From assembly GCA_027081145.1 (NCBI GenBank), contig JALWLB010000098.1, forward strand, positions 1 to 46,786: a DNA stretch of 46,786 nucleotides. Direction: 5' to 3'. Position 1 is the stretch's first letter. The number at the start of each line of letters is the position of its first letter. This DNA comes from Campylobacterales bacterium (GTDB lineage: Bacteria > Campylobacterota > Campylobacteria > Campylobacterales > QNZT01). The translations under genes and the position numbers were made by a program. Shown here one piece after another: positions 1-46,786 of the stretch. The notes beneath the pieces were generated by a model. The model had not been told where the DNA came from. It ran no database searches and saw only the letters and a program-made list of their open reading frames with translations.

Positions 1-9
1 TATAAAAAG

Positions 10-156
10 ATAAACAGGGACAGGCTACTTTTTTGTCTAGCAGATAACTTTTTTCTATTTCTTATTGGATTTGCTCTTAAATCCAAAATAACATAGAAAA
101 AGTTGAGGGTCAAAGTGCAACTATTACTTATTTAAAAGTAGCCTGTCCCTATTTAT
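10..156. repeat. Hairpin inverted-repeat element A. Arms are ATAAACAGGGACAGGCTACTTTT (10-32) and AAAAGTAGCCTGTCCCTATTTAT (134-156), with 1 mismatch. The ~101-nt spacer contains an inner 8-bp hairpin (65-72 / 79-86).
   Basis: Arms read directly from the sequence. The GC-rich core GGGACAGGCTACTTT recurs at 2319-2333 and inverted at 2408-2422. The element lies just 3' of the minus-strand lnt-like gene and is followed on the minus strand by a T-rich run. Confidence 0.85.
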
Positions 157-191
157 TAATATCACAATTGGCTACATGATATCTTGATTTT

Positions 192-1595
192 TCAAGTACT
201 TCTCAACACCTTTATCCCAACAAATCCCAAAAATAGAAGCAACACCATAGGAAAGATATCTCCAACCTTACTATAAAGCGTCTTTACCCGTTTTGTAGGA
301 ATTGATGCTATCATGATACGCTCATTCTCTTCAAAATAGCTCATCGATGCTCTCACTCTGCCATACGCATCAAAAGCATACGAAGTTGCACCTCGTACTG
401 GACGAAGTAAGCTATATCCACCCTCAATTGCTCTTACCATCGCCATTTTTCCATGGATATGATCTATCCCTCTCCAATCACTTGAAGGAACTACTGCAAT
501 GTCTATTCCTTTTTTGGCTAACTCTCGTCCTAGACTTGGAAAATCAAAGTCATAACAGATAGCACCTGAGATATTTATCTTATCATGATAAATGACTTTA
601 GCTATTTTTTCGCCCTTTATCGCTCCCTCTCCAGGAACTGGATGATACTTAAAGTAGCTGTCAATTACCTCTCCTTTTTGGATATAAAGATATTTGTTTT
701 CAAACTTTTTGATACCATCTATTGGAACGATATATGCGATAACCAAATCCACGCCACTTTTTTGTGAAATGGCTTTTAGTTGCTTGATAAACACCTCTTC
801 ATCATTTTTAAATACAATCGTAGCACCCTCATTCCATGCTACCAATTTTGCTCCATAGCTGATAGCTTGTTTTGTTTTGTCTATGAGTGTTTGTGTGCCT
901 TTTTGTAAATATGATTTTTTAGGAATTTTCTCTTGGGTAATTTGCATATCACTAACAATAGCGGCTACTTTTAGAGTTGGTGATTTTTGAGCATTTTCCA
1001 AACGAAATACACCATAAGTGTAAAAAATAGTATAGATGCCTATCATAATAAGAGCAGGTTTTAGCAATTCTTTTTTATCTTTTATGAGTATAAAAGAAGC
1101 GATAAATGCAGAAGAGAGATAGATAAAAAAAGAGCCAAGTGTGATACCAAAAAGAGAGCTCATCTGCAAAAATGCTAAATCATGTAGCTTGGTATAACTC
1201 ATCGCTCCCCATGAGCCAAGCTCACTAGTATAATATGTCAACCACTCCGAAACCGACATCAATGAGGCAAAGAAAAATACCCCCATCAATTCGCTTATGC
1301 GAACTCTTATCTTTTCATATATCCACAAAATCACAAAACTTCCCACTGCCATAGGAGCAGAAAAAAGTAGTGCCATTATATAAGGCATAGGCTCTGTCAC
1401 AATCTTTGAAACTTGCAAAAAATACGCCACTTGAAACAAAACAAAGATCGACAACCACCCTTTTATACCTCTACTATCTCTCACCAAAATCAAAAGAGGC
1501 ACATACATCACCCATGCCAAGATACTTACATTATAACGCATCCCCACAAGAGCGATAAAAAGCACACTTAAACTCCATAAAAAAGCCCTATTCAT
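192..1595 (-). CDS. lnt: Apolipoprotein N-acyltransferase-like membrane protein (Lnt / carbon-nitrogen hydrolase family)
   Basis: The ~200-aa N-terminus is polytopic and hydrophobic. The CN-hydrolase domain has Glu (VAWNEGA) and Cys (ICYDFDFP) motifs, and there is a terminal TM helix. The start overlaps the tetR stop by 4 nt. Confidence 0.6.
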   Translation of the reverse strand: MNRAFLWSLSVLFIALVGMRYNVSILAWVMYVPLLILVRDSRGIKGWLSIFVLFQVAYFLQVSKIVTEPMPYIMALLFSAPMAVGSFVILWIYEKIRVRISELMGVFFFASLMSVSEWLTYYTSELGSWGAMSYTKLHDLAFLQMSSLFGITLGSFFIYLSSAFIASFILIKDKKELLKPALIMIGIYTIFYTYGVFRLENAQKSPTLKVAAIVSDMQITQEKIPKKSYLQKGTQTLIDKTKQAISYGAKLVAWNEGATIVFKNDEEVFIKQLKAISQKSGVDLVIAYIVPIDGIKKFENKYLYIQKGEVIDSYFKYHPVPGEGAIKGEKIAKVIYHDKINISGAICYDFDFPSLGRELAKKGIDIAVVPSSDWRGIDHIHGKMAMVRAIEGGYSLLRPVRGATSYAFDAYGRVRASMSYFEENERIMIASIPTKRVKTLYSKVGDIFPMVLLLFLGFVGIKVLRST

Positions 1596-2263
1596 TTTAC
1601 AACCTTTTCAAATATCAAATTTAACTCTGCTTCAAATAGTGCAGGAAGTTGTTTTGCATCATGTTTTAATACCAAAAGAGAAGTACCAAAAAAAAGAGAT
1701 GATAATATCAAAAAAAGAAGCTCTTCATCCACTTCGTTTTTAAGCTCACCATTTGCCTTTGCTTGTGCGATCAATGATGGCAATATACTCTCTAATCCCA
1801 TCCCCTCGATCTTTTCAACTCCCTCAATCTCTTCAAAAAAGAGCCACTTTTCCGCTACAGTTATCTGATGAGCTTTTGTATTTGTCTTTCCAGCATGAAA
1901 AGCGATGATCTCTAACATGATTTGAGGATGAGCAGAGATATCTTTGGCTGATTCGATAAATATTGTTTTGATAGCTTTTACAAAAGAGTTGCTTTGTGCT
2001 TGAACTTTACTAGCTAAATGTTGCATCTGTATAGACCACATCTGAATAAAATAGACCAACATATCTTGCTTAGAATCAAAATAGTTAAAAAAAGTCGGCT
2101 CAGAAACTTCGGCTTTGTATGTAAGATCTTTTATCATGATAAAAGAGAGCTCTTTAGTCTCTAACTCATCTAACAAAGCATTTAAAAGTGCCGTTTTTGT
2201 TTTGGCAAATTTCTTTTGTCGTTGCGGTAGGGCATTAAATTTTTCTCTGTTTGTTGTTTTCAT
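1592..2263 (-). CDS. TetR/AcrR family transcriptional regulator
   Basis: N-terminal HTH (IKDLTYKAEVSEPTFFNYFDSKQDML) followed by an all-helical ligand domain of ~220 aa. It is translationally coupled to the downstream lnt-like gene. Confidence 0.8.
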   Translation of the reverse strand: MKTTNREKFNALPQRQKKFAKTKTALLNALLDELETKELSFIMIKDLTYKAEVSEPTFFNYFDSKQDMLVYFIQMWSIQMQHLASKVQAQSNSFVKAIKTIFIESAKDISAHPQIMLEIIAFHAGKTNTKAHQITVAEKWLFFEEIEGVEKIEGMGLESILPSLIAQAKANGELKNEVDEELLFLILSSLFFGTSLLVLKHDAKQLPALFEAELNLIFEKVVK

Positions 2264-2269
2264 AATAAA

Positions 2270-2298
2270 ATTATAGCCAAATATATTTTTATAGTCAA
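2270..2298 (-). promoter_or_regulatory. Sigma70-type promoter of tetR-lnt. On the minus strand it reads TTGACT (2298-2293), 17 nt, TATAAT (2275-2270), with only 6 nt to the tetR ATG (2263). The 14-bp palindrome TATAGTTGACTATA (2290-2303) overlaps the -35.
   Basis: Near-consensus hexamers with 17-nt spacing, read directly from the sequence. There is no Shine-Dalgarno before the ATG. The palindrome is a plausible TetR operator. Confidence 0.5.
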
Positions 2299-2313
2299 CT
2301 ATAATTATAAAGA

Positions 2314-2427
2314 AAATGGGGACAGGCTACTTTTATTTGATTTACAAACTATCGTATATCATGTAGGATAAATAAAACGGGATACTTTTTTACTCCTACT
2401 GTATATAAAGTAGCCTGTCCCTATTTA
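2314..2427. repeat. Hairpin inverted-repeat element B. The core arms are GGGACAGGCTACTTT (2319-2333) and AAAGTAGCCTGTCCC (2408-2422), extendable to ~20 nt with 1 mismatch, with a ~74-nt spacer.
   Basis: Same arm sequence and orientation as element A but an unrelated spacer. The spacer contains ATATCATGTAG (2356-2366). The element fills the gap between the mltG stop and the tetR promoter. Confidence 0.85.
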
Positions 2428-2435
2428 TTTAAATT

Positions 2436-3392
2436 CTATTTCATATTTCTAAGTTTATTGATATTTTCTAAATGCTCTTTATAGCTATGAGTAAAATTAT
2501 GTTTATGATCAGTTGATTTAACAAAATAGAGATAGTTCACATCTGCTGGAGCTAGTGCTGCATTTATACTATTTTCATCAACTGAACATATTGGATGAGG
2601 GGGAAGAGCTGGAATTTTGTAAGTGTTAAATTGCGAGTCATCATCTCTTATTCTTTTGCTCGTTATCTTTTTTCTTGAGTATTTTCCATAATTTAGTGCT
2701 CCATCCATCTGAAGCTTCATACCAATTTTTAATCTATTGTATATAACAGCTGAGATAAGATCCATCTCTGAAACTAAAACTGCCTCTTTTTGTATGATAG
2801 AGGCTATTGTTACATACTTTTCAAACCACTCTTTTTGATCATATTTATTAAAAACTTTCAAAGCAAAATTTTTATGCCATGATAGCGAATAATCAACCAA
2901 AAACTTTATCAAACTTTTTTCATTAATATCTATTGGCACTTTATAAGTATTTGCTACAAGTACACCATCTGGATATGGAGCCAATTTATCATACTCTTGA
3001 TATAAAAGAGTTATATTTAAATCAAACTTTTTCGCAACCTCTTGAAAAAAGATATCTTTAGTCTCACCTGGAATTAAGGTGATAGATTTTAGTGCAACTT
3101 TAGAATGGGTTAATTTATACAAAAATTCCGCTCTAGTTAAAGAGTTAGATTGTAAATCAATCCAACCAGCTTGTAAATATCCAAAAAATGGTATTAAATA
3201 TCGATCAAATGGACCAATTTGTGAAAAATTTTTCTCCAAATATGATAGCGTTTGAGTAGTAGAGCCTTTTGGAATAAAAATCAACTTCTTTGTAGTTATA
3301 TTTTCATCCAAATAGGCTTTAAAAAATAATAAGACAAATACAAAAAAGATAAGTAAAAATTCAACTATAAAAAATGGTATAAGTCTTATCAT
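2436..3392 (-). CDS. mltG: Endolytic peptidoglycan transglycosylase MltG (YceG-like)
   Basis: Single N-terminal TM helix and a YceG-type C-terminal region (ASIIQKEA...NRL...LQMDGALNYG...YNTY). GAGG Shine-Dalgarno upstream. Confidence 0.75.
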   Translation of the reverse strand: MIRLIPFFIVEFLLIFFVFVLLFFKAYLDENITTKKLIFIPKGSTTQTLSYLEKNFSQIGPFDRYLIPFFGYLQAGWIDLQSNSLTRAEFLYKLTHSKVALKSITLIPGETKDIFFQEVAKKFDLNITLLYQEYDKLAPYPDGVLVANTYKVPIDINEKSLIKFLVDYSLSWHKNFALKVFNKYDQKEWFEKYVTIASIIQKEAVLVSEMDLISAVIYNRLKIGMKLQMDGALNYGKYSRKKITSKRIRDDDSQFNTYKIPALPPHPICSVDENSINAALAPADVNYLYFVKSTDHKHNFTHSYKEHLENINKLRNMK

Positions 3393-3411
3393 GTAACCTC
3401 AAAAGTAAAAT

Positions 3412-3843
3412 TTACAACTGTGTTTGGCAATATCCACACTTTTTAGCATCAATTGGAATCTCCATAGCACAAGTTGAACACTTTTTGCTAGTTGGTATCT
3501 TTACCTCCTCTTCTGTTTTTTGCATATTATTAATAGTTTTTACCATTATAAATACCACAAAACCCAAAATCACAAAAGAGATAGCATCATTTATAAATAC
3601 ACCATACTTGATAGCTGGAGCTCCTGCTTTATTTAAAGCATCTAATGAAGCATACTCTTTTCCATCAAGTGCTATAAAAAGATTTGAAAAATCAACATTA
3701 CCAAGCAACAATCCAATTGGTGGCATTATAACATTATCTACTAAAGATTTAACAATAGTACCAAATGCTGCACCAAATATAAAACCAACTGCCATATCAA
3801 CAGCACTACCTTTGAGTAAAAACTTTTTAAACTCTTCTATCAT
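3412..3843 (-). CDS. mscL: Large-conductance mechanosensitive channel MscL with a C-terminal CxxC...CxxC zinc-ribbon tail
   Basis: MIEEFKKFLLKGSAVDMAVGFIFGAAFG is the canonical MscL N-terminus. I chose the internal ATG at 3843 because AAGGAGG sits 5 nt upstream. The tail is CSTCAMEIPIDAKKCGYCQ. Confidence 0.85.
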   Translation of the reverse strand: MIEEFKKFLLKGSAVDMAVGFIFGAAFGTIVKSLVDNVIMPPIGLLLGNVDFSNLFIALDGKEYASLDALNKAGAPAIKYGVFINDAISFVILGFVVFIMVKTINNMQKTEEEVKIPTSKKCSTCAMEIPIDAKKCGYCQTQL

Positions 3844-3872
3844 GTAAACCTCCTTATGTAAAATAAGTTTAC

Positions 3873-3881
3873 ATTTTAACA
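3873..3881 (-). promoter_or_regulatory. Candidate extended -10 (TGTTAAAAT on the minus strand) for mscL
   Basis: TGn + TAAAAT about 30 nt upstream of the mscL ATG. There is no clear -35, which is usual for this phylum. Confidence 0.3.
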
Positions 3882-3930
3882 AAAATAAGAAGGAAGATAA
3901 ATTATTTTAAAAACTAGATAAAAAATTGAA

Positions 3931-3961
3931 GATTTTAAAAGGCAGGTTTATCACCCGCCTT
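3931..3961 (-). terminator. Rho-independent terminator after acnB
   Basis: On the minus strand: AAGGCGGG-UGAUAAA-CCUGCCUU (8-bp stem with one G-U pair) followed by UU and then AAAA. It starts 4 nt after the acnB stop. Confidence 0.5.
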
Positions 3962-3964
3962 AAA

Positions 3965-6532
3965 CTATTTCACAAGAGAGTTTAATGTTTCTTCACTTAC
4001 TTCATTAAAATTAAGATACCTATAAACATTATCAGATACATCAGGAGTGATTTTTTGAGATACTTTTGCTAAATACTCCTCTTTTGTAGGAATTCTACCA
4101 AGCAAAGCTACAACTGCGGCAACTTCTGCACTTCCCAAATAGACTCTTGCACCATTTCCAAGTCTATTATCAAAGTTTCTAGTACTTGTTGAAAATACCA
4201 CAGCATTATCAGCAACTCTAGCTTGATTACCCATACAAAGTGAGCATCCAGGTACCTCTGTTCTAGCTCCAGAAGCTCCATAAATAGAGTAGTATCCCTC
4301 CTCTTGTAAAGTCTTTTCATCCATTTTTGTTGGAGGACAAACCCACAATCTGGTTGAAACTTGTCCTTCACCTTTTAAAACCTCTCCAAGTGCACGAAAT
4401 AGACCAATATTTGTCATACAACTTCCAACAAAAACCTCATCTATCTCTTTTTCTCTTCTCTCATCTGCTAAAATTTCACTCAAAGTAGCAACATCATCAG
4501 GATCATTTGGACAAGCTAAAATAGGTTCAGTTATCTCATTTAGATCAATCTCAATTATAGCTTTATATTTTGCATCTTTATCAGCCTCTAAAAGTGTAGG
4601 ATTATCAAGCCATGCTCTCATTTTATCGATTCTGTTTTGAATAGTTCTAGCATCTTGATAACCAACTTTTATCATCTCTTCTAAAAGGGCTATATTTGAT
4701 TTTAAATACTCAATTATAGGCTCTTTATTTAATTTTACTGTACAAGCTGCTGCACTTCTCTCAGCCGAAGCATCACTTAGCTCAAACGCTTGTTCACATT
4801 TGAGATCTTCAAGTCCCTCTATCTCTAAAATTCTTCCTGCAAAGATATTTTTTTTACCCTTTTTCTCAACTGTCAAAAGACCCTCTTTTATAGCTTGATA
4901 AGGTATAGCATTTACCAAATCTCTTAAAGTAATTCCCGGTTGCATTTTACCTTTAAATCTAACTAGTACCGATTCTGGCATATTTAAAGGCATACTTCCA
5001 GTAACACCAGCAAACGCCACAAGCCCACTACCAGCAGGAAATGAGATTCCTATTGGAAATCTTGTATGTGAGTCTGCTCCAGTTCCTACAGTATCTGGCA
5101 AACACATTCTATTTAACCATGAGTGAATAACCCCATCACCCGGTTTTAATATAACTCCACCTCTTGAAGTCCAAAATTTTGGAAGTGTGTGTTGAAACTC
5201 TATATCTGATGGTTTTGGATAAGCTGCCGTATGGCAAAATGTTTGAAGAACTAAATCGGCTCCAAAACTTAAAGCAGCCAACTCTTTTATCTCATCTCTT
5301 GTCATTGGTCCAGTAGTATCTTGAGATCCAACTGTTACAGTAACAGGCTCACAATAGGTTCCAGGCTTTACCCCCTCAACTCCACAAGCTTTTCCTACCA
5401 TTTTTTGAGCTAGAGTATAACCACTTCCATCATCTTCTGGTTGATCAGGTGTAGCAAAGATATCAATTGGACCAAGCTTTAATGCTTCTCTTGCTTTAAC
5501 TGTTAAATTTCTTCCTATAATTAACGGTATTCTTCCACCTGCTCTTACCTCATCTATAAGTGTTTTTGGCTCCAATTTAAACTCACTTACAACTTCACCA
5601 TCTTTTTCTATTACACCCTCATAAGGCTTTATAGTAATTACATCACCCATCTCAAGCTTATCAACTGGAGCTTGAATAGGAAGTGCTCCACTATCTTCAG
5701 CAGTATTAAAAAATATAGGAGCAATAGTTGAGCCAATTACAACTCCGCCTGTTCTTTTATTGGGAACACCAGGAATATCTTCACCCATGTGCCACTGCAC
5801 TGAGTTTATTCCAGATTTTCTTGAACTTCCAGTTCCTACAACATCTCCAACATAAGCAACCGGATATCCCAACTCTTTTAACTTAGCAATTGTCTCTAAT
5901 GGTTTCTCCATCTTTGCCTGTAACATAGAGTTTGCATGCAAAGGAATATCACTTCTTGTAAAAGCTTCACTAGCTGGAGATAAATCATCTGTATTTGTTT
6001 CGCCAGGAACTTTAAAAACGGTAACTTTAATCTCATCTGGCAGTGTCTCTTTAGAGGTAAACCACTCAGCATTTGCCCAAGACTCTATAACCTCTTTGGC
6101 ATATTTGTTTCCCTTATCCATCAAATCTTTTACATCATTAAAACTATCATATACCAAAAGTGTATGTTTAAGCTCTTTAGCAGCATAAGATGCAATATCT
6201 TCTATTTTCAAAGCCTCTATCAAAGGCTTTACATTATATCCACCAAGCATTGTACCAAGTATTTGGATAGCCTTTTTCTTATCTATAATGCTACATGAAA
6301 CTCTATCTTGAATAATATCATGTAAAAAAGATGCTTTAATATAAGCCGAATCATCAACTCCAGGATTAATTCTATTTTCAAAAAGATCAAGTAAATAATC
6401 ACCATCTTCAATATTATCAGCTTTTAAAAGTTCAACCAACTCTTCTGTCTGTTTCACATTTAGAGGAAGTGGAGGAACATTTAATTTTTCTCTCTCTAGC
6501 GTATGCTCTTTGTACTCTTTTATTAAGCCCAT
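3965..6532 (-). CDS. acnB: Aconitate hydratase B (bifunctional aconitase 2 / 2-methylisocitrate dehydratase)
   Basis: ~855 aa with the AcnB-specific N-terminal domain ([22 protein letters not shown]) and Fe-S ligand regions ([16 protein letters not shown]). The ATG at 6532 is preceded by GAAGGAG. Confidence 0.9.
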
Positions 6533-6646
6533 AAAAACTCCTTCAAAAATTGTCGTTATATAATACAAAAAAATCTTATGAGATAAGTTGTAAAGTTACT
6601 ATTGGTTACAAATAGAATTTAATTGTTCTATTAAGGTTACAAATTG

Positions 6647-8758
6647 TTACAATATCTCTCTTTGACCTTTCACATTTGGAGCAGATAAAACTCCAGTCAT
6701 CTCCAACTGCTCTATAATTTTGGCTGAGCGATTATAACCAATTTGTAACTTTCTTTGTAGATAACTAATAGATGTCTTTTTATCATTTAAGATTATCTTT
6801 TTAGCCTCATCATACAAAGGATCAAAGCTATCATCTACACTAGCTTGTGAAGTTGCACTTTTTGTATCTTTAGCTTGTGCATCTGATCCAATTAGATATG
6901 ATTCATCATACTCAGCCTCTCTTTGTGCTTTTAAAAACTCTACAACTCTTTCTACCTCTTTTTCAGTAACAAATGGAGCATGAAGCCTTATAAGTCCACT
7001 TCCACCCGGCAGTGTAAAAAGCATATCTCCTCTACCCAAGAGTGATTCTGCTCCAGTTGAGTCAACAATAACTTTACTATCTATCTTTGTTCCAACACGA
7101 AAACTGATTCTACTAGGCAAATTTGCTTTTATAAGTCCTGTTACAACATCAACCGATGGTCTTTGAGTTGCAACTATTAGATGAATTCCACTTGCTCTTG
7201 CCATTTGAGCTAATCTTGCTATATAAAACTCAACATCTTTTCCACTTGTCATCATCAAATCAGCCAACTCATCAATAATAACAACTATATAAGCAAACTC
7301 TTCAAACCCCTCTTTTCTTGCTTTTTTATTGTAACTATCGATATTTTTAGTTTTGGTTTTACTCATAAGCTTATACCGTTTTTCCATTTCAGAGACCATA
7401 TTTGCTAATGCAATAATTGCCTGTTTAGGGCTAGTTATAACTGGCGTTAATAGATGAGGAATATCATTATAGATTGAAAACTCTAATAATTTAGGATCAA
7501 TCATCAAAAGTTTTAACTGATCTGGTGAGTTTTTATACAAAAGTGAAATAAGCATAGAGTTGATTCCAACACTTTTACCACTTCCTGTTGTTCCAGCTAT
7601 CAATAAGTGAGGCAACTTTTTTAAATCTGTGATAAATGGATTTCCAACTATATCTTTACCAAGTGCTAAAGTTAGCTCTGAACTTGCCTCTTGATAAATT
7701 TTACTCTCAAGCACCTCTTTTAGAGATATGGTTTGAATTGATCTATTTGGTATCTCAATACCAACAACATTTTTACCAGGTATTGGAGCTTGCATTCTTA
7801 TTGTTTGAGCTTTTAGTGCCATTGCCAAATCATCTTGTAAATTTAAAATTTTTGAGATTTTTATATTAGGAGCTGGTAAAAACTCAAAAGTGGTAACAAT
7901 TGGACCTGAATATGTTCTAACAATATCTCCATCAATTTTAAACTGTTTTAACTTTTCTAATAAATCATTAATCTTTTTATCTATCTCTGTTCCGCTTATT
8001 TTATGTTTAGACTTGGGTGCAGGCTGTAAAAGATCCAAACTTGGCAATTTAAAATTTTTAGGAACTACTTTATCGCCTCTATCAATTTGATCTAAATACC
8101 TTTTATTCTCATCCAACTCTTTAACAAATTGAACATTATGTGATGATTTTTGTCTGCTTAATTTTTGAGTCTCCTCTTTTATAGATTTTAATTTTTGAGC
8201 TATCTCTTTTTTTGATTCTTGCAAAGAGCTATCTTTTGTACTACTCTGTTTTTGTTCTGTTTTTGGTTTTAGTTTTGGCTTCATAGGAATATTTTTTAAC
8301 GGTTTTGGCTGATTTTTATTCATAAGGTTTTTAACACTTATAAATTGATTTTTACCCTCAATTTGATCAAACTTCTCTTTTATCTTTTTTAAAACAAAAT
8401 TAAATCCATTCAATACATCTTGAAAAGTAAGCTCTGTCAAAATACCCAAAGATAAAAATGTAGAAAATATTATAAATATCCAAACACCAGAAGTTCCAAC
8501 ATATCCATGTAAAAAATCTACTACCAAAAATCCTATTTCGCCTCTAAATTTTCCATCAATAACTTGAGCTTGAAAAATCAATAATGAAAACAGTAGCAAT
8601 AAAGAAGCTAAAGTAATTTCAGTCTGTCTTTGTTTAGTATATTCATCTTTTACAGCAAATATAGTAGGAGCTAATAACATAAGAGGATATACAAACCCAA
8701 CATAACCAAAATACTCTCTATTAAAATTTCCTAAAGTTGTTCCAATACCCCCTACCAT
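6647..8758 (-). CDS. ftsK: DNA translocase FtsK/SpoIIIE. Coordinates run from the first ATG, but the true start is probably ~28 codons upstream (see findings).
   Basis: Walker A (GTTGSGKSV), Walker B (VVIIDELADLM), the ATQRPS motif and a C-terminal winged-helix gamma domain (SISYLQRKLQIGYNRSAKIIEQLE). N-terminal TM helices and a K/Q-rich linker. Confidence 0.9.
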   Translation of the reverse strand: MVGGIGTTLGNFNREYFGYVGFVYPLMLLAPTIFAVKDEYTKQRQTEITLASLLLLFSLLIFQAQVIDGKFRGEIGFLVVDFLHGYVGTSGVWIFIIFSTFLSLGILTELTFQDVLNGFNFVLKKIKEKFDQIEGKNQFISVKNLMNKNQPKPLKNIPMKPKLKPKTEQKQSSTKDSSLQESKKEIAQKLKSIKEETQKLSRQKSSHNVQFVKELDENKRYLDQIDRGDKVVPKNFKLPSLDLLQPAPKSKHKISGTEIDKKINDLLEKLKQFKIDGDIVRTYSGPIVTTFEFLPAPNIKISKILNLQDDLAMALKAQTIRMQAPIPGKNVVGIEIPNRSIQTISLKEVLESKIYQEASSELTLALGKDIVGNPFITDLKKLPHLLIAGTTGSGKSVGINSMLISLLYKNSPDQLKLLMIDPKLLEFSIYNDIPHLLTPVITSPKQAIIALANMVSEMEKRYKLMSKTKTKNIDSYNKKARKEGFEEFAYIVVIIDELADLMMTSGKDVEFYIARLAQMARASGIHLIVATQRPSVDVVTGLIKANLPSRISFRVGTKIDSKVIVDSTGAESLLGRGDMLFTLPGGSGLIRLHAPFVTEKEVERVVEFLKAQREAEYDESYLIGSDAQAKDTKSATSQASVDDSFDPLYDEAKKIILNDKKTSISYLQRKLQIGYNRSAKIIEQLEMTGVLSAPNVKGQREIL

Positions 8759-8867
8759 TGAAGAGTCTGGAAATATGGTAGAGATCCAAAAAAATATTAA
8801 AATAGAAGCCGTAGTGTATAATGCAATTTTTTTTAAAATAATTTACCCTTTGGTCTAATTTTGTACA

Positions 8868-8876
8868 ATTATACCA
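8868..8876 (-). promoter_or_regulatory. Candidate extended -10 promoter (TGGTATAAT on the minus strand) for ftsK
   Basis: A perfect TGnTATAAT lies ~20 nt upstream of an AAAGGG Shine-Dalgarno (8851-8846). Confidence 0.45.
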
Positions 8877-8921
8877 AAAAAATATTATGTCATCTCTAAA
8901 AAATTTTACCTTATAAATACT

Positions 8922-10928
8922 TTATTTTAAGTAGTTAATCAAAGAGAGAGAATTGACCTTTGAAATAGTTGATAAAAGTGCTTGATAATTTAGTGTTAGT
9001 TGGTTAAATTCAAGTACACTTTGAGCTAAGTTAGCATCTATATTTTTTGATTTTAATTCAACTACATTTAACTCCATCACCTCTGTTTTATCTTTGATAG
9101 TTGATAAAGAGTTACTAATAGTACCAATACGAGATTGTTGAGTATTAAAATTATTCATAAACTTTTCCAATTTTAATAAAGAGTTTTGCATACCCACACT
9201 TCTAGGATTTGTTTCATTAGCATCCATATCAACTCGCCCACTTCTAACAGAGTCGATAATCTCATCTAACTCTTTAAAAAAATTGATATTTTGTTCATTA
9301 ATTGTTATAGCATTATTTGACATAAATGATAAAGATGGTGCACTCAAGTTTGAAAAATCATTTGAAGCTTTATCATAGAGTGCAAATTTAATTTGACTGC
9401 TATCATTTGTAAGGTCTCGAATCTCTAAAAAACCTTGAGAGTTGATTTTAGAATCTATACTCTTTTTAGACTCTATCACTGCACTATTATAATCACTAGC
9501 ACTATTTGTAGTTGCTGGAAGCTCATTTGATAAAACCATACTAATAATATCATGTAACTGTTGATATGTAAAATCATCTCCATCAGTTACATTTCCATCT
9601 GCATCATATATATTATATGTTGTAGATCCTATGCTAAAAGTTGAGTTGTTTGTATCTAAGTTTAACTCAACCGATACATCAGAGCCAGTTATATCAGTTA
9701 GCTCCATAATAAAACTTTGACCATTCAAAGATGATACACCTGCACTATCAACCAATTTTGTACTATTAGTTGCAAAATCATCTCCACTCATAATAGCAAC
9801 ATTTCCTCTTAATATATTTGAATCTTTTTCAAAATAAAATTGATCAATTTGTAAAGATTCATTTACTGTAGAATTGACTGAACTAAAATCACTTTTTATA
9901 AACTCTATAATTTCAACATTGCTAACATTGTTTAAATTACTCAAATTTTTATCTGTATAAATAGTATTATTTAAATCTGCATCATCTACATTTGCATCAC
10001 TTATATCTCTATCAATTGCACCTACAATTTTAAAATCAAGCCTACTACTACCAGAATTTAAATCTTTAATAACTATCTGTCCTCGATCATTTAAACTAAC
10101 TTCAACCACTTTTTGATCTACACTATTTCCAAAAGAGTTACCAATTTTATCAAGCAATTCACTTACACTTCTATCAGTACTTAAGTCAATTTGAGTTTTA
10201 AAACTTTCACCACTTGGTTTTGTGCCTGAGATATAAAAGTGTGCCGTTGCATCATCTGATTGATCATTATTGTTATCTCCAACCAAATCTCTAATAGTAT
10301 CACTATCTTTTAATATCTCATTAGTATCACTAGTTTTATTATAAAGAACTACATTTGTTGAGATAGTTTTATGTTGAGTTGAATCTTTTCCTAAAAATAG
10401 AGACTCTCCATCTACATTATAAGCCAGTTTTGTACTCTTTCCTGTAATTGTGCTCAAACTTTTATTATTTCCTAAATAGTTACCATTTTCATCTATCGGT
10501 TTTGTATTTATCATATCTCCTGAAAATAGATATTTTCCATTAAAAGTTGTATTTGCTAAAGAGATTAAATACTCTTTTTCAGCCTCCAACTCAGATGCAA
10601 TTGCCTCTCTACCACTTGCATTAACCGTTGCATTGGCAGCTTGAATTAGTTTTGTTTTAAACTTATTTAATGAGTCATAAAAATCACTCAGCGTTGAATC
10701 ACTAATATCAGCAAAAGTTTTAGCTTGTTCAACAGAGCTTTTTATTTGTGAGAGAAAGTTTTTTTCAGAGTTTAATCTTAAGTTAGCAGAATTGATTGAG
10801 CTATCTTCATAACCTTTTTGAATCTTCATACCAGATGATATCTGTTTGTTTAATCTATCAATCTCTTTAGCTGCACTGGCTTGATCATTTTTAAAATTTG
10901 CATAAAATAGATTACTAGATACTCTCAT
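8922..10928 (-). CDS. flgL: Flagellar hook-associated protein 3 FlgL (flagellin-family N/C termini with a large variable central domain)
   Basis: MRVSSNLFYANFKNDQ...NKQISSGMKIQ is a flagellin/FlgL N-terminal helix, and the C-terminus (LEFNQLTLNYQALLSTISKVNSLSLINYL) is the matching C-terminal helix. The ATG at 10928 is preceded by GGAG. Confidence 0.75.
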   Translation of the reverse strand: MRVSSNLFYANFKNDQASAAKEIDRLNKQISSGMKIQKGYEDSSINSANLRLNSEKNFLSQIKSSVEQAKTFADISDSTLSDFYDSLNKFKTKLIQAANATVNASGREAIASELEAEKEYLISLANTTFNGKYLFSGDMINTKPIDENGNYLGNNKSLSTITGKSTKLAYNVDGESLFLGKDSTQHKTISTNVVLYNKTSDTNEILKDSDTIRDLVGDNNNDQSDDATAHFYISGTKPSGESFKTQIDLSTDRSVSELLDKIGNSFGNSVDQKVVEVSLNDRGQIVIKDLNSGSSRLDFKIVGAIDRDISDANVDDADLNNTIYTDKNLSNLNNVSNVEIIEFIKSDFSSVNSTVNESLQIDQFYFEKDSNILRGNVAIMSGDDFATNSTKLVDSAGVSSLNGQSFIMELTDITGSDVSVELNLDTNNSTFSIGSTTYNIYDADGNVTDGDDFTYQQLHDIISMVLSNELPATTNSASDYNSAVIESKKSIDSKINSQGFLEIRDLTNDSSQIKFALYDKASNDFSNLSAPSLSFMSNNAITINEQNINFFKELDEIIDSVRSGRVDMDANETNPRSVGMQNSLLKLEKFMNNFNTQQSRIGTISNSLSTIKDKTEVMELNVVELKSKNIDANLAQSVLEFNQLTLNYQALLSTISKVNSLSLINYLK

Positions 10929-11071
10929 TTTGACTCCATTATAGGTGGAATATTGACTATAATATCGACATAAATTAATTTTTTTGAACTTTTTTAGAAA
11001 AAATATTTGTTTATTTATCAAAAAAATTGTACAATGACGCGTTTTACAACGACAATATAAAGGATTTAAGT

Positions 11072-11350
11072 ATGAAAAAAGCTGAATTTATTCAAGCGGT
11101 TTCAGAAAAAGCAGGTCTTTCTAAGAAAGATACTAGTGAAGTGGTAGATGCGGTTTTAGAAACTATTCAAGAAGCACTCGTTGCTAAAAAGAGTGTTAGT
11201 TTCATAGGTTTTGGTACTTTTTCTACATCACCTAGAGCTGCTAGAACTGCTAGAGTTCCTGGAACTAGTCAAATTGTAGAAGTTCCGGCAACAACTGCTG
11301 TAAAATTTAAAGTTGGAAAAAAACTTAAAGAGGCAGTAGCAAAAGCTTAA
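11072..11350 (+). CDS. hup: Histone-like DNA-binding protein HU
   Basis: MKKAEFIQAVSEKAGLSKKDT...FGTFSTSPRAARTARVPGT is the classic HU/IHF fold signature, 92 aa. AAGGA Shine-Dalgarno upstream. Confidence 0.9.
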   Translation: MKKAEFIQAVSEKAGLSKKDTSEVVDAVLETIQEALVAKKSVSFIGFGTFSTSPRAARTARVPGTSQIVEVPATTAVKFKVGKKLKEAVAKA

Positions 11351-11403
11351 TCTTACTTAGTCTATCTATTTTTTTATTACATGATATAGGTAGGCTGCAC
11401 TTT

Positions 11404-11490
11404 GCCGAGGTGGTGAAACTGGTAGACACGCTAGACTCAAAATCTGGTGGAATTTTTTCCGTGCCGGTTCGAGTCCGGCCCTCGGTACCA
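11404..11490 (+). tRNA. tRNA-Leu (anticodon CAA), long variable arm, encoded CCA
   Basis: Acceptor GCCGAGG/CCTCGGT, anticodon stem CUAGA/UCUGG with loop CUCAAAA, T-arm GGTTCGAGTCC, 87 nt. Very similar to canonical bacterial tRNA-Leu. Confidence 0.9.
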
Positions 11491-11491
11491 C

Positions 11492-12775
11492 TTAGTCTAA
11501 TTTAGTTATTTTACTATTTTGGTAAAATTTTTCTACTTTTGGTGATACTTTCACAACTCTTTTTAAATAGTTAAAAAAATTATCCCCATCATATCTAATC
11601 TTTAAAAATTTAGGATCAACTCCCCTACTTAATGCAACATAAAATTGACTATCTGCAAATATATGATTTACATTACAAACAAGTCTATCTATACTCATAC
11701 CTTGAGATTTGTGTATAGTTATAGCATAAGCCAATCTAATAGGATACTGTTCAAGCATACAGAGCGATTCATAATCTACTTCCCCATTTGAATTAATGAT
11801 AGTTTTATTCATTTGAAATGAAAATCTTTTTACTTTGACAACTTTAGTGCCTTTTTGAACCACAATAGAGTCATCATCAATATGCTCTACTATAGCTCTT
11901 TGCCCATTATAATAAGCTCCCCACTTATTTGTAGTAAAAATAACAGGAACCTTCTCTTTTAATTTTAACTCCTCTACAATTGGAAGCGATTTTTTCCAAC
12001 TTATCGCTTTATTAGAATCCTCTTTTAAGCTCATTGATTTAAAAATTGCTTTTAGTATAAACTCTTTAGAGTTTACAAGCTCTAGTTTTGCACTATTTAA
12101 CATATCGGCTTCATAATTTCTACCAAATAAAACAGTTGCACTATCTTCATCTATGTTTTGATTTTTTAACATATCTAAATACTCCAAGAGCTCTTTATCC
12201 AACTCTCCAACTCTTAGACGATTTAAAATATTTGCAAACTCCCTGTTTTTAGTCCTTTTTACTTCACAAAGCTCAACTATCTTAAAATCAAACACCTCCC
12301 AAGCACTACTCTCAAATGCATATACTAAATCATCAAATATATTTCTGTTTGTTTTTTTTAAAACTGGTGGAAGTTGATAAAAATCTCCAACAACCAACAC
12401 TCTACCCTTAAAATCAGCACCTCTTAATCTATAAAGTATCATCTCCAAAAGAGCTGCACTAACCATACTTATCTCATCTATGACAATCAGTTTTGTAGCT
12501 TGTAAAATTTTATTGATCTCTTTGATTCTGTGTCTATTTTTTCTATCAAAAACTTCAAGCTCTTCAAGACTATTACAAATTCCAAAAGAGAAAAAACTGT
12601 GAATTGTTTGACCATTTATATTAACAGCACTAATACCTGTACTTCCAAGAGCAATCACATCTTGATAATTTTGTATAATCTCTTTAACAAGATAACTTTT
12701 ACCAACTCCTGCTCCACCACTCAAAAAAAGGTTATCTTCTTTTAAATAGTTTAAAACTCTCTCTAAAATACTCAT
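11492..12775 (-). CDS. PIF1/RecD-like superfamily 1 DNA helicase
   Basis: Walker A GGAGVGKSY, Walker B LIVIDEISMV, VVGDFYQLPPV, C-terminal AITIHKSQGMS. The ATG at 12775 overlaps the rhomboid stop (ATGA). Confidence 0.75.
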   Translation of the reverse strand: MSILERVLNYLKEDNLFLSGGAGVGKSYLVKEIIQNYQDVIALGSTGISAVNINGQTIHSFFSFGICNSLEELEVFDRKNRHRIKEINKILQATKLIVIDEISMVSAALLEMILYRLRGADFKGRVLVVGDFYQLPPVLKKTNRNIFDDLVYAFESSAWEVFDFKIVELCEVKRTKNREFANILNRLRVGELDKELLEYLDMLKNQNIDEDSATVLFGRNYEADMLNSAKLELVNSKEFILKAIFKSMSLKEDSNKAISWKKSLPIVEELKLKEKVPVIFTTNKWGAYYNGQRAIVEHIDDDSIVVQKGTKVVKVKRFSFQMNKTIINSNGEVDYESLCMLEQYPIRLAYAITIHKSQGMSIDRLVCNVNHIFADSQFYVALSRGVDPKFLKIRYDGDNFFNYLKRVVKVSPKVEKFYQNSKITKLD

Positions 12776-13281
12776 ATCACCAAAGCCACAATCCAGCCCA
12801 AAATAAAACCGATAATGTGAGCATACCAAGCAACTGGCATACCTAAAAGTAAAGGAGCAAAGCTTATAAGTAAAATTGCAACTACTAAACCTACTCTTAA
12901 ATTTTTATCTTTTAGTGCCATAAAACCTATCAAAACACTCAAAGCTCCACTAGCACCAACAAGTGTGCTATCAATTCCAAAATTTAGCATAAAAACCAAA
13001 CTCAAAAGTGAAGTTAAAACTCCACCTATCATGTAGAGTGCTAAAAATTTAAAAACCCCAATTTCTCTCTCTAAAATAGTTCCAAACTGAAATAAAACTG
13101 CCATATTCATAAATAGATGAGTCCAATTTGCATGCATAAACATACTACTAAGTGGTTGAAAAAATAGTTTATGTTCTAGAAATAGAGAGTTCATACCATA
13201 AATCACACTTGCATCAAGAGAGTCTTTTGTAATTAAAAATATTAAAATATTAACAACAATTAAACCTATAACAACTACCAT
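12772..13281 (-). CDS. Rhomboid family intramembrane serine protease
   Basis: Six TM helices, HANWTHLFMNM, catalytic GASGA and a downstream AHIIGF His. The start at 13281 is preceded by AGGAG. Confidence 0.75.
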   Translation of the reverse strand: MVVVIGLIVVNILIFLITKDSLDASVIYGMNSLFLEHKLFFQPLSSMFMHANWTHLFMNMAVLFQFGTILEREIGVFKFLALYMIGGVLTSLLSLVFMLNFGIDSTLVGASGALSVLIGFMALKDKNLRVGLVVAILLISFAPLLLGMPVAWYAHIIGFILGWIVALVI

Positions 13282-14081
13282 TTTAACTCCTGAAGTTTGT
13301 TCATGCAATACTCATATATCTCTTGATTTTTATGTCTTTTGGATCCATTTAGTAAAATATTTAACTTTTTCATTATCTCAGTTTTGATCTCTACATGATA
13401 TCTACTATTTAAATGTTTTTCAAGTGCATAAACTCTAAATCTATCCATAGCAAAATATCTATAAGATAGTTGATTTTTTTCTCCATCATACTTTGTTACC
13501 AATCTTTCATGTAGCAATCCTACACTATACTTATAAAGCACTCTAAGCCATAAATCATAATCTTCACAAACTTTTAAACTCTGATCAAAATATCCAACAT
13601 CTTTTAAAATCTTTTTATTTATCATCACACTTGATGGAGCAATTTTACAAAAGTTTAAATTTTCTAAAAAACACTCACCTTGAGGTTTTTTATGATGAGA
13701 TTTTTGATTTATCACTTTATCATCTCGTATCCACAACTCATTTGTATGAGAAAACAAAATATCTCTATTTTTTGTATGAAACTCAACTTGCAGTTTTAAC
13801 TTATCTTTATGCCAAAAATCGTCTGAATCTAAAAATGCAACCCACTCATTTTTACAAAGCTCTATACCACGATTTCTAGCACTACTCACTCCTAAATTAT
13901 CTTGTGAAATCAAAACTATTTGATCTTGAAACTTTTTTAAAATCTCTTGCGTCTCATCACTTGATCCATCATCTATAACTATAATTTCATCAGCTTTATA
14001 ACTTTGATTGAGTACAGATTTTAATGCTCTTAAGATAGTATTTGCTCTATTGTAAGTTGGAATTACAACAGATATCTTCAT
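13275..14081 (-). CDS. Family 2 glycosyltransferase
   Basis: MKISVVIPTYNR...IIVIDDGSSDET...FLDSDD are GT-A/GT2 signatures. Confidence 0.8.
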   Translation of the reverse strand: MKISVVIPTYNRANTILRALKSVLNQSYKADEIIVIDDGSSDETQEILKKFQDQIVLISQDNLGVSSARNRGIELCKNEWVAFLDSDDFWHKDKLKLQVEFHTKNRDILFSHTNELWIRDDKVINQKSHHKKPQGECFLENLNFCKIAPSSVMINKKILKDVGYFDQSLKVCEDYDLWLRVLYKYSVGLLHERLVTKYDGEKNQLSYRYFAMDRFRVYALEKHLNSRYHVEIKTEIMKKLNILLNGSKRHKNQEIYEYCMNKLQELKW

Positions 14082-14084
14082 AAA

Positions 14085-14642
14085 CTACTTTTTTGTAGCT
14101 TTAGTTAGATATATCCAAAATAGAGATAAAACAGTTACTAAAATCAAAGGTGCAATCCATGGATTATCTTTTAATTTTCCAAAAAGATTGATAATATACT
14201 CTCCACCTTTATAACTCAAAAGTCCAAAAAACAGAGCCCAAATGATAGATGCAAAAACATTTAATACACCAAATTTAAAAAAGCTATATTTTGTAAGCCC
14301 TATTGCAATTGGCACTAAAGTCTTAACTCCATAGATAAATTTTTGTATAAAAATAATAAAAGATCCATACTTTTTAATAAGTATATGACTAAGTGCAAAT
14401 TTTCGTCTATGACTTTTCATATAAGGCAAAAGTGGCTTTTTATTGTATCTTGCTAAATAAAAAAGTAACATATCACCCAAATAGTTTGCAACTCCTGCAA
14501 CTATCATCGAAACACCCAAATCCATTTTACCAGCATAAGAGAGTGCTCCAGCTGCAACAATAGCAAAAAAACCACCACCAAGAGAGTAAAAAAATAAAAA
14601 TATATATCCATAAGTGGATATAGATGTTAATAACTCTTGCAT
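14085..14642 (-). CDS. DedA/SNARE-associated family membrane protein
   Basis: ~185-aa polytopic protein with the DedA-type pattern (G..F....AGALSY, ...YLARY..K). Confidence 0.6.
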   Translation of the reverse strand: MQELLTSISTYGYIFLFFYSLGGGFFAIVAAGALSYAGKMDLGVSMIVAGVANYLGDMLLFYLARYNKKPLLPYMKSHRRKFALSHILIKKYGSFIIFIQKFIYGVKTLVPIAIGLTKYSFFKFGVLNVFASIIWALFFGLLSYKGGEYIINLFGKLKDNPWIAPLILVTVLSLFWIYLTKATKK

Positions 14643-15305
14643 TTAGTTAAATTTTGCCTTCAATTTTGATACAACCGCTGGTACTTTTACTTTATAATTT
14701 CTAATGATATCTGTTACTGTTGCATCATGTCCATAAAATCTACTATTTGCTTTTTTATCTATCTCTAAAACTGCTCCTGAGAGTGATACTCCTAAAAATA
14801 GCCCTTGAGAGATTGAGTATGAGTAAACTTCGGATCTAAAACTCACATCTGTATTTGCTCCAACCTCTCTACCAAGAGGTCCAACTGCAATACTTCCATC
14901 AAGACCCAAAGTAAACCTAGAATCGATCAATCCCTCAATACTTTTTCTACTTTTAAAAACCAATACTATATCAGCAACTTGTACACCAGCTTGAAAACCA
15001 ATACTACCACCTTTCAAAGTTAAAAATACTGGATTGCTCCACTTTCCATCATCACCTTTTACACAAATTACACCCTCACCATATCTTCCACCCAAAATAA
15101 AGCCAATCTTATAAGAAGATGGTATGATCGCTATCGCTTTGGCTTTTCTAAATAGTATATGAGGCATAGAGCTTTCAGGTAAATGTAGCATATTGTTTAA
15201 AGTTGCAGTTGCTGATAGCACCCTTTTTTCTTCATTTGATAGAGCAAATAGTGAAATAGAAGCTATACTCATAAAAATGAGCATTAGCTTTATAGACTTT
15301 ATCAT
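14643..15305 (-). CDS. Secreted SYLF (Ysc84/DUF500) lipid-binding domain protein
   Basis: Signal peptide, then GGRYGEGVICVKGDDGKWSNPVFLTLKGGSIGFQAGVQ..DIVLVF, which is typical of SYLF domains. Confidence 0.65.
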   Translation of the reverse strand: MIKSIKLMLIFMSIASISLFALSNEEKRVLSATATLNNMLHLPESSMPHILFRKAKAIAIIPSSYKIGFILGGRYGEGVICVKGDDGKWSNPVFLTLKGGSIGFQAGVQVADIVLVFKSRKSIEGLIDSRFTLGLDGSIAVGPLGREVGANTDVSFRSEVYSYSISQGLFLGVSLSGAVLEIDKKANSRFYGHDATVTDIIRNYKVKVPAVVSKLKAKFN

Positions 15306-17080
15306 CTTTTTTTTCTCCTATTAAAATATTGTGCAAACTTCCCATCTTGGGCTAAGAGCTCTTCTAAAACGCCCTTTTGAATAATTTCACCCTTATCTAG
15401 CACATAAACAAAATCGGCCTGTTTAATTGTACTTAGTCTATGAGCAACTATTATAGTGGTTCTTCCTTTTAAAAACAATGATAATTCGTCAAATAATTTT
15501 GACTCTGTCTGAACATCCAGTGCTGAAGTTGATTCATCTAAAATTACAATATTTGGATTTGCTATAACCATTCTTGCAATAGAGATTCTCTGCCTTTGTC
15601 CACCTGATAATTTTACTCCATTTGCCCCTACAATCGTATCCAACTTTTTTGGCAAAGAGTTAATAAACTCTTCAAGCTGAGCTATTTTAATGGCTCGTTT
15701 TATCTCTGTATCATCTACATTTTCACCAAAAGTTAGGTTAAATTTTATTGTATCATTAAAAAGAGTTGGAGCTTGTAAAACTAAAAAAGCGTGTTCTCTA
15801 ACTACATCAAGTCCTATCTCTTTGATATTTATCTCATCGAAACTAATTTCACCTTTTGTTGGAGAATAAAACCCTACTATAATTTGTGCCAAAGTTGTTT
15901 TACCACTACCACTAGCACCAACAATCGCAACTTTTGAGCCTTTTTTGATACTCATATTGATATTTTTTAAAATTGGCTTATCTTTATCATGTTCAAAATA
16001 GATATCTTTTAACTCTATACTATTTGTTAAACTATTTGAAAATGGATTCTTTATATGTTTATAGTGTGGCTCAAGCTTCATATCATAAATAGCATTTATT
16101 CTATTAAGTGCTGCTTTTGCATTTGCAAAGGCGTATTGGATATTTATAATCTCATTTATAGGATTCATAATAACCCAAAGATAACCAAAAACCCCTAACA
16201 TTAGCCCAATTGATAAATCAGAATATGCCACTACCAAAATTCCAGCTGCTCTAAAGATTTCAAATCCAGCTAAAAAAAGTAAAAATGAAAATTTACTAGC
16301 AGCATCACTCTTATACTCAAACTCTATCGCTGCATTTTTGATATCTTTTGCTCTATTTGTCAATTTTTGTACAAATTTACTCTCTTGATTACTAGCTTTT
16401 ACTTGGGCAAATAGATCAAGGGTCTCTCCTAAAGCTTCTTGGAAAATGGCTATTTTTGCATTCTCTTGTTTTTTAAACTTAGAGACTTTTCTAGCTATTT
16501 TGGCAGTTAAAAACATTATAAAAGGATTTAAAAGAAGTATAAAAAGTGCCAATTGCCAATGTATCATTAATAAAACAAAGCCTATTGCAACAACTGTCAA
16601 GATAGAGATAATCAACCTACTAATACTAATAGATAAAAATTTATCAACTGTATCTACATCTATCATCATTAAAGATAAAATTTTTCCACTACTAAAATTT
16701 TCATACTCACTTAGTGAAACTTTTGAAATCCTATTTAGTAAATCTTTTCTAATCTTATAGGTAATATTTTTGGATACAATACTAAAAAGCCAATTGTGCA
16801 AAACACTCAAAATAAAAAATAGAGCTCTTAAAATAATTGTCATAACTAAAACTATCAAAACATATACATAACTCTCCTGCGGCTTTCCCAAAATAGAGTT
16901 TACACTATTTACAACAACTCCCGGTTTATCCAATAACACTTCATCAACAAGTAAAGGTATCAAAAGTGGAGTGGGAGTAATGATTACAACTGCAAGTAGT
17001 GCTATGAGATTTGCGATTATCAACTCTTTTTTATAATGTTTTAACTCTTGTAAGATATATTTTAAGCTATATTTTTGCAT
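15302..17080 (-). CDS. ABC exporter, fused permease/ATPase (MsbA-like)
   Basis: Six-TM exporter domain, Walker A GASGSGKTT, signature LSGGQRQR, Walker B ILDESTSALD. Confidence 0.85.
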   Translation of the reverse strand: MQKYSLKYILQELKHYKKELIIANLIALLAVVIITPTPLLIPLLVDEVLLDKPGVVVNSVNSILGKPQESYVYVLIVLVMTIILRALFFILSVLHNWLFSIVSKNITYKIRKDLLNRISKVSLSEYENFSSGKILSLMMIDVDTVDKFLSISISRLIISILTVVAIGFVLLMIHWQLALFILLLNPFIMFLTAKIARKVSKFKKQENAKIAIFQEALGETLDLFAQVKASNQESKFVQKLTNRAKDIKNAAIEFEYKSDAASKFSFLLFLAGFEIFRAAGILVVAYSDLSIGLMLGVFGYLWVIMNPINEIINIQYAFANAKAALNRINAIYDMKLEPHYKHIKNPFSNSLTNSIELKDIYFEHDKDKPILKNINMSIKKGSKVAIVGASGSGKTTLAQIIVGFYSPTKGEISFDEINIKEIGLDVVREHAFLVLQAPTLFNDTIKFNLTFGENVDDTEIKRAIKIAQLEEFINSLPKKLDTIVGANGVKLSGGQRQRISIARMVIANPNIVILDESTSALDVQTESKLFDELSLFLKGRTTIIVAHRLSTIKQADFVYVLDKGEIIQKGVLEELLAQDGKFAQYFNRRKKR

Positions 17081-17114
17081 GAGCCATTATACCAAATATG
17101 CTATAATCCTCACT

Positions 17115-17477
17115 ATGAATGATAAAAAAATTATAAAATACAAAAGAACAAAATATATAAGAGAGTCTGAAAGATTTATCAACAAAAGTGTAAACTTTAT
17201 CTCAAAAGATGATATAACCAAAGATGAGTTTGATCTGTTTATACAAAAGATTTATACCTCTTTTTTAGAGGTAGAAAAAGTAGCACTCTATAGTGAATAC
17301 TTTAATCTACTAGAATCGACTATCCAAAAAATAGCCAACTTAACACAAGAGAAGCTCCAAATTGATGAAATTAAAAAAGTTATCATGTACGAAGCAAATC
17401 AGTTAAGAAAGCTAAAAAGAAAAAAGAGCTTTTCAAGAAAAAGATTTAACTTAGATTATACAAACGAAACATTTTAA
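17115..17477 (+). CDS. Hypothetical basic protein (120 aa from the ATG at 17115; the ORF is open from 17079)
   Basis: ORF only, with no recognisable domain. TGCTATAAT (17099-17107) lies 7 nt upstream of the ATG at 17115. Confidence 0.35.
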   Translation: MNDKKIIKYKRTKYIRESERFINKSVNFISKDDITKDEFDLFIQKIYTSFLEVEKVALYSEYFNLLESTIQKIANLTQEKLQIDEIKKVIMYEANQLRKLKRKKSFSRKRFNLDYTNETF

Positions 17478-17509
17478 AATGTTTTGATGTATAATCCAAA
17501 TTTATTATA

Positions 17510-17830
17510 CTAATTTTGCACCAAAACCCAATCCAACTCTTTTGAATTTTTTATAAATGTAAATGTATATCTTCTGTTTTTACTATCAATTATGCAATTT
17601 GATTTTAATGGATAATAGTCTGTATCATTGAGAGATACACTAATAGAATCCGATTTAAAAACTGCATCCGAATCAAGATCAGTTCCAACTCCCGGTAATT
17701 TACCCTCAATTTGCAAATCCATACAAGTCTCAACCAAAGAGTTAAATTGGTTTGGATCAATCTTCTCTTCAGCCATTAAAAAAGAGTTCACTCCTACAAG
17801 TAATCCTACTAAAAATAGTTTTTTATACAT
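17510..17830 (-). CDS. Small secreted hypothetical protein (signal peptide)
   Basis: MYKKLFLVGLLVGVNSFLMA signal sequence, with AGGA Shine-Dalgarno ~10 nt upstream of the ATG at 17830. Confidence 0.5.
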   Translation of the reverse strand: MYKKLFLVGLLVGVNSFLMAEEKIDPNQFNSLVETCMDLQIEGKLPGVGTDLDSDAVFKSDSISVSLNDTDYYPLKSNCIIDSKNRRYTFTFIKNSKELDWVLVQN

Positions 17831-17901
17831 GATATTTTTTCCTATAAATTTAATAAAAAACCTATTGTACAAAATAATATTTAAATGTTGTTGAAATAGT
17901 T

Positions 17902-19026
17902 TTACTTAAACCAACTTTTTACCTTATCCATTACACTTTCAAACTTACTCTCATTTGGAGAACTCTCATATCCAAATGAAGCTTGAAGCCTCTCTAAAAG
18001 CTCTTTTTGCTCATCGGTCAATTTTTTTGGATAGACTATTTTTATTTGAACTATCATATCACCTTTTTGACCAGAGTGCACATTACTAACACCCTCACCT
18101 CTTAAGATAAATTGCTCTTTATCCTTAACTCCTGCTGGAATTTTGATCTCCTGCTCAGAATTTAGTGTAGGAACTTTAACTTCTCCTCCAAGTACAGCTT
18201 TGGTAAAAAATATAGGAACCTCTATATAGATGTTATCCCCATCTCTTATAAAGTGATCATCCTCTTTTACATTTATAAAAAGATATAAATCCCCTCTTTG
18301 TCCATATTGGCTTATATTTCCTTTTTTGCTAACTCTAATTCTATTACCGCTATCAACTCCAGCTGGGATTTCAACTTTTGTACTAGATCTACTTTTGATA
18401 TAACCTCGTGCACTACATTTAGGGCATCTATTTTTAGATATTTTACCCTCCCCTTTACAGACACTACAAGTTTGTGCAAAGGTCATAAAACCTTGTCTAT
18501 AATAGACCTGCCCTTTTCCATCACACTCATAACAGACTTGTAATTTTTTATCCCTATCACCTGTACCATCACAAGCTTCACAAGGCTCTAAAAACTCAAA
18601 CTTTATCTCTTTTTGACACCCAAATATAGCTTCATTAAATTCAAGTACTATTTCACTCTCAACATCTAATGGATACTTTTGATTATTTCTTGAATCTCTT
18701 TGAGAAAAGCCTCCAAATCCACCAAAACCTCTACCAAAAACAGATTCAAAGATTGAGCTTAAATCACTCATATCAGAAAAACCACTAAAACCTTGATTTT
18801 CAAGCCCAGCTTTTCCATATCTATCATATATCTCTCTTTTTTGAGGATCGCTCAAAACTTGATAGGCTTCATTAACAAGTTTAAACTTCTCTTCAGCCTC
18901 TTTTTGGCCTTGATTTCTATCAGGATGATATTTTAGTGCTAACTTTCTATACGCTTTTTTAATCTCAGCACTATTTGCATCTCTTTGTATCTCTAAAATT
19001 TCGTAATAATCAAGCTCCATAGACAT
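17902..19026 (-). CDS. dnaJ: Molecular chaperone DnaJ
   Basis: J domain (DYYEILEI...[13 protein letters not shown]), G/F region and four CxxCxGxG zinc-finger repeats. Confidence 0.95.
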
Positions 19027-19133
19027 TTAAACACACCCCTCTCTTAATATGGCGAAAATATTATCTTCTTTTTGCTAAAAAAATATTAAATTTGTCGATA
19101 TTACACCAAAGTAAGTTCTTTTAAGGAAAACAA

Positions 19134-19937
19134 ATGGGTACACATGAATTGCAAATAGTAACTAATGAGGCTTTAAAAGAGAGTAGTAAATTTGATGTTG
19201 TAACACCATCTTTGTATGAAGATATATTTTACTCCAAAGCTGAAGATAAAAATGTAGCAATTGAAGAGCTAAATATAAATAGCGAGGCTAAAATTTTGGA
19301 AAAAATTTTAAAAATTCAAGATGAGACTAAAAAAAATACAATGGCACTAAAAGATAATATAGATCTTGCAAAAGTTGCTATAGAAAATCAAGATAACGAA
19401 GCTTTAAATAAAATAAGTAGCGATGTTGAAGAGCTTAGACAAAGAGTTTTATTGCTTGAGACTCAAATATATTTTGATGACTTGACAAAAGTATATAATA
19501 GAAAATGGCTACATGAGAAGTGTTTAGTGGATGATAAATTTATAACCGATGGAGTATTGGCATTTGTTGATGTAAACTATTTTAAACAGATAAATGATAC
19601 TTATGGTCATGTTACTGGAGATAAAGTGCTATTTATGGTGGCAAATTGGATAAATAAGATAGAAAATGCCGATATCTTAAGATATGGTGGTGATGAATTT
19701 ATACTAATTACAAAAGATACCGATGTATCAAAAGTTGAAAAGTTTTTTAGAAATTTAAATGACTCTTTGGCAAAAAAAAGTTTAAAATACAAAGATAAAC
19801 TCTTTAAAGTTAGTATCTCTGTGGGTATTCAAAGCTTTAAAAAAGATGATGAATTTAAAAAAATCCTTGAAATAGCTGATCAAAAAATGTATGATCATAA
19901 AATGGAGATCAAAAAAAGGTGTTTAGCTCCTGTTTAG
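19134..19937 (+). CDS. GGDEF-domain diguanylate cyclase with an N-terminal coiled-coil region
   Basis: DDLTKVYNRKWL...VDVNYFKQINDTYGHVTGD...RYGGDEF. No TM or sensor domain is evident. Confidence 0.8.
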   Translation: MGTHELQIVTNEALKESSKFDVVTPSLYEDIFYSKAEDKNVAIEELNINSEAKILEKILKIQDETKKNTMALKDNIDLAKVAIENQDNEALNKISSDVEELRQRVLLLETQIYFDDLTKVYNRKWLHEKCLVDDKFITDGVLAFVDVNYFKQINDTYGHVTGDKVLFMVANWINKIENADILRYGGDEFILITKDTDVSKVEKFFRNLNDSLAKKSLKYKDKLFKVSISVGIQSFKKDDEFKKILEIADQKMYDHKMEIKKRCLAPV

Positions 19938-20748
19938 TGCAGTAAATATCTTTTGAAATCTCTTTTTTTAACTCATCTAAATTGGAAAATTTTCTATTTT
20001 CTCTTAAAAATTTGACAAATTCAATCTCTAGTGACTCTATCTTGATCTCTTTTTTTATATCAATTATATGTGTCTCTATGCTAAAACTGTTATCTACACT
20101 CAATCTATGACCTATAAAAGTAACCGATGGGAGCTTTTTATCATTTATAGTGGCTAATGTAGCATAAACACCACTTTTTGGAATCAAAAATTTTTCAACT
20201 TTTATATTTAGTGTTGGATAAAGACTCTTTTTTCCAATGCCCAATCCTTTTATTACATCTCCTTGAATCAAATAGTTTCTACCTAAAAGTCTGTTTGCCT
20301 TTTGGATTTTTCCACTTTTTATCAACTCTTTTATAACTCTTGAGTGAATTGCGATATCATCTAACTTGATCTGCTCTATAACTTCAACTTTATGTTTAAA
20401 AAGCTTTTTGAGCGTTGTTACATCACCCATTCTATCCTTGCCAAATTTAAAATCATACCCAACAACAATCTTTTTTAAATTTTTAAATCTCTTTAGTAAA
20501 AAATCGACAAACTCTTTTGAAGATAGATCTTTGATCTTTTGATAATCTATAAAACATACACCGGTATTTATATATCTATTTCTTTGGGTACTTGGAGTTA
20601 AAGAGGCTCTTTTTTTATCAATAACCAATACCAATGAGTTTGAACTAAGTTTTGAGATTAGGTGTTGATGAGCTTTATGAACACCATCAAATCCACCAAT
20701 TGCAATAGAATCAATTTGATCATTTTCTAAAGTGGTAAAATATCTCAA
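19909..20748 (-). CDS. ribF: Bifunctional riboflavin kinase / FMN adenylyltransferase RibF (TTG start proposed)
   Basis: IAIGGFDGVHKAHQ motif and a C-terminal riboflavin kinase domain. The TTG at 20748 is preceded by AAGAGGGA. The longest ORF (to 20826) would overlap tlyA by 107 nt. Confidence 0.75.
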   Translation of the reverse strand: MRYFTTLENDQIDSIAIGGFDGVHKAHQHLISKLSSNSLVLVIDKKRASLTPSTQRNRYINTGVCFIDYQKIKDLSSKEFVDFLLKRFKNLKKIVVGYDFKFGKDRMGDVTTLKKLFKHKVEVIEQIKLDDIAIHSRVIKELIKSGKIQKANRLLGRNYLIQGDVIKGLGIGKKSLYPTLNIKVEKFLIPKSGVYATLATINDKKLPSVTFIGHRLSVDNSFSIETHIIDIKKEIKIESLEIEFVKFLRENRKFSNLDELKKEISKDIYCTKQELNTFF

Positions 20749-21424
20749 GATTTCCCTCTTTGCCTTTAGGAAAAGACTCTGTTTTTTGTAAAAGTTGCCA
20801 CGAAAACTCTCTACATGATATCTCAAATTTACTTAGTGCCAATTCAATTGACTCTTTTTGTTTAACAACTCCTCTTTTATCTCTTTTTACATCTTTTCCC
20901 ACCTCAAATTGAGGCTTAAACAAGATAACAATATCAAAACTTGCCAATCTATCAATATCTCTTAAAACATGCTCAAGTGAGATAAATGATAGATCACAAG
21001 TAACTACATGAAAATACTTCTCACTTTTAAAATTTCGTATATCGCACTCTTCATATGAGACAACTTTTGGTGAAGATTTTATTTTTGGATGGAGCTGATT
21101 TTTACCAACATCAACCCCAATAACCTCTTTTGCTCCAAATTCAAGCAACACCTCTATAAATCCTCCACTACTACTACCTATATCTAAACATATTTTATTT
21201 TTTATGTCTATATGATATGAACTTAGAAAATTTTTTAGTTTTTTACCAGCTCTACTGACATATTGATTTGACTCTTTTATGCAAACACTCTGAGAAGTGA
21301 TTTGAAAGGAGGGCTTTGTGACAATCTTGCCATCGACCAATACTTTTTTACTTTTTATTAATTCTTGTGCTTTATTTCTACTATCACAATATTTTTTTAA
21401 AAAAATGTAACTATCTAACCTCAT
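20720..21424 (-). CDS. tlyA: TlyA family rRNA (cytidine-2'-O)-methyltransferase / hemolysin A
   Basis: S4 domain (MRLDSYI...SRNKAQELIKSKKVLVDGK) plus an FtsJ-type SAM-binding motif (CLDIGSSSGGF). Confidence 0.85.
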   Translation of the reverse strand: MRLDSYIFLKKYCDSRNKAQELIKSKKVLVDGKIVTKPSFQITSQSVCIKESNQYVSRAGKKLKNFLSSYHIDIKNKICLDIGSSSGGFIEVLLEFGAKEVIGVDVGKNQLHPKIKSSPKVVSYEECDIRNFKSEKYFHVVTCDLSFISLEHVLRDIDRLASFDIVILFKPQFEVGKDVKRDKRGVVKQKESIELALSKFEISCREFSWQLLQKTESFPKGKEGNLEIFYHFRK

Positions 21425-21569
21425 TTTTTACCCAATTTGGACTATAAAATCACAAAACTACAAAAATAGCAGTTAATTATCGCTTAATTTATAAATTTTT
21501 TTCAAAAAAAGCTAAATAAATTTTCAATTCTATCGATATAGAGTATATACAAATATATAAGGGAAGAAA

Positions 21570-21767
21570 ATGAAAGTATCAAACAAAGAGATAGCAGCCG
21601 CAATTCACAAAACACCTTCTGCAATTTCATATTTAAAAAAGAATAACTACGATGAGTATTTGATTTTAAAACTTGGAGTTGCTTGTAAAAAGTTAAATCT
21701 CGATAGCGAAGATTTAATGGCGATGTACTCACTCAAACAAATTGAGTTAAAGAGTATGGCATCTTAG
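21570..21767 (+). CDS. Small (65 aa) putative helix-turn-helix protein
   Basis: AAGGGA Shine-Dalgarno 6 nt upstream. SNKEIAAAIHKTPSAISYLKK looks like an HTH. It is preferred over the overlapping minus-strand ORF 21502-21732, which is low-complexity and lacks a Shine-Dalgarno. Confidence 0.45.
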   Translation: MKVSNKEIAAAIHKTPSAISYLKKNNYDEYLILKLGVACKKLNLDSEDLMAMYSLKQIELKSMAS

Positions 21768-22493
21768 TTAGTACTTGATCTTTGCCAAATATAGACCATT
21801 TGGCAAAGCTAAAGTACAATTGTGCAGTTTTTTACATGATAACTGCTCAATCAAATCTTTAGTTGTGAGTTTAGACTCACTAATCTTTAGTAAAAACCCA
21901 ACCATCATCCTAATTTGAGATCGTAAAAATCTATCAGCTTCAAAGTACATGATATAAAGATCGTTATATTTATAAAATCTTGTTTTATAGATAGTACAAA
22001 TATCACTCTTTGTATCACTGTTGCTTTTTTTAAATAGGCTAAAATTGTGTTTGCCTTCAAACAATTTTATAGCCTCTTGGATTTTACTTTCATCAATACT
22101 TTTTACAAATGTTATGTATGAGTTTAAAAATACAGATACTTCATTTGTAGATATCATGTAGCGATAGACTCTTCTTTTTGCACTAAATCTAGCATGAAAA
22201 TTTGAATCAACTTTTTGAATCTTTTTGATATAAATCTCAGGTAAACAGATACGATTTAGACAAGATTTCAATTTATCTAAATCTTTCCAAAAAGATGGCA
22301 ACTCCAAATCAACAACCCCAGCCAAAGCATGAACCCCACTATCGGTTCTACCACTAAAATTTATTTTAGAGTAAATATTTAAACAACTTAGAGCATATGA
22401 GAGTTTAGAAGCGACTGTTTGGCTGTGCTCTTTTTGTATTTGTGAGCCTCTAAATTTACTTCCATCATAACTAAGAGTGATTTTGATTTTCAT
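21768..22493 (-). CDS. truA: tRNA pseudouridine(38-40) synthase TruA
   Basis: MKIKITLSYDGSKFRGSQ...GRTDSGVHA (catalytic Asp motif), ~241 aa from the ATG at 22493. Confidence 0.9.
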   Translation of the reverse strand: MKIKITLSYDGSKFRGSQIQKEHSQTVASKLSYALSCLNIYSKINFSGRTDSGVHALAGVVDLELPSFWKDLDKLKSCLNRICLPEIYIKKIQKVDSNFHARFSAKRRVYRYMISTNEVSVFLNSYITFVKSIDESKIQEAIKLFEGKHNFSLFKKSNSDTKSDICTIYKTRFYKYNDLYIMYFEADRFLRSQIRMMVGFLLKISESKLTTKDLIEQLSCKKLHNCTLALPNGLYLAKIKY

Positions 22494-22577
22494 AGTTTTG
22501 ATTATGCAATAAATTTTATAAAATTTAGGAGTTAAATTTGATAATATTTTGCTAAAATAGCTCAAAAAGGAGAGTGT

Positions 22578-23666
22578 TTGGAAGATTTTATAAAAGATAT
22601 ATCAAATATACAAACATTTATAGATGGTTTTTCTGAGTATGGGGTTGTAAAAATAGCTATTGCTTTAATGGCTTTTTTTCTATTTCTATTTTTGAGAAAA
22701 CTGTTTTCATTGATTGTTATCAAAAGTATTAAAAAAATCACTTCAAAAACAAAAACCGATCTTGATGATAAGTTGGTTAAGATCTTTAGTGAACCTATGA
22801 AGTTTTTATTTATCATTTTTGGATTGAGCGTGTTTTTATCTATACTTGAGATCAAAACAAGCTTTAGCCAAAATCTCTTAAAATCTCTATTTACATTTGT
22901 AATTTTTTGGATATTTTATGGATCGATTGAGATTATCAAAGAGCCAATTTTTAAATTTGGTAAAAAATTTGGAAGCGATTTAACAAAAGAGATTACAGAC
23001 TTTTTATTAAAAATTATAAAAATATTTGTAGCATCAGTTGGAATAGTCTCTATTTTACAAATTTGGGGTATAAATGTTAGTGCTTTTATAGCATCTTTAG
23101 GGCTTGGTGGTTTGGCATTTGCACTAGCTGCAAAAGATACAGCCGCAAATCTTTTTGGATCTTTGGCGATTTTAGCCGATAAAGCTATAAAAACAGGAGA
23201 GTGGATAAAGGTAAATGGTGTTGAGGGAGTTGTTGAAGATATAGGTATGAGAACTACCAAAATAAGAACATTTGAAAAATCACTCATAACAATACCAAAT
23301 CAAATCATAGCAAACAACCCAATAGAAAACTTTTCAAGAAGAGGCATAAGACGGATAAAAACTCGTATAGGCTTAGACTATAACACTACAAATGAGCAAT
23401 TGAGTAAAATCATACAAGATATAAAATCGATGTTAAAATCCCATCCCGAAATCTCTCAAGATAGTACAACTATAGTAAATTTTGATAGATTTGATGATAG
23501 TTCATTAAGCATCTTTTTATACTACTTTGCAAATACTGCAAATTGGAAAAGGTATTTAGATATAAAAGAAGATACATATCTAAAGATCATTGAGATTGTA
23601 GAAAAAAATGGCTCTTCATTTGCATTTCCAACTCGAAGCATATATTTGCATAATGAGGATAAATGA
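22578..23666 (+). CDS. Small-conductance mechanosensitive channel (MscS family)
   Basis: TM helices followed by an MscS beta domain (GEWIKVNGVEGVVEDIGMRTTKIRTFEKSLITIPN). TTG start preceded by AAGGAGAG. Confidence 0.85.
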   Translation: MEDFIKDISNIQTFIDGFSEYGVVKIAIALMAFFLFLFLRKLFSLIVIKSIKKITSKTKTDLDDKLVKIFSEPMKFLFIIFGLSVFLSILEIKTSFSQNLLKSLFTFVIFWIFYGSIEIIKEPIFKFGKKFGSDLTKEITDFLLKIIKIFVASVGIVSILQIWGINVSAFIASLGLGGLAFALAAKDTAANLFGSLAILADKAIKTGEWIKVNGVEGVVEDIGMRTTKIRTFEKSLITIPNQIIANNPIENFSRRGIRRIKTRIGLDYNTTNEQLSKIIQDIKSMLKSHPEISQDSTTIVNFDRFDDSSLSIFLYYFANTANWKRYLDIKEDTYLKIIEIVEKNGSSFAFPTRSIYLHNEDK

Positions 23667-25033
23667 AAAAAGTAGCTCTTATTGGAAAACCAAATGTTGG
23701 CAAAAGTTCACTATTTAATCTCATAGCTCACAAGTTTGATGCTATAACTTCTGATATCAGTGGCACTACAAGAGATGTAAAAACCAAAGAGGTTTTGATA
23801 GAGGATAAACCAGCTATTTTAATAGATACTGGTGGATTGGATGATTCAAATGAACTCTTTAAAGAGGTAGAGAAAAAATCTTTACAAGTGGCAAAAGAGT
23901 CAGACATTATTCTTTATTTGGTAGATGGTAAGATTTTGCCAAGTGATGAAGATAAAAGGATCTTTTTTAATCTTGAGAGATTAGATGCTGATGTAGCTTT
24001 GGTTGTAAATAAGATAGACAATGAAAAGATGTTTGAACAATTTAGCTGGGAGTTTTACTCTTTTGGTGCAAAAAATATCTTTTTTATCTCAGCATCACAC
24101 AAAATAGGCACAAGAAAATTACAAAATTGGATAGCTTCAAAACTAGATGATAATAAACCAATATTGGTAGAAGATGATGATCTTAGCTTTGAAGAGTTTT
24201 TAGAAAATAAACCACAACAGATAAAATCGATAACAAAAGAGATTAAGATTGCAATAATTGGTCGAGTAAATGTAGGTAAAAGCTCACTCTTAAATGCTCT
24301 TATACAAAAAGATAGAGCAGTTGTTAGTGAAATTGCTGGAACTACAATTGATCCTGTAGATGAATCTATAATTTATAATGATACAACTTTTACTTTTGTT
24401 GATACAGCAGGAATTAGAAAAAGAGGTAAGATCGAAGGAATAGAAAGACATGCACTTTTTAGAACTCAAAAGATGCTAGAAAATGCTGATATAGCTCTTT
24501 TGGTGTTAGACTCTTCTGAAGAGTTTAAAGAGCTTGATGAAAAGATAGCCCATTTGGTAGAAAAGTTCTCTCTAGGTTGCATTATAGTGCTAAATAAGTG
24601 GGATAAAACTCTACATGATTATAAAACAAGTGTTAAAAAAGTAAAAGATAGATTTAAATTTTTATCTTATGCTCCTATTATAACTCTATCAGCTCTATCA
24701 AACAAAAGAGTTCATAAAGTAAATGATCTTATTTTAAAAGTGTATGAGAACTATTCAAGAAGAGTACCTACTTCAAAATTAAACGATCTTATAAAGTTTG
24801 CAAACTCAAAACACCATTTACCATCAGACATGGGAAAAGTTGTAAAGATATATTTTGCAACACAATATGATATAAAACCACCTAGAGTTGCACTTGTTAT
24901 GAATAGACCAAAAGCTCTTCATTTTAGCTATAAAAGATATCTTACAAATCAACTAAGAGAGCATTTTGAATTTGAAGGAACGCCAATTATTTTAGAGGCA
25001 AAACCAAAAAATCATCAACAGGAGAGTGAGTGA
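23663..25033 (+). CDS. der: Ribosome-biogenesis GTPase Der (EngA), double GTPase domains plus a KH-like domain
   Basis: Two G domains (GKPNVGKSS...DTGG; GRVNVGKSS...DTAG...NKWD). The start overlaps the MscS stop (ATGA). Confidence 0.95.
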   Translation: MKKVALIGKPNVGKSSLFNLIAHKFDAITSDISGTTRDVKTKEVLIEDKPAILIDTGGLDDSNELFKEVEKKSLQVAKESDIILYLVDGKILPSDEDKRIFFNLERLDADVALVVNKIDNEKMFEQFSWEFYSFGAKNIFFISASHKIGTRKLQNWIASKLDDNKPILVEDDDLSFEEFLENKPQQIKSITKEIKIAIIGRVNVGKSSLLNALIQKDRAVVSEIAGTTIDPVDESIIYNDTTFTFVDTAGIRKRGKIEGIERHALFRTQKMLENADIALLVLDSSEEFKELDEKIAHLVEKFSLGCIIVLNKWDKTLHDYKTSVKKVKDRFKFLSYAPIITLSALSNKRVHKVNDLILKVYENYSRRVPTSKLNDLIKFANSKHHLPSDMGKVVKIYFATQYDIKPPRVALVMNRPKALHFSYKRYLTNQLREHFEFEGTPIILEAKPKNHQQESE

Positions 25034-25533
25034 AAAATATACTCTTAATAGGCTTTATGGGTGTTGGAAAAGGTACAGTTGCAAGAGAGTTTACAAAAAA
25101 TAGTGATCTTTTTGCAATCGATTGTGATGATCTTATAGAGAGTTTAGAAAATAGAAAGATCAAAGAGATATTCAAAGAAGATGGAGAGAGCTACTTTAGA
25201 GATTTAGAAAAAAAGACAGCTCTTTGGCTTGAAAAGAGTGTAAAAAATGCTATCATTTCAACTGGTGGCGGATTTTACAAGGTAAAAAATTTGAAAAAGA
25301 TAGGCACTGTAGTACTGCTTGATTCTTCATTTGAAGCGATCTTACAAAGAATACTAAACCACCCAAACGCTAAAAACAAATTGGCAAAAAGACCTCTTTT
25401 TAATTCACCAAAAGAGGCAAAAAAGTTATACAATCAAAGATCAAAAGAGTATAAAAAAGTGGCAGATATCGTCATAAATGTAGAGAACAAAAGCCCAAAA
25501 GAGATAGTAGATGAGATCAAAAAAGCTCTTTAG
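25030..25533 (+). CDS. aroK: Shikimate kinase
   Basis: GFMGVGKGTV Walker A, ...TGGG..., 167 aa. GTG start with GGAGAG upstream, overlapping the der stop. Confidence 0.85.
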   Translation: MKNILLIGFMGVGKGTVAREFTKNSDLFAIDCDDLIESLENRKIKEIFKEDGESYFRDLEKKTALWLEKSVKNAIISTGGGFYKVKNLKKIGTVVLLDSSFEAILQRILNHPNAKNKLAKRPLFNSPKEAKKLYNQRSKEYKKVADIVINVENKSPKEIVDEIKKAL

Positions 25534-26353
25534 ATCAAATATGATGTTAAATCCTCTAAATGAGAAACATTTTAAAAAGTTTGACTCTCTTGAAGCTGAT
25601 ATGATAACTCTAAATTTAGAAGATGCTATCGCTTTATCAAGAAAAAAAGAGGCATTAGAAAATTGTACTAAATTTTTATCAAATAGAAAAAAAACTGATC
25701 ATTTTATAATAATTAGAACAAATCCAATTGATCAAGGTGGAGACAAAGAGATAGAGCTTTTAAATGATTTTGAATTTGATGCGATAAGAATCCCAAAAGT
25801 AAAAGATAGCTTAGATGTTAAAAAAGCTCTAAATATATTGGATGATAAAAAAGAGCTCCATCTCTCCATAGAAACAAAAGAGGCATTTTTAAATATAAGC
25901 TCTTTAAAAGTTGATCCAAGAGTAACAACTCTTAATCTTGGAATACTTGATCTTTTGAACTCTTTAAACTTACCACAATCTCTACTAACTTTAGATAATC
26001 CAACAATAGAGTATATCTTGAGTAAATTTTTAATAGACGCTAAAGCAAATGATCTACTTGCTATCTCATTTATGTTTCAAGAGTATAATGATACAAAAAC
26101 ATTTACCTCATGGTGCAAAAAGGAAAAATCCATGGGTTATGAAGCCAAAGCATGTATGGGACCAAAACAGGTAGAAATAGCAAACCAAATCTTTGATATC
26201 TCAAAAGAGGAGTTAAAAAGAGCAAAATATATAAAAGAGGTATTTGAAAAAAACTCTCTAAAAGCCAATAACGGCTTTATGGATGAGAAGTATGGTTTCA
26301 TAGATGAGCCAATTTATAAAGATGCTCTTTTGATACTCAAAAAACTACGCTAA
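25511..26353 (+). CDS. HpcH/HpaI aldolase - citrate lyase beta (CitE)-like acyl-CoA lyase
   Basis: The N-terminal RS..M..P pattern and DMITLNLEDAI match the CitE DLEDAV metal-site motif. ~280 aa. Confidence 0.6.
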   Translation: MRSKKLFRSNMMLNPLNEKHFKKFDSLEADMITLNLEDAIALSRKKEALENCTKFLSNRKKTDHFIIIRTNPIDQGGDKEIELLNDFEFDAIRIPKVKDSLDVKKALNILDDKKELHLSIETKEAFLNISSLKVDPRVTTLNLGILDLLNSLNLPQSLLTLDNPTIEYILSKFLIDAKANDLLAISFMFQEYNDTKTFTSWCKKEKSMGYEAKACMGPKQVEIANQIFDISKEELKRAKYIKEVFEKNSLKANNGFMDEKYGFIDEPIYKDALLILKKLR

Positions 26354-26428
26354 TATTTATCAAAATTTTATCTCATAAACAGCTATAAAAAAATTTTTAA
26401 AGGTCGATTTATAAAAAAGAGGTGCAAA

Positions 26429-27685
26429 ATGGATACAGTAACTATAATAGACAATAGAACAAACAAAAGGGCAGAGTTTCCTATACTAAAATCTACTGCT
26501 GGAAGTGATGTTTTTGATATATCAACTCTTAACAAAGAGCTTGGTCTATACACTTATGATAATGGCTTTAGCATGACAGCTTCGTGTGAATCTAGCATAA
26601 CCTTTATAGATGGAAATAAAGGAGAACTATTTTATAGAGGATACCCTATAGAAGAGTTGGCTGGTAAAAAGAAGTATCTTGAAGTATGCTATTTGCTTCT
26701 ACATGATAAGTTACCAACAGAGAGTGAATTTAAAGAGTTTCGTGAAGATATGAGAATCAAAAGATATCCAAATGAAGGGATTAAAAAAATCTTTGACTCA
26801 TTTCCAGATAGTGCTCACCCTATGGCGGTACTATCTTCAGCTATCTCTGCTTTGAGTGCTTTTCACCATCAACACTTAAATATAACATCTCAACAAGAGT
26901 ATATAGAGATGGCAAAAAGAATAATAGCAAAAGTACCTACACTAGCAGCATACACATATAGACACTCTATGGGTTATCCAAAAATCTATCCCGATCTTGA
27001 TCGTGGCTTTGTAGAAAATTTTCTCTATATGTTAAGAGCATTTCCAGGTGGCAAAGCCGAAATTGCTCAAGTTGAAATAGACGCTCTTGATGCGATTTTC
27101 ACTCTACATGCAGATCATGAACAAAACGCTTCTACCTCAGCAGTTAGATTGGTTTGTTCAACCGGAGCACATCCTTATGCTGCAATTTCAGCAGGAGTAA
27201 ATGCTCTTTGGGGAAGATCTCATGGTGGAGCAAATGAATCGGTAATTGCTCAACTTGAGCTTATTGGAAGTGTTGAAAATGTTGATAAATTTATAAAAAA
27301 AGCAAAAGATAAAAATGATCCATTTAAATTGATGGGATTTGGACATAGAGTTTATAAAAATTACGATCCAAGAGCTAAAGTTTTAAAAAATATGAGAGAT
27401 AAACTTCAAAATGAGTTAGGGATAAATTCAAAACTCATAGAGATTGCAAACAGAGTTGAACAGATAGCTTTGAGTGATGAGTATTTTGTAAAAAGAAACT
27501 TATATCCAAATATAGACTTCTATTCAGGCTCTTTATTGACAGCTTTAAAAATTCCAAAAAGTATGTTTACTCCAATTTTTGTAATAGGAAGAACAGCAGG
27601 TTGGATAACTCAATGGATAGAGCAAAAGAGCAATCCAAAAAATAAAATCATAAGACCAAGACAGAGGTATATTGGAAAGTATTAA
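26429..27685 (+). CDS. gltA: Citrate synthase
   Basis: Type II citrate synthase signatures (LHADHEQNASTS, GFGHRVYKNYDPRA, NIDFYSG). Confidence 0.95.
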   Translation: MDTVTIIDNRTNKRAEFPILKSTAGSDVFDISTLNKELGLYTYDNGFSMTASCESSITFIDGNKGELFYRGYPIEELAGKKKYLEVCYLLLHDKLPTESEFKEFREDMRIKRYPNEGIKKIFDSFPDSAHPMAVLSSAISALSAFHHQHLNITSQQEYIEMAKRIIAKVPTLAAYTYRHSMGYPKIYPDLDRGFVENFLYMLRAFPGGKAEIAQVEIDALDAIFTLHADHEQNASTSAVRLVCSTGAHPYAAISAGVNALWGRSHGGANESVIAQLELIGSVENVDKFIKKAKDKNDPFKLMGFGHRVYKNYDPRAKVLKNMRDKLQNELGINSKLIEIANRVEQIALSDEYFVKRNLYPNIDFYSGSLLTALKIPKSMFTPIFVIGRTAGWITQWIEQKSNPKNKIIRPRQRYIGKY

Positions 27686-29388
27686 TACTTAATCCATCTT
27701 ATCATGTAGGGCTCTAAATCGATATTTTTTGTATTTATAGCCCTTTGATGTATCAAATCATATGCACCATTTTGCTCTATAGGCGTTTTACAATTTAGAC
27801 TCTTATTTGAAAAGTTATAAATTGCCAATATACTCTCACTCTTATCGATCGATTTTCTCTCTATCGCAAAGACCTTATCATGTAGAGATAAAATTTTAAA
27901 CTCTCCAAATGGATGAAAAGCTTTTTGTTCTTTTCTAATCGATAATAATCTTTTATACTCATTAAATATTTCTGCTCTAATAGATCCTTTTTGGTTTAAC
28001 TCTTTTGTTAATGTATCATAATCCAGCTTTTGACGATTTATAGATCTTTTCTCTTTTGTCTTTTTTACACCCTCTAAATCATTAGATGATCCAACCAAAG
28101 AGTGAAAATAGATCCCCGCAACTCCTGGCATACTTAATACAACAGCTTGAGTTAAAATCATCTTTTTAACTCTTAAATCCTGTTTTTCATCTTTGTTTGA
28201 GATGATATCTATATAACTAGCATTTAATTCATACGGTAACTCTTTGCCATCACTAGTAGATCGATACGACACAAAACCGCCATTTTTCTTCACATTTTTA
28301 ATCAAATCATCTATATCTTGTAAACTTAGTATATCACTAACAGCTCTTAATCCACACCCATCATGACTAGCACTAAAATTAAAAAAACAGACTCTATCAC
28401 TTGGCAAACTTAAAGAGTTAGCCCATTTGGTTAAAGCTTTTGTATTTTGTTTTAAAATGCTATGAGCTAGTAAGGGTGAGAGAGCAAAATTATAAACCAT
28501 TTGAGCCTCATCATAACCATTGCCAAAATATGAGATATTTTCATCATGTGGAACATTGGTCTCTGTTACTATTATAACCCAAGGGGCAATTTTATGTATA
28601 ACTTCTCGCATAAGCTTTATCAATTCGTGTGTCTGTTTTAGATGCACACAAGAGGTACCAATAATCTTCCATATAAAAGCAATTGCATCAAGCCTAAGCA
28701 GATCTGCCCCTTTTTGTACATAAAAGAGTAAAACATCCAAAACAGCTATCAAAACTTTATAGTTTGCATAGTTTAAATCAACCTGATCTTTACTAAAAGT
28801 TGTCCAAATGTATCTATTTTTTTTATCGATATCTTGATAATCATGTAGCAGTGGCAGTGTACGAGGCCTAGTTACACCTGATAGATCCACACTTGGATCA
28901 ACTTGTGTAAAAAACTCTTTATAACAAGGATCATTTTTCAAAAATTTTTGAAACCAGCTTGAAGATTGAGATACATGATTTATAACTGCATCAAACATCA
29001 ATCGATAATTTTTAGAGAGATTTTGGATATCTTGCCATGAACCCATCTTTGGGCAAACCTCTTTATACTCAATAACAGAAAATCCATCATCTGATGAGTA
29101 TGGATAAAATGGCAAAATATGTACAGAGTTTATAAAATCTTTTACATATCTATCTAAAAAGTTGTTTAAACTAAGAAGTGGTTTTTGATTTGGCTTTAAC
29201 ACTTGATTGGCATATGTTATCAAAATCACATCTTTTTCACTCAGTTGATACGATTTGAACTCTATCTTATCTTTATACTTATCTATTAGCTCATTTATAC
29301 ACTTAAATGCTTTTTGTGCATCTTGATCACTATATATTAGTTGCAATCTACTTAAAATAGTATCTTCTTTTTGATATATCTTATTCAT
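27682..29388 (-). CDS. GH13_18 sucrose-phosphorylase-family enzyme, probably glucosylglycerate phosphorylase (YcjM-like)
   Basis: RLDAIAF (nucleophile region), VTETN (acid/base), FSASHDGCG. At 568 aa it fits the longer YcjM-type members rather than the ~490-aa sucrose phosphorylases. Confidence 0.6.
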   Translation of the reverse strand: MNKIYQKEDTILSRLQLIYSDQDAQKAFKCINELIDKYKDKIEFKSYQLSEKDVILITYANQVLKPNQKPLLSLNNFLDRYVKDFINSVHILPFYPYSSDDGFSVIEYKEVCPKMGSWQDIQNLSKNYRLMFDAVINHVSQSSSWFQKFLKNDPCYKEFFTQVDPSVDLSGVTRPRTLPLLHDYQDIDKKNRYIWTTFSKDQVDLNYANYKVLIAVLDVLLFYVQKGADLLRLDAIAFIWKIIGTSCVHLKQTHELIKLMREVIHKIAPWVIIVTETNVPHDENISYFGNGYDEAQMVYNFALSPLLAHSILKQNTKALTKWANSLSLPSDRVCFFNFSASHDGCGLRAVSDILSLQDIDDLIKNVKKNGGFVSYRSTSDGKELPYELNASYIDIISNKDEKQDLRVKKMILTQAVVLSMPGVAGIYFHSLVGSSNDLEGVKKTKEKRSINRQKLDYDTLTKELNQKGSIRAEIFNEYKRLLSIRKEQKAFHPFGEFKILSLHDKVFAIERKSIDKSESILAIYNFSNKSLNCKTPIEQNGAYDLIHQRAINTKNIDLEPYMIRWIKY

Positions 29389-30592
29389 TATCTTTTTTTA
29401 CCGCTTTATAAAATTTATCTGTAAACTCTGGTAATACAGATCTTACACTTGTCCATGCCGAAAGAGCTGGTACGCCCATAGGATCATCATTAAACTCCTC
29501 ATTTGCTTTTTGCAAAGCTTCTGTAAAAACCATAATGGCCTCTAACTCCTCTTTTCGATTATATTTTAATCCATTTACTTGTGAGAGTGCACTATATTGT
29601 GATATTGCACGACGAGACTCTTCAAAATATGTAGTAAGAAGAGATTTAAAGGTAGCTTGAGAAAATTTAACTCCACTTTGTGACATAATACGAAATATGG
29701 TCTCAGCTATCTCTTTTGCCATTTTTGATATACCATCATCCAGTGAAATAGAGCCCAAATCTTGATGTTTATGCTCATAAGTTTGCATGATCTCTGTTTG
29801 ACAAATTCTCTTTTTTGAAGTGTTATTATAAACTTCACTCAAAGTTGATACTTCAAGCCCCCAAGTAGGAGATATCCTAATACCTCTAGCCAAACTTCTT
29901 ATAAAAGCACACTCGCCAGATAGTGCATATCTAAAACTACTCATATAATCAAGATATCTGCTTCTTCCAAAAACCTTCTCTAATGATCTTAAAAATGGAG
30001 TATAAAAAAGCCTTGTCACTCTTCCATGAAGTCTATCTGTCACTCTTGAGTAGTATCCTTTGTTAAACTCAAAATCAAAAGCTTGATGGACAATAGGATA
30101 AAAGAGTCTTGCAGGAATCTCTCTAGTATAATTTAAAATATCACAATCGTGTAGTGCCAAAGCATAAGCATCACGATCGGATAAAACATATCCAATCATC
30201 ATCCAAACATTTAACCCCTTGCCTCTTATATCAGCACTTTGAAAACCGGCACTTAAAAGCTCATCTCTTAAAGCATTTATTCTAGGTCCATCTTGCCAAA
30301 TAATATCAACTTTAGATGGGATTTTACTCATAATCTTTTTCACTTTTTCAAACTGCTCTTTTGTAGCGTTATCTAAGCCTAAAACTATTTTATAAAGATA
30401 TTTTATCTTTTTTAACTCTTCTATAATATCTTTCATAGCTGGAGTTTCAAATTCACTATAAAGTGCAGGTAAGAGTAAAACCATATTTCTTCGCTTTGAA
30501 AATTTTAAAAGATCACTCTCTAAATCATCTAGCGTTCTTCTGCCAAGTTTTGGAATTGTAGTAATTACTCCATTTTGAAAAAAATCAGACAT
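29381..30592 (-). CDS. GT-A glycosyltransferase resembling glucosylglycerate / glucosyl-3-phosphoglycerate synthases
   Basis: The N-terminal FFQNGVITT motif, DxD (HDCDI) and ~400-aa size fit. It overlaps the phosphorylase gene by 8 nt. The ATG at 30592 has GGAG 8 nt upstream. Confidence 0.45.
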   Translation of the reverse strand: MSDFFQNGVITTIPKLGRRTLDDLESDLLKFSKRRNMVLLLPALYSEFETPAMKDIIEELKKIKYLYKIVLGLDNATKEQFEKVKKIMSKIPSKVDIIWQDGPRINALRDELLSAGFQSADIRGKGLNVWMMIGYVLSDRDAYALALHDCDILNYTREIPARLFYPIVHQAFDFEFNKGYYSRVTDRLHGRVTRLFYTPFLRSLEKVFGRSRYLDYMSSFRYALSGECAFIRSLARGIRISPTWGLEVSTLSEVYNNTSKKRICQTEIMQTYEHKHQDLGSISLDDGISKMAKEIAETIFRIMSQSGVKFSQATFKSLLTTYFEESRRAISQYSALSQVNGLKYNRKEELEAIMVFTEALQKANEEFNDDPMGVPALSAWTSVRSVLPEFTDKFYKAVKKDNE

Positions 30593-31415
30593 CAACAACT
30601 CCATTAGTTTTTAATTCATTCAAAGCTTTTTTAAAACTCTTTTTGCTAAGTCCAAATATTTTGTATATCTTTTTAGGATCACTCTTGCTATCACACGGTA
30701 ACACGCCATCATACTCTTTTAAAACTTGCATAACTTTTTTAATAGCAACTTCATCTTTTTCTCTCTTTGGTGGATTTAGTGAAATATCCAATTTGCCATC
30801 TTGTCTGATATTTTTTATAAAACCTATTTTGTGATCTCCTATTTTGATATCTTCAAAAATCTCATTATAATATAACATACCCTCATATAAATTTTCCACT
30901 ATAACTTTATATCCCATTGGAGTTTTTGCAAAAATGAGTAGTTTTATCTTTTGATCTTTTTTCAACTCTTTTGTGTTTGAACTTAAAAACTGTTGTACTT
31001 TTGTACTTCCTATTAATCTATCGCTCTTTTGATCTACACTAACTCTTAAGATTACTTTTTGAGAAATTTTTAAAGGAGTCTTTTGAAGTGATTTTGGTAC
31101 AAATAGATCCTTTGGTAATCCCCAATCAACAAAAGCACCAATTTTATTAACATCAACTACTCTAAAATTATAAAATTCCCCCAACATCGCATATGGACGC
31201 TTTGTAGTAGCTACCAATCTATCTTTGGAATCTTTATAGATAAAAACATCTATGATATCTCCAATTTTCATCGAAGATATCATGTAGCGATTTGGAAGTA
31301 GTACCTCTTGATTATCACTTGAGCTTAAATAGAGTCCATTTTCTGAAGCTCTAACTATTTTGAGCGAATTTACTAAACCAAGAGCTATATGCTTATTCAC
31401 ACCTATCAATGCCAA
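30585..31415 (-). CDS. cvfB: CvfB/YitL-family S1-domain RNA-binding protein
   Basis: Repeated S1-like modules (FVDWGLPKDLFVP) and a C-terminal winged-helix-like tail. ~276 aa. Confidence 0.65.
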   Translation of the reverse strand: MALIGVNKHIALGLVNSLKIVRASENGLYLSSSDNQEVLLPNRYMISSMKIGDIIDVFIYKDSKDRLVATTKRPYAMLGEFYNFRVVDVNKIGAFVDWGLPKDLFVPKSLQKTPLKISQKVILRVSVDQKSDRLIGSTKVQQFLSSNTKELKKDQKIKLLIFAKTPMGYKVIVENLYEGMLYYNEIFEDIKIGDHKIGFIKNIRQDGKLDISLNPPKREKDEVAIKKVMQVLKEYDGVLPCDSKSDPKKIYKIFGLSKKSFKKALNELKTNGVVDV

Positions 31416-33123
31416 GAATTTTTAAAAGTTTTTCTATAAAATCTCCAGCATCTCTGCTTTCACCATTATGTTCAAATTCAAGTGCAAAATTTCCACAATC
31501 ATCAGTAACTTTTCTCTCAACAATATCAGGAATTAAACCGGTCTCATTTTGAACTTGTTCGATAGCACTTTGAATCTGCTCTCTAAACTCTAAGTTACCA
31601 TAATCGATCGTTACTCTTACATACATCTCTTCCATTCTTACCATAGCACACTTATTTCGTTTCACAAAAACTCCTGTTTTACAATCTTTTTTTAAATCTT
31701 TTCTAAGATACTCGTCAATAGATTTTGCAGCATTTTTTGCTGTTCCCATAGCCAATATAACAGTAGCTTGACCCAAAGTTATATCTCCACCTGCCCATAC
31801 TCGATCTTTAGTTGTCTTCCCAGTTTCTGGATCGGCTACTATATTTCCCCACTCATTTGTCTCTAAACCATCAGTTGCTCTTGTTAAAATAGGATTTGCA
31901 TCTGTACCAATAGCAATAATAGCCAAATCACAATCCATAAAAAACTCTGAATCTTTTATAGCAACTGGTCTTCGTCTGCCAGAACTATCTGGCTCACCAA
32001 GCTCCATTTTCATACATTTAAGCCCTATAAGTTTACCATTTTCATCACCAACAAACTCAATTGGAGAGGTCAAAAGTTTAAATTTTACCCCCTCTTCTTC
32101 AGCATGATGGATCTCTATATGGCGAGATGGCATCTGCTCTCTTGATCTTCTATAGACTATAGTTACACTCTTAGCACCCAATCTTACAGCAGTTCTAGCA
32201 GCATCCATAGCAACATTTCCAGCCCCTAAAATTGCAACATTATTACCTGCAATTATAGGTGTATCATACTTTGGAAATTGAGAAGCTTTCATGAGGTTAG
32301 CTCTTGTTAAATACTCATTTGCTGAAAAAACCCCATTTAAATCTTCACCTTTTATATTCATAAACTTTGGAAGTCCAGCACCAACAGCTACAAATACTGC
32401 ATTATATCCCATTTCATCTAAAAGTTCATCTACATCAATAGTTTTTCCTATAACGCTATTATACTCTATTTTAACTCCAAGATCCATTAATGCATCAAGT
32501 TCATATTCAACTATATCTTTAGCCAATCTAAATTCTGGAATACCATATAAAAGCACTCCACCAGCTTTATGAAATGCTTCAAAAATTGTAACTTCATGTC
32601 CCATCTTTGCAAGTTCACCAGCAGCAGTTAAACCAGCAGGACCTGAGCCTACAACAGCCACTCTTTTGCCACTTTTCTCTCTTGGTTTTGCAACATTTTT
32701 TATACCATTTTTTCTTGCATAATCGGCTATAAACATCTCCAATGCACCAATAGATACTGGCTCTTTTCCTTTTTTTAATCCAACCACACAAACCTCTTCA
32801 CACTGTATCTCTTGAGGACAGACTCTACCACAAATTGCAGGTAATGCAGTAGCTTCCCAAACTTTATGTATAGATTTATCTAAATCTCCTTCAACAATAA
32901 ATTTTAAAAATGATGGTATATCGATACTAACTGGACATCCTTGTACACATTTTGGATCTTTACACTGAATACATCTTGCTGCTTCGTATTGTGCTTCATG
33001 TAGTGAATAGCCAAGAGTTACCTCATCAAATGTATCTCTTCTAGCTTTAGGATCAAGCTCTGGCATAGGCTGTTTTGGAATTTGTCTTCTCTGTTTTTTA
33101 GTAAGATTTCTAGCTTCTATCAT
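31393..33123 (-). CDS. NfnB / GltD-like NADPH-dependent oxidoreductase beta subunit with a ~110-aa C-terminal extension
   Basis: N-terminal Fe-S Cys motifs (CIQCKDPKCVQGCP; CGRVCPQEIQCE) and two dinucleotide folds (VVGSGPAGLTAA; ILGAGNVAMD). ATGA overlap with the upstream subunit. Confidence 0.75.
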   Translation of the reverse strand: MIEARNLTKKQRRQIPKQPMPELDPKARRDTFDEVTLGYSLHEAQYEAARCIQCKDPKCVQGCPVSIDIPSFLKFIVEGDLDKSIHKVWEATALPAICGRVCPQEIQCEEVCVVGLKKGKEPVSIGALEMFIADYARKNGIKNVAKPREKSGKRVAVVGSGPAGLTAAGELAKMGHEVTIFEAFHKAGGVLLYGIPEFRLAKDIVEYELDALMDLGVKIEYNSVIGKTIDVDELLDEMGYNAVFVAVGAGLPKFMNIKGEDLNGVFSANEYLTRANLMKASQFPKYDTPIIAGNNVAILGAGNVAMDAARTAVRLGAKSVTIVYRRSREQMPSRHIEIHHAEEEGVKFKLLTSPIEFVGDENGKLIGLKCMKMELGEPDSSGRRRPVAIKDSEFFMDCDLAIIAIGTDANPILTRATDGLETNEWGNIVADPETGKTTKDRVWAGGDITLGQATVILAMGTAKNAAKSIDEYLRKDLKKDCKTGVFVKRNKCAMVRMEEMYVRVTIDYGNLEFREQIQSAIEQVQNETGLIPDIVERKVTDDCGNFALEFEHNGESRDAGDFIEKLLKILGIDRCE

Positions 33124-33956
33124 GAATTTTCCTTTAATTTGCAATATTCATTATCTGAGCACTGTTCTTGAACTTTATAAGCATTTAATCGTCTCATCAA
33201 TCCATCAAAATCAACTTTATGTCCATCAAATTCTGGACCATCAACACAAGCAAATTTTATTTTTGAATCTATTGTAACTCTACACCCTCCACACATTCCA
33301 GTACCATCTATCATGATAGGATTTAAGCTAACAAGTGTTGGTACATCAAACTCTTTTGTCATTTTGCTAACAAACTTCATCATAGGAACTGGTCCAATAG
33401 CTATAACTTGATCAACCTTTTTACTCTCTAAAATCTCCTTTAATACATCAGTTACAAAACCATGATGACCATATGTTCCATCATCTGTACAGATATGAAT
33501 CTCATCTGATATAGCTCTCATCTTATCTTCAAGTATTAGATAATCTTTAGCTCTAGCCCCAAGTATTGTTATAACATTGTTACCTATCTCATGATTTGCT
33601 TTGGTTATGGGATGTAAAACTGCCGTTCCAGTTCCACCACCTACACAAACAACTGTTCCTACTTTTTCTATATGTGTTGGTTCACCAAGTGGGCCTGTTA
33701 TATCTTGATAAAAGTCTCCAACTTTCAAAGAGCTAAACAATCTTGTACTTTTACCTACTATCATGTAGATAATTGTAATAGTTCCATTAGCTTTATCAAC
33801 CTCTGCCATAGTTAGAGGAACTCTCTCGCCTCTCTCATTAGCTTTAACCATAACAAACTGTCCTGGTTTTGCTTTTTTTGCTATTTGGGGTGCTTTGATC
33901 TCATTAGAGATAATCGACCCCTTTGCCATGCTAACTCTACTTACAATCTCATACAT
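33120..33956 (-). CDS. NfnA / PyrK-like FAD/NAD-binding [2Fe-2S] subunit (sulfide dehydrogenase-like ferredoxin:NADP oxidoreductase alpha)
   Basis: PGQFVMV...RVPLT (FAD), GGGTGTA (NAD), C-terminal GTGMCGGCRV...C cluster motif. The ATG at 33956 is preceded by AAAGGGG. Confidence 0.75.
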   Translation of the reverse strand: MYEIVSRVSMAKGSIISNEIKAPQIAKKAKPGQFVMVKANERGERVPLTMAEVDKANGTITIIYMIVGKSTRLFSSLKVGDFYQDITGPLGEPTHIEKVGTVVCVGGGTGTAVLHPITKANHEIGNNVITILGARAKDYLILEDKMRAISDEIHICTDDGTYGHHGFVTDVLKEILESKKVDQVIAIGPVPMMKFVSKMTKEFDVPTLVSLNPIMIDGTGMCGGCRVTIDSKIKFACVDGPEFDGHKVDFDGLMRRLNAYKVQEQCSDNEYCKLKENS

Positions 33957-34080
33957 CAAACACACCCCTTTATAAGTAAAATAAATAATATTTATTAGAT
34001 TATACTATCTTTAAAATTATAAGTTTTTTAAGTTGGATACTTTTTCTAAAAAAACCTTAAGCTTTATAAACTAATATAAC

Positions 34081-34110
34081 TTGACAAAGATCGACTCAAT
34101 GTTGTATAAT
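34081..34110 (+). promoter_or_regulatory. clpB promoter: TTGACA (34081-34086), 18 nt, TATAAT (34105-34110), overlapped by a HAIR-like inverted repeat CTTGACA-N7-ACTCAAT (34080-34100)
   Basis: Consensus hexamers 28 nt upstream of the clpB ATG. The repeat matches 11/14 positions of the HspR HAIR consensus CTTGAGT-N7-ACTCAAG. Confidence 0.55.
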
Positions 34111-34137
34111 ACATAAAAAAAATTAAAGGATTTAACT

Positions 34138-36714
34138 ATGCAAAATATATTTGAAAAATTAACACACGCTACAAGAGAAGCAATTGAGAGTGCTATTAGC
34201 CTAGCACTTCACAATCAAAATCAAGAAGCCACTCCACTACATTTGCTATGGGGAGAGTTGGCAAATAGTAACTCTATTTTAAATCAAGCATTAAATAAGA
34301 TGAATGCTTCTAAAGAGGCAATTGCACTAGAGGTAAAAAGCAGAGCTGAAAAATTACCAAAAGTCTCATCAGTTACAAAAGAGAATATTAAAATTTCAAA
34401 CGATTTAGCCCAAAGTTTGCAAAAAGCTGAAGCTTTAATGGTAAAAAATGGGGACTCTTTTATAGCTATTGATACTTGGTTTATAGCAAATTTGGATAAT
34501 CCATCAATTAAAGAGCCATTATCAAAATTTATAGATTTAAGCGAACTTAAAAAGACATTTGAAGCTATGAGAGGTGGTAGAAAGATTGACTCTAGTACTG
34601 CTGAAGAGAAGTTAGAAGCTTTAGAAAAATATGGAATAAATTTAACTCAAAAAGCAATTGATGGTGAACTTGATCCTGTGATTGGCAGAGATGAAGAGAT
34701 ACAAAGGATGATGCAAATATTAATTAGAAAAACTAAAAATAACCCTATTTTATTAGGAGAACCAGGAGTTGGTAAAACTGCTCTAGCTGAAGGTTTAGCT
34801 CAAAGAATAGCAAACAAAGAGGTTCCTTTAAGCCTTCAAAATAAAAAATTAATAACTCTTGATATGAGTGCTTTAATTGCTGGAGCAAAATATAGAGGAG
34901 AGTTTGAAGATAGATTAAAAGCTGTTATAGATGAAGTCAAACAAGATGGAAATATTATACTTTTTATAGATGAGATACATACAATTGTTGGAGCTGGAGC
35001 TAGTGAAGGTAGTATGGATGCTGCAAATATATTAAAACCAGCCCTTGCAAGAGGTGAACTTCATACCATAGGAGCAACTACTCTAAAAGAGTATAGAAAA
35101 TATTTTGAAAAAGATGCAGCCTTGCAAAGAAGGTTTCAACCAATTACGGTTAATGAACCAACTATAAATGAAGCTCTACAAATCATGAGAGGTATCAAAG
35201 AGAAACTAGAAGCTCACCATAATGTTCAAATTTTAGATAGTGCTCTAGTAGCTGCTGTTAAACTTAGTAGCAGATATATAACCGATAGATTTTTACCAGA
35301 TAAATCTATAGATCTTATAGACGAAGCTGCTGCTGAACTTAAGATGCAAATAGAATCAGAACCGTTTGAGCTTAGTAGAACAAAAAGAGAAATTGAGAGT
35401 TTATTGGTTGAAAAAGAGGCACTTTTGATGGAAAAATCTAGCAAAAATGAGGAGAGATTAAAAGAGATAGAAAAAGAGATAGCAAACCTTGAAGAGAAAA
35501 AAGTAGCCCTAGAGAGTCAATTTGAAAATGAAAAAAATGTCTTTAAAAATATTGCTGATATCAAACAAAAGATTGATGAGTTAAAAAGGGAGGCTGAACT
35601 TGCTAAAAGAGGTGGCGATTTTAATAAAGCTGCAGAGATAGAGTATGGTGAAATTCCTAAACTTCAAAATAGGGAAAAAGAGTTAAATGAGCAGTGGCAA
35701 AAGATGCAAGAAGGAGGAGTACTTTTAAAAAATAGTGTTGATGATGAAATGATAGCTTCCATCGTAAGTAAATGGACATCAATCCCTGTAACTAAAATGC
35801 TAACAAGTGAAAAAGAGAGAATTTTAGGGGTCGAAGATGAATTAAAAAGAAGAGTCGTAGGTCAAGATAGTGCTCTTAAAGCGATCGCAAGAGCAATTAA
35901 GAGAAACAAAGCTGGTCTTAGTGATCAAAATAGACCTATAGGATCTTTTATGTTTTTAGGACCAACTGGAGTTGGTAAAACTGAAAGTGCCAAAGCTTTA
36001 GCTTCGTTTTTATTTGATAGCGATAAATCATTAATTAGATTTGATATGAGTGAATATATGGAAAAACACGCAGTTAGTCGTTTAGTTGGTGCACCTCCTG
36101 GATATGTTGGATATGAAGAGGGAGGTCAATTAACCGAAGCTGTAAAAAGAAAACCATATAGTGTAGTACTATTTGATGAGATAGAAAAGGCTCATCCAGA
36201 TGTTTTTAATATACTTTTACAAGTATTAGATGATGGAAGGCTTACCGATAACAAAGGTGTAACGATCGATTTTAAAAATACAATTATTATCTTAACTTCA
36301 AATATAGCAAGTGATAAGATTATGGAATTTCGCGATCCAGAAGATAGAGAAAAAGCGGTTAAAGATGAATTAAAACTTCACTTTAAGCCTGAATTTTTAA
36401 ATAGGCTTGATGATATTATAATCTTTAATCCACTAGAGATCGAACAGATTACAAAAATAGTTGATATACTATTAAAAAGTATTGAAGATAAATTAAAAGA
36501 TAGATCGATTGAGCTTGAATTAACTCAAAGTGCAAAAGAGTATATAGCAAAAGAGGGATTTGATCCAGTCTATGGTGCAAGACCACTAAAAAGAGCACTC
36601 TATGAAGAGATAGAGGATAGATTGGCTGAGCTTATACTATCAGATAAGCTACATGATAATCAAAAAATTGTCTTTGATTTACAAAATAATCAATTAACTT
36701 ATACAATCACTTAA
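34138..36714 (+). CDS. clpB: ATP-dependent chaperone/disaggregase ClpB
   Basis: Clp N domain, two AAA+ modules (GEPGVGKTA; GPTGVGKTE) and a long middle coiled coil. 858 aa. Confidence 0.95.
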
Positions 36715-36739
36715 AAATTGCCCAATTTATGGGCAATTT
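36715..36739. terminator. Bidirectional rho-independent terminator between the convergent clpB and cyclase genes
   Basis: Perfect 10-bp stem AAATTGCCCA / TGGGCAATTT with a 5-nt loop. It is flanked by an A-run on the left and a T-run on the right. Confidence 0.65.
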
Positions 36740-36746
36740 TATATCA

Positions 36747-38675
36747 CTATCTTCGTAAAACTTGATAGATAGTAATTGACTCTTTTTTACCTTTTACACT
36801 TACTTGACCTATCTCTTTGATGTTATAATTTAATTTTAATCTATCTTTTGTCTGTTTGGTTATCAAAATTTCAGCTTTATACTCTTTACAAAGTCCCTCA
36901 ACTCTTGAAGCTATATTGACACTATCTCCTATGATAGTATAATCACTCCTATCTCTGCTTCCCATCTCACCAACAACAGCTTCACCACTATGAATACCTA
37001 TACCAATATAAATAGGGGGTAAATTTTCTTTAGCCAACTCTTTGTTTAATCTATCCAACGCCTCTAACTGTTCAAGTGCAGAAGTTAAAGCTTTATCAGC
37101 ATGATTTTCAACCTCCAATGGTGCATTCCAATAAGCCATTATCGCATCACCTATATACTTATCGATTGTTCCTTGATTTTTTATAATTATTTCACTCATT
37201 GGTGACATATAGCGATTTAAATACTCAATCAGATCATGTGCACTACCAAAACCTTCCGAAATTGAGGTAAAGTTTCTTACATCACTAAAAAATATACTAA
37301 TCTCTCTCTCACTAGCACTAAAGTCTATTTGTGATTTTATAAGAGTTTGTGCAACTGCTGGAGAAACTTTTTTAGAAAATTTACTTAAAATTTGCTCTTT
37401 TTGTTTCGATTCTTGAAATAGTTTGATTAAAAAGATAATAATCATAACACTAATTACACTCAAAAGTGGATAGATAAAACTAATAACCACTCCATAATCA
37501 AACATCAATTTATAAAATCCAACCAACATCAAAAAAATAAATCCAACCGATAAAACCAAAGAAAGAGCAATTGAAGAGCCTATTAAAATAGCTCCAGCAA
37601 TGATTGAGCTAATCAAAATATTTAAAATATTTAACCCTTCTATATTTGATGGCTTTTGCAGAAAGTTTTGATTGATAATATTATCGATCGCATTTGCATG
37701 AATTTCAACTCCAGGAATAGTCTCATCAAATGGAGTAGATCTCAAATCCAAAAGCCCAGCCGCTGATGTACCTATGAGAACTATTTTACCCTCTAATGCA
37801 CTCTTTTTAACTCTTTTTTCATACACATCCAGTGCTGAAATGTATCTATAACTTTTTTTAGCTCCTGCAAAATTTACAAATAATCTTCCATACTTATCTG
37901 TAGGGATTTTAATCTCACCCATCTCAATATTTAAAACCCCAAACTCATCATAATTTATATTAACCATTCCTACACCAAGTGCTAATCGCAACATCTCAAG
38001 TGACAAAGAGGGATATATCATACCATCTAGCGAAAATAGCATTGGAACATACCTAACAACACCATCACTATCTGGAAACATATTAAAACTTCCACTTGAG
38101 TATGCACTATCTTGTAAAATTTTTATATTTGATGTAACACCTTTTGCTTTTGGTAAAAAATCTTCATCTGGCTTGTTTTTTTGTATAAAAATAGCATTAA
38201 CTGATGGGGTATAATTTGAAAAATTTTGCTCCATATTTAACACATATCCCAAAACTGCTGGTGCATTTGCTATAGATTTAGCAAAGATTTCATCATAATC
38301 TTTAGCATTTTTAATCTCTATATTTAACTCTTTTGCAATCTTTTTTGGAGAGCTTCCATCACTTTCAGCAAAAACCATATCAAATCCAACAATTCCAACC
38401 TCATAATCTCTTAAATTATCCAATAAAGTTGCAACCTTATCTCGTCTCCAAGGCCATCTACCAAGCCTGTTTAAAGATCTCTCATCAATATCAACTATAA
38501 CTATATCTTTACTAGCTACTACTTCACCTCTTAGATTAAAAAACATATCTATAAAATTATTATCAAATTTTTTGATACTAGATAAATTTAGAGTATAAAG
38601 CACTATAAATATAAAAGCTACAATTAGTGATATATATAGATTAAGATATTTAATTTTATGCAACTTACACTCCAT
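36747..38675 (-). CDS. CHASE2-sensor class III adenylate/guanylate cyclase
   Basis: An N-terminal TM helix and a ~300-aa periplasmic CHASE2-like region (VIVDIDERSLNRLGRWPWRRD). Then a TM bundle and a cyclase homology domain (FFSDVRNFTSISE...GDAIMAYWNAP...GIHSGEAVVGEMGS...IGDSVNIASRVEG). Confidence 0.85.
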   Translation of the reverse strand: MECKLHKIKYLNLYISLIVAFIFIVLYTLNLSSIKKFDNNFIDMFFNLRGEVVASKDIVIVDIDERSLNRLGRWPWRRDKVATLLDNLRDYEVGIVGFDMVFAESDGSSPKKIAKELNIEIKNAKDYDEIFAKSIANAPAVLGYVLNMEQNFSNYTPSVNAIFIQKNKPDEDFLPKAKGVTSNIKILQDSAYSSGSFNMFPDSDGVVRYVPMLFSLDGMIYPSLSLEMLRLALGVGMVNINYDEFGVLNIEMGEIKIPTDKYGRLFVNFAGAKKSYRYISALDVYEKRVKKSALEGKIVLIGTSAAGLLDLRSTPFDETIPGVEIHANAIDNIINQNFLQKPSNIEGLNILNILISSIIAGAILIGSSIALSLVLSVGFIFLMLVGFYKLMFDYGVVISFIYPLLSVISVMIIIFLIKLFQESKQKEQILSKFSKKVSPAVAQTLIKSQIDFSASEREISIFFSDVRNFTSISEGFGSAHDLIEYLNRYMSPMSEIIIKNQGTIDKYIGDAIMAYWNAPLEVENHADKALTSALEQLEALDRLNKELAKENLPPIYIGIGIHSGEAVVGEMGSRDRSDYTIIGDSVNIASRVEGLCKEYKAEILITKQTKDRLKLNYNIKEIGQVSVKGKKESITIYQVLRR

Positions 38676-38739
38676 TTGACAACATAAACCAATTTTTGGG
38701 TCGATTTATTAATTAAGTACAAGATATATCGGAGATAGA

Positions 38740-40044
38740 ATGAAAAGCTTAATAATGCTATTTTTTATATTAACAACCTTTTTATATGCAAATATAGCAA
38801 AAGTTACTGCAATTAGTGGTGAAGCGATAGTCATAAGAGATAAAAATGAAATTTCAATCAAAAAAAATTTTGAAATTTATGAAAAAGATATCATAAAAAC
38901 TATGAAAAATTCTAAATTACAACTTGTTTTTAAAGATAAAACTATGATCTCTTTGGGTCAAAAAAGTACATTTGAGATAGAAAAATACCTCTTTTCAAAC
39001 AAAAAGCCAGTTGCAAAGTTTAAAATTTCAAAAGGAATTTTCAAATCGATCACTGGAAAAATTGGAAAAATTGCTCCTCAAAATTTTAAACTAAAAACTC
39101 AAAATGCAACTATAGGTATAAGAGGAACTACAATCATTGCAGAAGTTTCAAAAAACTCAGACACAATTATCTGTAGCTCTGGTCAAATAGTAGTATCAAC
39201 TCCAAAAGGTGAAGTTATAGTAAACAAAGGTGAAAAAACCGTCGCACAAAAATTAAAACCTCCTACAAAAGCGATAAAAGTTACTAAAAAAAGTATCCAA
39301 CAATTAGAAAAAAAAGTTGATGCTAAAGCTGAACAATCAACTTCAAAAGAGGTTGAAAAAAAAGCCAAAACCAAGAAAGAAAAAGAAAAAACTGAAAAAA
39401 AGAAGAACGAAAACGAAAAAAATGAAAAGAACACAAATGAAAAAACAACAAAAACTACAGAAAAAAAGAGTACAAAAGTAGAAAAAACTGTTACAAAAAA
39501 AATTGCCAAAACAATCACTCCACTACCACCAATTATTAAAAAAGAGTTACCAAAATTTGATAATCAAATCAAAGATAGATGGGGTGATTGGAATAAAGAG
39601 AAGTTTTTTAAAAATGAAGCAAACAAACTTCTACCAAAAAAACCAAATCCAACAAAAGAGATGCTAAAAAGCTTAGAAGAGTTGCGATTAAGAGCTGGTC
39701 AAATCAAACCAACTTATGAAGGAAAAGTTTCTGGTTTTGTAAATCAAACATATAAAATATCAGATCAAAACAATTTTATAAAATTAAATTTTGATTTAGG
39801 CTCTGGAAAAGTTGATGGAAGTATGAAATTTTACGCAAATAAAGAGCAGTGGTTTGCCAATATTAAAGATGGCACAATTGATCAAAGAGGGAAGTTTGAT
39901 TTTAACTTGCAAGGAGCAAATTCACAAGGTTTAGGAGATGGCATTTTGAGTGGAAAAAAATTAGAAAATGCAAATGGATCTTTTATGTTAAAAAATAGTA
40001 AAAACCAACAAGCGTTTGGTACATTTAGTGCTAAAAAGAAGTAA
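38740..40044 (+). CDS. Secreted FecR-domain protein with a K/E-rich linker and a C-terminal TbpB-handle-like beta-barrel domain
   Basis: Signal peptide. FecR-like N-terminus (AISGEAIVIRDKNE...EKDIIKT..NSKLQLVFKDKTMISLGQKSTFEI...IGIRGT). Lys/Glu low-complexity region at aa ~185-250. The C-terminus (TYEGKVSGF...IKLNFDLGSGKVDGSM...) resembles transferrin-binding-protein-type barrels. Confidence 0.6.
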   Translation: MKSLIMLFFILTTFLYANIAKVTAISGEAIVIRDKNEISIKKNFEIYEKDIIKTMKNSKLQLVFKDKTMISLGQKSTFEIEKYLFSNKKPVAKFKISKGIFKSITGKIGKIAPQNFKLKTQNATIGIRGTTIIAEVSKNSDTIICSSGQIVVSTPKGEVIVNKGEKTVAQKLKPPTKAIKVTKKSIQQLEKKVDAKAEQSTSKEVEKKAKTKKEKEKTEKKKNENEKNEKNTNEKTTKTTEKKSTKVEKTVTKKIAKTITPLPPIIKKELPKFDNQIKDRWGDWNKEKFFKNEANKLLPKKPNPTKEMLKSLEELRLRAGQIKPTYEGKVSGFVNQTYKISDQNNFIKLNFDLGSGKVDGSMKFYANKEQWFANIKDGTIDQRGKFDFNLQGANSQGLGDGILSGKKLENANGSFMLKNSKNQQAFGTFSAKKK

Positions 40045-40046
40045 TC

Positions 40047-42818
40047 ATGAAAAATTTACAACTATTTATACTCATACTCTTTTTATCTTTTATGATAAAT
40101 GGATGTGGATCAAATGAAAAAAAGAGACAAAATGGTACTGAATTAACGATAAAAACAACTGCATCTAACACTAAACAAGAGTGGCAAGCAACTCCAGTAC
40201 TAAAAACTTGGGAAGAAGCCAAAGAGTATTGTGCCAATTTAGATTTAAATAATCAAACAGATTGGAGATTGCCAAGTAGTGAAGATTTTTTTACTCTCTT
40301 AGATGGCAACAGATCAATAGATGAGTATTTTCCAAAAAGCTCTCTTATAAAAGAGTTTTACACAAATAACAAAACCGATTTCGATGAAAATCAGATATGG
40401 AAACTATCGGCTTGGAGTAACACTCTTTCTTATACACATAAAAGTAAAAAATTGGGTGTTAGGTGTGTAAGAGGTGAAAAAAAACAGACACCAGAGCTTA
40501 TATGGAAGCCACATAATGATCAAACATTCACATGGAATGAAGCAAATAGTTATTGCAAAAATCAAAATGCAAGAGTTCCAACAATTTTAGAGCTTATCAA
40601 GCTACATGATATCAACCAAACAGATAATTTTATCCCATTTTGGTCATCAACTCCACTACCTACAAATCATAACCAATATCTAAATATTAATTATAAAAAA
40701 GGGATCTATTTTAGCAATAAAGAGACAAAAAACTATGTAAAATGTGTCAAAAATAAGATCATACCAACTATATCGGTTTATGATACAAATTTTTCAGAAG
40801 ATGGTAATTCAAACTTTATGGTACTAAATATAAATCCAGCACCAACACAAGATCTACAAATAACTTACACTCTAACTAGTGGTAGTGCAAAAAAGGGAGT
40901 TGATTTTGATGAGACAAATCAAACACTTACAATAAAAAAAGAGACTCCATTAACTATTATTAATATACCAATCATAAATGATCACTTTCCAGAAGATACT
41001 GAAAGCTTTTATATCACTCTAAGCAATCCAATCAATGCTAAATTAAAAAATATAACTGCAAAAATAACCATTTTAGATGATGATTCACAAAATAGTGCTT
41101 TTATAACTAAATGGAAAACAACATCTGCTAATGAGTCAATAACTATACCAACAAAAGCTGGATTTTATTATAACTATAGTGTTGATTGGGGTGATGGCAA
41201 TCAAACAACAAACCACACTGGCAATGCTACACACACTTATACAAATCCAGGAAAATATACCATAAAAATATTTGGTATTTTTCCATCTATAGACTTTACA
41301 AACTCAAACAATCAAAATCAAATCTTATCCATAAATCAATGGGGAAGCGTAGGTTGGCAAAATTTGGATAACGCTTTTTATAACTGTATTAATTTAGAAT
41401 TAAACGCTACAGATACACTAAATTTTCAAGAACAAAATATCTCAATAGATAAAATATTTTTTAATACCTCTGTATCAAACGAGAGCATCTCTTCATGGAA
41501 TGTTAGTAACAAAATCATGCCTCAATCTATTCATAAAACAGTAGATGAAGATCATAATATATCGATAGATTTAAGAAGAGGCTATGATGATAATCTAACA
41601 TATCATGTAGAGACAAATACAACAAATGGATCTTTAAATATAGATAATTTACCAACTATCATCTATACTCCAAATGAAAATTTTAACGGTAGTGATAGTT
41701 TTATATTTAGAGTAAGTGATGATAATAACTTCTCAGATACAGCTACAGTTACTATCACCATAAATCCTATAAACGATCCTCCAAATGTTAATATAAATAT
41801 CATTGGAGCTTGGGAAGTTGGAGAAAGTATTATATTTGAATCAAATAGTAGTGATGTTGATGGGGATTTTTTAACTTATCAATGGGAAGAAAATGGAGTA
41901 TCTATATCAACTAATGATCAAAACTTTACAAAAACTTATACAGATGAGGGAAATTATACAATTACACTCATAGTTAGTGATCCATATATATCTATTGTAA
42001 AAAGTATAGATATAAACATCACAAATCCACCTTTTAAATTACCAAAAACAGGTCAAATCAATACATATCATAACTTTGATGATGGATACTATCAAAAAGG
42101 AAGCCAAAGAGTATTTACAAAATTTAACAATATGGTAAAAGATAAAAACTTAAACCTTTTTTGGCAAGATGATAATAATACAATTATTAAAAAAACATTT
42201 ATTCAAGCGTATGATTATTGTGATAATTTAACTCTAAATGCCAAAAATGATTGGAGATTGCCAACTAAGCATGAACTATTTTTTCTAGCAAAAAAAGATA
42301 CAAATGAAACTTTAGAAGATATATTTTCATATAAAAAGTATGATCAATATTGGAGCTCTGGTATGATAGATACTGCTACCTCAATAATTACTATTGACTT
42401 TTCAAATGCAACAGAGCAAATAGAGTCTATTGATGAAGATTACTATGTTAGATGTGTTAGAAGTGATATTGACTTTTATCCAAATATTTCATCATCAAAT
42501 GGTATCATTACAGATCATACACTAAATCTTATGTGGTATGATAGCTCTGAGTTTTTAAACTATAGTGATGCTATAAATAGATGTGAAGATTTGAATATTT
42601 CAAACTATAATGATTGGAGAGTTCCAAATATAAATGAGTTATATACTATACAACAAGATTTTTTTCCTAACATTGCTCATGTTCAATACTGGTCATCTAC
42701 TGCACAATATGACACTAACGGTTCAAAAATTTATACATTTGATTTTAGTCTAAATCTTATAGAGTTAAAAAATAGTATAGATTATGCAAAAACAGTATGT
42801 GTTAGAGATATTAAATAG
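40047..42818 (+). CDS. Mosaic surface lipoprotein: lipobox, 2x DUF1566 (Lcl-C-like), Calx-beta, DUF285/PKD-like, cadherin-like Ig, PKD, 2x DUF1566
   Basis: MKNLQLFILILFLSFMINGC lipobox. DUF1566 hallmarks (W.EA..YC..L......DWRLP...EL....VRCVR) occur four times. Calx-beta (VDFD...LTI...IPIINDHFPEDTESF). WGDG...HTYTNPGKYTI. VSDDNNFSDTATVTITINPINDPP. The gene starts 2 nt after the FecR-like stop. Confidence 0.7.
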   Translation: MKNLQLFILILFLSFMINGCGSNEKKRQNGTELTIKTTASNTKQEWQATPVLKTWEEAKEYCANLDLNNQTDWRLPSSEDFFTLLDGNRSIDEYFPKSSLIKEFYTNNKTDFDENQIWKLSAWSNTLSYTHKSKKLGVRCVRGEKKQTPELIWKPHNDQTFTWNEANSYCKNQNARVPTILELIKLHDINQTDNFIPFWSSTPLPTNHNQYLNINYKKGIYFSNKETKNYVKCVKNKIIPTISVYDTNFSEDGNSNFMVLNINPAPTQDLQITYTLTSGSAKKGVDFDETNQTLTIKKETPLTIINIPIINDHFPEDTESFYITLSNPINAKLKNITAKITILDDDSQNSAFITKWKTTSANESITIPTKAGFYYNYSVDWGDGNQTTNHTGNATHTYTNPGKYTIKIFGIFPSIDFTNSNNQNQILSINQWGSVGWQNLDNAFYNCINLELNATDTLNFQEQNISIDKIFFNTSVSNESISSWNVSNKIMPQSIHKTVDEDHNISIDLRRGYDDNLTYHVETNTTNGSLNIDNLPTIIYTPNENFNGSDSFIFRVSDDNNFSDTATVTITINPINDPPNVNINIIGAWEVGESIIFESNSSDVDGDFLTYQWEENGVSISTNDQNFTKTYTDEGNYTITLIVSDPYISIVKSIDINITNPPFKLPKTGQINTYHNFDDGYYQKGSQRVFTKFNNMVKDKNLNLFWQDDNNTIIKKTFIQAYDYCDNLTLNAKNDWRLPTKHELFFLAKKDTNETLEDIFSYKKYDQYWSSGMIDTATSIITIDFSNATEQIESIDEDYYVRCVRSDIDFYPNISSSNGIITDHTLNLMWYDSSEFLNYSDAINRCEDLNISNYNDWRVPNINELYTIQQDFFPNIAHVQYWSSTAQYDTNGSKIYTFDFSLNLIELKNSIDYAKTVCVRDIK

Positions 42819-43272
42819 CTATAAAATAGCCAATAAGCTGGAAAACTCCAGCACTACAAATTCCAGCAATAACACCAGCTAACAGATCATCTCCCATAAC
42901 TCCCAAACCACCTTTAACATCTCTATCAATTTTTCCTATATATGATGGCTTGAGAATATCAAAAATTCTAAAAAATATTATTGATAAAACTATTTGTAAA
43001 ATTGTTCCACCACTTAAAGATAGTGCTATCCAAATACCAGCAACCTCATCTATAACAATCTCTTTAGAGTCATGAGTTTTGGTTATTTTTTCATACTTAT
43101 CTATCTCTTTTATAGCTATAACAGTTATTAAAATAGAGAGTAAAAATAGTGTACTCTGAGGTAAAATAGAGAGTAGCAAAACTCCCACTATAGCTCCTGC
43201 AAGTGTGCCAACTGTTCCAGGAGCAAATGGAGATAAACCTGAGTAAAAAAATGTTAAAAAAATTTTTTGCAT
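42811..43272 (-). CDS. pgpA: Phosphatidylglycerophosphatase A
   Basis: FFYSGLSPFAPGTVGTLAG...IDEVAGIW...FRIFDILKP are PgpA signatures. 153 aa. Confidence 0.85.
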   Translation of the reverse strand: MQKIFLTFFYSGLSPFAPGTVGTLAGAIVGVLLLSILPQSTLFLLSILITVIAIKEIDKYEKITKTHDSKEIVIDEVAGIWIALSLSGGTILQIVLSIIFFRIFDILKPSYIGKIDRDVKGGLGVMGDDLLAGVIAGICSAGVFQLIGYFIAI

Positions 43273-43275
43273 AAT

Positions 43276-44469
43276 TTAGGTCAAAGATGTAGTTTGATGT
43301 AGATTCATAATTTGCATATAAAACTCTCTATCGTTCATTTTAGTCTCAATCAATCCAGAGTTTGGAAAAAAGTTTGCAAACTTATCTCTTACATATTTAA
43401 TTCTATTTGGAAACAACTCACTCAAAATTATAGCTGAAATCTCTTTTCTAACCAAAACTGCAGGTGGTAAAACTCCAACTTTATAAAGTTCAGCAATAAG
43501 TTTAGCATTATAAGATATATGATGGTGAGATCCATGAGGACAAGCTCTAGTACTAACTAAAGTCCTACACTCATTACAATATACAAACTCATTAACCATA
43601 TCTATATCGATACCTATATTTTTAAAATTTTTTACAGTTGAACAAATCGAATCTTTTTCATAATAAAGCCCAATTCCAGAGTGGTTTTGTCCAATTGCTA
43701 TACTATCACACCCAAAATTTTTAGTAACAATCGAATCTAAAATAATATTATTATATCCAGCAAACAGATAACTATTTTCAAGTGGAACTATTAAAACTTT
43801 GTTTTTTGGCAAAAAGTTATCTGTAAAATATTTTAGTGCTTTATATCTAATCTCATAACTAAAGATATCTTTTTTAAACGGTTTTAGTAAAAACAGTACT
43901 ACCAAATCACTCTTTTCAAGTGCCATTCTAATCATCCTCTCATGTGCTCTATGAAGAGGCTTACCACTAAGTACAATCGCAGTTGTTTTTGTAGCTTTGA
44001 TTAACTCTTTTGCCTTTTTAATCTCTTGTTTTGTCTTTTTAATCGATGATGAATCTATCTCAAACTCACCACTAATTGCTAAATCTCCAAGTCTTTTATA
44101 GATATCTTTCACTCCCGGGTGTTCAAGATCAGTTGTAGTAAAAATCTTTTTTATTCTCTTTTCTTTATTGATCTTAAAAATCTCATCTACAACAATTTCA
44201 CCCTTTTTCTCTTTTTCGCAAATTAGATCAAGTGTATCACCCTTTTTTGCCTCTTGAAGAACCTTTGCATTTCTTTTGCCACTAGGAGCCAATATAAATG
44301 AAAATGGAAAGAGTTGGTTTTTGTATTTAGAGTACTTATCAACATATAAAGACTCTTTTTTATTCATAAGTTTATCACATGGAAGAAGAATTTTCTCTTT
44401 TAAAAGGGCTAGTGTGGAGACTGCTTCATTATCTATAAAAAGCTTTCTATTTCCTTTTTGATATCCCAT
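43276..44469 (-). CDS. ATP-sulfurylase (sulfate adenylyltransferase)-like protein with degenerate active-site motifs and a C-terminal Cys/His cluster
   Basis: HRAHE (HxxH) is retained in LSGKPLHRAHERM. The GRDHAG position reads GQNHSG. CNECRT...CPHGSHHH follows. The ATG at 44469 is preceded by GGGAGAAGAG. Its position next to pgpA and the orphan regulator matches the Campylobacter Cj1609 context. Confidence 0.55.
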   Translation of the reverse strand: MGYQKGNRKLFIDNEAVSTLALLKEKILLPCDKLMNKKESLYVDKYSKYKNQLFPFSFILAPSGKRNAKVLQEAKKGDTLDLICEKEKKGEIVVDEIFKINKEKRIKKIFTTTDLEHPGVKDIYKRLGDLAISGEFEIDSSSIKKTKQEIKKAKELIKATKTTAIVLSGKPLHRAHERMIRMALEKSDLVVLFLLKPFKKDIFSYEIRYKALKYFTDNFLPKNKVLIVPLENSYLFAGYNNIILDSIVTKNFGCDSIAIGQNHSGIGLYYEKDSICSTVKNFKNIGIDIDMVNEFVYCNECRTLVSTRACPHGSHHHISYNAKLIAELYKVGVLPPAVLVRKEISAIILSELFPNRIKYVRDKFANFFPNSGLIETKMNDREFYMQIMNLHQTTSLT

Positions 44470-45337
44470 ATTTTTTTCTCTTCTCCCACAAGCTTTTTCT
44501 TGAAATGCCAAGTTTTTTTGAGAGTTCAGTATCTGGAAACTTACTTTGGTATTTTAAAATGATATATTTGACATAATTTTCAATCGAAAGTATATCACCT
44601 TTTTCAAAGACACCATCGTCACCTTTTACCTCAATAACTTTTAAGCCCTCAACCTCTTCACTTAAATTTGTGGTTGATAGTATAACATGCTTATTGTGAA
44701 TAAGTGATAAAATTTTTGCTTTTTCAGATTTTTTTACATTTTGAAAATTAATAAGATATATTAATTCATCCTCTTTAATCTTTTTGATCTGCTCAATCGC
44801 ATCAGAGTCTGTTAATGAAACAAATACAAAAGATTTTTTTGACTCCTTGACATAATTAAAAACTATTGCATCTGCAATTTTTTGGCAATTTGTCTTTAGC
44901 AGAATCGGAAATTTTATATTTTTCAAATCTACCTGAGCAACATCTTTATTGAGTACATGATTTAGATAGTTTTTATAAGTTTGGCTCTCTTTTTTATAAG
45001 ATATATAATCTTGAAGATGATTTAACTTTCTAACCAACTCTTCAATCATAAAAGGTTTTAATATATAGTCATTTGCACCTTGTTTAAGAGGAGTTGATAC
45101 GGTATCGTTGCTAACATACGAAACCATTAAAATTATAATCGAATCTTTATACTTTTCAATGACTGGAGCAAAGTTTTGACCAGAAACATTTGTTGATAGT
45201 AGCACAGCATCAAATGTATCATTTTTTAGAGCATCTTTTACAGTAGTTGCACTTTTACAACTATGACCCATCTGTGTTAATTTTGTAGCAATACTTTGTG
45301 CCAAATATATCTCATTTTCTACTATCAATATTTTCAT
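44447..45337 (-). CDS. Atypical orphan response regulator of the HP1021 / Cj1608 (CemR) type
   Basis: The receiver fold has Ser at the phospho-acceptor position (FDAVLLSTNV) and EN instead of the acidic pair (IVENE), while the conserved Lys is kept (YILKPF). C-terminal Fis-like HTH (TELSKKLGISRKSLWEKRKKYGI). It lies directly downstream of ispDF, as in Helicobacter and Campylobacter. Confidence 0.75.
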   Translation of the reverse strand: MKILIVENEIYLAQSIATKLTQMGHSCKSATTVKDALKNDTFDAVLLSTNVSGQNFAPVIEKYKDSIIILMVSYVSNDTVSTPLKQGANDYILKPFMIEELVRKLNHLQDYISYKKESQTYKNYLNHVLNKDVAQVDLKNIKFPILLKTNCQKIADAIVFNYVKESKKSFVFVSLTDSDAIEQIKKIKEDELIYLINFQNVKKSEKAKILSLIHNKHVILSTTNLSEEVEGLKVIEVKGDDGVFEKGDILSIENYVKYIILKYQSKFPDTELSKKLGISRKSLWEKRKKYGISKRK

Positions 45338-46457
45338 AATCTCTCCAATTAAAATAGTTTAAAGAAGTACTCGCTTTTACAGCAACACCCTCATTTCGTC
45401 CTATAAATCCAAGTTGTTCAGTTGTGGTAGCTTTTATATTGACAAAAATAGGCTCTATTTGTAAAATAGATGCGATAGTTGTTTGCATCAGCTTTTTATA
45501 ACTGGATATCTTTGGAGTTTGAGCAATAATAGTTATATCAACATTATTTATCTCAAATCCTACACTTTTTACAAATGCAACCACTTTTTTTAGCATTAGC
45601 TTAGAATCTAAATCTTTATAAGCTTCGTCACTATCTGGAAAAAGTTCTCCAATATCACCACAACCAATTGCACCTAAGAGTGCATCTATTAGAGCATGAA
45701 GAGCCACATCGCCATCAGAGTGAGCTTTAAACCCAAACTTACTTTTAATATGAACTCCACCTAAATACATAGGTTTGTTATCCTCAAAAGGATGTACATC
45801 AAACCCACTACCAATAAATACCCTATTTGAAGGTGCATTTAAACATCTTATGCTCTCTAAATCGGTAAAATAAGTAATTTTTTTAGCACACTCATCACCT
45901 TTTACAAAAAACACATCTCCATTGATCGATTTTATGGCACTGCTATCATCTGTAAATAGTCTCTTTTGATTAAGTGCTTTTTTTAAAACTTTGGTTTTTG
46001 ATAGTTGTGGAGTTTGAATAAGCTTTACATCATCTCTACAAATTGTACTATCTTTATAAACTACAGTATCATTGACATTTAAATATGGCACAATGATATC
46101 GGCTCTATTTTTGTGTTTTATAATCTTCTCTAACATATCTTTACTAACACAAGCTCTTGCTACATCACTAACCAAAACATACTCTGTTTGAACATTTAAA
46201 AGAGCATTTTTTAAAGACTCTTGTCGGCTCTTGGCTCCTTCTACAATTTCAAAACCACTTAAAAATCTCTTTTTGTAATTTAAATCATCTCTGTTTGCTG
46301 TAATGATTGTCTTGCTAAAGTTATAATATGAGTTTAATCTTTTTGCAACAAATAACCACAAAGGATCATCCCCTACTCTAAGCCACTGTTTTTTTAAAAA
46401 TGGGCTAAATCTGGTCGAATTTCCAGCCGAGAGAAGAATTAGAGTTAAATCGGGCAA
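45312..46457 (-). CDS. ispDF: Bifunctional IspD/IspF (MEP cytidylyltransferase / MEcPP synthase)
   Basis: The N-terminal LLSAGNSTRF (IspD) and C-terminal GSGFDVHPF...HSDGDVALHAL (IspF) are fused in one 381-aa ORF. Confidence 0.9.
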   Translation of the reverse strand: MPDLTLILLSAGNSTRFSPFLKKQWLRVGDDPLWLFVAKRLNSYYNFSKTIITANRDDLNYKKRFLSGFEIVEGAKSRQESLKNALLNVQTEYVLVSDVARACVSKDMLEKIIKHKNRADIIVPYLNVNDTVVYKDSTICRDDVKLIQTPQLSKTKVLKKALNQKRLFTDDSSAIKSINGDVFFVKGDECAKKITYFTDLESIRCLNAPSNRVFIGSGFDVHPFEDNKPMYLGGVHIKSKFGFKAHSDGDVALHALIDALLGAIGCGDIGELFPDSDEAYKDLDSKLMLKKVVAFVKSVGFEINNVDITIIAQTPKISSYKKLMQTTIASILQIEPIFVNIKATTTEQLGFIGRNEGVAVKASTSLNYFNWRDYENIDSRK

Positions 46458-46559
46458 AATTTGTCCTTTTTTTCATAAAGTGTTACGAAATTATACACTC
46501 TTAAAGCTTTTTATTATCTTTTTTTTGTTAGATTTGAGTAGTATTTTTAATAAGGATAG

Positions 46560-46786
<227 letters not shown>

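Follow-up and report, generated by a model that had tools for sequence, protein, structure and literature searches.

REP units are short imperfect palindromes with a terminal GTAG, and their doublets, which share a conserved spacer, number in the tens to hundreds; Correia-type MITEs are of DDE-type ancestry and come with target-site duplications. The TIRYT/TIR-repeat arrangement, named in 2013, is also already known and has been little studied: a search of the literature found no experimental study of such systems, and we know of no TIRYT for which binding or cleavage of its own TIR has been demonstrated. Di Nocera, De Gregorio and Rocco (2013; PMC3733652) describe TIRYT genes as flanked by TIRs sharing GGGGWSAS, and TIR families as occurring in the form of singles, dimers and groups. 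Most TIRYTs are found in TnpA_REP subclass 2.1, which is characterized by a C-terminal HTH (Quentin et al. 2018; PMC6006769), and REP/REPIN-RAYT systems have been described in their own right (Nunvar 2010; Bertels and Rainey 2011, PMC3116915). The repeat family reported here, called the C56 family after the contig carrying its transposase gene, is a further case of the TIRYT/TIR-repeat arrangement.

In the window, i.e., the whole 46,786-nt stretch of DNA that was analysed, two hairpins, elements A and B, enclose a tetR/lnt-like gene pair (Table 1). The 15-mer GGGACAGGCTACTTT is present without mismatch at 17(+), 135(-), 2319(+) and 2407(-), the four copies forming two inverted pairs as stated in the original prediction, which had also judged their chance origin implausible; indeed, shuffled sequences contained 0.05 copies on average and none out of 100 reached four. 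The arms are 23 nt long and 96% complementary in element A, and 20 nt long (2314-2333/2407-2426) and 95% complementary in element B. Aligned arms follow a consensus close to TAAA-N-R-GGGACAGGCTACTTT-W, and strict identity across the four window arms is confined to a core of 15-16 nt. The spacers, 101 and 73 nt long, are unrelated as predicted, no similarity being found between that of A and that of B, and no homologue of the former was found in 401 genomes of the order. The additional statement that both pairs have the same overall orientation carries little meaning, since the arms are symmetric. Folded as single strands, both elements are far more stable than shuffled sequences (dG between -24 and -32 kcal/mol, z between -6.8 and -8.8), and an Rfam search of the hairpins (E <=1) returned only meaningless matches to plant and animal miRNA precursors. 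Both pairs do lie 3' of minus-strand genes, element A ending 35 nt past the lnt-like stop (192-194) and element B 7-9 nt past the mltG stop (2436-2438), and on that strand both hairpins are followed by the announced T-rich tails. Element B lies 15 nt before the -35 box of the tetR promoter.

Table 1. Features of the region around elements A and B (positions in the window).
Feature	Positions	Strand	Basis or remark
Element A left arm, TIR copy, GGGACAGGCTACTTT core at 17-31	10..32	+	arm pairing and 15-mer matches
Element A spacer, 101 nt, locus-unique, AT-rich inner hairpin 50-72/79-101	33..133	.	
Element A right arm, TIR copy	134..156	-	arm pairing and 15-mer matches
Lnt-like paralogue, LNT_N + CN_hydrolase, below TIGR00546 cut-off	192..1595	-	
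Weak TetR-family regulator	1592..2263	-	invariably paired, in relatives, with the lnt-like gene
Promoter-like site of the tetR/lnt-like unit, TTGACT-17-TATAAT	2270..2298	-	
Element B left arm, TIR copy	2314..2333	+	8-nt/7-nt tandem duplications at outer end in another metagenome
Element B spacer, 73 nt	2334..2406	.	second copy of whole element at G000:C157:9474-9579
Element B right arm, TIR copy	2407..2428	-	arm pairing and 15-mer matches
mltG (YceG)	2436..3392	-	followed by icd in 12/12 relatives, not by element B/tetR

Elements A and B are dimers of a dispersed TIR family. In the 1.85-Mb Sulfurovum-like genome, GGGACAGGCTACTTT was found in 24 copies at <=1 mismatch (0 for the reversed control), showing that the arms are not local, and all 23 exact copies are intergenic in spite of a coding fraction of 0.91 (P ~4e-25). 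The core is invariant in 22/22 aligned arms, with almost no degenerate tail; 10 of these arms contain GGGGACAG and the remaining ones AGGGACAG. Genome-wide, the arms are laid out as six dimers with spacers of 6-101 nt, one TIRtron pair and about eight single arms, and most copies are located 0-100 nt past stop codons. Single arms are not self-complementary and have no internal stem, the GTAG/CTAC found within the TIR being placed such that GTAG sits inside the inter-arm stem. Several contigs end in arms, and two further TIRYT/TIR families of the same genome, whose TIRs read GGGGTCAG at the GGGGWSAS motif, behave alike. A literature search with the arm sequence matched only human PCR primers. 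A DNA-uptake-sequence function was ruled out by the copy number (24 per 1.85 Mb).

Regarding the history of individual copies, a second copy of element B was found between unrelated genes on contig C157, in opposite orientation and with 88% identity over 108 nt; aligned on its own, the spacer matches only over its first 41 nt (93%). Moreover, in another metagenome tandem duplications of 8 and 7 nt are located exactly at the outer arm end of element B. A dimer of this family has thus been duplicated in its entirety, and one arm end is polymorphic. Repeated spacers are seen in the B type alone (two copies), the spacers of the other dimers being unrelated, and this predominance of unrelated spacers is not explained if dimers were simply copied and pasted as wholes; nor was any similarity found between the A and B spacers and the ancestral intergenic DNA of relatives. 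Element B is present in all six assemblies and the C157 copy in all four. The elements were present in every assembly reached by exact-protein look-ups, and those of MltG, TetR, the Lnt-like protein, PpaC, the GH114 gene product and the C157 neighbour found no empty-site allele. Both B-type dimers adjoin TetR genes. Copying of the dimer together with its TetR gene was considered and rejected, the two proteins being unrelated (E = 15) and the dimers pointing in opposite directions relative to them.

The original prediction had suggested looking upstream of position 1 for a RAYT/IS200-like or tyrosine recombinase gene. A single-copy RAYT-like gene does exist, but on contig C56; position 1 is preceded by ppaC and further ordinary genes, with no transposase among them. 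This ORF (G000:C56:9056-9718), adjoined by a GH114 gene, encodes a 220-aa Y1/HUH transposase, which scores 59.9 bits with Pfam Y1_Tnp and 76 bits with NCBIfam REP_Tyr_transpos (cut-off 80), and has an arm on either side, at 9048(+) and 9763(-). Among PDB entries the protein is related only to E. coli TnpA_REP (4ER8), and the HUH motif (NHFHLLL/EHMHCIW) and the catalytic Tyr (KYIEANALRA/DYIYINPVKH) of the two align. No C-terminal HTH was found by Pfam at E <=1, which returned only Y1_Tnp and a sub-threshold AT-hook, and the C-terminal tail RGRPPKSKK is weakly AT-hook-like; the paralogous TIRYTs at C124 and C12 have tails judged HTH-like by eye. On sequence grounds, the C56 protein belongs to the RAYT/TnpA_REP lineage and is a TIRYT as Di Nocera et al. 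(2013) use the term.

The arms and this transposase gene are linked well beyond the present genome. Orthologues (50-71% identity) flanked by the same 15-mer occur in at least ten other genomes, spanning at least five Campylobacterales families, with a plus-strand arm ~60 nt before the gene and a minus-strand arm 3-60 nt past it, a layout also seen in Methylomarinum, a gammaproteobacterium; the 15-nt TIR core is hence unchanged across two phyla. The orthologue, one per genome wherever present, was found in 13 of 32 arm-bearing genomes against none of 37 arm-less ones (Fisher p = 9e-6), and is missing from 19 of 30 arm-bearing genomes examined. Across the order, the 15-mer is present in 46/401 genomes and 22/96 genera, with the reversed control at 0 everywhere, a distribution that points to horizontal spread and not to strictly vertical inheritance.

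These data bear directly on the idea that the arms are structured terminators or 3'-UTR stabilisers evolved by the host and devoid of mobility. The location of the copies just past stop codons, the T-run that follows the stem on both strands, the calling of a short-loop member as a terminator and the fixation of the examined copies across samples all agree with it. Nevertheless, an origin of this kind is quite improbable, given that the same 15-mer flanks a transposase gene in more than ten genomes, one of them in another phylum, that its phylogenetic spread is patchy, that a whole dimer was duplicated into an unrelated locus and that the common single arms cannot make a hairpin. As a secondary property, termination is plausible: each dimer has a stem built on G and C, with a T-run behind it on either strand, and the dimer at C17, with its 6-nt loop right at an ORF stop, is called a canonical terminator. 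Elements A and B, despite stem and T-run, are not called, as loops of 73-101 nt do not fall within the canonical range for intrinsic terminators. The dimers probably double as bidirectional terminators or insulators. The terminator reading of the original prediction is plausible for what the elements may do, but not for where their sequence comes from.

We consider, with a probability of about 0.78, that elements A and B are dimers of a TIR family whose cognate enzyme is the TIRYT on C56. Several features are those of TIRtrons and TIRYTs: a RAYT-like Y1/HUH gene flanked by long TIRs instead of REP hairpins, a TIR starting with GGGGWSAS (here GGGGACAG), TIR copies scattered between genes at moderate numbers, be it as single arms, dimers or groups, and several TIRYT genes per genome, each with its own TIR family. 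In contrast to these systems, the C56 protein is short and lacks a C-terminal HTH by Pfam, its TIR has an internal GTAG/CTAC, and the 15-nt core is invariant in spite of the divergence of the orthologues over two phyla. With REP/REPIN-RAYT systems, the family shares a Y1 transposase that is single-copy, looks domesticated and has on its flanks the repeat that it presumably mobilises, and inverted doublets that give long hairpins, lie extragenically after genes and show no target-site duplication. It departs from them in that a single arm is no palindrome and GTAG is not terminal, spacers are mostly unrelated, the ~24 copies are far below classical REPIN populations (hundreds) and the distribution suggests horizontal spread. 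The original prediction of REPIN/MITE-like mobile hairpins is therefore supported by a dispersed family and a RAYT-like Y1 gene with the same arms, but in a modified form: no single arm is palindromic, which sets the arms apart from classical REPs, and the TIRYT/TIR-repeat variant fits instead. Since the arrangement fits this family, A and B are non-autonomous REPIN-like dimers. Like E. coli BIMEs and Correia- or NEMIS-type MITEs, they are mosaic intergenic elements made of inverted units with variable linkers, a kind of element that is co-transcribed with upstream genes and may serve as terminator or RNA-stability element; unlike Correia-type MITEs, with their DDE ancestry and target-site duplications, they are associated with an HUH enzyme and no direct repeat was found around element B or its C157 copy. 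A DDE-derived MITE was rejected for this same lack of a direct repeat and because the only arm-bounded gene is the Y1 transposase.

In the mechanism that we favor, the two arms of a pair would fold together on single-stranded DNA into a stem of 20-23 bp, and this hairpin intermediate would be recognised by the HUH enzyme, here the C56 TIRYT, which may cut or rejoin it. An arm pair with any content could then be mobilised or copied in trans, in the way that has been proposed for REPINs, and single arms as well as small gene cassettes between arms would arise as by-products. Copies survive only in intergenic DNA, mostly shortly after stop codons. At the present locus, element B would part mltG from tetR, and element A the lnt-like gene from ppaC.

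The gene order at this locus raises the question of whether the arms do more than insert. The tetR/lnt-like pair forms a module that is accessory and patchily distributed: the lnt-like orthologue is present in only 2/32 family genomes, the context of the pair differs in each carrier, and a canonical lnt is found elsewhere in the genome. In all 12 relatives examined (7 other genera), mltG is directly followed by icd, ~100 nt downstream; here this junction is split within ~20 nt of the mltG stop, with element B next to mltG and, towards icd, a dimer that belongs to another TIRYT family, contig C64 having been bridged by a metagenome pattern scan (look-ups of Icd and Mdh were not informative for this purpose). 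The lnt-like|ppaC junction, which carries element A, was not found in relatives. Dimers of two TIRYT families are thus present at three lineage-specific junctions, mltG|tetR, lnt-like|ppaC and ybgC-like|icd, and with TIR dimers of whatever kind in only ~1-2% of the intergenic regions, three novel junctions out of three is unlikely by chance on rough odds. Furthermore, several genomes have toxin-antitoxin-like cassettes beside the TIRYT that are enclosed by directly oriented arms. These observations speak for arms that are recombination or joining sites, at which, through the TIRYT or by recombination between dispersed dimers, the tetR/lnt-like unit came to lie between mltG and ppaC, A and B being scars or sites of that event and not later independent insertions. 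We nonetheless regard this as unlikely: in four genomes (G024, L037-L039) the same module is found with no such arms and no other GC-rich inverted repeats, the rearranged block is larger than two genes (the lnt-like gene is followed by ppaC, a cinA-like gene, a response regulator and MNT/HepT), gene order around ppaC and the 259-aa gene is generally fluid in the family, breakpoints and repeat insertions, both intergenic, would coincide now and then in any case, and no excised or empty form was found in the assemblies. The cassette reading of the original prediction has circumstantial support in that A and B fall at lineage-specific junctions of a patchy module, but no empty site was found. A single inversion was rejected as the cause, since it does not fit the contexts that the tetR/lnt-like pair and the 259-aa gene have in relatives.

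Integron attC-like sites bounding gene cassettes might also be suggested, given that small cassettes, often of the toxin-antitoxin type, lie between inverted arms whose centres are variable, unrelated and 6-101 nt long. This is scarcely credible, and effectively refuted by the missing integrase and core sites: the best TIGR02249 match reaches 59 bits for a cut-off of 265, is Xer-like and occurs in all control genomes as well, the arm ends have no conserved RYYYAAC/GTTRRRY boxes, their outer positions being TAAANR, and the associated enzyme is an HUH transposase. A broader proposition, that TIRYT-type dimers make gene-order junctions, either by HUH transposases joining arm-bearing DNA or by dimers recombining, is tentative and rather doubtful; the tetR/lnt-like pair and the toxin-antitoxin cassettes would be candidate modules shuffled between arm pairs.

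Returning to the reading that we prefer, in which A and B are dimers served by the C56 TIRYT, this family provides a clean test case, with a short enzyme, a 15-nt core that is unchanged while the protein falls to 50% identity, natural dimers with loops of 6-101 nt and a population polymorphism exactly at the arm end. For annotators, it is of relevance that TIR elements break short-read assemblies, sit at gene-order breakpoints and probably insulate neighbouring operons. Finally, if dimers do make junctions, vent Campylobacterota would have a further way of rearranging their genomes by modules, one that relies on an HUH enzyme and is an HUH-based counterpart of cassette systems.

It is confirmed that the window holds two inverted pairs of arms with an identical 15-nt core, since four exact copies of GGGACAGGCTACTTT are found where shuffled sequences give 0.05, and that the spacers of the two pairs (elements A and B) are without mutual similarity, both as the original prediction had it. 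As single strands, the two elements fold far above shuffles (dG -24 to -32 kcal/mol, z -6.8 to -8.8). Profile matches also bear out the earlier calls of lnt-like, tetR and mltG genes: element A begins 35 nt past the lnt-like stop on the minus strand, element B begins 7-9 nt past the mltG stop, and the near-consensus promoter anticipated for the tetR unit is present, its -35 box lying 15 nt from the end of element B. The word CTACATGAT(AT) occurs on the minus strand both beside element A (172-183) and within the spacer of element B (2353-2364), and is mutated in a second copy of element B on contig C157.

Coordinates of the elements, genes and related features in the window, on other contigs of its genome (C-numbers) and in other assemblies (L-numbers)
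Feature	Location	Strand	Description
Element A	window 10-32/134-156		arms 23 nt, 96% complementary; spacer 101 nt
Lnt-like protein	window 192-1595	-	LNT_N + CN_hydrolase
TetR	window 1592-2263	-	weak match
Element B	window 2314-2333/2407-2426		arms 20 nt, 95% complementary; spacer 73 nt
MltG/YceG	window 2436-3392	-	
TIRYT ORF	C56, between arms 9048(+) and 9763(-)		220 aa, N-terminus MPRIARGETVGGIYHVINRGN; sole ORF within ~700-bp pair
C124 TIRYT family	C124:869-1707		TIR GGGGTCAGAGTT... / GGGGTCAGAGTTNAACTNTTAAC; 4 copies
C12 TIRYT family	C12:2604-3439		TIR GGGGTCAGGGTTTGCCTTTTGCC... / GGGGTCAGGGTTTG(C/A)CTTTTGCC; ~19 copies, incl. 46-nt dimers
RelE/ParE-like cassettes	C56:9861-10445; L064:746-1328; L074:2951-3461; L067:572-1185		
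Family-3 dimer	L094:351-420 vs C63:28-92		loop comparison

The arms belong to a dispersed family. In the genome of this contig (G000; 1.85 Mb, 184 contigs, 30% G+C, Sulfurovum-like by closest relatives), 24 copies of the core with at most one mismatch were found, the reversed control giving 0, so that the repeat is not local. The aligned arm approximates TAAA-N-R-GGGACAGGCTACTTT-W, with the core unchanged in 22/22 aligned arms and degenerate relatives nearly absent from the genome. The copies comprise six inverted dimers (spacers of 6 nt on C17, ~35 nt on C114, 73-75 nt for B, C157 and C16, and 101 nt for A), one pair ~700 bp apart and ~8 single arms. All 23 exact copies fall outside a crude gene model covering 91% of the genome (P ~4e-25), the majority 0-100 nt past a stop codon. 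On C114, the dimer lies at the end of the contig, directly against the truncated N-terminus of an IS-type transposase (C114:3250-3519; an integrase-family HTH region).

The ~700-bp pair, on C56, encloses a single-copy gene whose protein matches Pfam Y1_Tnp (59.9 bits) and, slightly below the cut-off of 80, the NCBIfam REP-associated tyrosine transposase (76 bits). Among solved structures, its sole relative is E. coli TnpA_REP (4ER8), and the HUH motif and catalytic tyrosine of the two align. In Di Nocera et al. (2013; PMC3733652), RAYT-like genes with long TIRs in place of GTAG-tagged REP hairpins are named TIRYT and the units TIRtrons, GGGGWSAS is common to many TIRs, and the TIR families are "moderately abundant", as singles, dimers and groups. 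The arms start with GGGGACAG or AGGGACAG and therefore fit this motif. Most TIRYTs form TnpA_REP subclass 2.1, with a C-terminal HTH (Quentin et al., 2018; PMC6006769), whereas a Pfam search of the C56 protein gave no HTH, only a weak AT-hook-like tail.

Of 30 other Campylobacterales genomes with arms, 11 have an orthologue (50-71% identity, one per genome), and G031 adds a twelfth (63%); none of 37 arm-less genomes has one above 43% identity (Fisher p = 9e-6). At least ten orthologue genomes have the exact core ~60 nt upstream of the gene and an inverted core 3-60 nt downstream. Across the order, GGGACAGGCTACTTT is present in 46/401 genomes and 22/96 genera, the reversed control in none. The gammaproteobacterium Methylomarinum sp. 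Ch1-1 carries a 69%-identical orthologue between the same arms; the unit therefore crosses phyla with its ends kept. Many metagenomic orthologues lie on contigs of just 0.8-1.3 kb, as would be expected if arms regularly disrupt short-read assembly; L082 and L083 stop exactly at an arm. In several genomes, RelE/ParE-like two-gene cassettes, with arms in direct orientation around them, directly adjoin the TIRYT gene.

Two additional TIRYT genes, on C124 (268 aa) and C12 (281 aa), have their own TIRs. The C12-family 46-nt dimers lie near several contig ends (e.g., C30:53/99, C63:31/77, C132:2640/2686), and at C18:7320 and C29:23402 a C124-family TIR stands ~30 nt from an arm of the A/B family, resembling a mixed-family dimer.

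Elements A and B thus probably belong, as non-autonomous dimers, to a TIR family associated with a TIRYT (probability roughly 0.78), and REPIN analogues are their best-supported description. The mobile REPIN/MITE-like hairpins first envisaged fit best, given a dispersed family and a Y1 transposase between the same arms. IS200/IS605 and TnpA_REP suggest, by analogy, that the TIRYT would work on single strands whose two arms are paired; this would explain the freely varying content between arms. Other identities failed: a lone arm is no palindrome, unlike a classical REP, and a DDE-type MITE calls for a target-site duplication and a DDE parent, neither of which was found. Integron attC sites are poorly supported and extremely improbable, with no integron integrase in the genome and no R boxes at the arms.

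Regarding mobility, the C157 copy of element B (C157:9474-9579) matches it at 88% identity across 108 nt, arms and spacer taken together, the spacer alone aligning only over its first 41 nt (93%). It lies in opposite orientation between unrelated genes; homology does not extend beyond the arms, and neither copy has a duplication beside it. A population polymorphism is seen in a metagenome (L079, ERZ27262687), where the tetR-side arm of B ends in GTAGCCTGTCCCC[CTGTCCCC]ATTTTCTTT[TTTCTTT], tandem 8-nt (CTGTCCCC) and 7-nt (TTTCTTT) duplications exactly at the arm terminus, corresponding to window 2305-2320 just upstream of the tetR promoter; the outer arm shows comparable short tandem repeats elsewhere, both at further copies and in further genomes. 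On the other hand, 6/6 assemblies with this MltG have B, and 4/4 with the neighbour of the C157 copy have that copy, which speaks against recent activity.

The arms had also been proposed to delimit an inserted gene module. The locus and its continuation past the window start are covered by an independent ENA scaffold of 99.99% identity, in the order FtsK-AcnB-MscL-MltG-[B]-TetR-Lnt-like-[A]-PpaC-CinA-like-lipoprotein-response regulator-MNT/HepT. C103 therefore joins the window start and no transposase adjoins element A; the RAYT-like gene suspected upstream of position 1 exists, but on C56. In 12/12 relatives, which represent seven further genera of the family, monomeric icd follows mltG by ~100 nt; in G000 it lies on C64. 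On a JGI contig (L094), icd keeps its complete ancestral upstream region, preceded by a TIR dimer of another family (family-3) and, beyond it, a ybgC-like gene and the trpF/rpe operon; the ybgC-like/icd adjacency is absent from seven relatives examined. Both sides of the broken mltG/icd junction thus carry TIRYT-type dimers. The loops of this family-3 dimer differ between two same-species populations (GTGCAACC vs GATCGCAAAA), the arms being identical. Upstream of icd, GTGTGAA...GTAACAC-type repeats conserved across genera (C64:1-121; in L040-L051, between mltG and icd) look like an operator for a regulator.

The lnt-like/ppaC junction is specific to this lineage, and three of three novel junctions carry a TIR dimer, where only about 1-2% of all intergenic regions have one of any kind; this speaks for the arms as cassette boundaries. 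As a divergent paralogue, the lnt-like gene is distinct from the canonical lnt, which scores above the TIGR00546 cut-off in 27/32 family genomes; here two sub-cut-off fragments at the ends of C84 and C76 suggest that it is present but assembly-split. The paralogue, always accompanied by a TetR gene, has an orthologue in just 2/32 family genomes. Its distribution is thus patchy, and contexts differ among the four other carriers of the pair, but none of these has GC-rich inverted repeats at its borders. As the module exists elsewhere without arms, gene order in the family is generally fluid and the assemblies show neither an empty site nor an excised form, a cassette bounded by the arms is unlikely; that TIRYT-type dimers make gene-order junctions is likewise doubtful.

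Every dimer has a GC-based stem with YNTTTA after it on each strand, and the short-loop C17 dimer, which lies at the stop of an ORF, is predicted to be a canonical terminator. Pure host terminators are poorly supported and very unlikely; as non-autonomous TIR dimers, A and B probably also serve as insulators between mltG and tetR and between the lnt-like gene and ppaC. A literature search gave no paper with the arm sequence, although Figure 9 of the 2013 paper may already list this exact TIR. The A/B arms add one more family to the TIRYT/TIR repeats, an established but little-explored type of element.

Follow-up and report, generated by a model that had tools for sequence, protein, structure and literature searches.

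The decamer CTACATGATA is hyper-abundant in a contig of 46,786 nucleotides from an uncultured hydrothermal-vent bacterium (the whole stretch analysed, referred to as the window), and it represents one 'dialect' of a family of CATG-centred hyper-abundant decamers in vent Campylobacterota. We are confident that it is a real, nucleotide-level and lineage-specific word of the HIP/DUS class. The more specific reading, that it is a lineage-specific, genome-saturating self-tag of the DUS/USS/HIP1 class with a link to natural transformation, is advanced tentatively, as a possibility about which doubt slightly prevails. Together, the two motif-bearing species provided ~87 kb, from which genome-wide behaviour is extrapolated. 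No description of the word was found in the searched literature; it resembles, as an apparently new relative, the self-tag words (uptake sequences, cyanobacterial HIP1) employed by other bacteria in DNA exchange.

Abundance and sharpness of the word in the window

Three nested forms are distinguished, namely the 10-mer core CTACATGATA, the 9-mer CTACATGAT and the 12-mer CTACATGATATC; the core is one base longer than the 9-mer described in an earlier sequence-only reading. The 9-mer occurs 17 times (7+, 10-), exactly at the coordinates listed in that reading, versus a mean of 0.49 (maximum 3) in dinucleotide shuffles, which agrees with its estimate of less than one copy per window. The six 12-mers it reported are all exact (0.01 expected), as is the shared 17-mer AGATATCATGTAGCGAT, which lies at 22149 and 31275; a second long shared stretch, the 16-mer TCTCTACATGATATCT, is found at 13388 and 20808. 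Over-representation in the window is thereby confirmed, with a density of 363 per Mb and an observed/expected ratio of 28-61 (~35 times chance). In an unbiased census of words with at least five occurrences, the word family ranks first for k = 8 to 12; when words with four occurrences are included, GCCTGTCCC outranks it at k = 8 and 9. GCCTGTCCC is the terminal repeat of an inverted-repeat element. Among the 100 CATG sites of the window, 34 lie within ACATGAT, close to the third of ~100 sites given before. The 17 copies are as follows.

172..180, +: CTACATGAT within CTACATGATATC, intergenic, just past the stop of the Lnt-like gene, adjoining the small hairpin CTTGATTTTTCAAG
1179..1187, -: CTACATGAT, sense, L-H-D, Lnt-like gene (192-1595)
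2358..2366, -: CTACATGATA, intergenic, within the inverted-repeat element 2319-2421
13028..13036, -: CTACATGATA, sense, Y-M-I, rhomboid gene
13391..13399, +: CTACATGATATC, antisense, family-2 glycosyltransferase gene (13275-14081)
20811..20819, +: CTACATGATATC, antisense, overlap of RibF-like and FtsJ/S4 methyltransferase ORFs
22153..22161, -: CTACATGATATC, sense, Y-M-I, TruA; shares the 17-mer with 31279
24611..24619, +: CTACATGAT, sense, L-H-D, Der/EngA
26699..26707, +: CTACATGATA, sense, L-H-D, citrate synthase; TTATATGATA (L-Y-D) in the sister species
27701..27709, -: CTACATGATA, sense, Y-M-I, GH13 sugar phosphorylase, close to its C-terminus; family consensus Y-Q-V
27877..27885, -: CTACATGATA, sense, L-H-D, GH13 sugar phosphorylase; family consensus L-D/G-D/E
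28840..28848, -: CTACATGAT, sense, L-H-D, GH13 sugar phosphorylase; family consensus (I/V/L)-H-E
31279..31287, -: CTACATGATATC, sense, Y-M-I, CvfB
33760..33768, -: CTACATGATA, sense, Y-M-I, NfnA-like Fe-S subunit gene
36649..36657, +: CTACATGATA, sense, L-H-D, variable C-terminal region of ClpB; nearest relatives L-V-E
40602..40610, +: CTACATGATATC, sense, L-H-D, large PKD/Lcl surface protein gene
41602..41610, -: CTACATGATA, antisense, same PKD/Lcl gene as 40602

The consensus is sharp. There are 23 relatives that differ from the 9-mer by one mismatch (not ~17, as first counted) versus ~12.7 expected, so that exact and one-mismatch forms stand at 17:23, where random sequence would give 1:27. 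The mismatch falls at position 1 or 9 in 17 of the 23, and deviations in HIP1 are likewise biased to outer positions (PMC4390886). Three relatives of type TTACATGATAT had been placed at 6314, 9546 and 11377; the last is correct (+), while the other two are on the - strand and off by one (6315 and 9547). The variant TTACATGATA occurs six times in the window versus 0.33 expected:

3388..3396, -: TTACATGATA variant supplying the ATG start codon of a YceG/MltG-like gene
3838-3847, 6316-6325, 9548-9557, 11377-11386 and 21832-21841: further TTACATGATA variants

Reading frames and cost to proteins

The word is a signal at the nucleotide level, carried by double-stranded DNA and neither by protein nor by mRNA. 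The earlier tally of frames was reproduced, with seven copies read as L-H-D, five as Y-M-I (both sense), three antisense and two intergenic. Each of the four stop-free frames exceeds the codon-independence expectation 20- to 500-fold and intergenic DNA is enriched as well, which bears out the claim that the word is not tied to one peptide. The tripeptide LHD is found 10 times in the window versus 1.2 expected (8-fold), with 7 of the 10 encoded by CTACATGAT, and YMI 6 times versus 1.0 (6-fold), all encoded by TACATGATA. As had been noticed, the word forces uncommon codons on these peptides (CTA and TAC), and YM followed by a residue other than Ile is always encoded by TATATG in the window.

It had been stated beforehand that an observed/expected ratio near 1 after codon-aware shuffling would count against the word. 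In the window the ratio is not near 1, since the 17 copies compare with a mean of 4.0 (maximum 8 in 1000) when synonymous codons are shuffled with proteins fixed, and of 2.3 under codon permutation, the two intergenic copies being held fixed in both; for genic copies, 15 are observed versus ~2 under the synonymous shuffle. Given these shuffles and the enrichment across frames, codon-pair preference does not account for the word.

Copies are preferentially placed in intergenic DNA and at poorly constrained protein positions. Although the window is ~96% ORF-covered, 4 of the 22 copies in the window and L081 are intergenic, and family-consensus residues are displaced at word sites (LVE to LHD in ClpB; YQV to YMI in the sugar phosphorylase). 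The USS has likewise been reported at protein positions with displaced consensus residues (10.1101/2025.10.24.684340, citing Findlay & Redfield).

Dialects and comparison with known words

Confinement to the window had also been named as a finding that would speak against the word. Three more copies are present in 4.3 kb past the contig end (L384), and eight in a 36 kb contig of the sister species, four of them intergenic. A 99%-identical strain keeps all five window copies in the shared 5.8 kb and has one additional copy through a CAC/CAT polymorphism. Sites turn over between the window and the sister species, and near-matches were 'perfected' independently in both; the word has arisen repeatedly out of near-matches, by synonymous and conservative non-synonymous substitutions. 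In orthologous genes, 0 of 3 sites are common to window and sister, a number too small to interpret, though it lends conservation no support. Three more distant relatives lack the word, and with no copy in L084/L387 and L085 its distribution is patchy. No close inverted pairs forming terminators occur in the window; one overlapping quasi-pair is seen 3' of clpB in the sister species.

A related clade carries the palindrome TATCATGATA, which has the CATGATA half in common with the window word. Its density there is 1 per 1.1 kb, with 20 sites counted in 22.6 kb of L389 and 7 in 13 kb of L390. Positional conservation between these two species, at a nucleotide identity of 70%, extends to 4 of 11 sites versus a background of 5.4% (p = 0.002). 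Another clade gives a weaker CGCATGCG signal, and the CATG core is common to all dialects. The window word is therefore one member of a CATG-centred family, so that cyanobacterial HIP1 compares with it as closely as DUS/USS do.

HIP1 and alternate HIPs (GCGATCGC) resemble the word in reaching hundreds to thousands of copies per Mb, at tens to hundreds of times expectation. The window's density and ratio fall inside the HIP1 range, given as 300-2700 per Mb and 55-228 in one study (PMC4390886), with ratios of 15-300 in another (PMC5861425). Both occupy all frames and intergenic DNA, have lineage-specific variants and one-off deviations at outer positions, keep sites between species (here in the TATCATGATA clade), and contain a short palindromic core of restriction/methylation type (CATG here; CGATCG/GATC in HIP1). 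The function of HIP1 too is debated, recent evidence pointing to transformation. Unlike HIP1, the word is AT-rich, has 10 bases, belongs to Campylobacterota, is non-palindromic in the window dialect and is patchy among close relatives, whereas HIP1 is phylum-wide; nor was a putative cognate methyltransferase found in the window. With the DUS of Neisseriaceae (GCCGTCTGAA and dialects) and the USS of Pasteurellaceae (AAGTGCGGT / ACAAGCGGT), it shares the form of an asymmetric 9-12-mer at ~1 per 1-3 kb, lack of replichore skew, dialects that differ among related lineages, a choice of frame governed by coding cost, placement at poorly conserved protein positions with intergenic enrichment, and a sharp peak at the exact consensus relative to one-mismatch forms. 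It differs in having no sequence similarity to them, no inverted pairs (about half of DUS/USS form terminators in this way), no ComP- or ComN-type receptor visible in the window and one palindromic dialect, none being known for DUS/USS.

Candidate functions

A role in DNA exchange would fit these likenesses, and the uptake-type signal, one of three candidates proposed from the sequence, is still the best of the three. A DNA-binding or DNA-modifying protein may read CATG and its flanks, with a flank specificity that would have drifted between lineages; that one recogniser serves both the asymmetric window word and the palindrome of its relative is an assumption. Such recognition might bias a step of natural transformation, either binding and uptake of extracellular DNA or protection and recombination once inside, and word-bearing alleles would therefore move between cells more often and spread by molecular drive, possibly with selection, until about one copy per 1-4 kb is reached. 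Neither a competence gene nor a DNA methyltransferase nor a candidate receptor is encoded in the window itself. To our knowledge, the RAATTY motif of the methylation-dependent uptake system of Campylobacter jejuni (CtsM) is not a driven hyper-abundant 10-mer; it is degenerate, a 6-mer common by composition, and recognised when methylated. The phylum is the same, however, and if the word is a self-tag, both would discriminate self from non-self at DNA uptake by a short sequence mark (PMC10046745). The transformation link is drawn from the literature, in which a 60- to 100-fold rise in transformation is recorded for methylated HIP1 (10.1101/2024.09.10.611283), HIP1 varies in abundance along with DNA-uptake genes (10.64898/2026.06.24.733823) and Campylobacter uptake depends on methylated RAATTY (PMC10046745).

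An array of binding sites that selection maintains for the sake of nucleoid structure, bound by an abundant nucleoid protein or chromosome organiser and without a role in DNA exchange, is unlikely but deserves serious attention. It would account for a hyper-abundant, orientation-neutral word with a sharp consensus in all frames, and the palindromic dialect, with its positionally conserved sites, suits a dimeric protein; an HU-like gene lies at 11027-11350, though HU is not sequence-specific. A role in chromosome structure has been argued for HIP1 (PMC5861425). The asymmetric window word is nevertheless a misfit for a simple homodimer, its sites turn over between the window and the sister species, and at the scale of sequence available spacing is neither periodic nor clearly more even than random. 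Known site-specific organisers (matS, parS, SBS, NBS) occupy tens of sites in a genome rather than about a thousand. Nucleoid-structure selection was reportedly proposed for HIP1 by Xu et al.

Rather improbable is a functionless by-product, in which a CATG-family methyltransferase and biased mismatch repair convert near-matches; Elhai is said to have modelled HIP creation by sequence-biased repair/methylation. The CATG core of all dialects and the independently perfected near-matches speak for it, as does the full avoidance of ACATGT in the window species, which shows the lineage to be under CATG-family restriction-modification pressure. So do the deviations at outer positions, as in HIP1, whose inner core is a methyltransferase site (PMC4390886). 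The positional conservation between L389 and L390, far above background, argues against it. Xu et al. reportedly took such conservation as evidence for selection, not neutral replenishment. Moreover, the CATG methylation known in Campylobacterota is m6A, which does not produce the deamination mismatches required by such models, and we know of no methyltransferase or very-short-patch repair target with a contiguous asymmetric specificity of 10 bp.

A sense-strand signal in RNA or linked to transcription (RNA-binding protein site, RNase site or internal promoter) is very improbable. The orientation bias had been said to follow transcription; that claim is weak, with sense:antisense at 14:4 in the window and sister species (p = 0.03 against 50:50). 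A sense fraction of 61-76% is expected from amino-acid composition alone, since antisense frames require Cys or Y-H-V, and coding constraints thus predict about the observed bias, so that an RNA-level explanation is not needed. Some intergenic copies do coincide with an extended -10 (TGATATAAT; in the sister species, 5223 of the merged contig and 3681 of L081), others fall on start codons (3388 and 3839 in the window; 19873 in L384), and the word contains UACAU, a MazF-type cleavage pentad. Against this, antisense frames are still ~20-fold enriched, the conserved part lies 5' of TG with downstream -10 positions not conserved, and the palindrome TATCATGATA, identical on both strands, cannot be strand-specific.

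A polar chromosome signal guiding repair or segregation (Chi for AddAB/RecBCD, KOPS for FtsK) is the least credible, even though Chi and KOPS/AIMS are also short words over-represented across the chromosome, the word is asymmetric with 8-10 bases, the window encodes an FtsK with a gamma domain and a Chi-like role has been suggested for HIP1 (10.1101/2024.09.10.611283), since those signals are strongly leading-strand skewed, whereas no replichore-type skew was found here (7+/10- in a window of almost uniformly negative GC skew), orientation tracks genes rather than strand, and the palindromic dialect carries no polarity.

Abundance and consensus of the word

The 9-mer CTACATGAT occurs 17 times in 46.8 kb (+ strand, 7 copies; − strand, 10). 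Dinucleotide-preserving shuffles average 0.49 copies and never exceed 3. All 17 positions listed in the sequence-only reading proved exact, as did its six positions for the full 12-mer CTACATGATATC, for which 0.01 copies are expected. An unbiased k-mer census (order-3 Markov), limited to words with at least five occurrences, places the word family at the top of the over-represented words for every k from 8 to 12, with ratios of 16 to 330; once words with four copies are admitted, the family is outranked at k = 8 and 9 by GCCTGTCCC, an inverted-repeat end. When sites are aligned on either half of the word, ten positions stand out as rich in information, CTACATGATA; the flanks show only weak preferences, for C, then G/T, on the left and for T, then C, on the right. 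The density of the word in the window is 363 per Mb, with an observed/expected ratio of 28-61 (order-3 Markov).

One-mismatch relatives of the 9-mer are also in excess (23 versus ~13 expected), the change being located at position 1 or 9 in 17 of the 23, and exact sites stand to one-off sites as 17:23, compared with 1:27 for random sequence. A general depletion of CATG was rejected (100 CATG sites versus ~93 expected by codon permutation), and so was regular spacing (CV 1.04 for the 9-mer); spacing of the 8-mer has a CV of 0.72, with 5% of random placements being equally or more even. Two pairs of copies have long identical flanks, which exceed what the weak flank preferences readily explain:

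22149-22165 and 31275-31291: common 17-mer AGATATCATGTAGCGAT
13388-13403 and 20808-20823: common 16-mer TCTCTACATGATATCT

Reading frames, orientation and local coincidences

Twelve genic copies are in sense orientation (seven reading L-H-D and five Y-M-I), three are antisense and two further copies are intergenic. The tripeptide LHD is observed 10 times versus 1.2 expected and is encoded by CTA-CAT-GAT in 7 of these 10 cases, CTA representing only 14% of Leu codons. Likewise, YMI is observed six times versus 1.0 expected and is always encoded by TAC-ATG-ATA (6/6), with TAC representing only 13% of Tyr codons; where Y-M is followed by a residue other than Ile, TAT is used without exception, as first remarked from the sequence alone. 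All four stop-free frames are enriched 20- to 500-fold relative to codon independence. The sequence-only reading had staked the excess on its survival of codon-aware shuffling, and it survives: exchanging synonymous codons within genes, with every protein sequence fixed, leaves ~2 genic copies versus 15 observed, and codon permutation leaves ~0.3 versus 15. A codon-pair or dipeptide artefact is thus rejected by LHD and YMI codon use, by enrichment in all frames and by the codon shuffles. The word acts on the nucleotide level and not on proteins. Homologue alignments show that usual residues in ClpB and in a GH13 sugar phosphorylase are overwritten by the word. In ClpB, K-LHD-N replaces the K-LVE-N of the nearest relatives; the GH13 enzyme has YMI where its family has YQV, LHD where the family has L-(D/G)-(D/E), and a second LHD where the family has (I/V/L)-H-E.

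The earlier claim that the orientation bias follows transcription holds in part, the bias being real but only modest (14 sense : 4 antisense in the window plus its sister species, p = 0.03 versus 50:50). Amino-acid composition alone would give 61-76% sense copies, and an antisense copy demands S-C-R/S or Y-H-V, peptides less common than L-H-D and Y-M-I. A sense bias predicted by composition, together with the palindromic dialect of a neighbouring clade (see below), argues against an RNA-level signal. GC skew is negative across almost the entire window, which therefore probably lies within one replichore; TACATGAT is distributed 13+/15−. Polar chromosome words of the Chi/KOPS type, which are strongly co-oriented with replication, were rejected, since the word shows no such co-orientation (7+/10− under near-uniform GC skew) and the palindromic dialect is without polarity.

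A promoter reading was also rejected, because conservation is seen in the bases 5′ of TG and not at the −10 positions. A few intergenic copies nevertheless fall on an extended −10 (TGATATAAT) or provide a start codon. The coincidences in the window, in the sister species (L081 and a 36 kb merged contig) and in L384, a contig running 4.3 kb past the window end, are:

Merged contig 5223 and L081 3681: two intergenic copies of the sister species that read TGATATAAT, a perfect extended −10
Window 11377-11390: TTACATGATATAGG, directly upstream of a tRNA, of which it could double as the extended −10
Window 11404-11487 (+): this tRNA, the only match in an Rfam search of the window
Window 3388-3396 and 3839-3847, and L384 19873-19880: sites where the ATG of the word or of its TTACATGATA variant is the initiation codon of a YceG-like gene, of MscL and of a nucleotidyltransferase antitoxin-like gene, with a Shine-Dalgarno-like GAGG or GGTG before each

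The word and CATG-centred dialects beyond the window

The window is one complete contig from the metagenome-assembled genome of an uncultured member of the Campylobacterota. Its species is present in several hydrothermal-vent metagenomes (among them ERZ23491300, ERZ27262687 and ERZ940665), and its ClpB is 78-79% identical to those of Nitratiruptor and Nitrosophilus. The 4.3 kb past the left end of the window, known from a contig of another sample, contain three further exact copies. A 99%-identical strain keeps 5/5 window copies in the shared 5.8 kb and has one added copy due to a synonymous CAC/CAT polymorphism. In the sister species, whose ClpB is 91% identical and whose nucleotide identity is 80-85%, 8 copies are found in 36 kb, half of them (4/8) intergenic. 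The copies past the contig end and in the sister species show that the enrichment reaches beyond the window; the sequence-only reading had considered a restriction to the window damaging. An assembly artefact was rejected, as assemblies made independently from other vent samples contain the same copies. The sites themselves differ between the window and the sister species, each having perfected its own near-matches in ClpB, GltA and AcnB through synonymous and conservative changes; positional conservation is 0/3 versus a background of 22.5%, and three orthologous sites are too small a number to bear on conservation.

Zero copies were found in relatives whose ClpB is 83-85% identical (GC 44-52%). 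The genomes with CTACATGATA include GCA_054012975.1 and GCA_054047085.1; GCA_054029515.1 and GCA_054011335.1 are free of the word. Outside the lineage the word is sparse: 295 unrelated metagenomic and viral loci, 2.2 Mb in total and each picked up through one copy of the word, contain ~21 additional copies, which corresponds to ~1 per 100 kb. Among the matches listed, a ClpB-seeded scan of genome collections gave mostly distant taxa, none close and none enriched. Scanning a metagenome collection with the 14-mer GCTACATGATATCT gave at least 120 background matches of one copy each, and scans of viral contigs found no phage carrying the word, only single-copy background matches. One short metagenome contig with three CTACATGAT copies (VAPK010874994.1, 2884 bp, GC 0.32) may belong to the lineage of the window and is the only such candidate among the metagenome matches listed; it has no similarity to or overlap with the window or L081.

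A different word was found in a neighbouring clade represented by L389 (GCA_054041865.1, JBPKWH010000007.1) and L390 (GCA_024762875.1), whose ClpBs are 80-81% identical to that of the window and 91% identical mutually. Their whole loci contain zero copies of CTACATGAT. The word found there is the palindrome TATCATGATA, in many cases as the longer CTATCATGATAG; it occupies two reading frames as well as intergenic DNA, with 20 sites in 22.6 kb of L389 (~0.35 expected; ~886 per Mb) and 7 sites in 13 kb of L390 (~0.1 expected). The right half, CATGATA, is common to TATCATGATA and the word of the window, where TATCATGATA has 4 sites (~9-fold enriched) and the palindrome CTACATGTAG has 0 copies. Between L389 and L390 (70% nucleotide identity), 4 of 11 TATCATGATA sites are kept in place, against a background of 5.4% for ordinary 10-mers (p = 0.002). 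In L083, a relative with a GC content of 50% (ENA ERZ28505417 contig_44819), CGCATGCG has 7 sites versus 0.8 expected, often as CCGCATGCGG (examples of CGCATGCG at 7011, 13373, 15805, 16508, 17150, 18367 and 21387), and GCATGC has 35 sites versus ~11 (order-3 Markov), an excess of about threefold; CGCATGCG may represent a third, weaker CATG-centred dialect. Nothing comparable was found in the other close relatives examined. With dialects in some relatives and none in others, the picture is that of a family of hyper-abundant decamers, patchy in distribution, in which the CATG centre is constant and the flanks differ by lineage, drawn from ~87 kb of two CTACATGATA-bearing species and ~36 kb of the TATCATGATA clade.

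One site, downstream of clpB, carries a word in both lineages and is without either in the window; it may have survived the change of dialect:

L081 12579-12596, immediately past the stop codon of clpB: CTACATGATATCATGTG, in which two inverted copies overlap
L389 12581-12590, equivalent spot after clpB: the TATCATGATA clade's own word

Relation to known iterated words and possible function

In Neisseria, the preferential uptake of motif-bearing DNA is mediated by the receptor ComP. Uptake sequences (DUS/USS) are described only in Neisseriaceae and Pasteurellaceae (10.1101/2025.10.24.684340). The word shares with them the status of a 9-12-mer far above chance with about one copy per 1-3 kb, occurrence in both orientations without leading/lagging skew (7+/10−), frame use set by coding cost (its sense bias fits the amino-acid expectation), permissive protein positions (non-consensus residues at word sites), as well as asymmetry, dialects and a preference for intergenic DNA. 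However, DUS/USS form many inverted terminator pairs, whereas the word has 0 close inverted pairs among 33 sites, the sister species having one overlapping quasi-pair after clpB; moreover, CTACATGATA is outside the known dialect series and its host is a member of the Campylobacterota near Nitratiruptor and Nitrosophilus.

The cyanobacterial highly iterated palindrome HIP1 reaches 300-2700 copies per Mb with observed/expected ratios of 55-228 (PMC4390886) or 15-300-fold (PMC5861425), and the densities and ratios of the word and of the L389 palindrome are inside these ranges. Further likenesses are a hyper-abundant 8-10-mer present in all frames, one-nucleotide deviations at the outer positions (17/23 for the word) and, for the palindrome of the TATCATGATA clade (4/11), conservation of sites between species. 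Words of the HIP1 type are accompanied by a cognate (orphan) DNA methyltransferase that targets their inner core. In contrast to HIP1, CTACATGATA is not its own reverse complement, while TATCATGATA of the related clade is a palindrome. Differing from HIP1 by its lack of a palindrome and from DUS/USS by terminator pairs, sequence and taxon, the word is a member of neither family and is related to them by likeness only. Literature searches for the CTACATGATA word and its palindromic relative matched only primers and unrelated sequences; they found no paper joining 'DNA uptake sequence' with Campylobacterota and, among the papers listed, none joining iterated palindromes with this phylum.

HIP1 has been tied to transformation in recent work (10.1101/2024.09.10.611283; 10.64898/2026.06.24.733823), and Campylobacter DNA uptake depends on a sequence mark (PMC10046745). 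By analogy with both, a transformation-linked self-tag would be the most economical mechanism, in which we infer the transformation step. Two rival explanations are live, namely that the word is explained by an array of sites for a nucleoid protein, or that it is a by-product of repair or methylation. The window genes are all ordinary housekeeping genes, with no competence or pilin gene and no DNA methyltransferase among them.

Extending the self-tag reading, it is possible, although on balance rather doubtful, that, next to DUS/USS and HIP1, there is a third family of self-recognition words that saturate genomes, independent of the other two and carried by uncultured hydrothermal-vent Campylobacterota. 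Its members would have a CATG core and dialects that can switch (TATCATGATA, which is palindromic, CTACATGATA, which is asymmetric, and possibly CCGCATGCGG), and would set the specificity with which cells take up or recombine each other's DNA. If so, the HIP and DUS phenomena would be linked as one mechanism. Sequence-specific uptake tags are firmly established in just two proteobacterial families and the function of HIP1 has been debated for 30 years; a third family in another phylum would offer an independent comparative system, with close genomes having different dialects or none. Since palindromic and asymmetric dialects occur in sister clades, it would show how a tag changes specificity, and would allow asking which methyltransferases, pilins and DNA receptors co-vary with the word, how tags come to change their specificity and what price in protein sequence a genome will pay for them. 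The word would also be a candidate tool toward transformable vent Campylobacterota, and a would-be marker for binning and for foreign DNA in their metagenome-assembled genomes.

Two features adjoin these observations. The window is without the palindrome ACATGT (0 sites versus 7.3 by maximal-order Markov or ~16 by base composition), for which the 36 kb of the sister species contain 7 sites; its absence from the one and presence in the other suggest a PciI-type restriction system confined to the window's species. Two intergenic elements, without Rfam match, resemble a MITE or a structured RNA and have the same ends:

17-149 and 2319-2421: common terminal inverted repeat GGGACAGGCTAC...GTAGCCTGTCCC, arms ~80-110 bp apart; 2319-2421 holds one copy of the word

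Follow-up and report, generated by a model that had tools for sequence, protein, structure and literature searches.

The window, a 46,786-nucleotide stretch of DNA from a Campylobacterales bacterium, contains a locus in which a cyclase gene on the minus strand faces two plus-strand genes encoding a FecR-domain protein and a giant lipoprotein. Counted from the first letter of the window, the features of the locus are:

About 36714-36740: hairpin of 11 bp with an A-run and a T-run at its flanks, between the convergent clpB and cyclase genes
36747-38675, minus strand: CHASE2 cyclase gene, 642 aa, encoding in order a membrane helix, a periplasmic CHASE2 domain (37599-38609), hydrophobic membrane segments and a class IIIb catalytic domain (36762-37310)
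38676-38739: 64-bp intergenic region between the divergent cyclase and FecR genes
38740-40044, plus strand: FecR protein gene, 434 aa, encoding in order a signal peptide, a FecR/PupR-like beta domain (38791-39249), a Lys/Glu/Thr-rich linker (about 39271-39639) and a TbpB/NHBA-like 8-strand barrel (39697-40041)
40047-42818, plus strand: giant lipoprotein gene, 923 aa, encoding in order Cys20 (40104-40106), a pair of Lcl_C domains (about 40164-40766), Calx-beta (40797-41084), Big_9/cadherin-like and PKD domains (41529-41987) and a second pair of Lcl_C domains (42132-42815)
42811-43272: pgpA, convergent, with an 8-nt overlap with the end of the lipoprotein gene

Our ORF calls reproduce the layout given in an earlier note on this DNA, including the coordinates of the three genes, the 64-bp divergent gap, the 2 nt that separate the FecR and lipoprotein cistrons, and the convergent pgpA. 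The 64-bp region carries a GGAG 8 nt upstream of the ATG of the FecR gene. Promoter-like matches within 38676-38739 are no more common than in shuffled sequence, and we therefore claim no promoter there. The earlier note also placed a strong bidirectional terminator at 36715-36739. Folding supports a stable hairpin at this location (-14 kcal/mol, z = -4.9, with none of 200 shuffles equally good). However, the hairpin is absent from the list returned by a simple consensus terminator scan, and because of this its function is something that we infer; it is a probable bidirectional terminator.

The cyclase matches the Pfam families CHASE2 (PF05226, 7e-64) and Guanylate_cyc (2e-25). CHASE2 spans residues 23-359 and hydrophobic stretches lie at about residues 13-30 and 345-420, so that the domain sits between an N-terminal membrane helix and later membrane helices, ahead of the output domain, as in CHASE2 receptors. 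The nearest solved structures are CyaB (3r5g) and CyaC (1wc0). Alignment to both shows that the metal Asp residues and the Lys, Thr, Asn and Arg are kept, and that FSDVRNFT, DKYIGDA and DYTIIGDSVNIASR are retained column for column. Based on CyaC, we take the two Asp to bind metal, the Lys, paired with the Thr, to define the substrate, and the Asn and Arg to act on the transition state; Glu/Cys at the substrate-defining positions would indicate GTP. By its sequence the protein is thus a CHASE2-gated class III adenylate cyclase of subclass IIIb, and its product would therefore be cAMP. The CHASE2 and class III assignments of the earlier note hold, whereas cGMP, which it had allowed as an alternative output, does not fit the conserved cAMP residues. 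The genome encodes no other class III cyclase, and orthologues were found in 30 of 41 relatives. In the Sinorhizobium CHASE2 cyclase CyaD1, deletion of CHASE2 results in constitutive activity (PMC5498481).

The FecR protein is the product of the sole FecR-domain gene of the genome. It carries a signal peptide of the secreted type with no lipobox Cys, and matches Pfam FecR at 6e-12. The AlphaFold model (mean pLDDT 81.7) contains two well-folded domains separated by a linker that is first helical and then disordered. Foldseek matches the FecR domain to PupR (6ovk) and BDI_1681 (4m0n) at 1e-5. The C-terminal end forms eight strands (residues 325-433) in a barrel that resembles NHBA, the TbpB C-lobe and fHbp. 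Although a single-sequence Pfam search returned no match for this tail, PF01298 is annotated on many homologues, and a profile of the family matches the NHBA barrel in the PDB at 4e-7 and, weakly, hemophilin at 0.003, so that the description of the tail as TbpB-like is well founded. Type 11 secretion cargo is characterized by an 8-strand barrel of the TbpB type, which is here combined with a Sec signal peptide. The protein is therefore built as Slam/type 11 secretion cargo, making the plain periplasmic partner that had been proposed earlier unlikely; on the modelled fold, it is a predicted cargo or partner of a Slam-like outer-membrane protein.

Such an outer-membrane protein is one of the two usual neighbors of the cyclase in relatives, the other being a phosphodiesterase of the class-II-PDE/GAF/HD type. 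The outer-membrane protein combines an additional SPOR domain with TPR repeats, and the model of an orthologue (P0123) has TPR helices first and then 14 long strands. In the genome under study, the gene is truncated at a contig end, and the fragment scores 18.7 bits against PF04575 (E 0.003), below the Pfam cut-off of 22. Scores above the curated cut-off were obtained for two proteins of relative G028 (43 and 34 bits), both of which are also matched by the family profile A2 (1e-38 and 8e-34), and for a protein of relative G040 whose gene adjoins the cyclase (33 bits). Our search of the PDB found no Slam structure for comparison. Judged by these profiles and the model, the SPOR-TPR protein is very probably a member of the Slam/type 11 secretion (SlipAM) family. 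The genome has one cyclase, one FecR protein, one Slam-like protein, one phosphodiesterase and two cNMP-binding proteins. The phosphodiesterase and outer-membrane genes form a divergent pair on contig C54/C167 and the cyclase and FecR genes are on contig C98, meaning that the cargo-like gene is not adjacent to that of its outer-membrane partner. In three relatives (G020, G011 and G004) the order is phosphodiesterase, cyclase, FecR, lipoprotein, outer-membrane protein, and the pair on C54 is exactly what would remain if the central block were cut from this arrangement.

Neighborhoods were compared at 30 cyclase loci from the 41 relatives, 19 in the same family and 11 outside it. A phosphodiesterase is found near 22 of the 30, a FecR protein near 17 and a Slam-like protein near 15. 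Conversely, 64 of 80 loci detected with the FecR profile have an adjacent Slam-like gene on the same strand and 31 have a cyclase. For about one in two FecR/Slam-like pairs, no cyclase lies within 8 kb, indicating that the pair is not tied to cAMP only. Across 401 Campylobacterota genomes, 52 have both cyclase and FecR protein, 8 the cyclase only, 9 the FecR protein only and 332 neither (Fisher 4e-47, kinship ignored). The two genes lie within about 6 kb of one another in 35 of the 52, and every one of the 37 genomes with a Slam-like protein also encodes the FecR protein, the cyclase being present in 36 of them. In other phyla, small FecR-only genes that lack the barrel adjoin CHASE2 genes. 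The linkage of cyclase and FecR protein is far beyond chance, and together with the neighborhood counts it supports the functional link between the three window genes for which the earlier note had proposed co-occurrence as the check.

The lipoprotein has the anticipated make-up of DUF1566, Calx-beta and Ig/PKD modules. Four stretches match Lcl_C (DUF1566, PF07603; 2e-54), a stretch with no Pfam assignment lies between Calx-beta and the Big_9/cadherin-like and PKD domains, and the lipobox is MINGC, the Cys of which is kept in all orthologues from five other genera. Lcl_C domains and lipobox together mark the 923-aa protein as an Lcl_C/DUF1566 surface lipoprotein. A giant Ig/Lcl_C lipoprotein adjoins 12 of the 19 in-family cyclase loci, representing six genera, at positions that vary: it may follow the FecR gene or the phosphodiesterase, or stand directly next to the cyclase in divergent orientation. 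It adjoins none of the 11 loci outside the family. The chance of adjacency is about 0.1 or less per locus, and at a generous 0.15 the binomial probability is 2e-6, kinship ignored. The lipoprotein is probably a family-level accessory and not, as had been suggested, a core member of the system. It could also be that it is merely co-regulated with the sensor. A further alternative is that the cyclase and FecR-barrel protein are linked and the lipoprotein is an unrelated adhesin that happens to lie downstream in the operon. Lcl_C genes are plentiful in the family, with up to 23 domain hits per genome and 18 on at least six contigs in this one, and the module works elsewhere with no lipoprotein, as in two genera of this family (g2 and g8) and at every out-of-family locus. 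Nevertheless, the recurrence of adjacency in six genera and in differing orders, the gap of 2 nt to the FecR gene, and the presence of other giant secreted proteins (RCC1, FG-GAP/cadherin and laminin-G types) in the same slot in other lineages make chance placement unlikely.

Given the combined evidence, we consider it rather likely that a conserved envelope-to-cAMP module of the Campylobacterota has its central block in the window. This is not the self-contained three-gene system of the earlier note, but the middle of a five-gene module whose phosphodiesterase and outer-membrane partner are on C54/C167. We infer interactions between FecR and CHASE2, barrel and Slam-like protein, and lipoprotein and sensor from gene context and fold. 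The FecR-barrel protein would first be exported by Sec, and the Slam-like protein would then carry the end with the barrel as far as the outer membrane or across it. Contact with the periplasmic CHASE2 domain, altering cyclase output, would fall to the FecR domain, to which we assign this role because it always travels with CHASE2. The two CRP-like proteins encoded by the genome may read the resulting cAMP, which the phosphodiesterase would remove. In this picture the giant lipoprotein would be a surface accessory specific to the family, its Ig, Calx-beta and lectin-like Lcl_C domains capturing the sensed ligand or surface. Known type 11 cargo is exported completely, for nutrient capture or adhesion, and it is not evident how a protein so exported could touch a sensor in the inner membrane.

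Two other accounts of the FecR protein compete with this relay. It could form an ordinary type 11 pair with the Slam-like protein for nutrient (metal/haem) capture or adhesion, with the cyclase a regulator or co-regulated and no relay involved. Proven cargo are all adhesins, haemophores or metal binders (PMC12282271), and both the pairs that lack a nearby cyclase and the weak hemophilin match agree with this account. However, the examined modules showed no genes for a TonB-dependent receptor, for TonB or for haem, the N-terminal end carries a domain of the signaling type (PupR, anti-sigma C-terminal domains) and no haem/transferrin handle, CHASE2 sensors of other phyla are accompanied by FecR-domain proteins even where the barrel is absent, and a cyclase accompanies all but one of the 37 Slam-like genomes; we regard an ordinary pair as decidedly improbable. 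Classical cell-surface signaling, in which the protein would be a FecR-type anti-sigma factor (FecIRA) acting on an ECF sigma factor, is scarcely credible despite the Pfam FecR domain and PupR-like fold, since a cleavable signal peptide leads directly into the FecR domain with no cytoplasmic anti-sigma domain or membrane helix, ORF and Pfam calls give no sigma gene or TonB-dependent transducer at the locus, and Sigma70_r4_2 hits in the genome are limited to two ORFs of 626 aa and 235 aa; this bears out the earlier proposal of a cyclic nucleotide output in place of an ECF sigma factor.

The module is not the undescribed system for which the earlier note took the locus to be the best candidate. 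Mo et al. 2022 (PMC9239204) reported a four-gene Campylobacterota cAMP cluster and proposed that a transmembrane cAMP enzyme takes its input from ECF-type sensor parts. The four protein families, the phylum and the signaling proposal are the same, and the frequencies are similar, at 15% of genomes here and 21% of species in Mo et al. All four families are present in this genome and the four genes are clustered in its closest relatives (L021-L023). In this genome, however, they are not at one locus but form two divergent pairs, cyclase/FecR on C98 and phosphodiesterase/outer-membrane protein on C54, and a giant Lcl_C/Ig lipoprotein is added. Mo et al. recognized neither a Slam/type 11 barrel in the TPR protein nor a TbpB-type cargo barrel in the FecR tail; the assignment to type 11 secretion and the added lipoprotein seem not to have been published before.

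With type 11 secretion (Slam1/2, NilB, HrpB, HsmA; SlipAM PF04575) the module shares, on the model of the orthologue, an outer-membrane protein with periplasmic TPR repeats and a 14-strand barrel (DUF560 in known members), and with its cargo (TbpB, fHbp, hemophilin, NHBA-like) a Sec signal, a variable N-terminal 'effector', a disordered/helical linker and an 8-strand barrel, as well as adjacency of cargo and outer-membrane genes (64/80 loci). Here, however, secretion is predicted, the N-terminal domain is a FecR-type signaling domain with no ligand handle, the outer-membrane protein has the extra SPOR domain, and the pair travels with a cyclase and phosphodiesterase and not with TonB-dependent uptake genes. 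Surveys of type 11 cargo list FecR as a regulatory neighbor and never as cargo, and mention neither cyclases nor Campylobacterota.

Two further precedents concern CHASE2 itself. In Sinorhizobium meliloti (Garnerone 2018; PMC7529298; PMC13001267), an external protein-like signal raises cAMP via the inner-membrane CHASE2 cyclases CyaK/CyaD1/CyaD2 only with the help of the outer-membrane beta-barrel NsrA, and this is the only envelope-to-CHASE2 relay with experimental support. The likeness would be one of functional analogy: NsrA is a single large chain (some 1200 aa) whose barrel occupies residues 600-1200, whereas the outer-membrane and FecR-barrel proteins are separate here. In Burkholderia/Pseudomonas, a LysM-FecR protein (COG4254) shares an operon with a CHASE2 histidine kinase (PA4035/PA4036; PMC5192318). 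There too a secreted FecR-domain protein adjoins a CHASE2 sensor and uses a second domain for envelope placement, but that protein is anchored by LysM (peptidoglycan) instead of a TbpB-type barrel, its system signals through a histidine kinase and response regulator instead of cAMP, and there is no Slam-like protein.

Finally, Lcl_C/DUF1566 surface proteins such as Legionella Lcl (PMC11162425) and Leptospira Lsa25 serve as adhesins for glycosaminoglycans or matrix of the host. The 923-aa lipoprotein resembles them in its four Lcl_C modules and in weak NCBIfam hits to Lsa25. It differs in lacking a collagen repeat, in being a mosaic with Calx-beta, cadherin-like and PKD domains between two Lcl_C pairs, and in sharing an operon with a signaling protein.

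The locus consists of three genes.

36747-38675, minus strand: CHASE2 cyclase, 642 aa
38740-40044, plus strand: FecR-barrel protein (signal peptide, FecR/PupR-like domain, Lys/Glu-rich linker and TbpB/NHBA-like eight-strand barrel), 434 aa
40047-42818, plus strand: large lipoprotein, 923 aa

All three open reading frames match their earlier description exactly, as do the 64 bp between the divergent genes, the 2 nt that separate the two plus-strand cistrons, and the pgpA gene, which is convergent with these cistrons and overlaps their end. Between clpB and the cyclase gene lies a hairpin that folds at -14 kcal/mol (z = -4.9 relative to shuffled sequences), for which we infer a role as a terminator; this predicted terminator is absent from the output of a consensus terminator scan. 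Promoter-like matches are no more frequent than in shuffled sequence, no CRP-type palindrome was seen by eye in the 64-bp gap, and the A7-A8 runs in the linker region of the FecR-barrel gene are AAA codons for lysine.

Pfam assigns CHASE2 (7e-64) and Guanylate_cyc (2e-25) domains to the 642-aa protein, and the best alignments of the catalytic domain are to CyaB (3r5g) and CyaC (1wc0), adenylate cyclases of class IIIb. Because both metal-binding Asp residues and the Lys, Thr, Asn and Arg of these enzymes are retained, the product is cAMP and not cGMP. The earlier note had allowed either nucleotide; on the catalytic residues, a cGMP output is rejected. This is the one class III cyclase in the 1.85-Mb genome, which also encodes two small CRP-type cNMP-binding proteins.

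Orthologues of the cyclase are present in 30 of 41 related genomes. We fetched approximately 20 kb around these orthologues and mapped the genes, taking open reading frames and domain labels from our own script with phmmer/jackhmmer and a small database, an approach that weak domains may escape. Directly 3' of the cyclase at most mapped loci (22/30) is a ∼780-aa protein (PDE-GAF-HD) that combines a class-II cAMP phosphodiesterase/metallo-beta-lactamase domain with GAF and HD_5 domains. The FecR protein is found at 17 of the 30 loci, and at 15 there is a ∼490-aa protein (SPOR-TPR) with a SPOR domain, TPR repeats that give weak TPR_Slam matches, and a C-terminal region whose last residue is aromatic. 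The three closest genera (loci L021-L023) share the gene order phosphodiesterase, cyclase and then, diverging from these two, FecR protein, lipoprotein and outer-membrane SPOR-TPR protein. The missing members are located on other contigs of the window's own genome (G000).

C54:17404-20980: PDE-GAF-HD gene (775 aa, minus strand) and a divergent SPOR-TPR-barrel gene, 67 bp between them, the latter cut at the contig end
C167:32037-32228: last 64 codons of the SPOR-TPR-barrel gene, at the contig end

The pair on C54 is what remains if the three-gene block is lifted out of the arrangement seen in relatives; half of the module has therefore probably been relocated, to the window, which would explain the insulated look of the locus. 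In a search of eight relatives for an empty site lacking the block, clpB and pgpA were mostly on separate contigs.

The 923-aa protein contains four Lcl_C/DUF1566 stretches, a Calx-beta domain, a Big_9/cadherin-like domain and PKD by Pfam, together with a lipobox (MINGC, Cys20) whose cysteine is kept in counterparts from five other genera. Large lipoproteins with Ig-like (Big_9/PKD) and Lcl_C domains occur at 12 of 19 cyclase loci in the window's family, spanning six genera, and at none of 11 loci outside it. Its placement varies: it may follow the FecR gene, diverge directly from the cyclase gene or lie past that of the phosphodiesterase. Room for the lipoprotein to be a bystander could be sought in the abundance of Lcl_C genes across genomes of this family; against this, adjacency at 12 of 19 loci has a probability of 2e-6 even if chance is generously allowed 0.15 at each locus, and we consider a bystander rather unlikely. 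In Sulfurimonas, other giant secreted proteins fill the same place, after the FecR, Slam-like (SPOR-TPR) and cyclase genes.

L118:9641-16222: RCC1 repeats, 2,193 aa
L120:4720-9495: FG-GAP and cadherin domains with a lipobox, 1,591 aa
L125:10422-14978: laminin-G domain, 1,518 aa

This suggests a variable slot for a giant surface protein in the module. Given its frequency in the family, its absence from the 11 loci outside and the other giants elsewhere, the lipoprotein is a genuine accessory, albeit a lineage-specific one. Two paralogous copies (42-45% identity) of its Calx-beta domain and of the next ∼150 residues, which lack a domain match (window 40767-41528), are present at C56:12544-15909, and the core of the lipoprotein is predicted to be assembled from modules reused within its own genome.

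We regard the SPOR-TPR protein as a probable barrel of the Slam/type 11 secretion family. When Pfam SlipAM (PF04575) was run on the 41 relatives, matches were few and fell on the SPOR-TPR genes. Above the curated cut-off are a G040 protein (33 bits) that adjoins a CHASE2 cyclase and two G028 proteins (43 and 34 bits), each directly 5' of a FecR-barrel protein of 670-691 aa; weaker matches are to module genes of G031, G013 and G012 and to the C167 fragment. Our Slam-like family profile, A2, matches the two G028 proteins at 1e-38 and 8e-34. An AlphaFold model of a SPOR-TPR orthologue has a SPOR-like domain, TPR helices and 14 long strands. Searched against the PDB, the profile of this protein retrieved only TPR proteins, and Foldseek matched the model to generic 14-16-strand porins and the BcsC/PelB/PgaA exporters, with no Slam structure in the PDB; because no Slam structure appears to have been solved, the fold could not prove membership.

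Linkage was assessed at two scales. A profile of the FecR protein recovered 80 loci from Campylobacterales, Arcobacteraceae, Sulfurospirillum, Sulfurimonas, Helicobacteraceae and one Hydrogenovibrio. A Slam-like gene is adjacent on the same strand at 64 of these, a CHASE2 cyclase is present at 31 and the phosphodiesterase at 28. Across 401 evenly drawn Campylobacterota genomes, 52 carry both cyclase and FecR protein, 8 the cyclase only, 9 the FecR protein only and 332 neither; all 37 genomes with the Slam-like protein have the FecR protein and 36 of the 37 have the cyclase (Fisher tests that ignore kinship, 4e-47, 2e-36 and 5e-34, respectively). Of the 52 genomes that carry both, 35 have the cyclase and FecR genes less than ∼6 kb apart. 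The locus counts alone would suit a plain secretion pair, with FecR-barrel and Slam-like proteins operating without any relay; set beside the near-constant company of the cyclase in Slam-like genomes, such a pair seems improbable. The earlier note had joined cyclase, FecR protein and lipoprotein in one system, and co-occurrence is strong for the first two across the 401 genomes, while the lipoprotein is tied to them in the window's family only.

Variants of these arrangements were also seen. In Arcobacteraceae (L086:9373-12849, L095 and L113) the Slam-like protein is fused to a ∼700-aa N-terminal extension, giving proteins of 1,149-1,158 aa (SPOR, residues 328-368; TPR, residues 731-819); the genes lie directly 3' of a FecR-barrel gene with no cyclase nearby. 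In the gammaproteobacterium Hydrogenovibrio sp. JE_KL2 (L119), a CHASE2 cyclase gene comes after two Slam-like/FecR-barrel gene pairs in tandem, and the module is therefore also found outside Campylobacterota. Small FecR-only proteins (∼140-175 aa, without a barrel) adjoin CHASE2 proteins, not all of which have a cyclase domain (G006:C74:6422-8802; G244:C1:175722-178041; G083:C8:128504-130928; G353:C1:799481-801883), a second, simpler FecR-CHASE2 pairing within Campylobacterota. Finally, proteins of 2,772-2,876 aa in Campylobacteraceae and Sulfurospirillum MAGs (L073:2346-10973, L074 and L081) start with the same FecR domain; their further ∼2,700 residues have no other Pfam match, and these could be giant proteins of the cell surface headed by FecR.

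The 434-aa protein has a FecR domain (Pfam, 6e-12) and a signal peptide without a cysteine. Pfam applied to its C-terminal 142 residues alone gave nothing useful. The earlier description of this tail as TbpB-like is nevertheless upheld, as PF01298 (TbpB_B_D) follows the FecR domain in many of 306 homologues, and a 70-homologue profile matches the NHBA/GNA2132 C-terminal barrel (4e-7) and hemophilin (0.003). The AlphaFold model (mean pLDDT 81.7) comprises a confident beta domain (residues 18-170), helices (183-223), disorder (226-300) and eight strands (325-433); by Foldseek the tail resembles NHBA, the TbpB C-lobe and fHbp, and the N-terminal domain matches BDI_1681 (4m0n) and the C-terminal cell-surface signalling domain of the anti-sigma regulator PupR (6ovk) at ∼1e-5. 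Despite the PupR likeness, an ECF anti-sigma system is hardly credible and is rejected on anatomy, because the protein has no anti-sigma domain or membrane helix and no ECF sigma factor is evident in the genome. Over residues 19-83 (window 38794-38988), the FecR protein faintly resembles a LapA-type retention module (NF033682, with an E of 9e-4 that falls short of the cut-off) and a Marinomonas ice-binding adhesin fragment (5ix9, E 0.31). Such modules sit on the periplasmic face of an outer-membrane pore and plug it; these resemblances are too weak to serve as evidence.

Starting from the established domain identities, folds, cAMP specificity, single copy of each part and gene linkage, we favor an envelope-to-cAMP mechanism that, taken whole, is probably correct. 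The 434-aa protein would be exported by Sec, and the Slam-like protein would then bring its barrel end up to the outer membrane or across it. Contact of the FecR domain with the periplasmic CHASE2 domain would modulate the cyclase, the PDE-GAF-HD enzyme would reset cAMP, and CRP-like proteins would read it. The lipoprotein would bind an external polymer or surface, or be co-regulated with the sensor. The gene observation of the earlier note is confirmed, and its interpretation as a trans-envelope system is supported in part.

A bolder version, which we advance tentatively as a possibility, is that the type 11 translocon serves signalling instead of delivery, a pore turned sensor whose topology would be threaded, as in RcsF or LapA. 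The FecR-barrel protein would span the outer membrane, held there by the Slam-like barrel, with the TbpB-type barrel outside, the Lys/Glu-rich linker threading or spanning the envelope and the FecR domain touching CHASE2 in the periplasm, such that binding at the cell surface would directly set the cAMP level. Contact would perhaps be made through the giant lectin/Ig lipoprotein in the window's family; elsewhere, RCC1, cadherin or laminin-G giants occupy its place. If so, CHASE2, a very widespread bacterial sensor domain, would gain its long-sought input, and type 11 secretion a second function, past nutrient capture and adhesion. The conserved partners, FecR domain, TbpB-type barrel and Slam-like pore, offer a concrete, testable route for cell-surface input, and the giant surface proteins recurring beside the module are a hint that it senses a surface or a polymer. 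As the sole cAMP source has single-copy partners, the input of the module would control all cAMP signalling in these free-living Campylobacterales.

Type 11 secretion cargo is defined in cargo surveys by a C-terminal eight-strand barrel (PMC12282271); these surveys have FecR only as a regulatory neighbour and never mention cyclases or Campylobacterota. The pairing of two module members as type 11 barrel and cargo is apparently unpublished, and so, it appears, is the lipoprotein add-on. Contrary to the proposal of the earlier note, the system as a whole is not undescribed: the cluster and the general envelope-to-cAMP idea are already published in Mo et al. 2022 (PMC9239204), who report that Campylobacterota adenylate cyclases all carry CHASE2 and, citing work on NsrA, propose an action of ECF-type sensor components on transmembrane cAMP enzymes. 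In S. meliloti, the response of CHASE2 cyclases to a protein signal depends on NsrA, a barrel protein of the outer membrane (PMC7529298, PMC13001267), and deletion of CHASE2 renders CyaD1 constitutive (PMC5498481). In Burkholderia and Pseudomonas, FecR-domain proteins are likewise partnered with histidine kinases that carry CHASE2 (PMC5192318).
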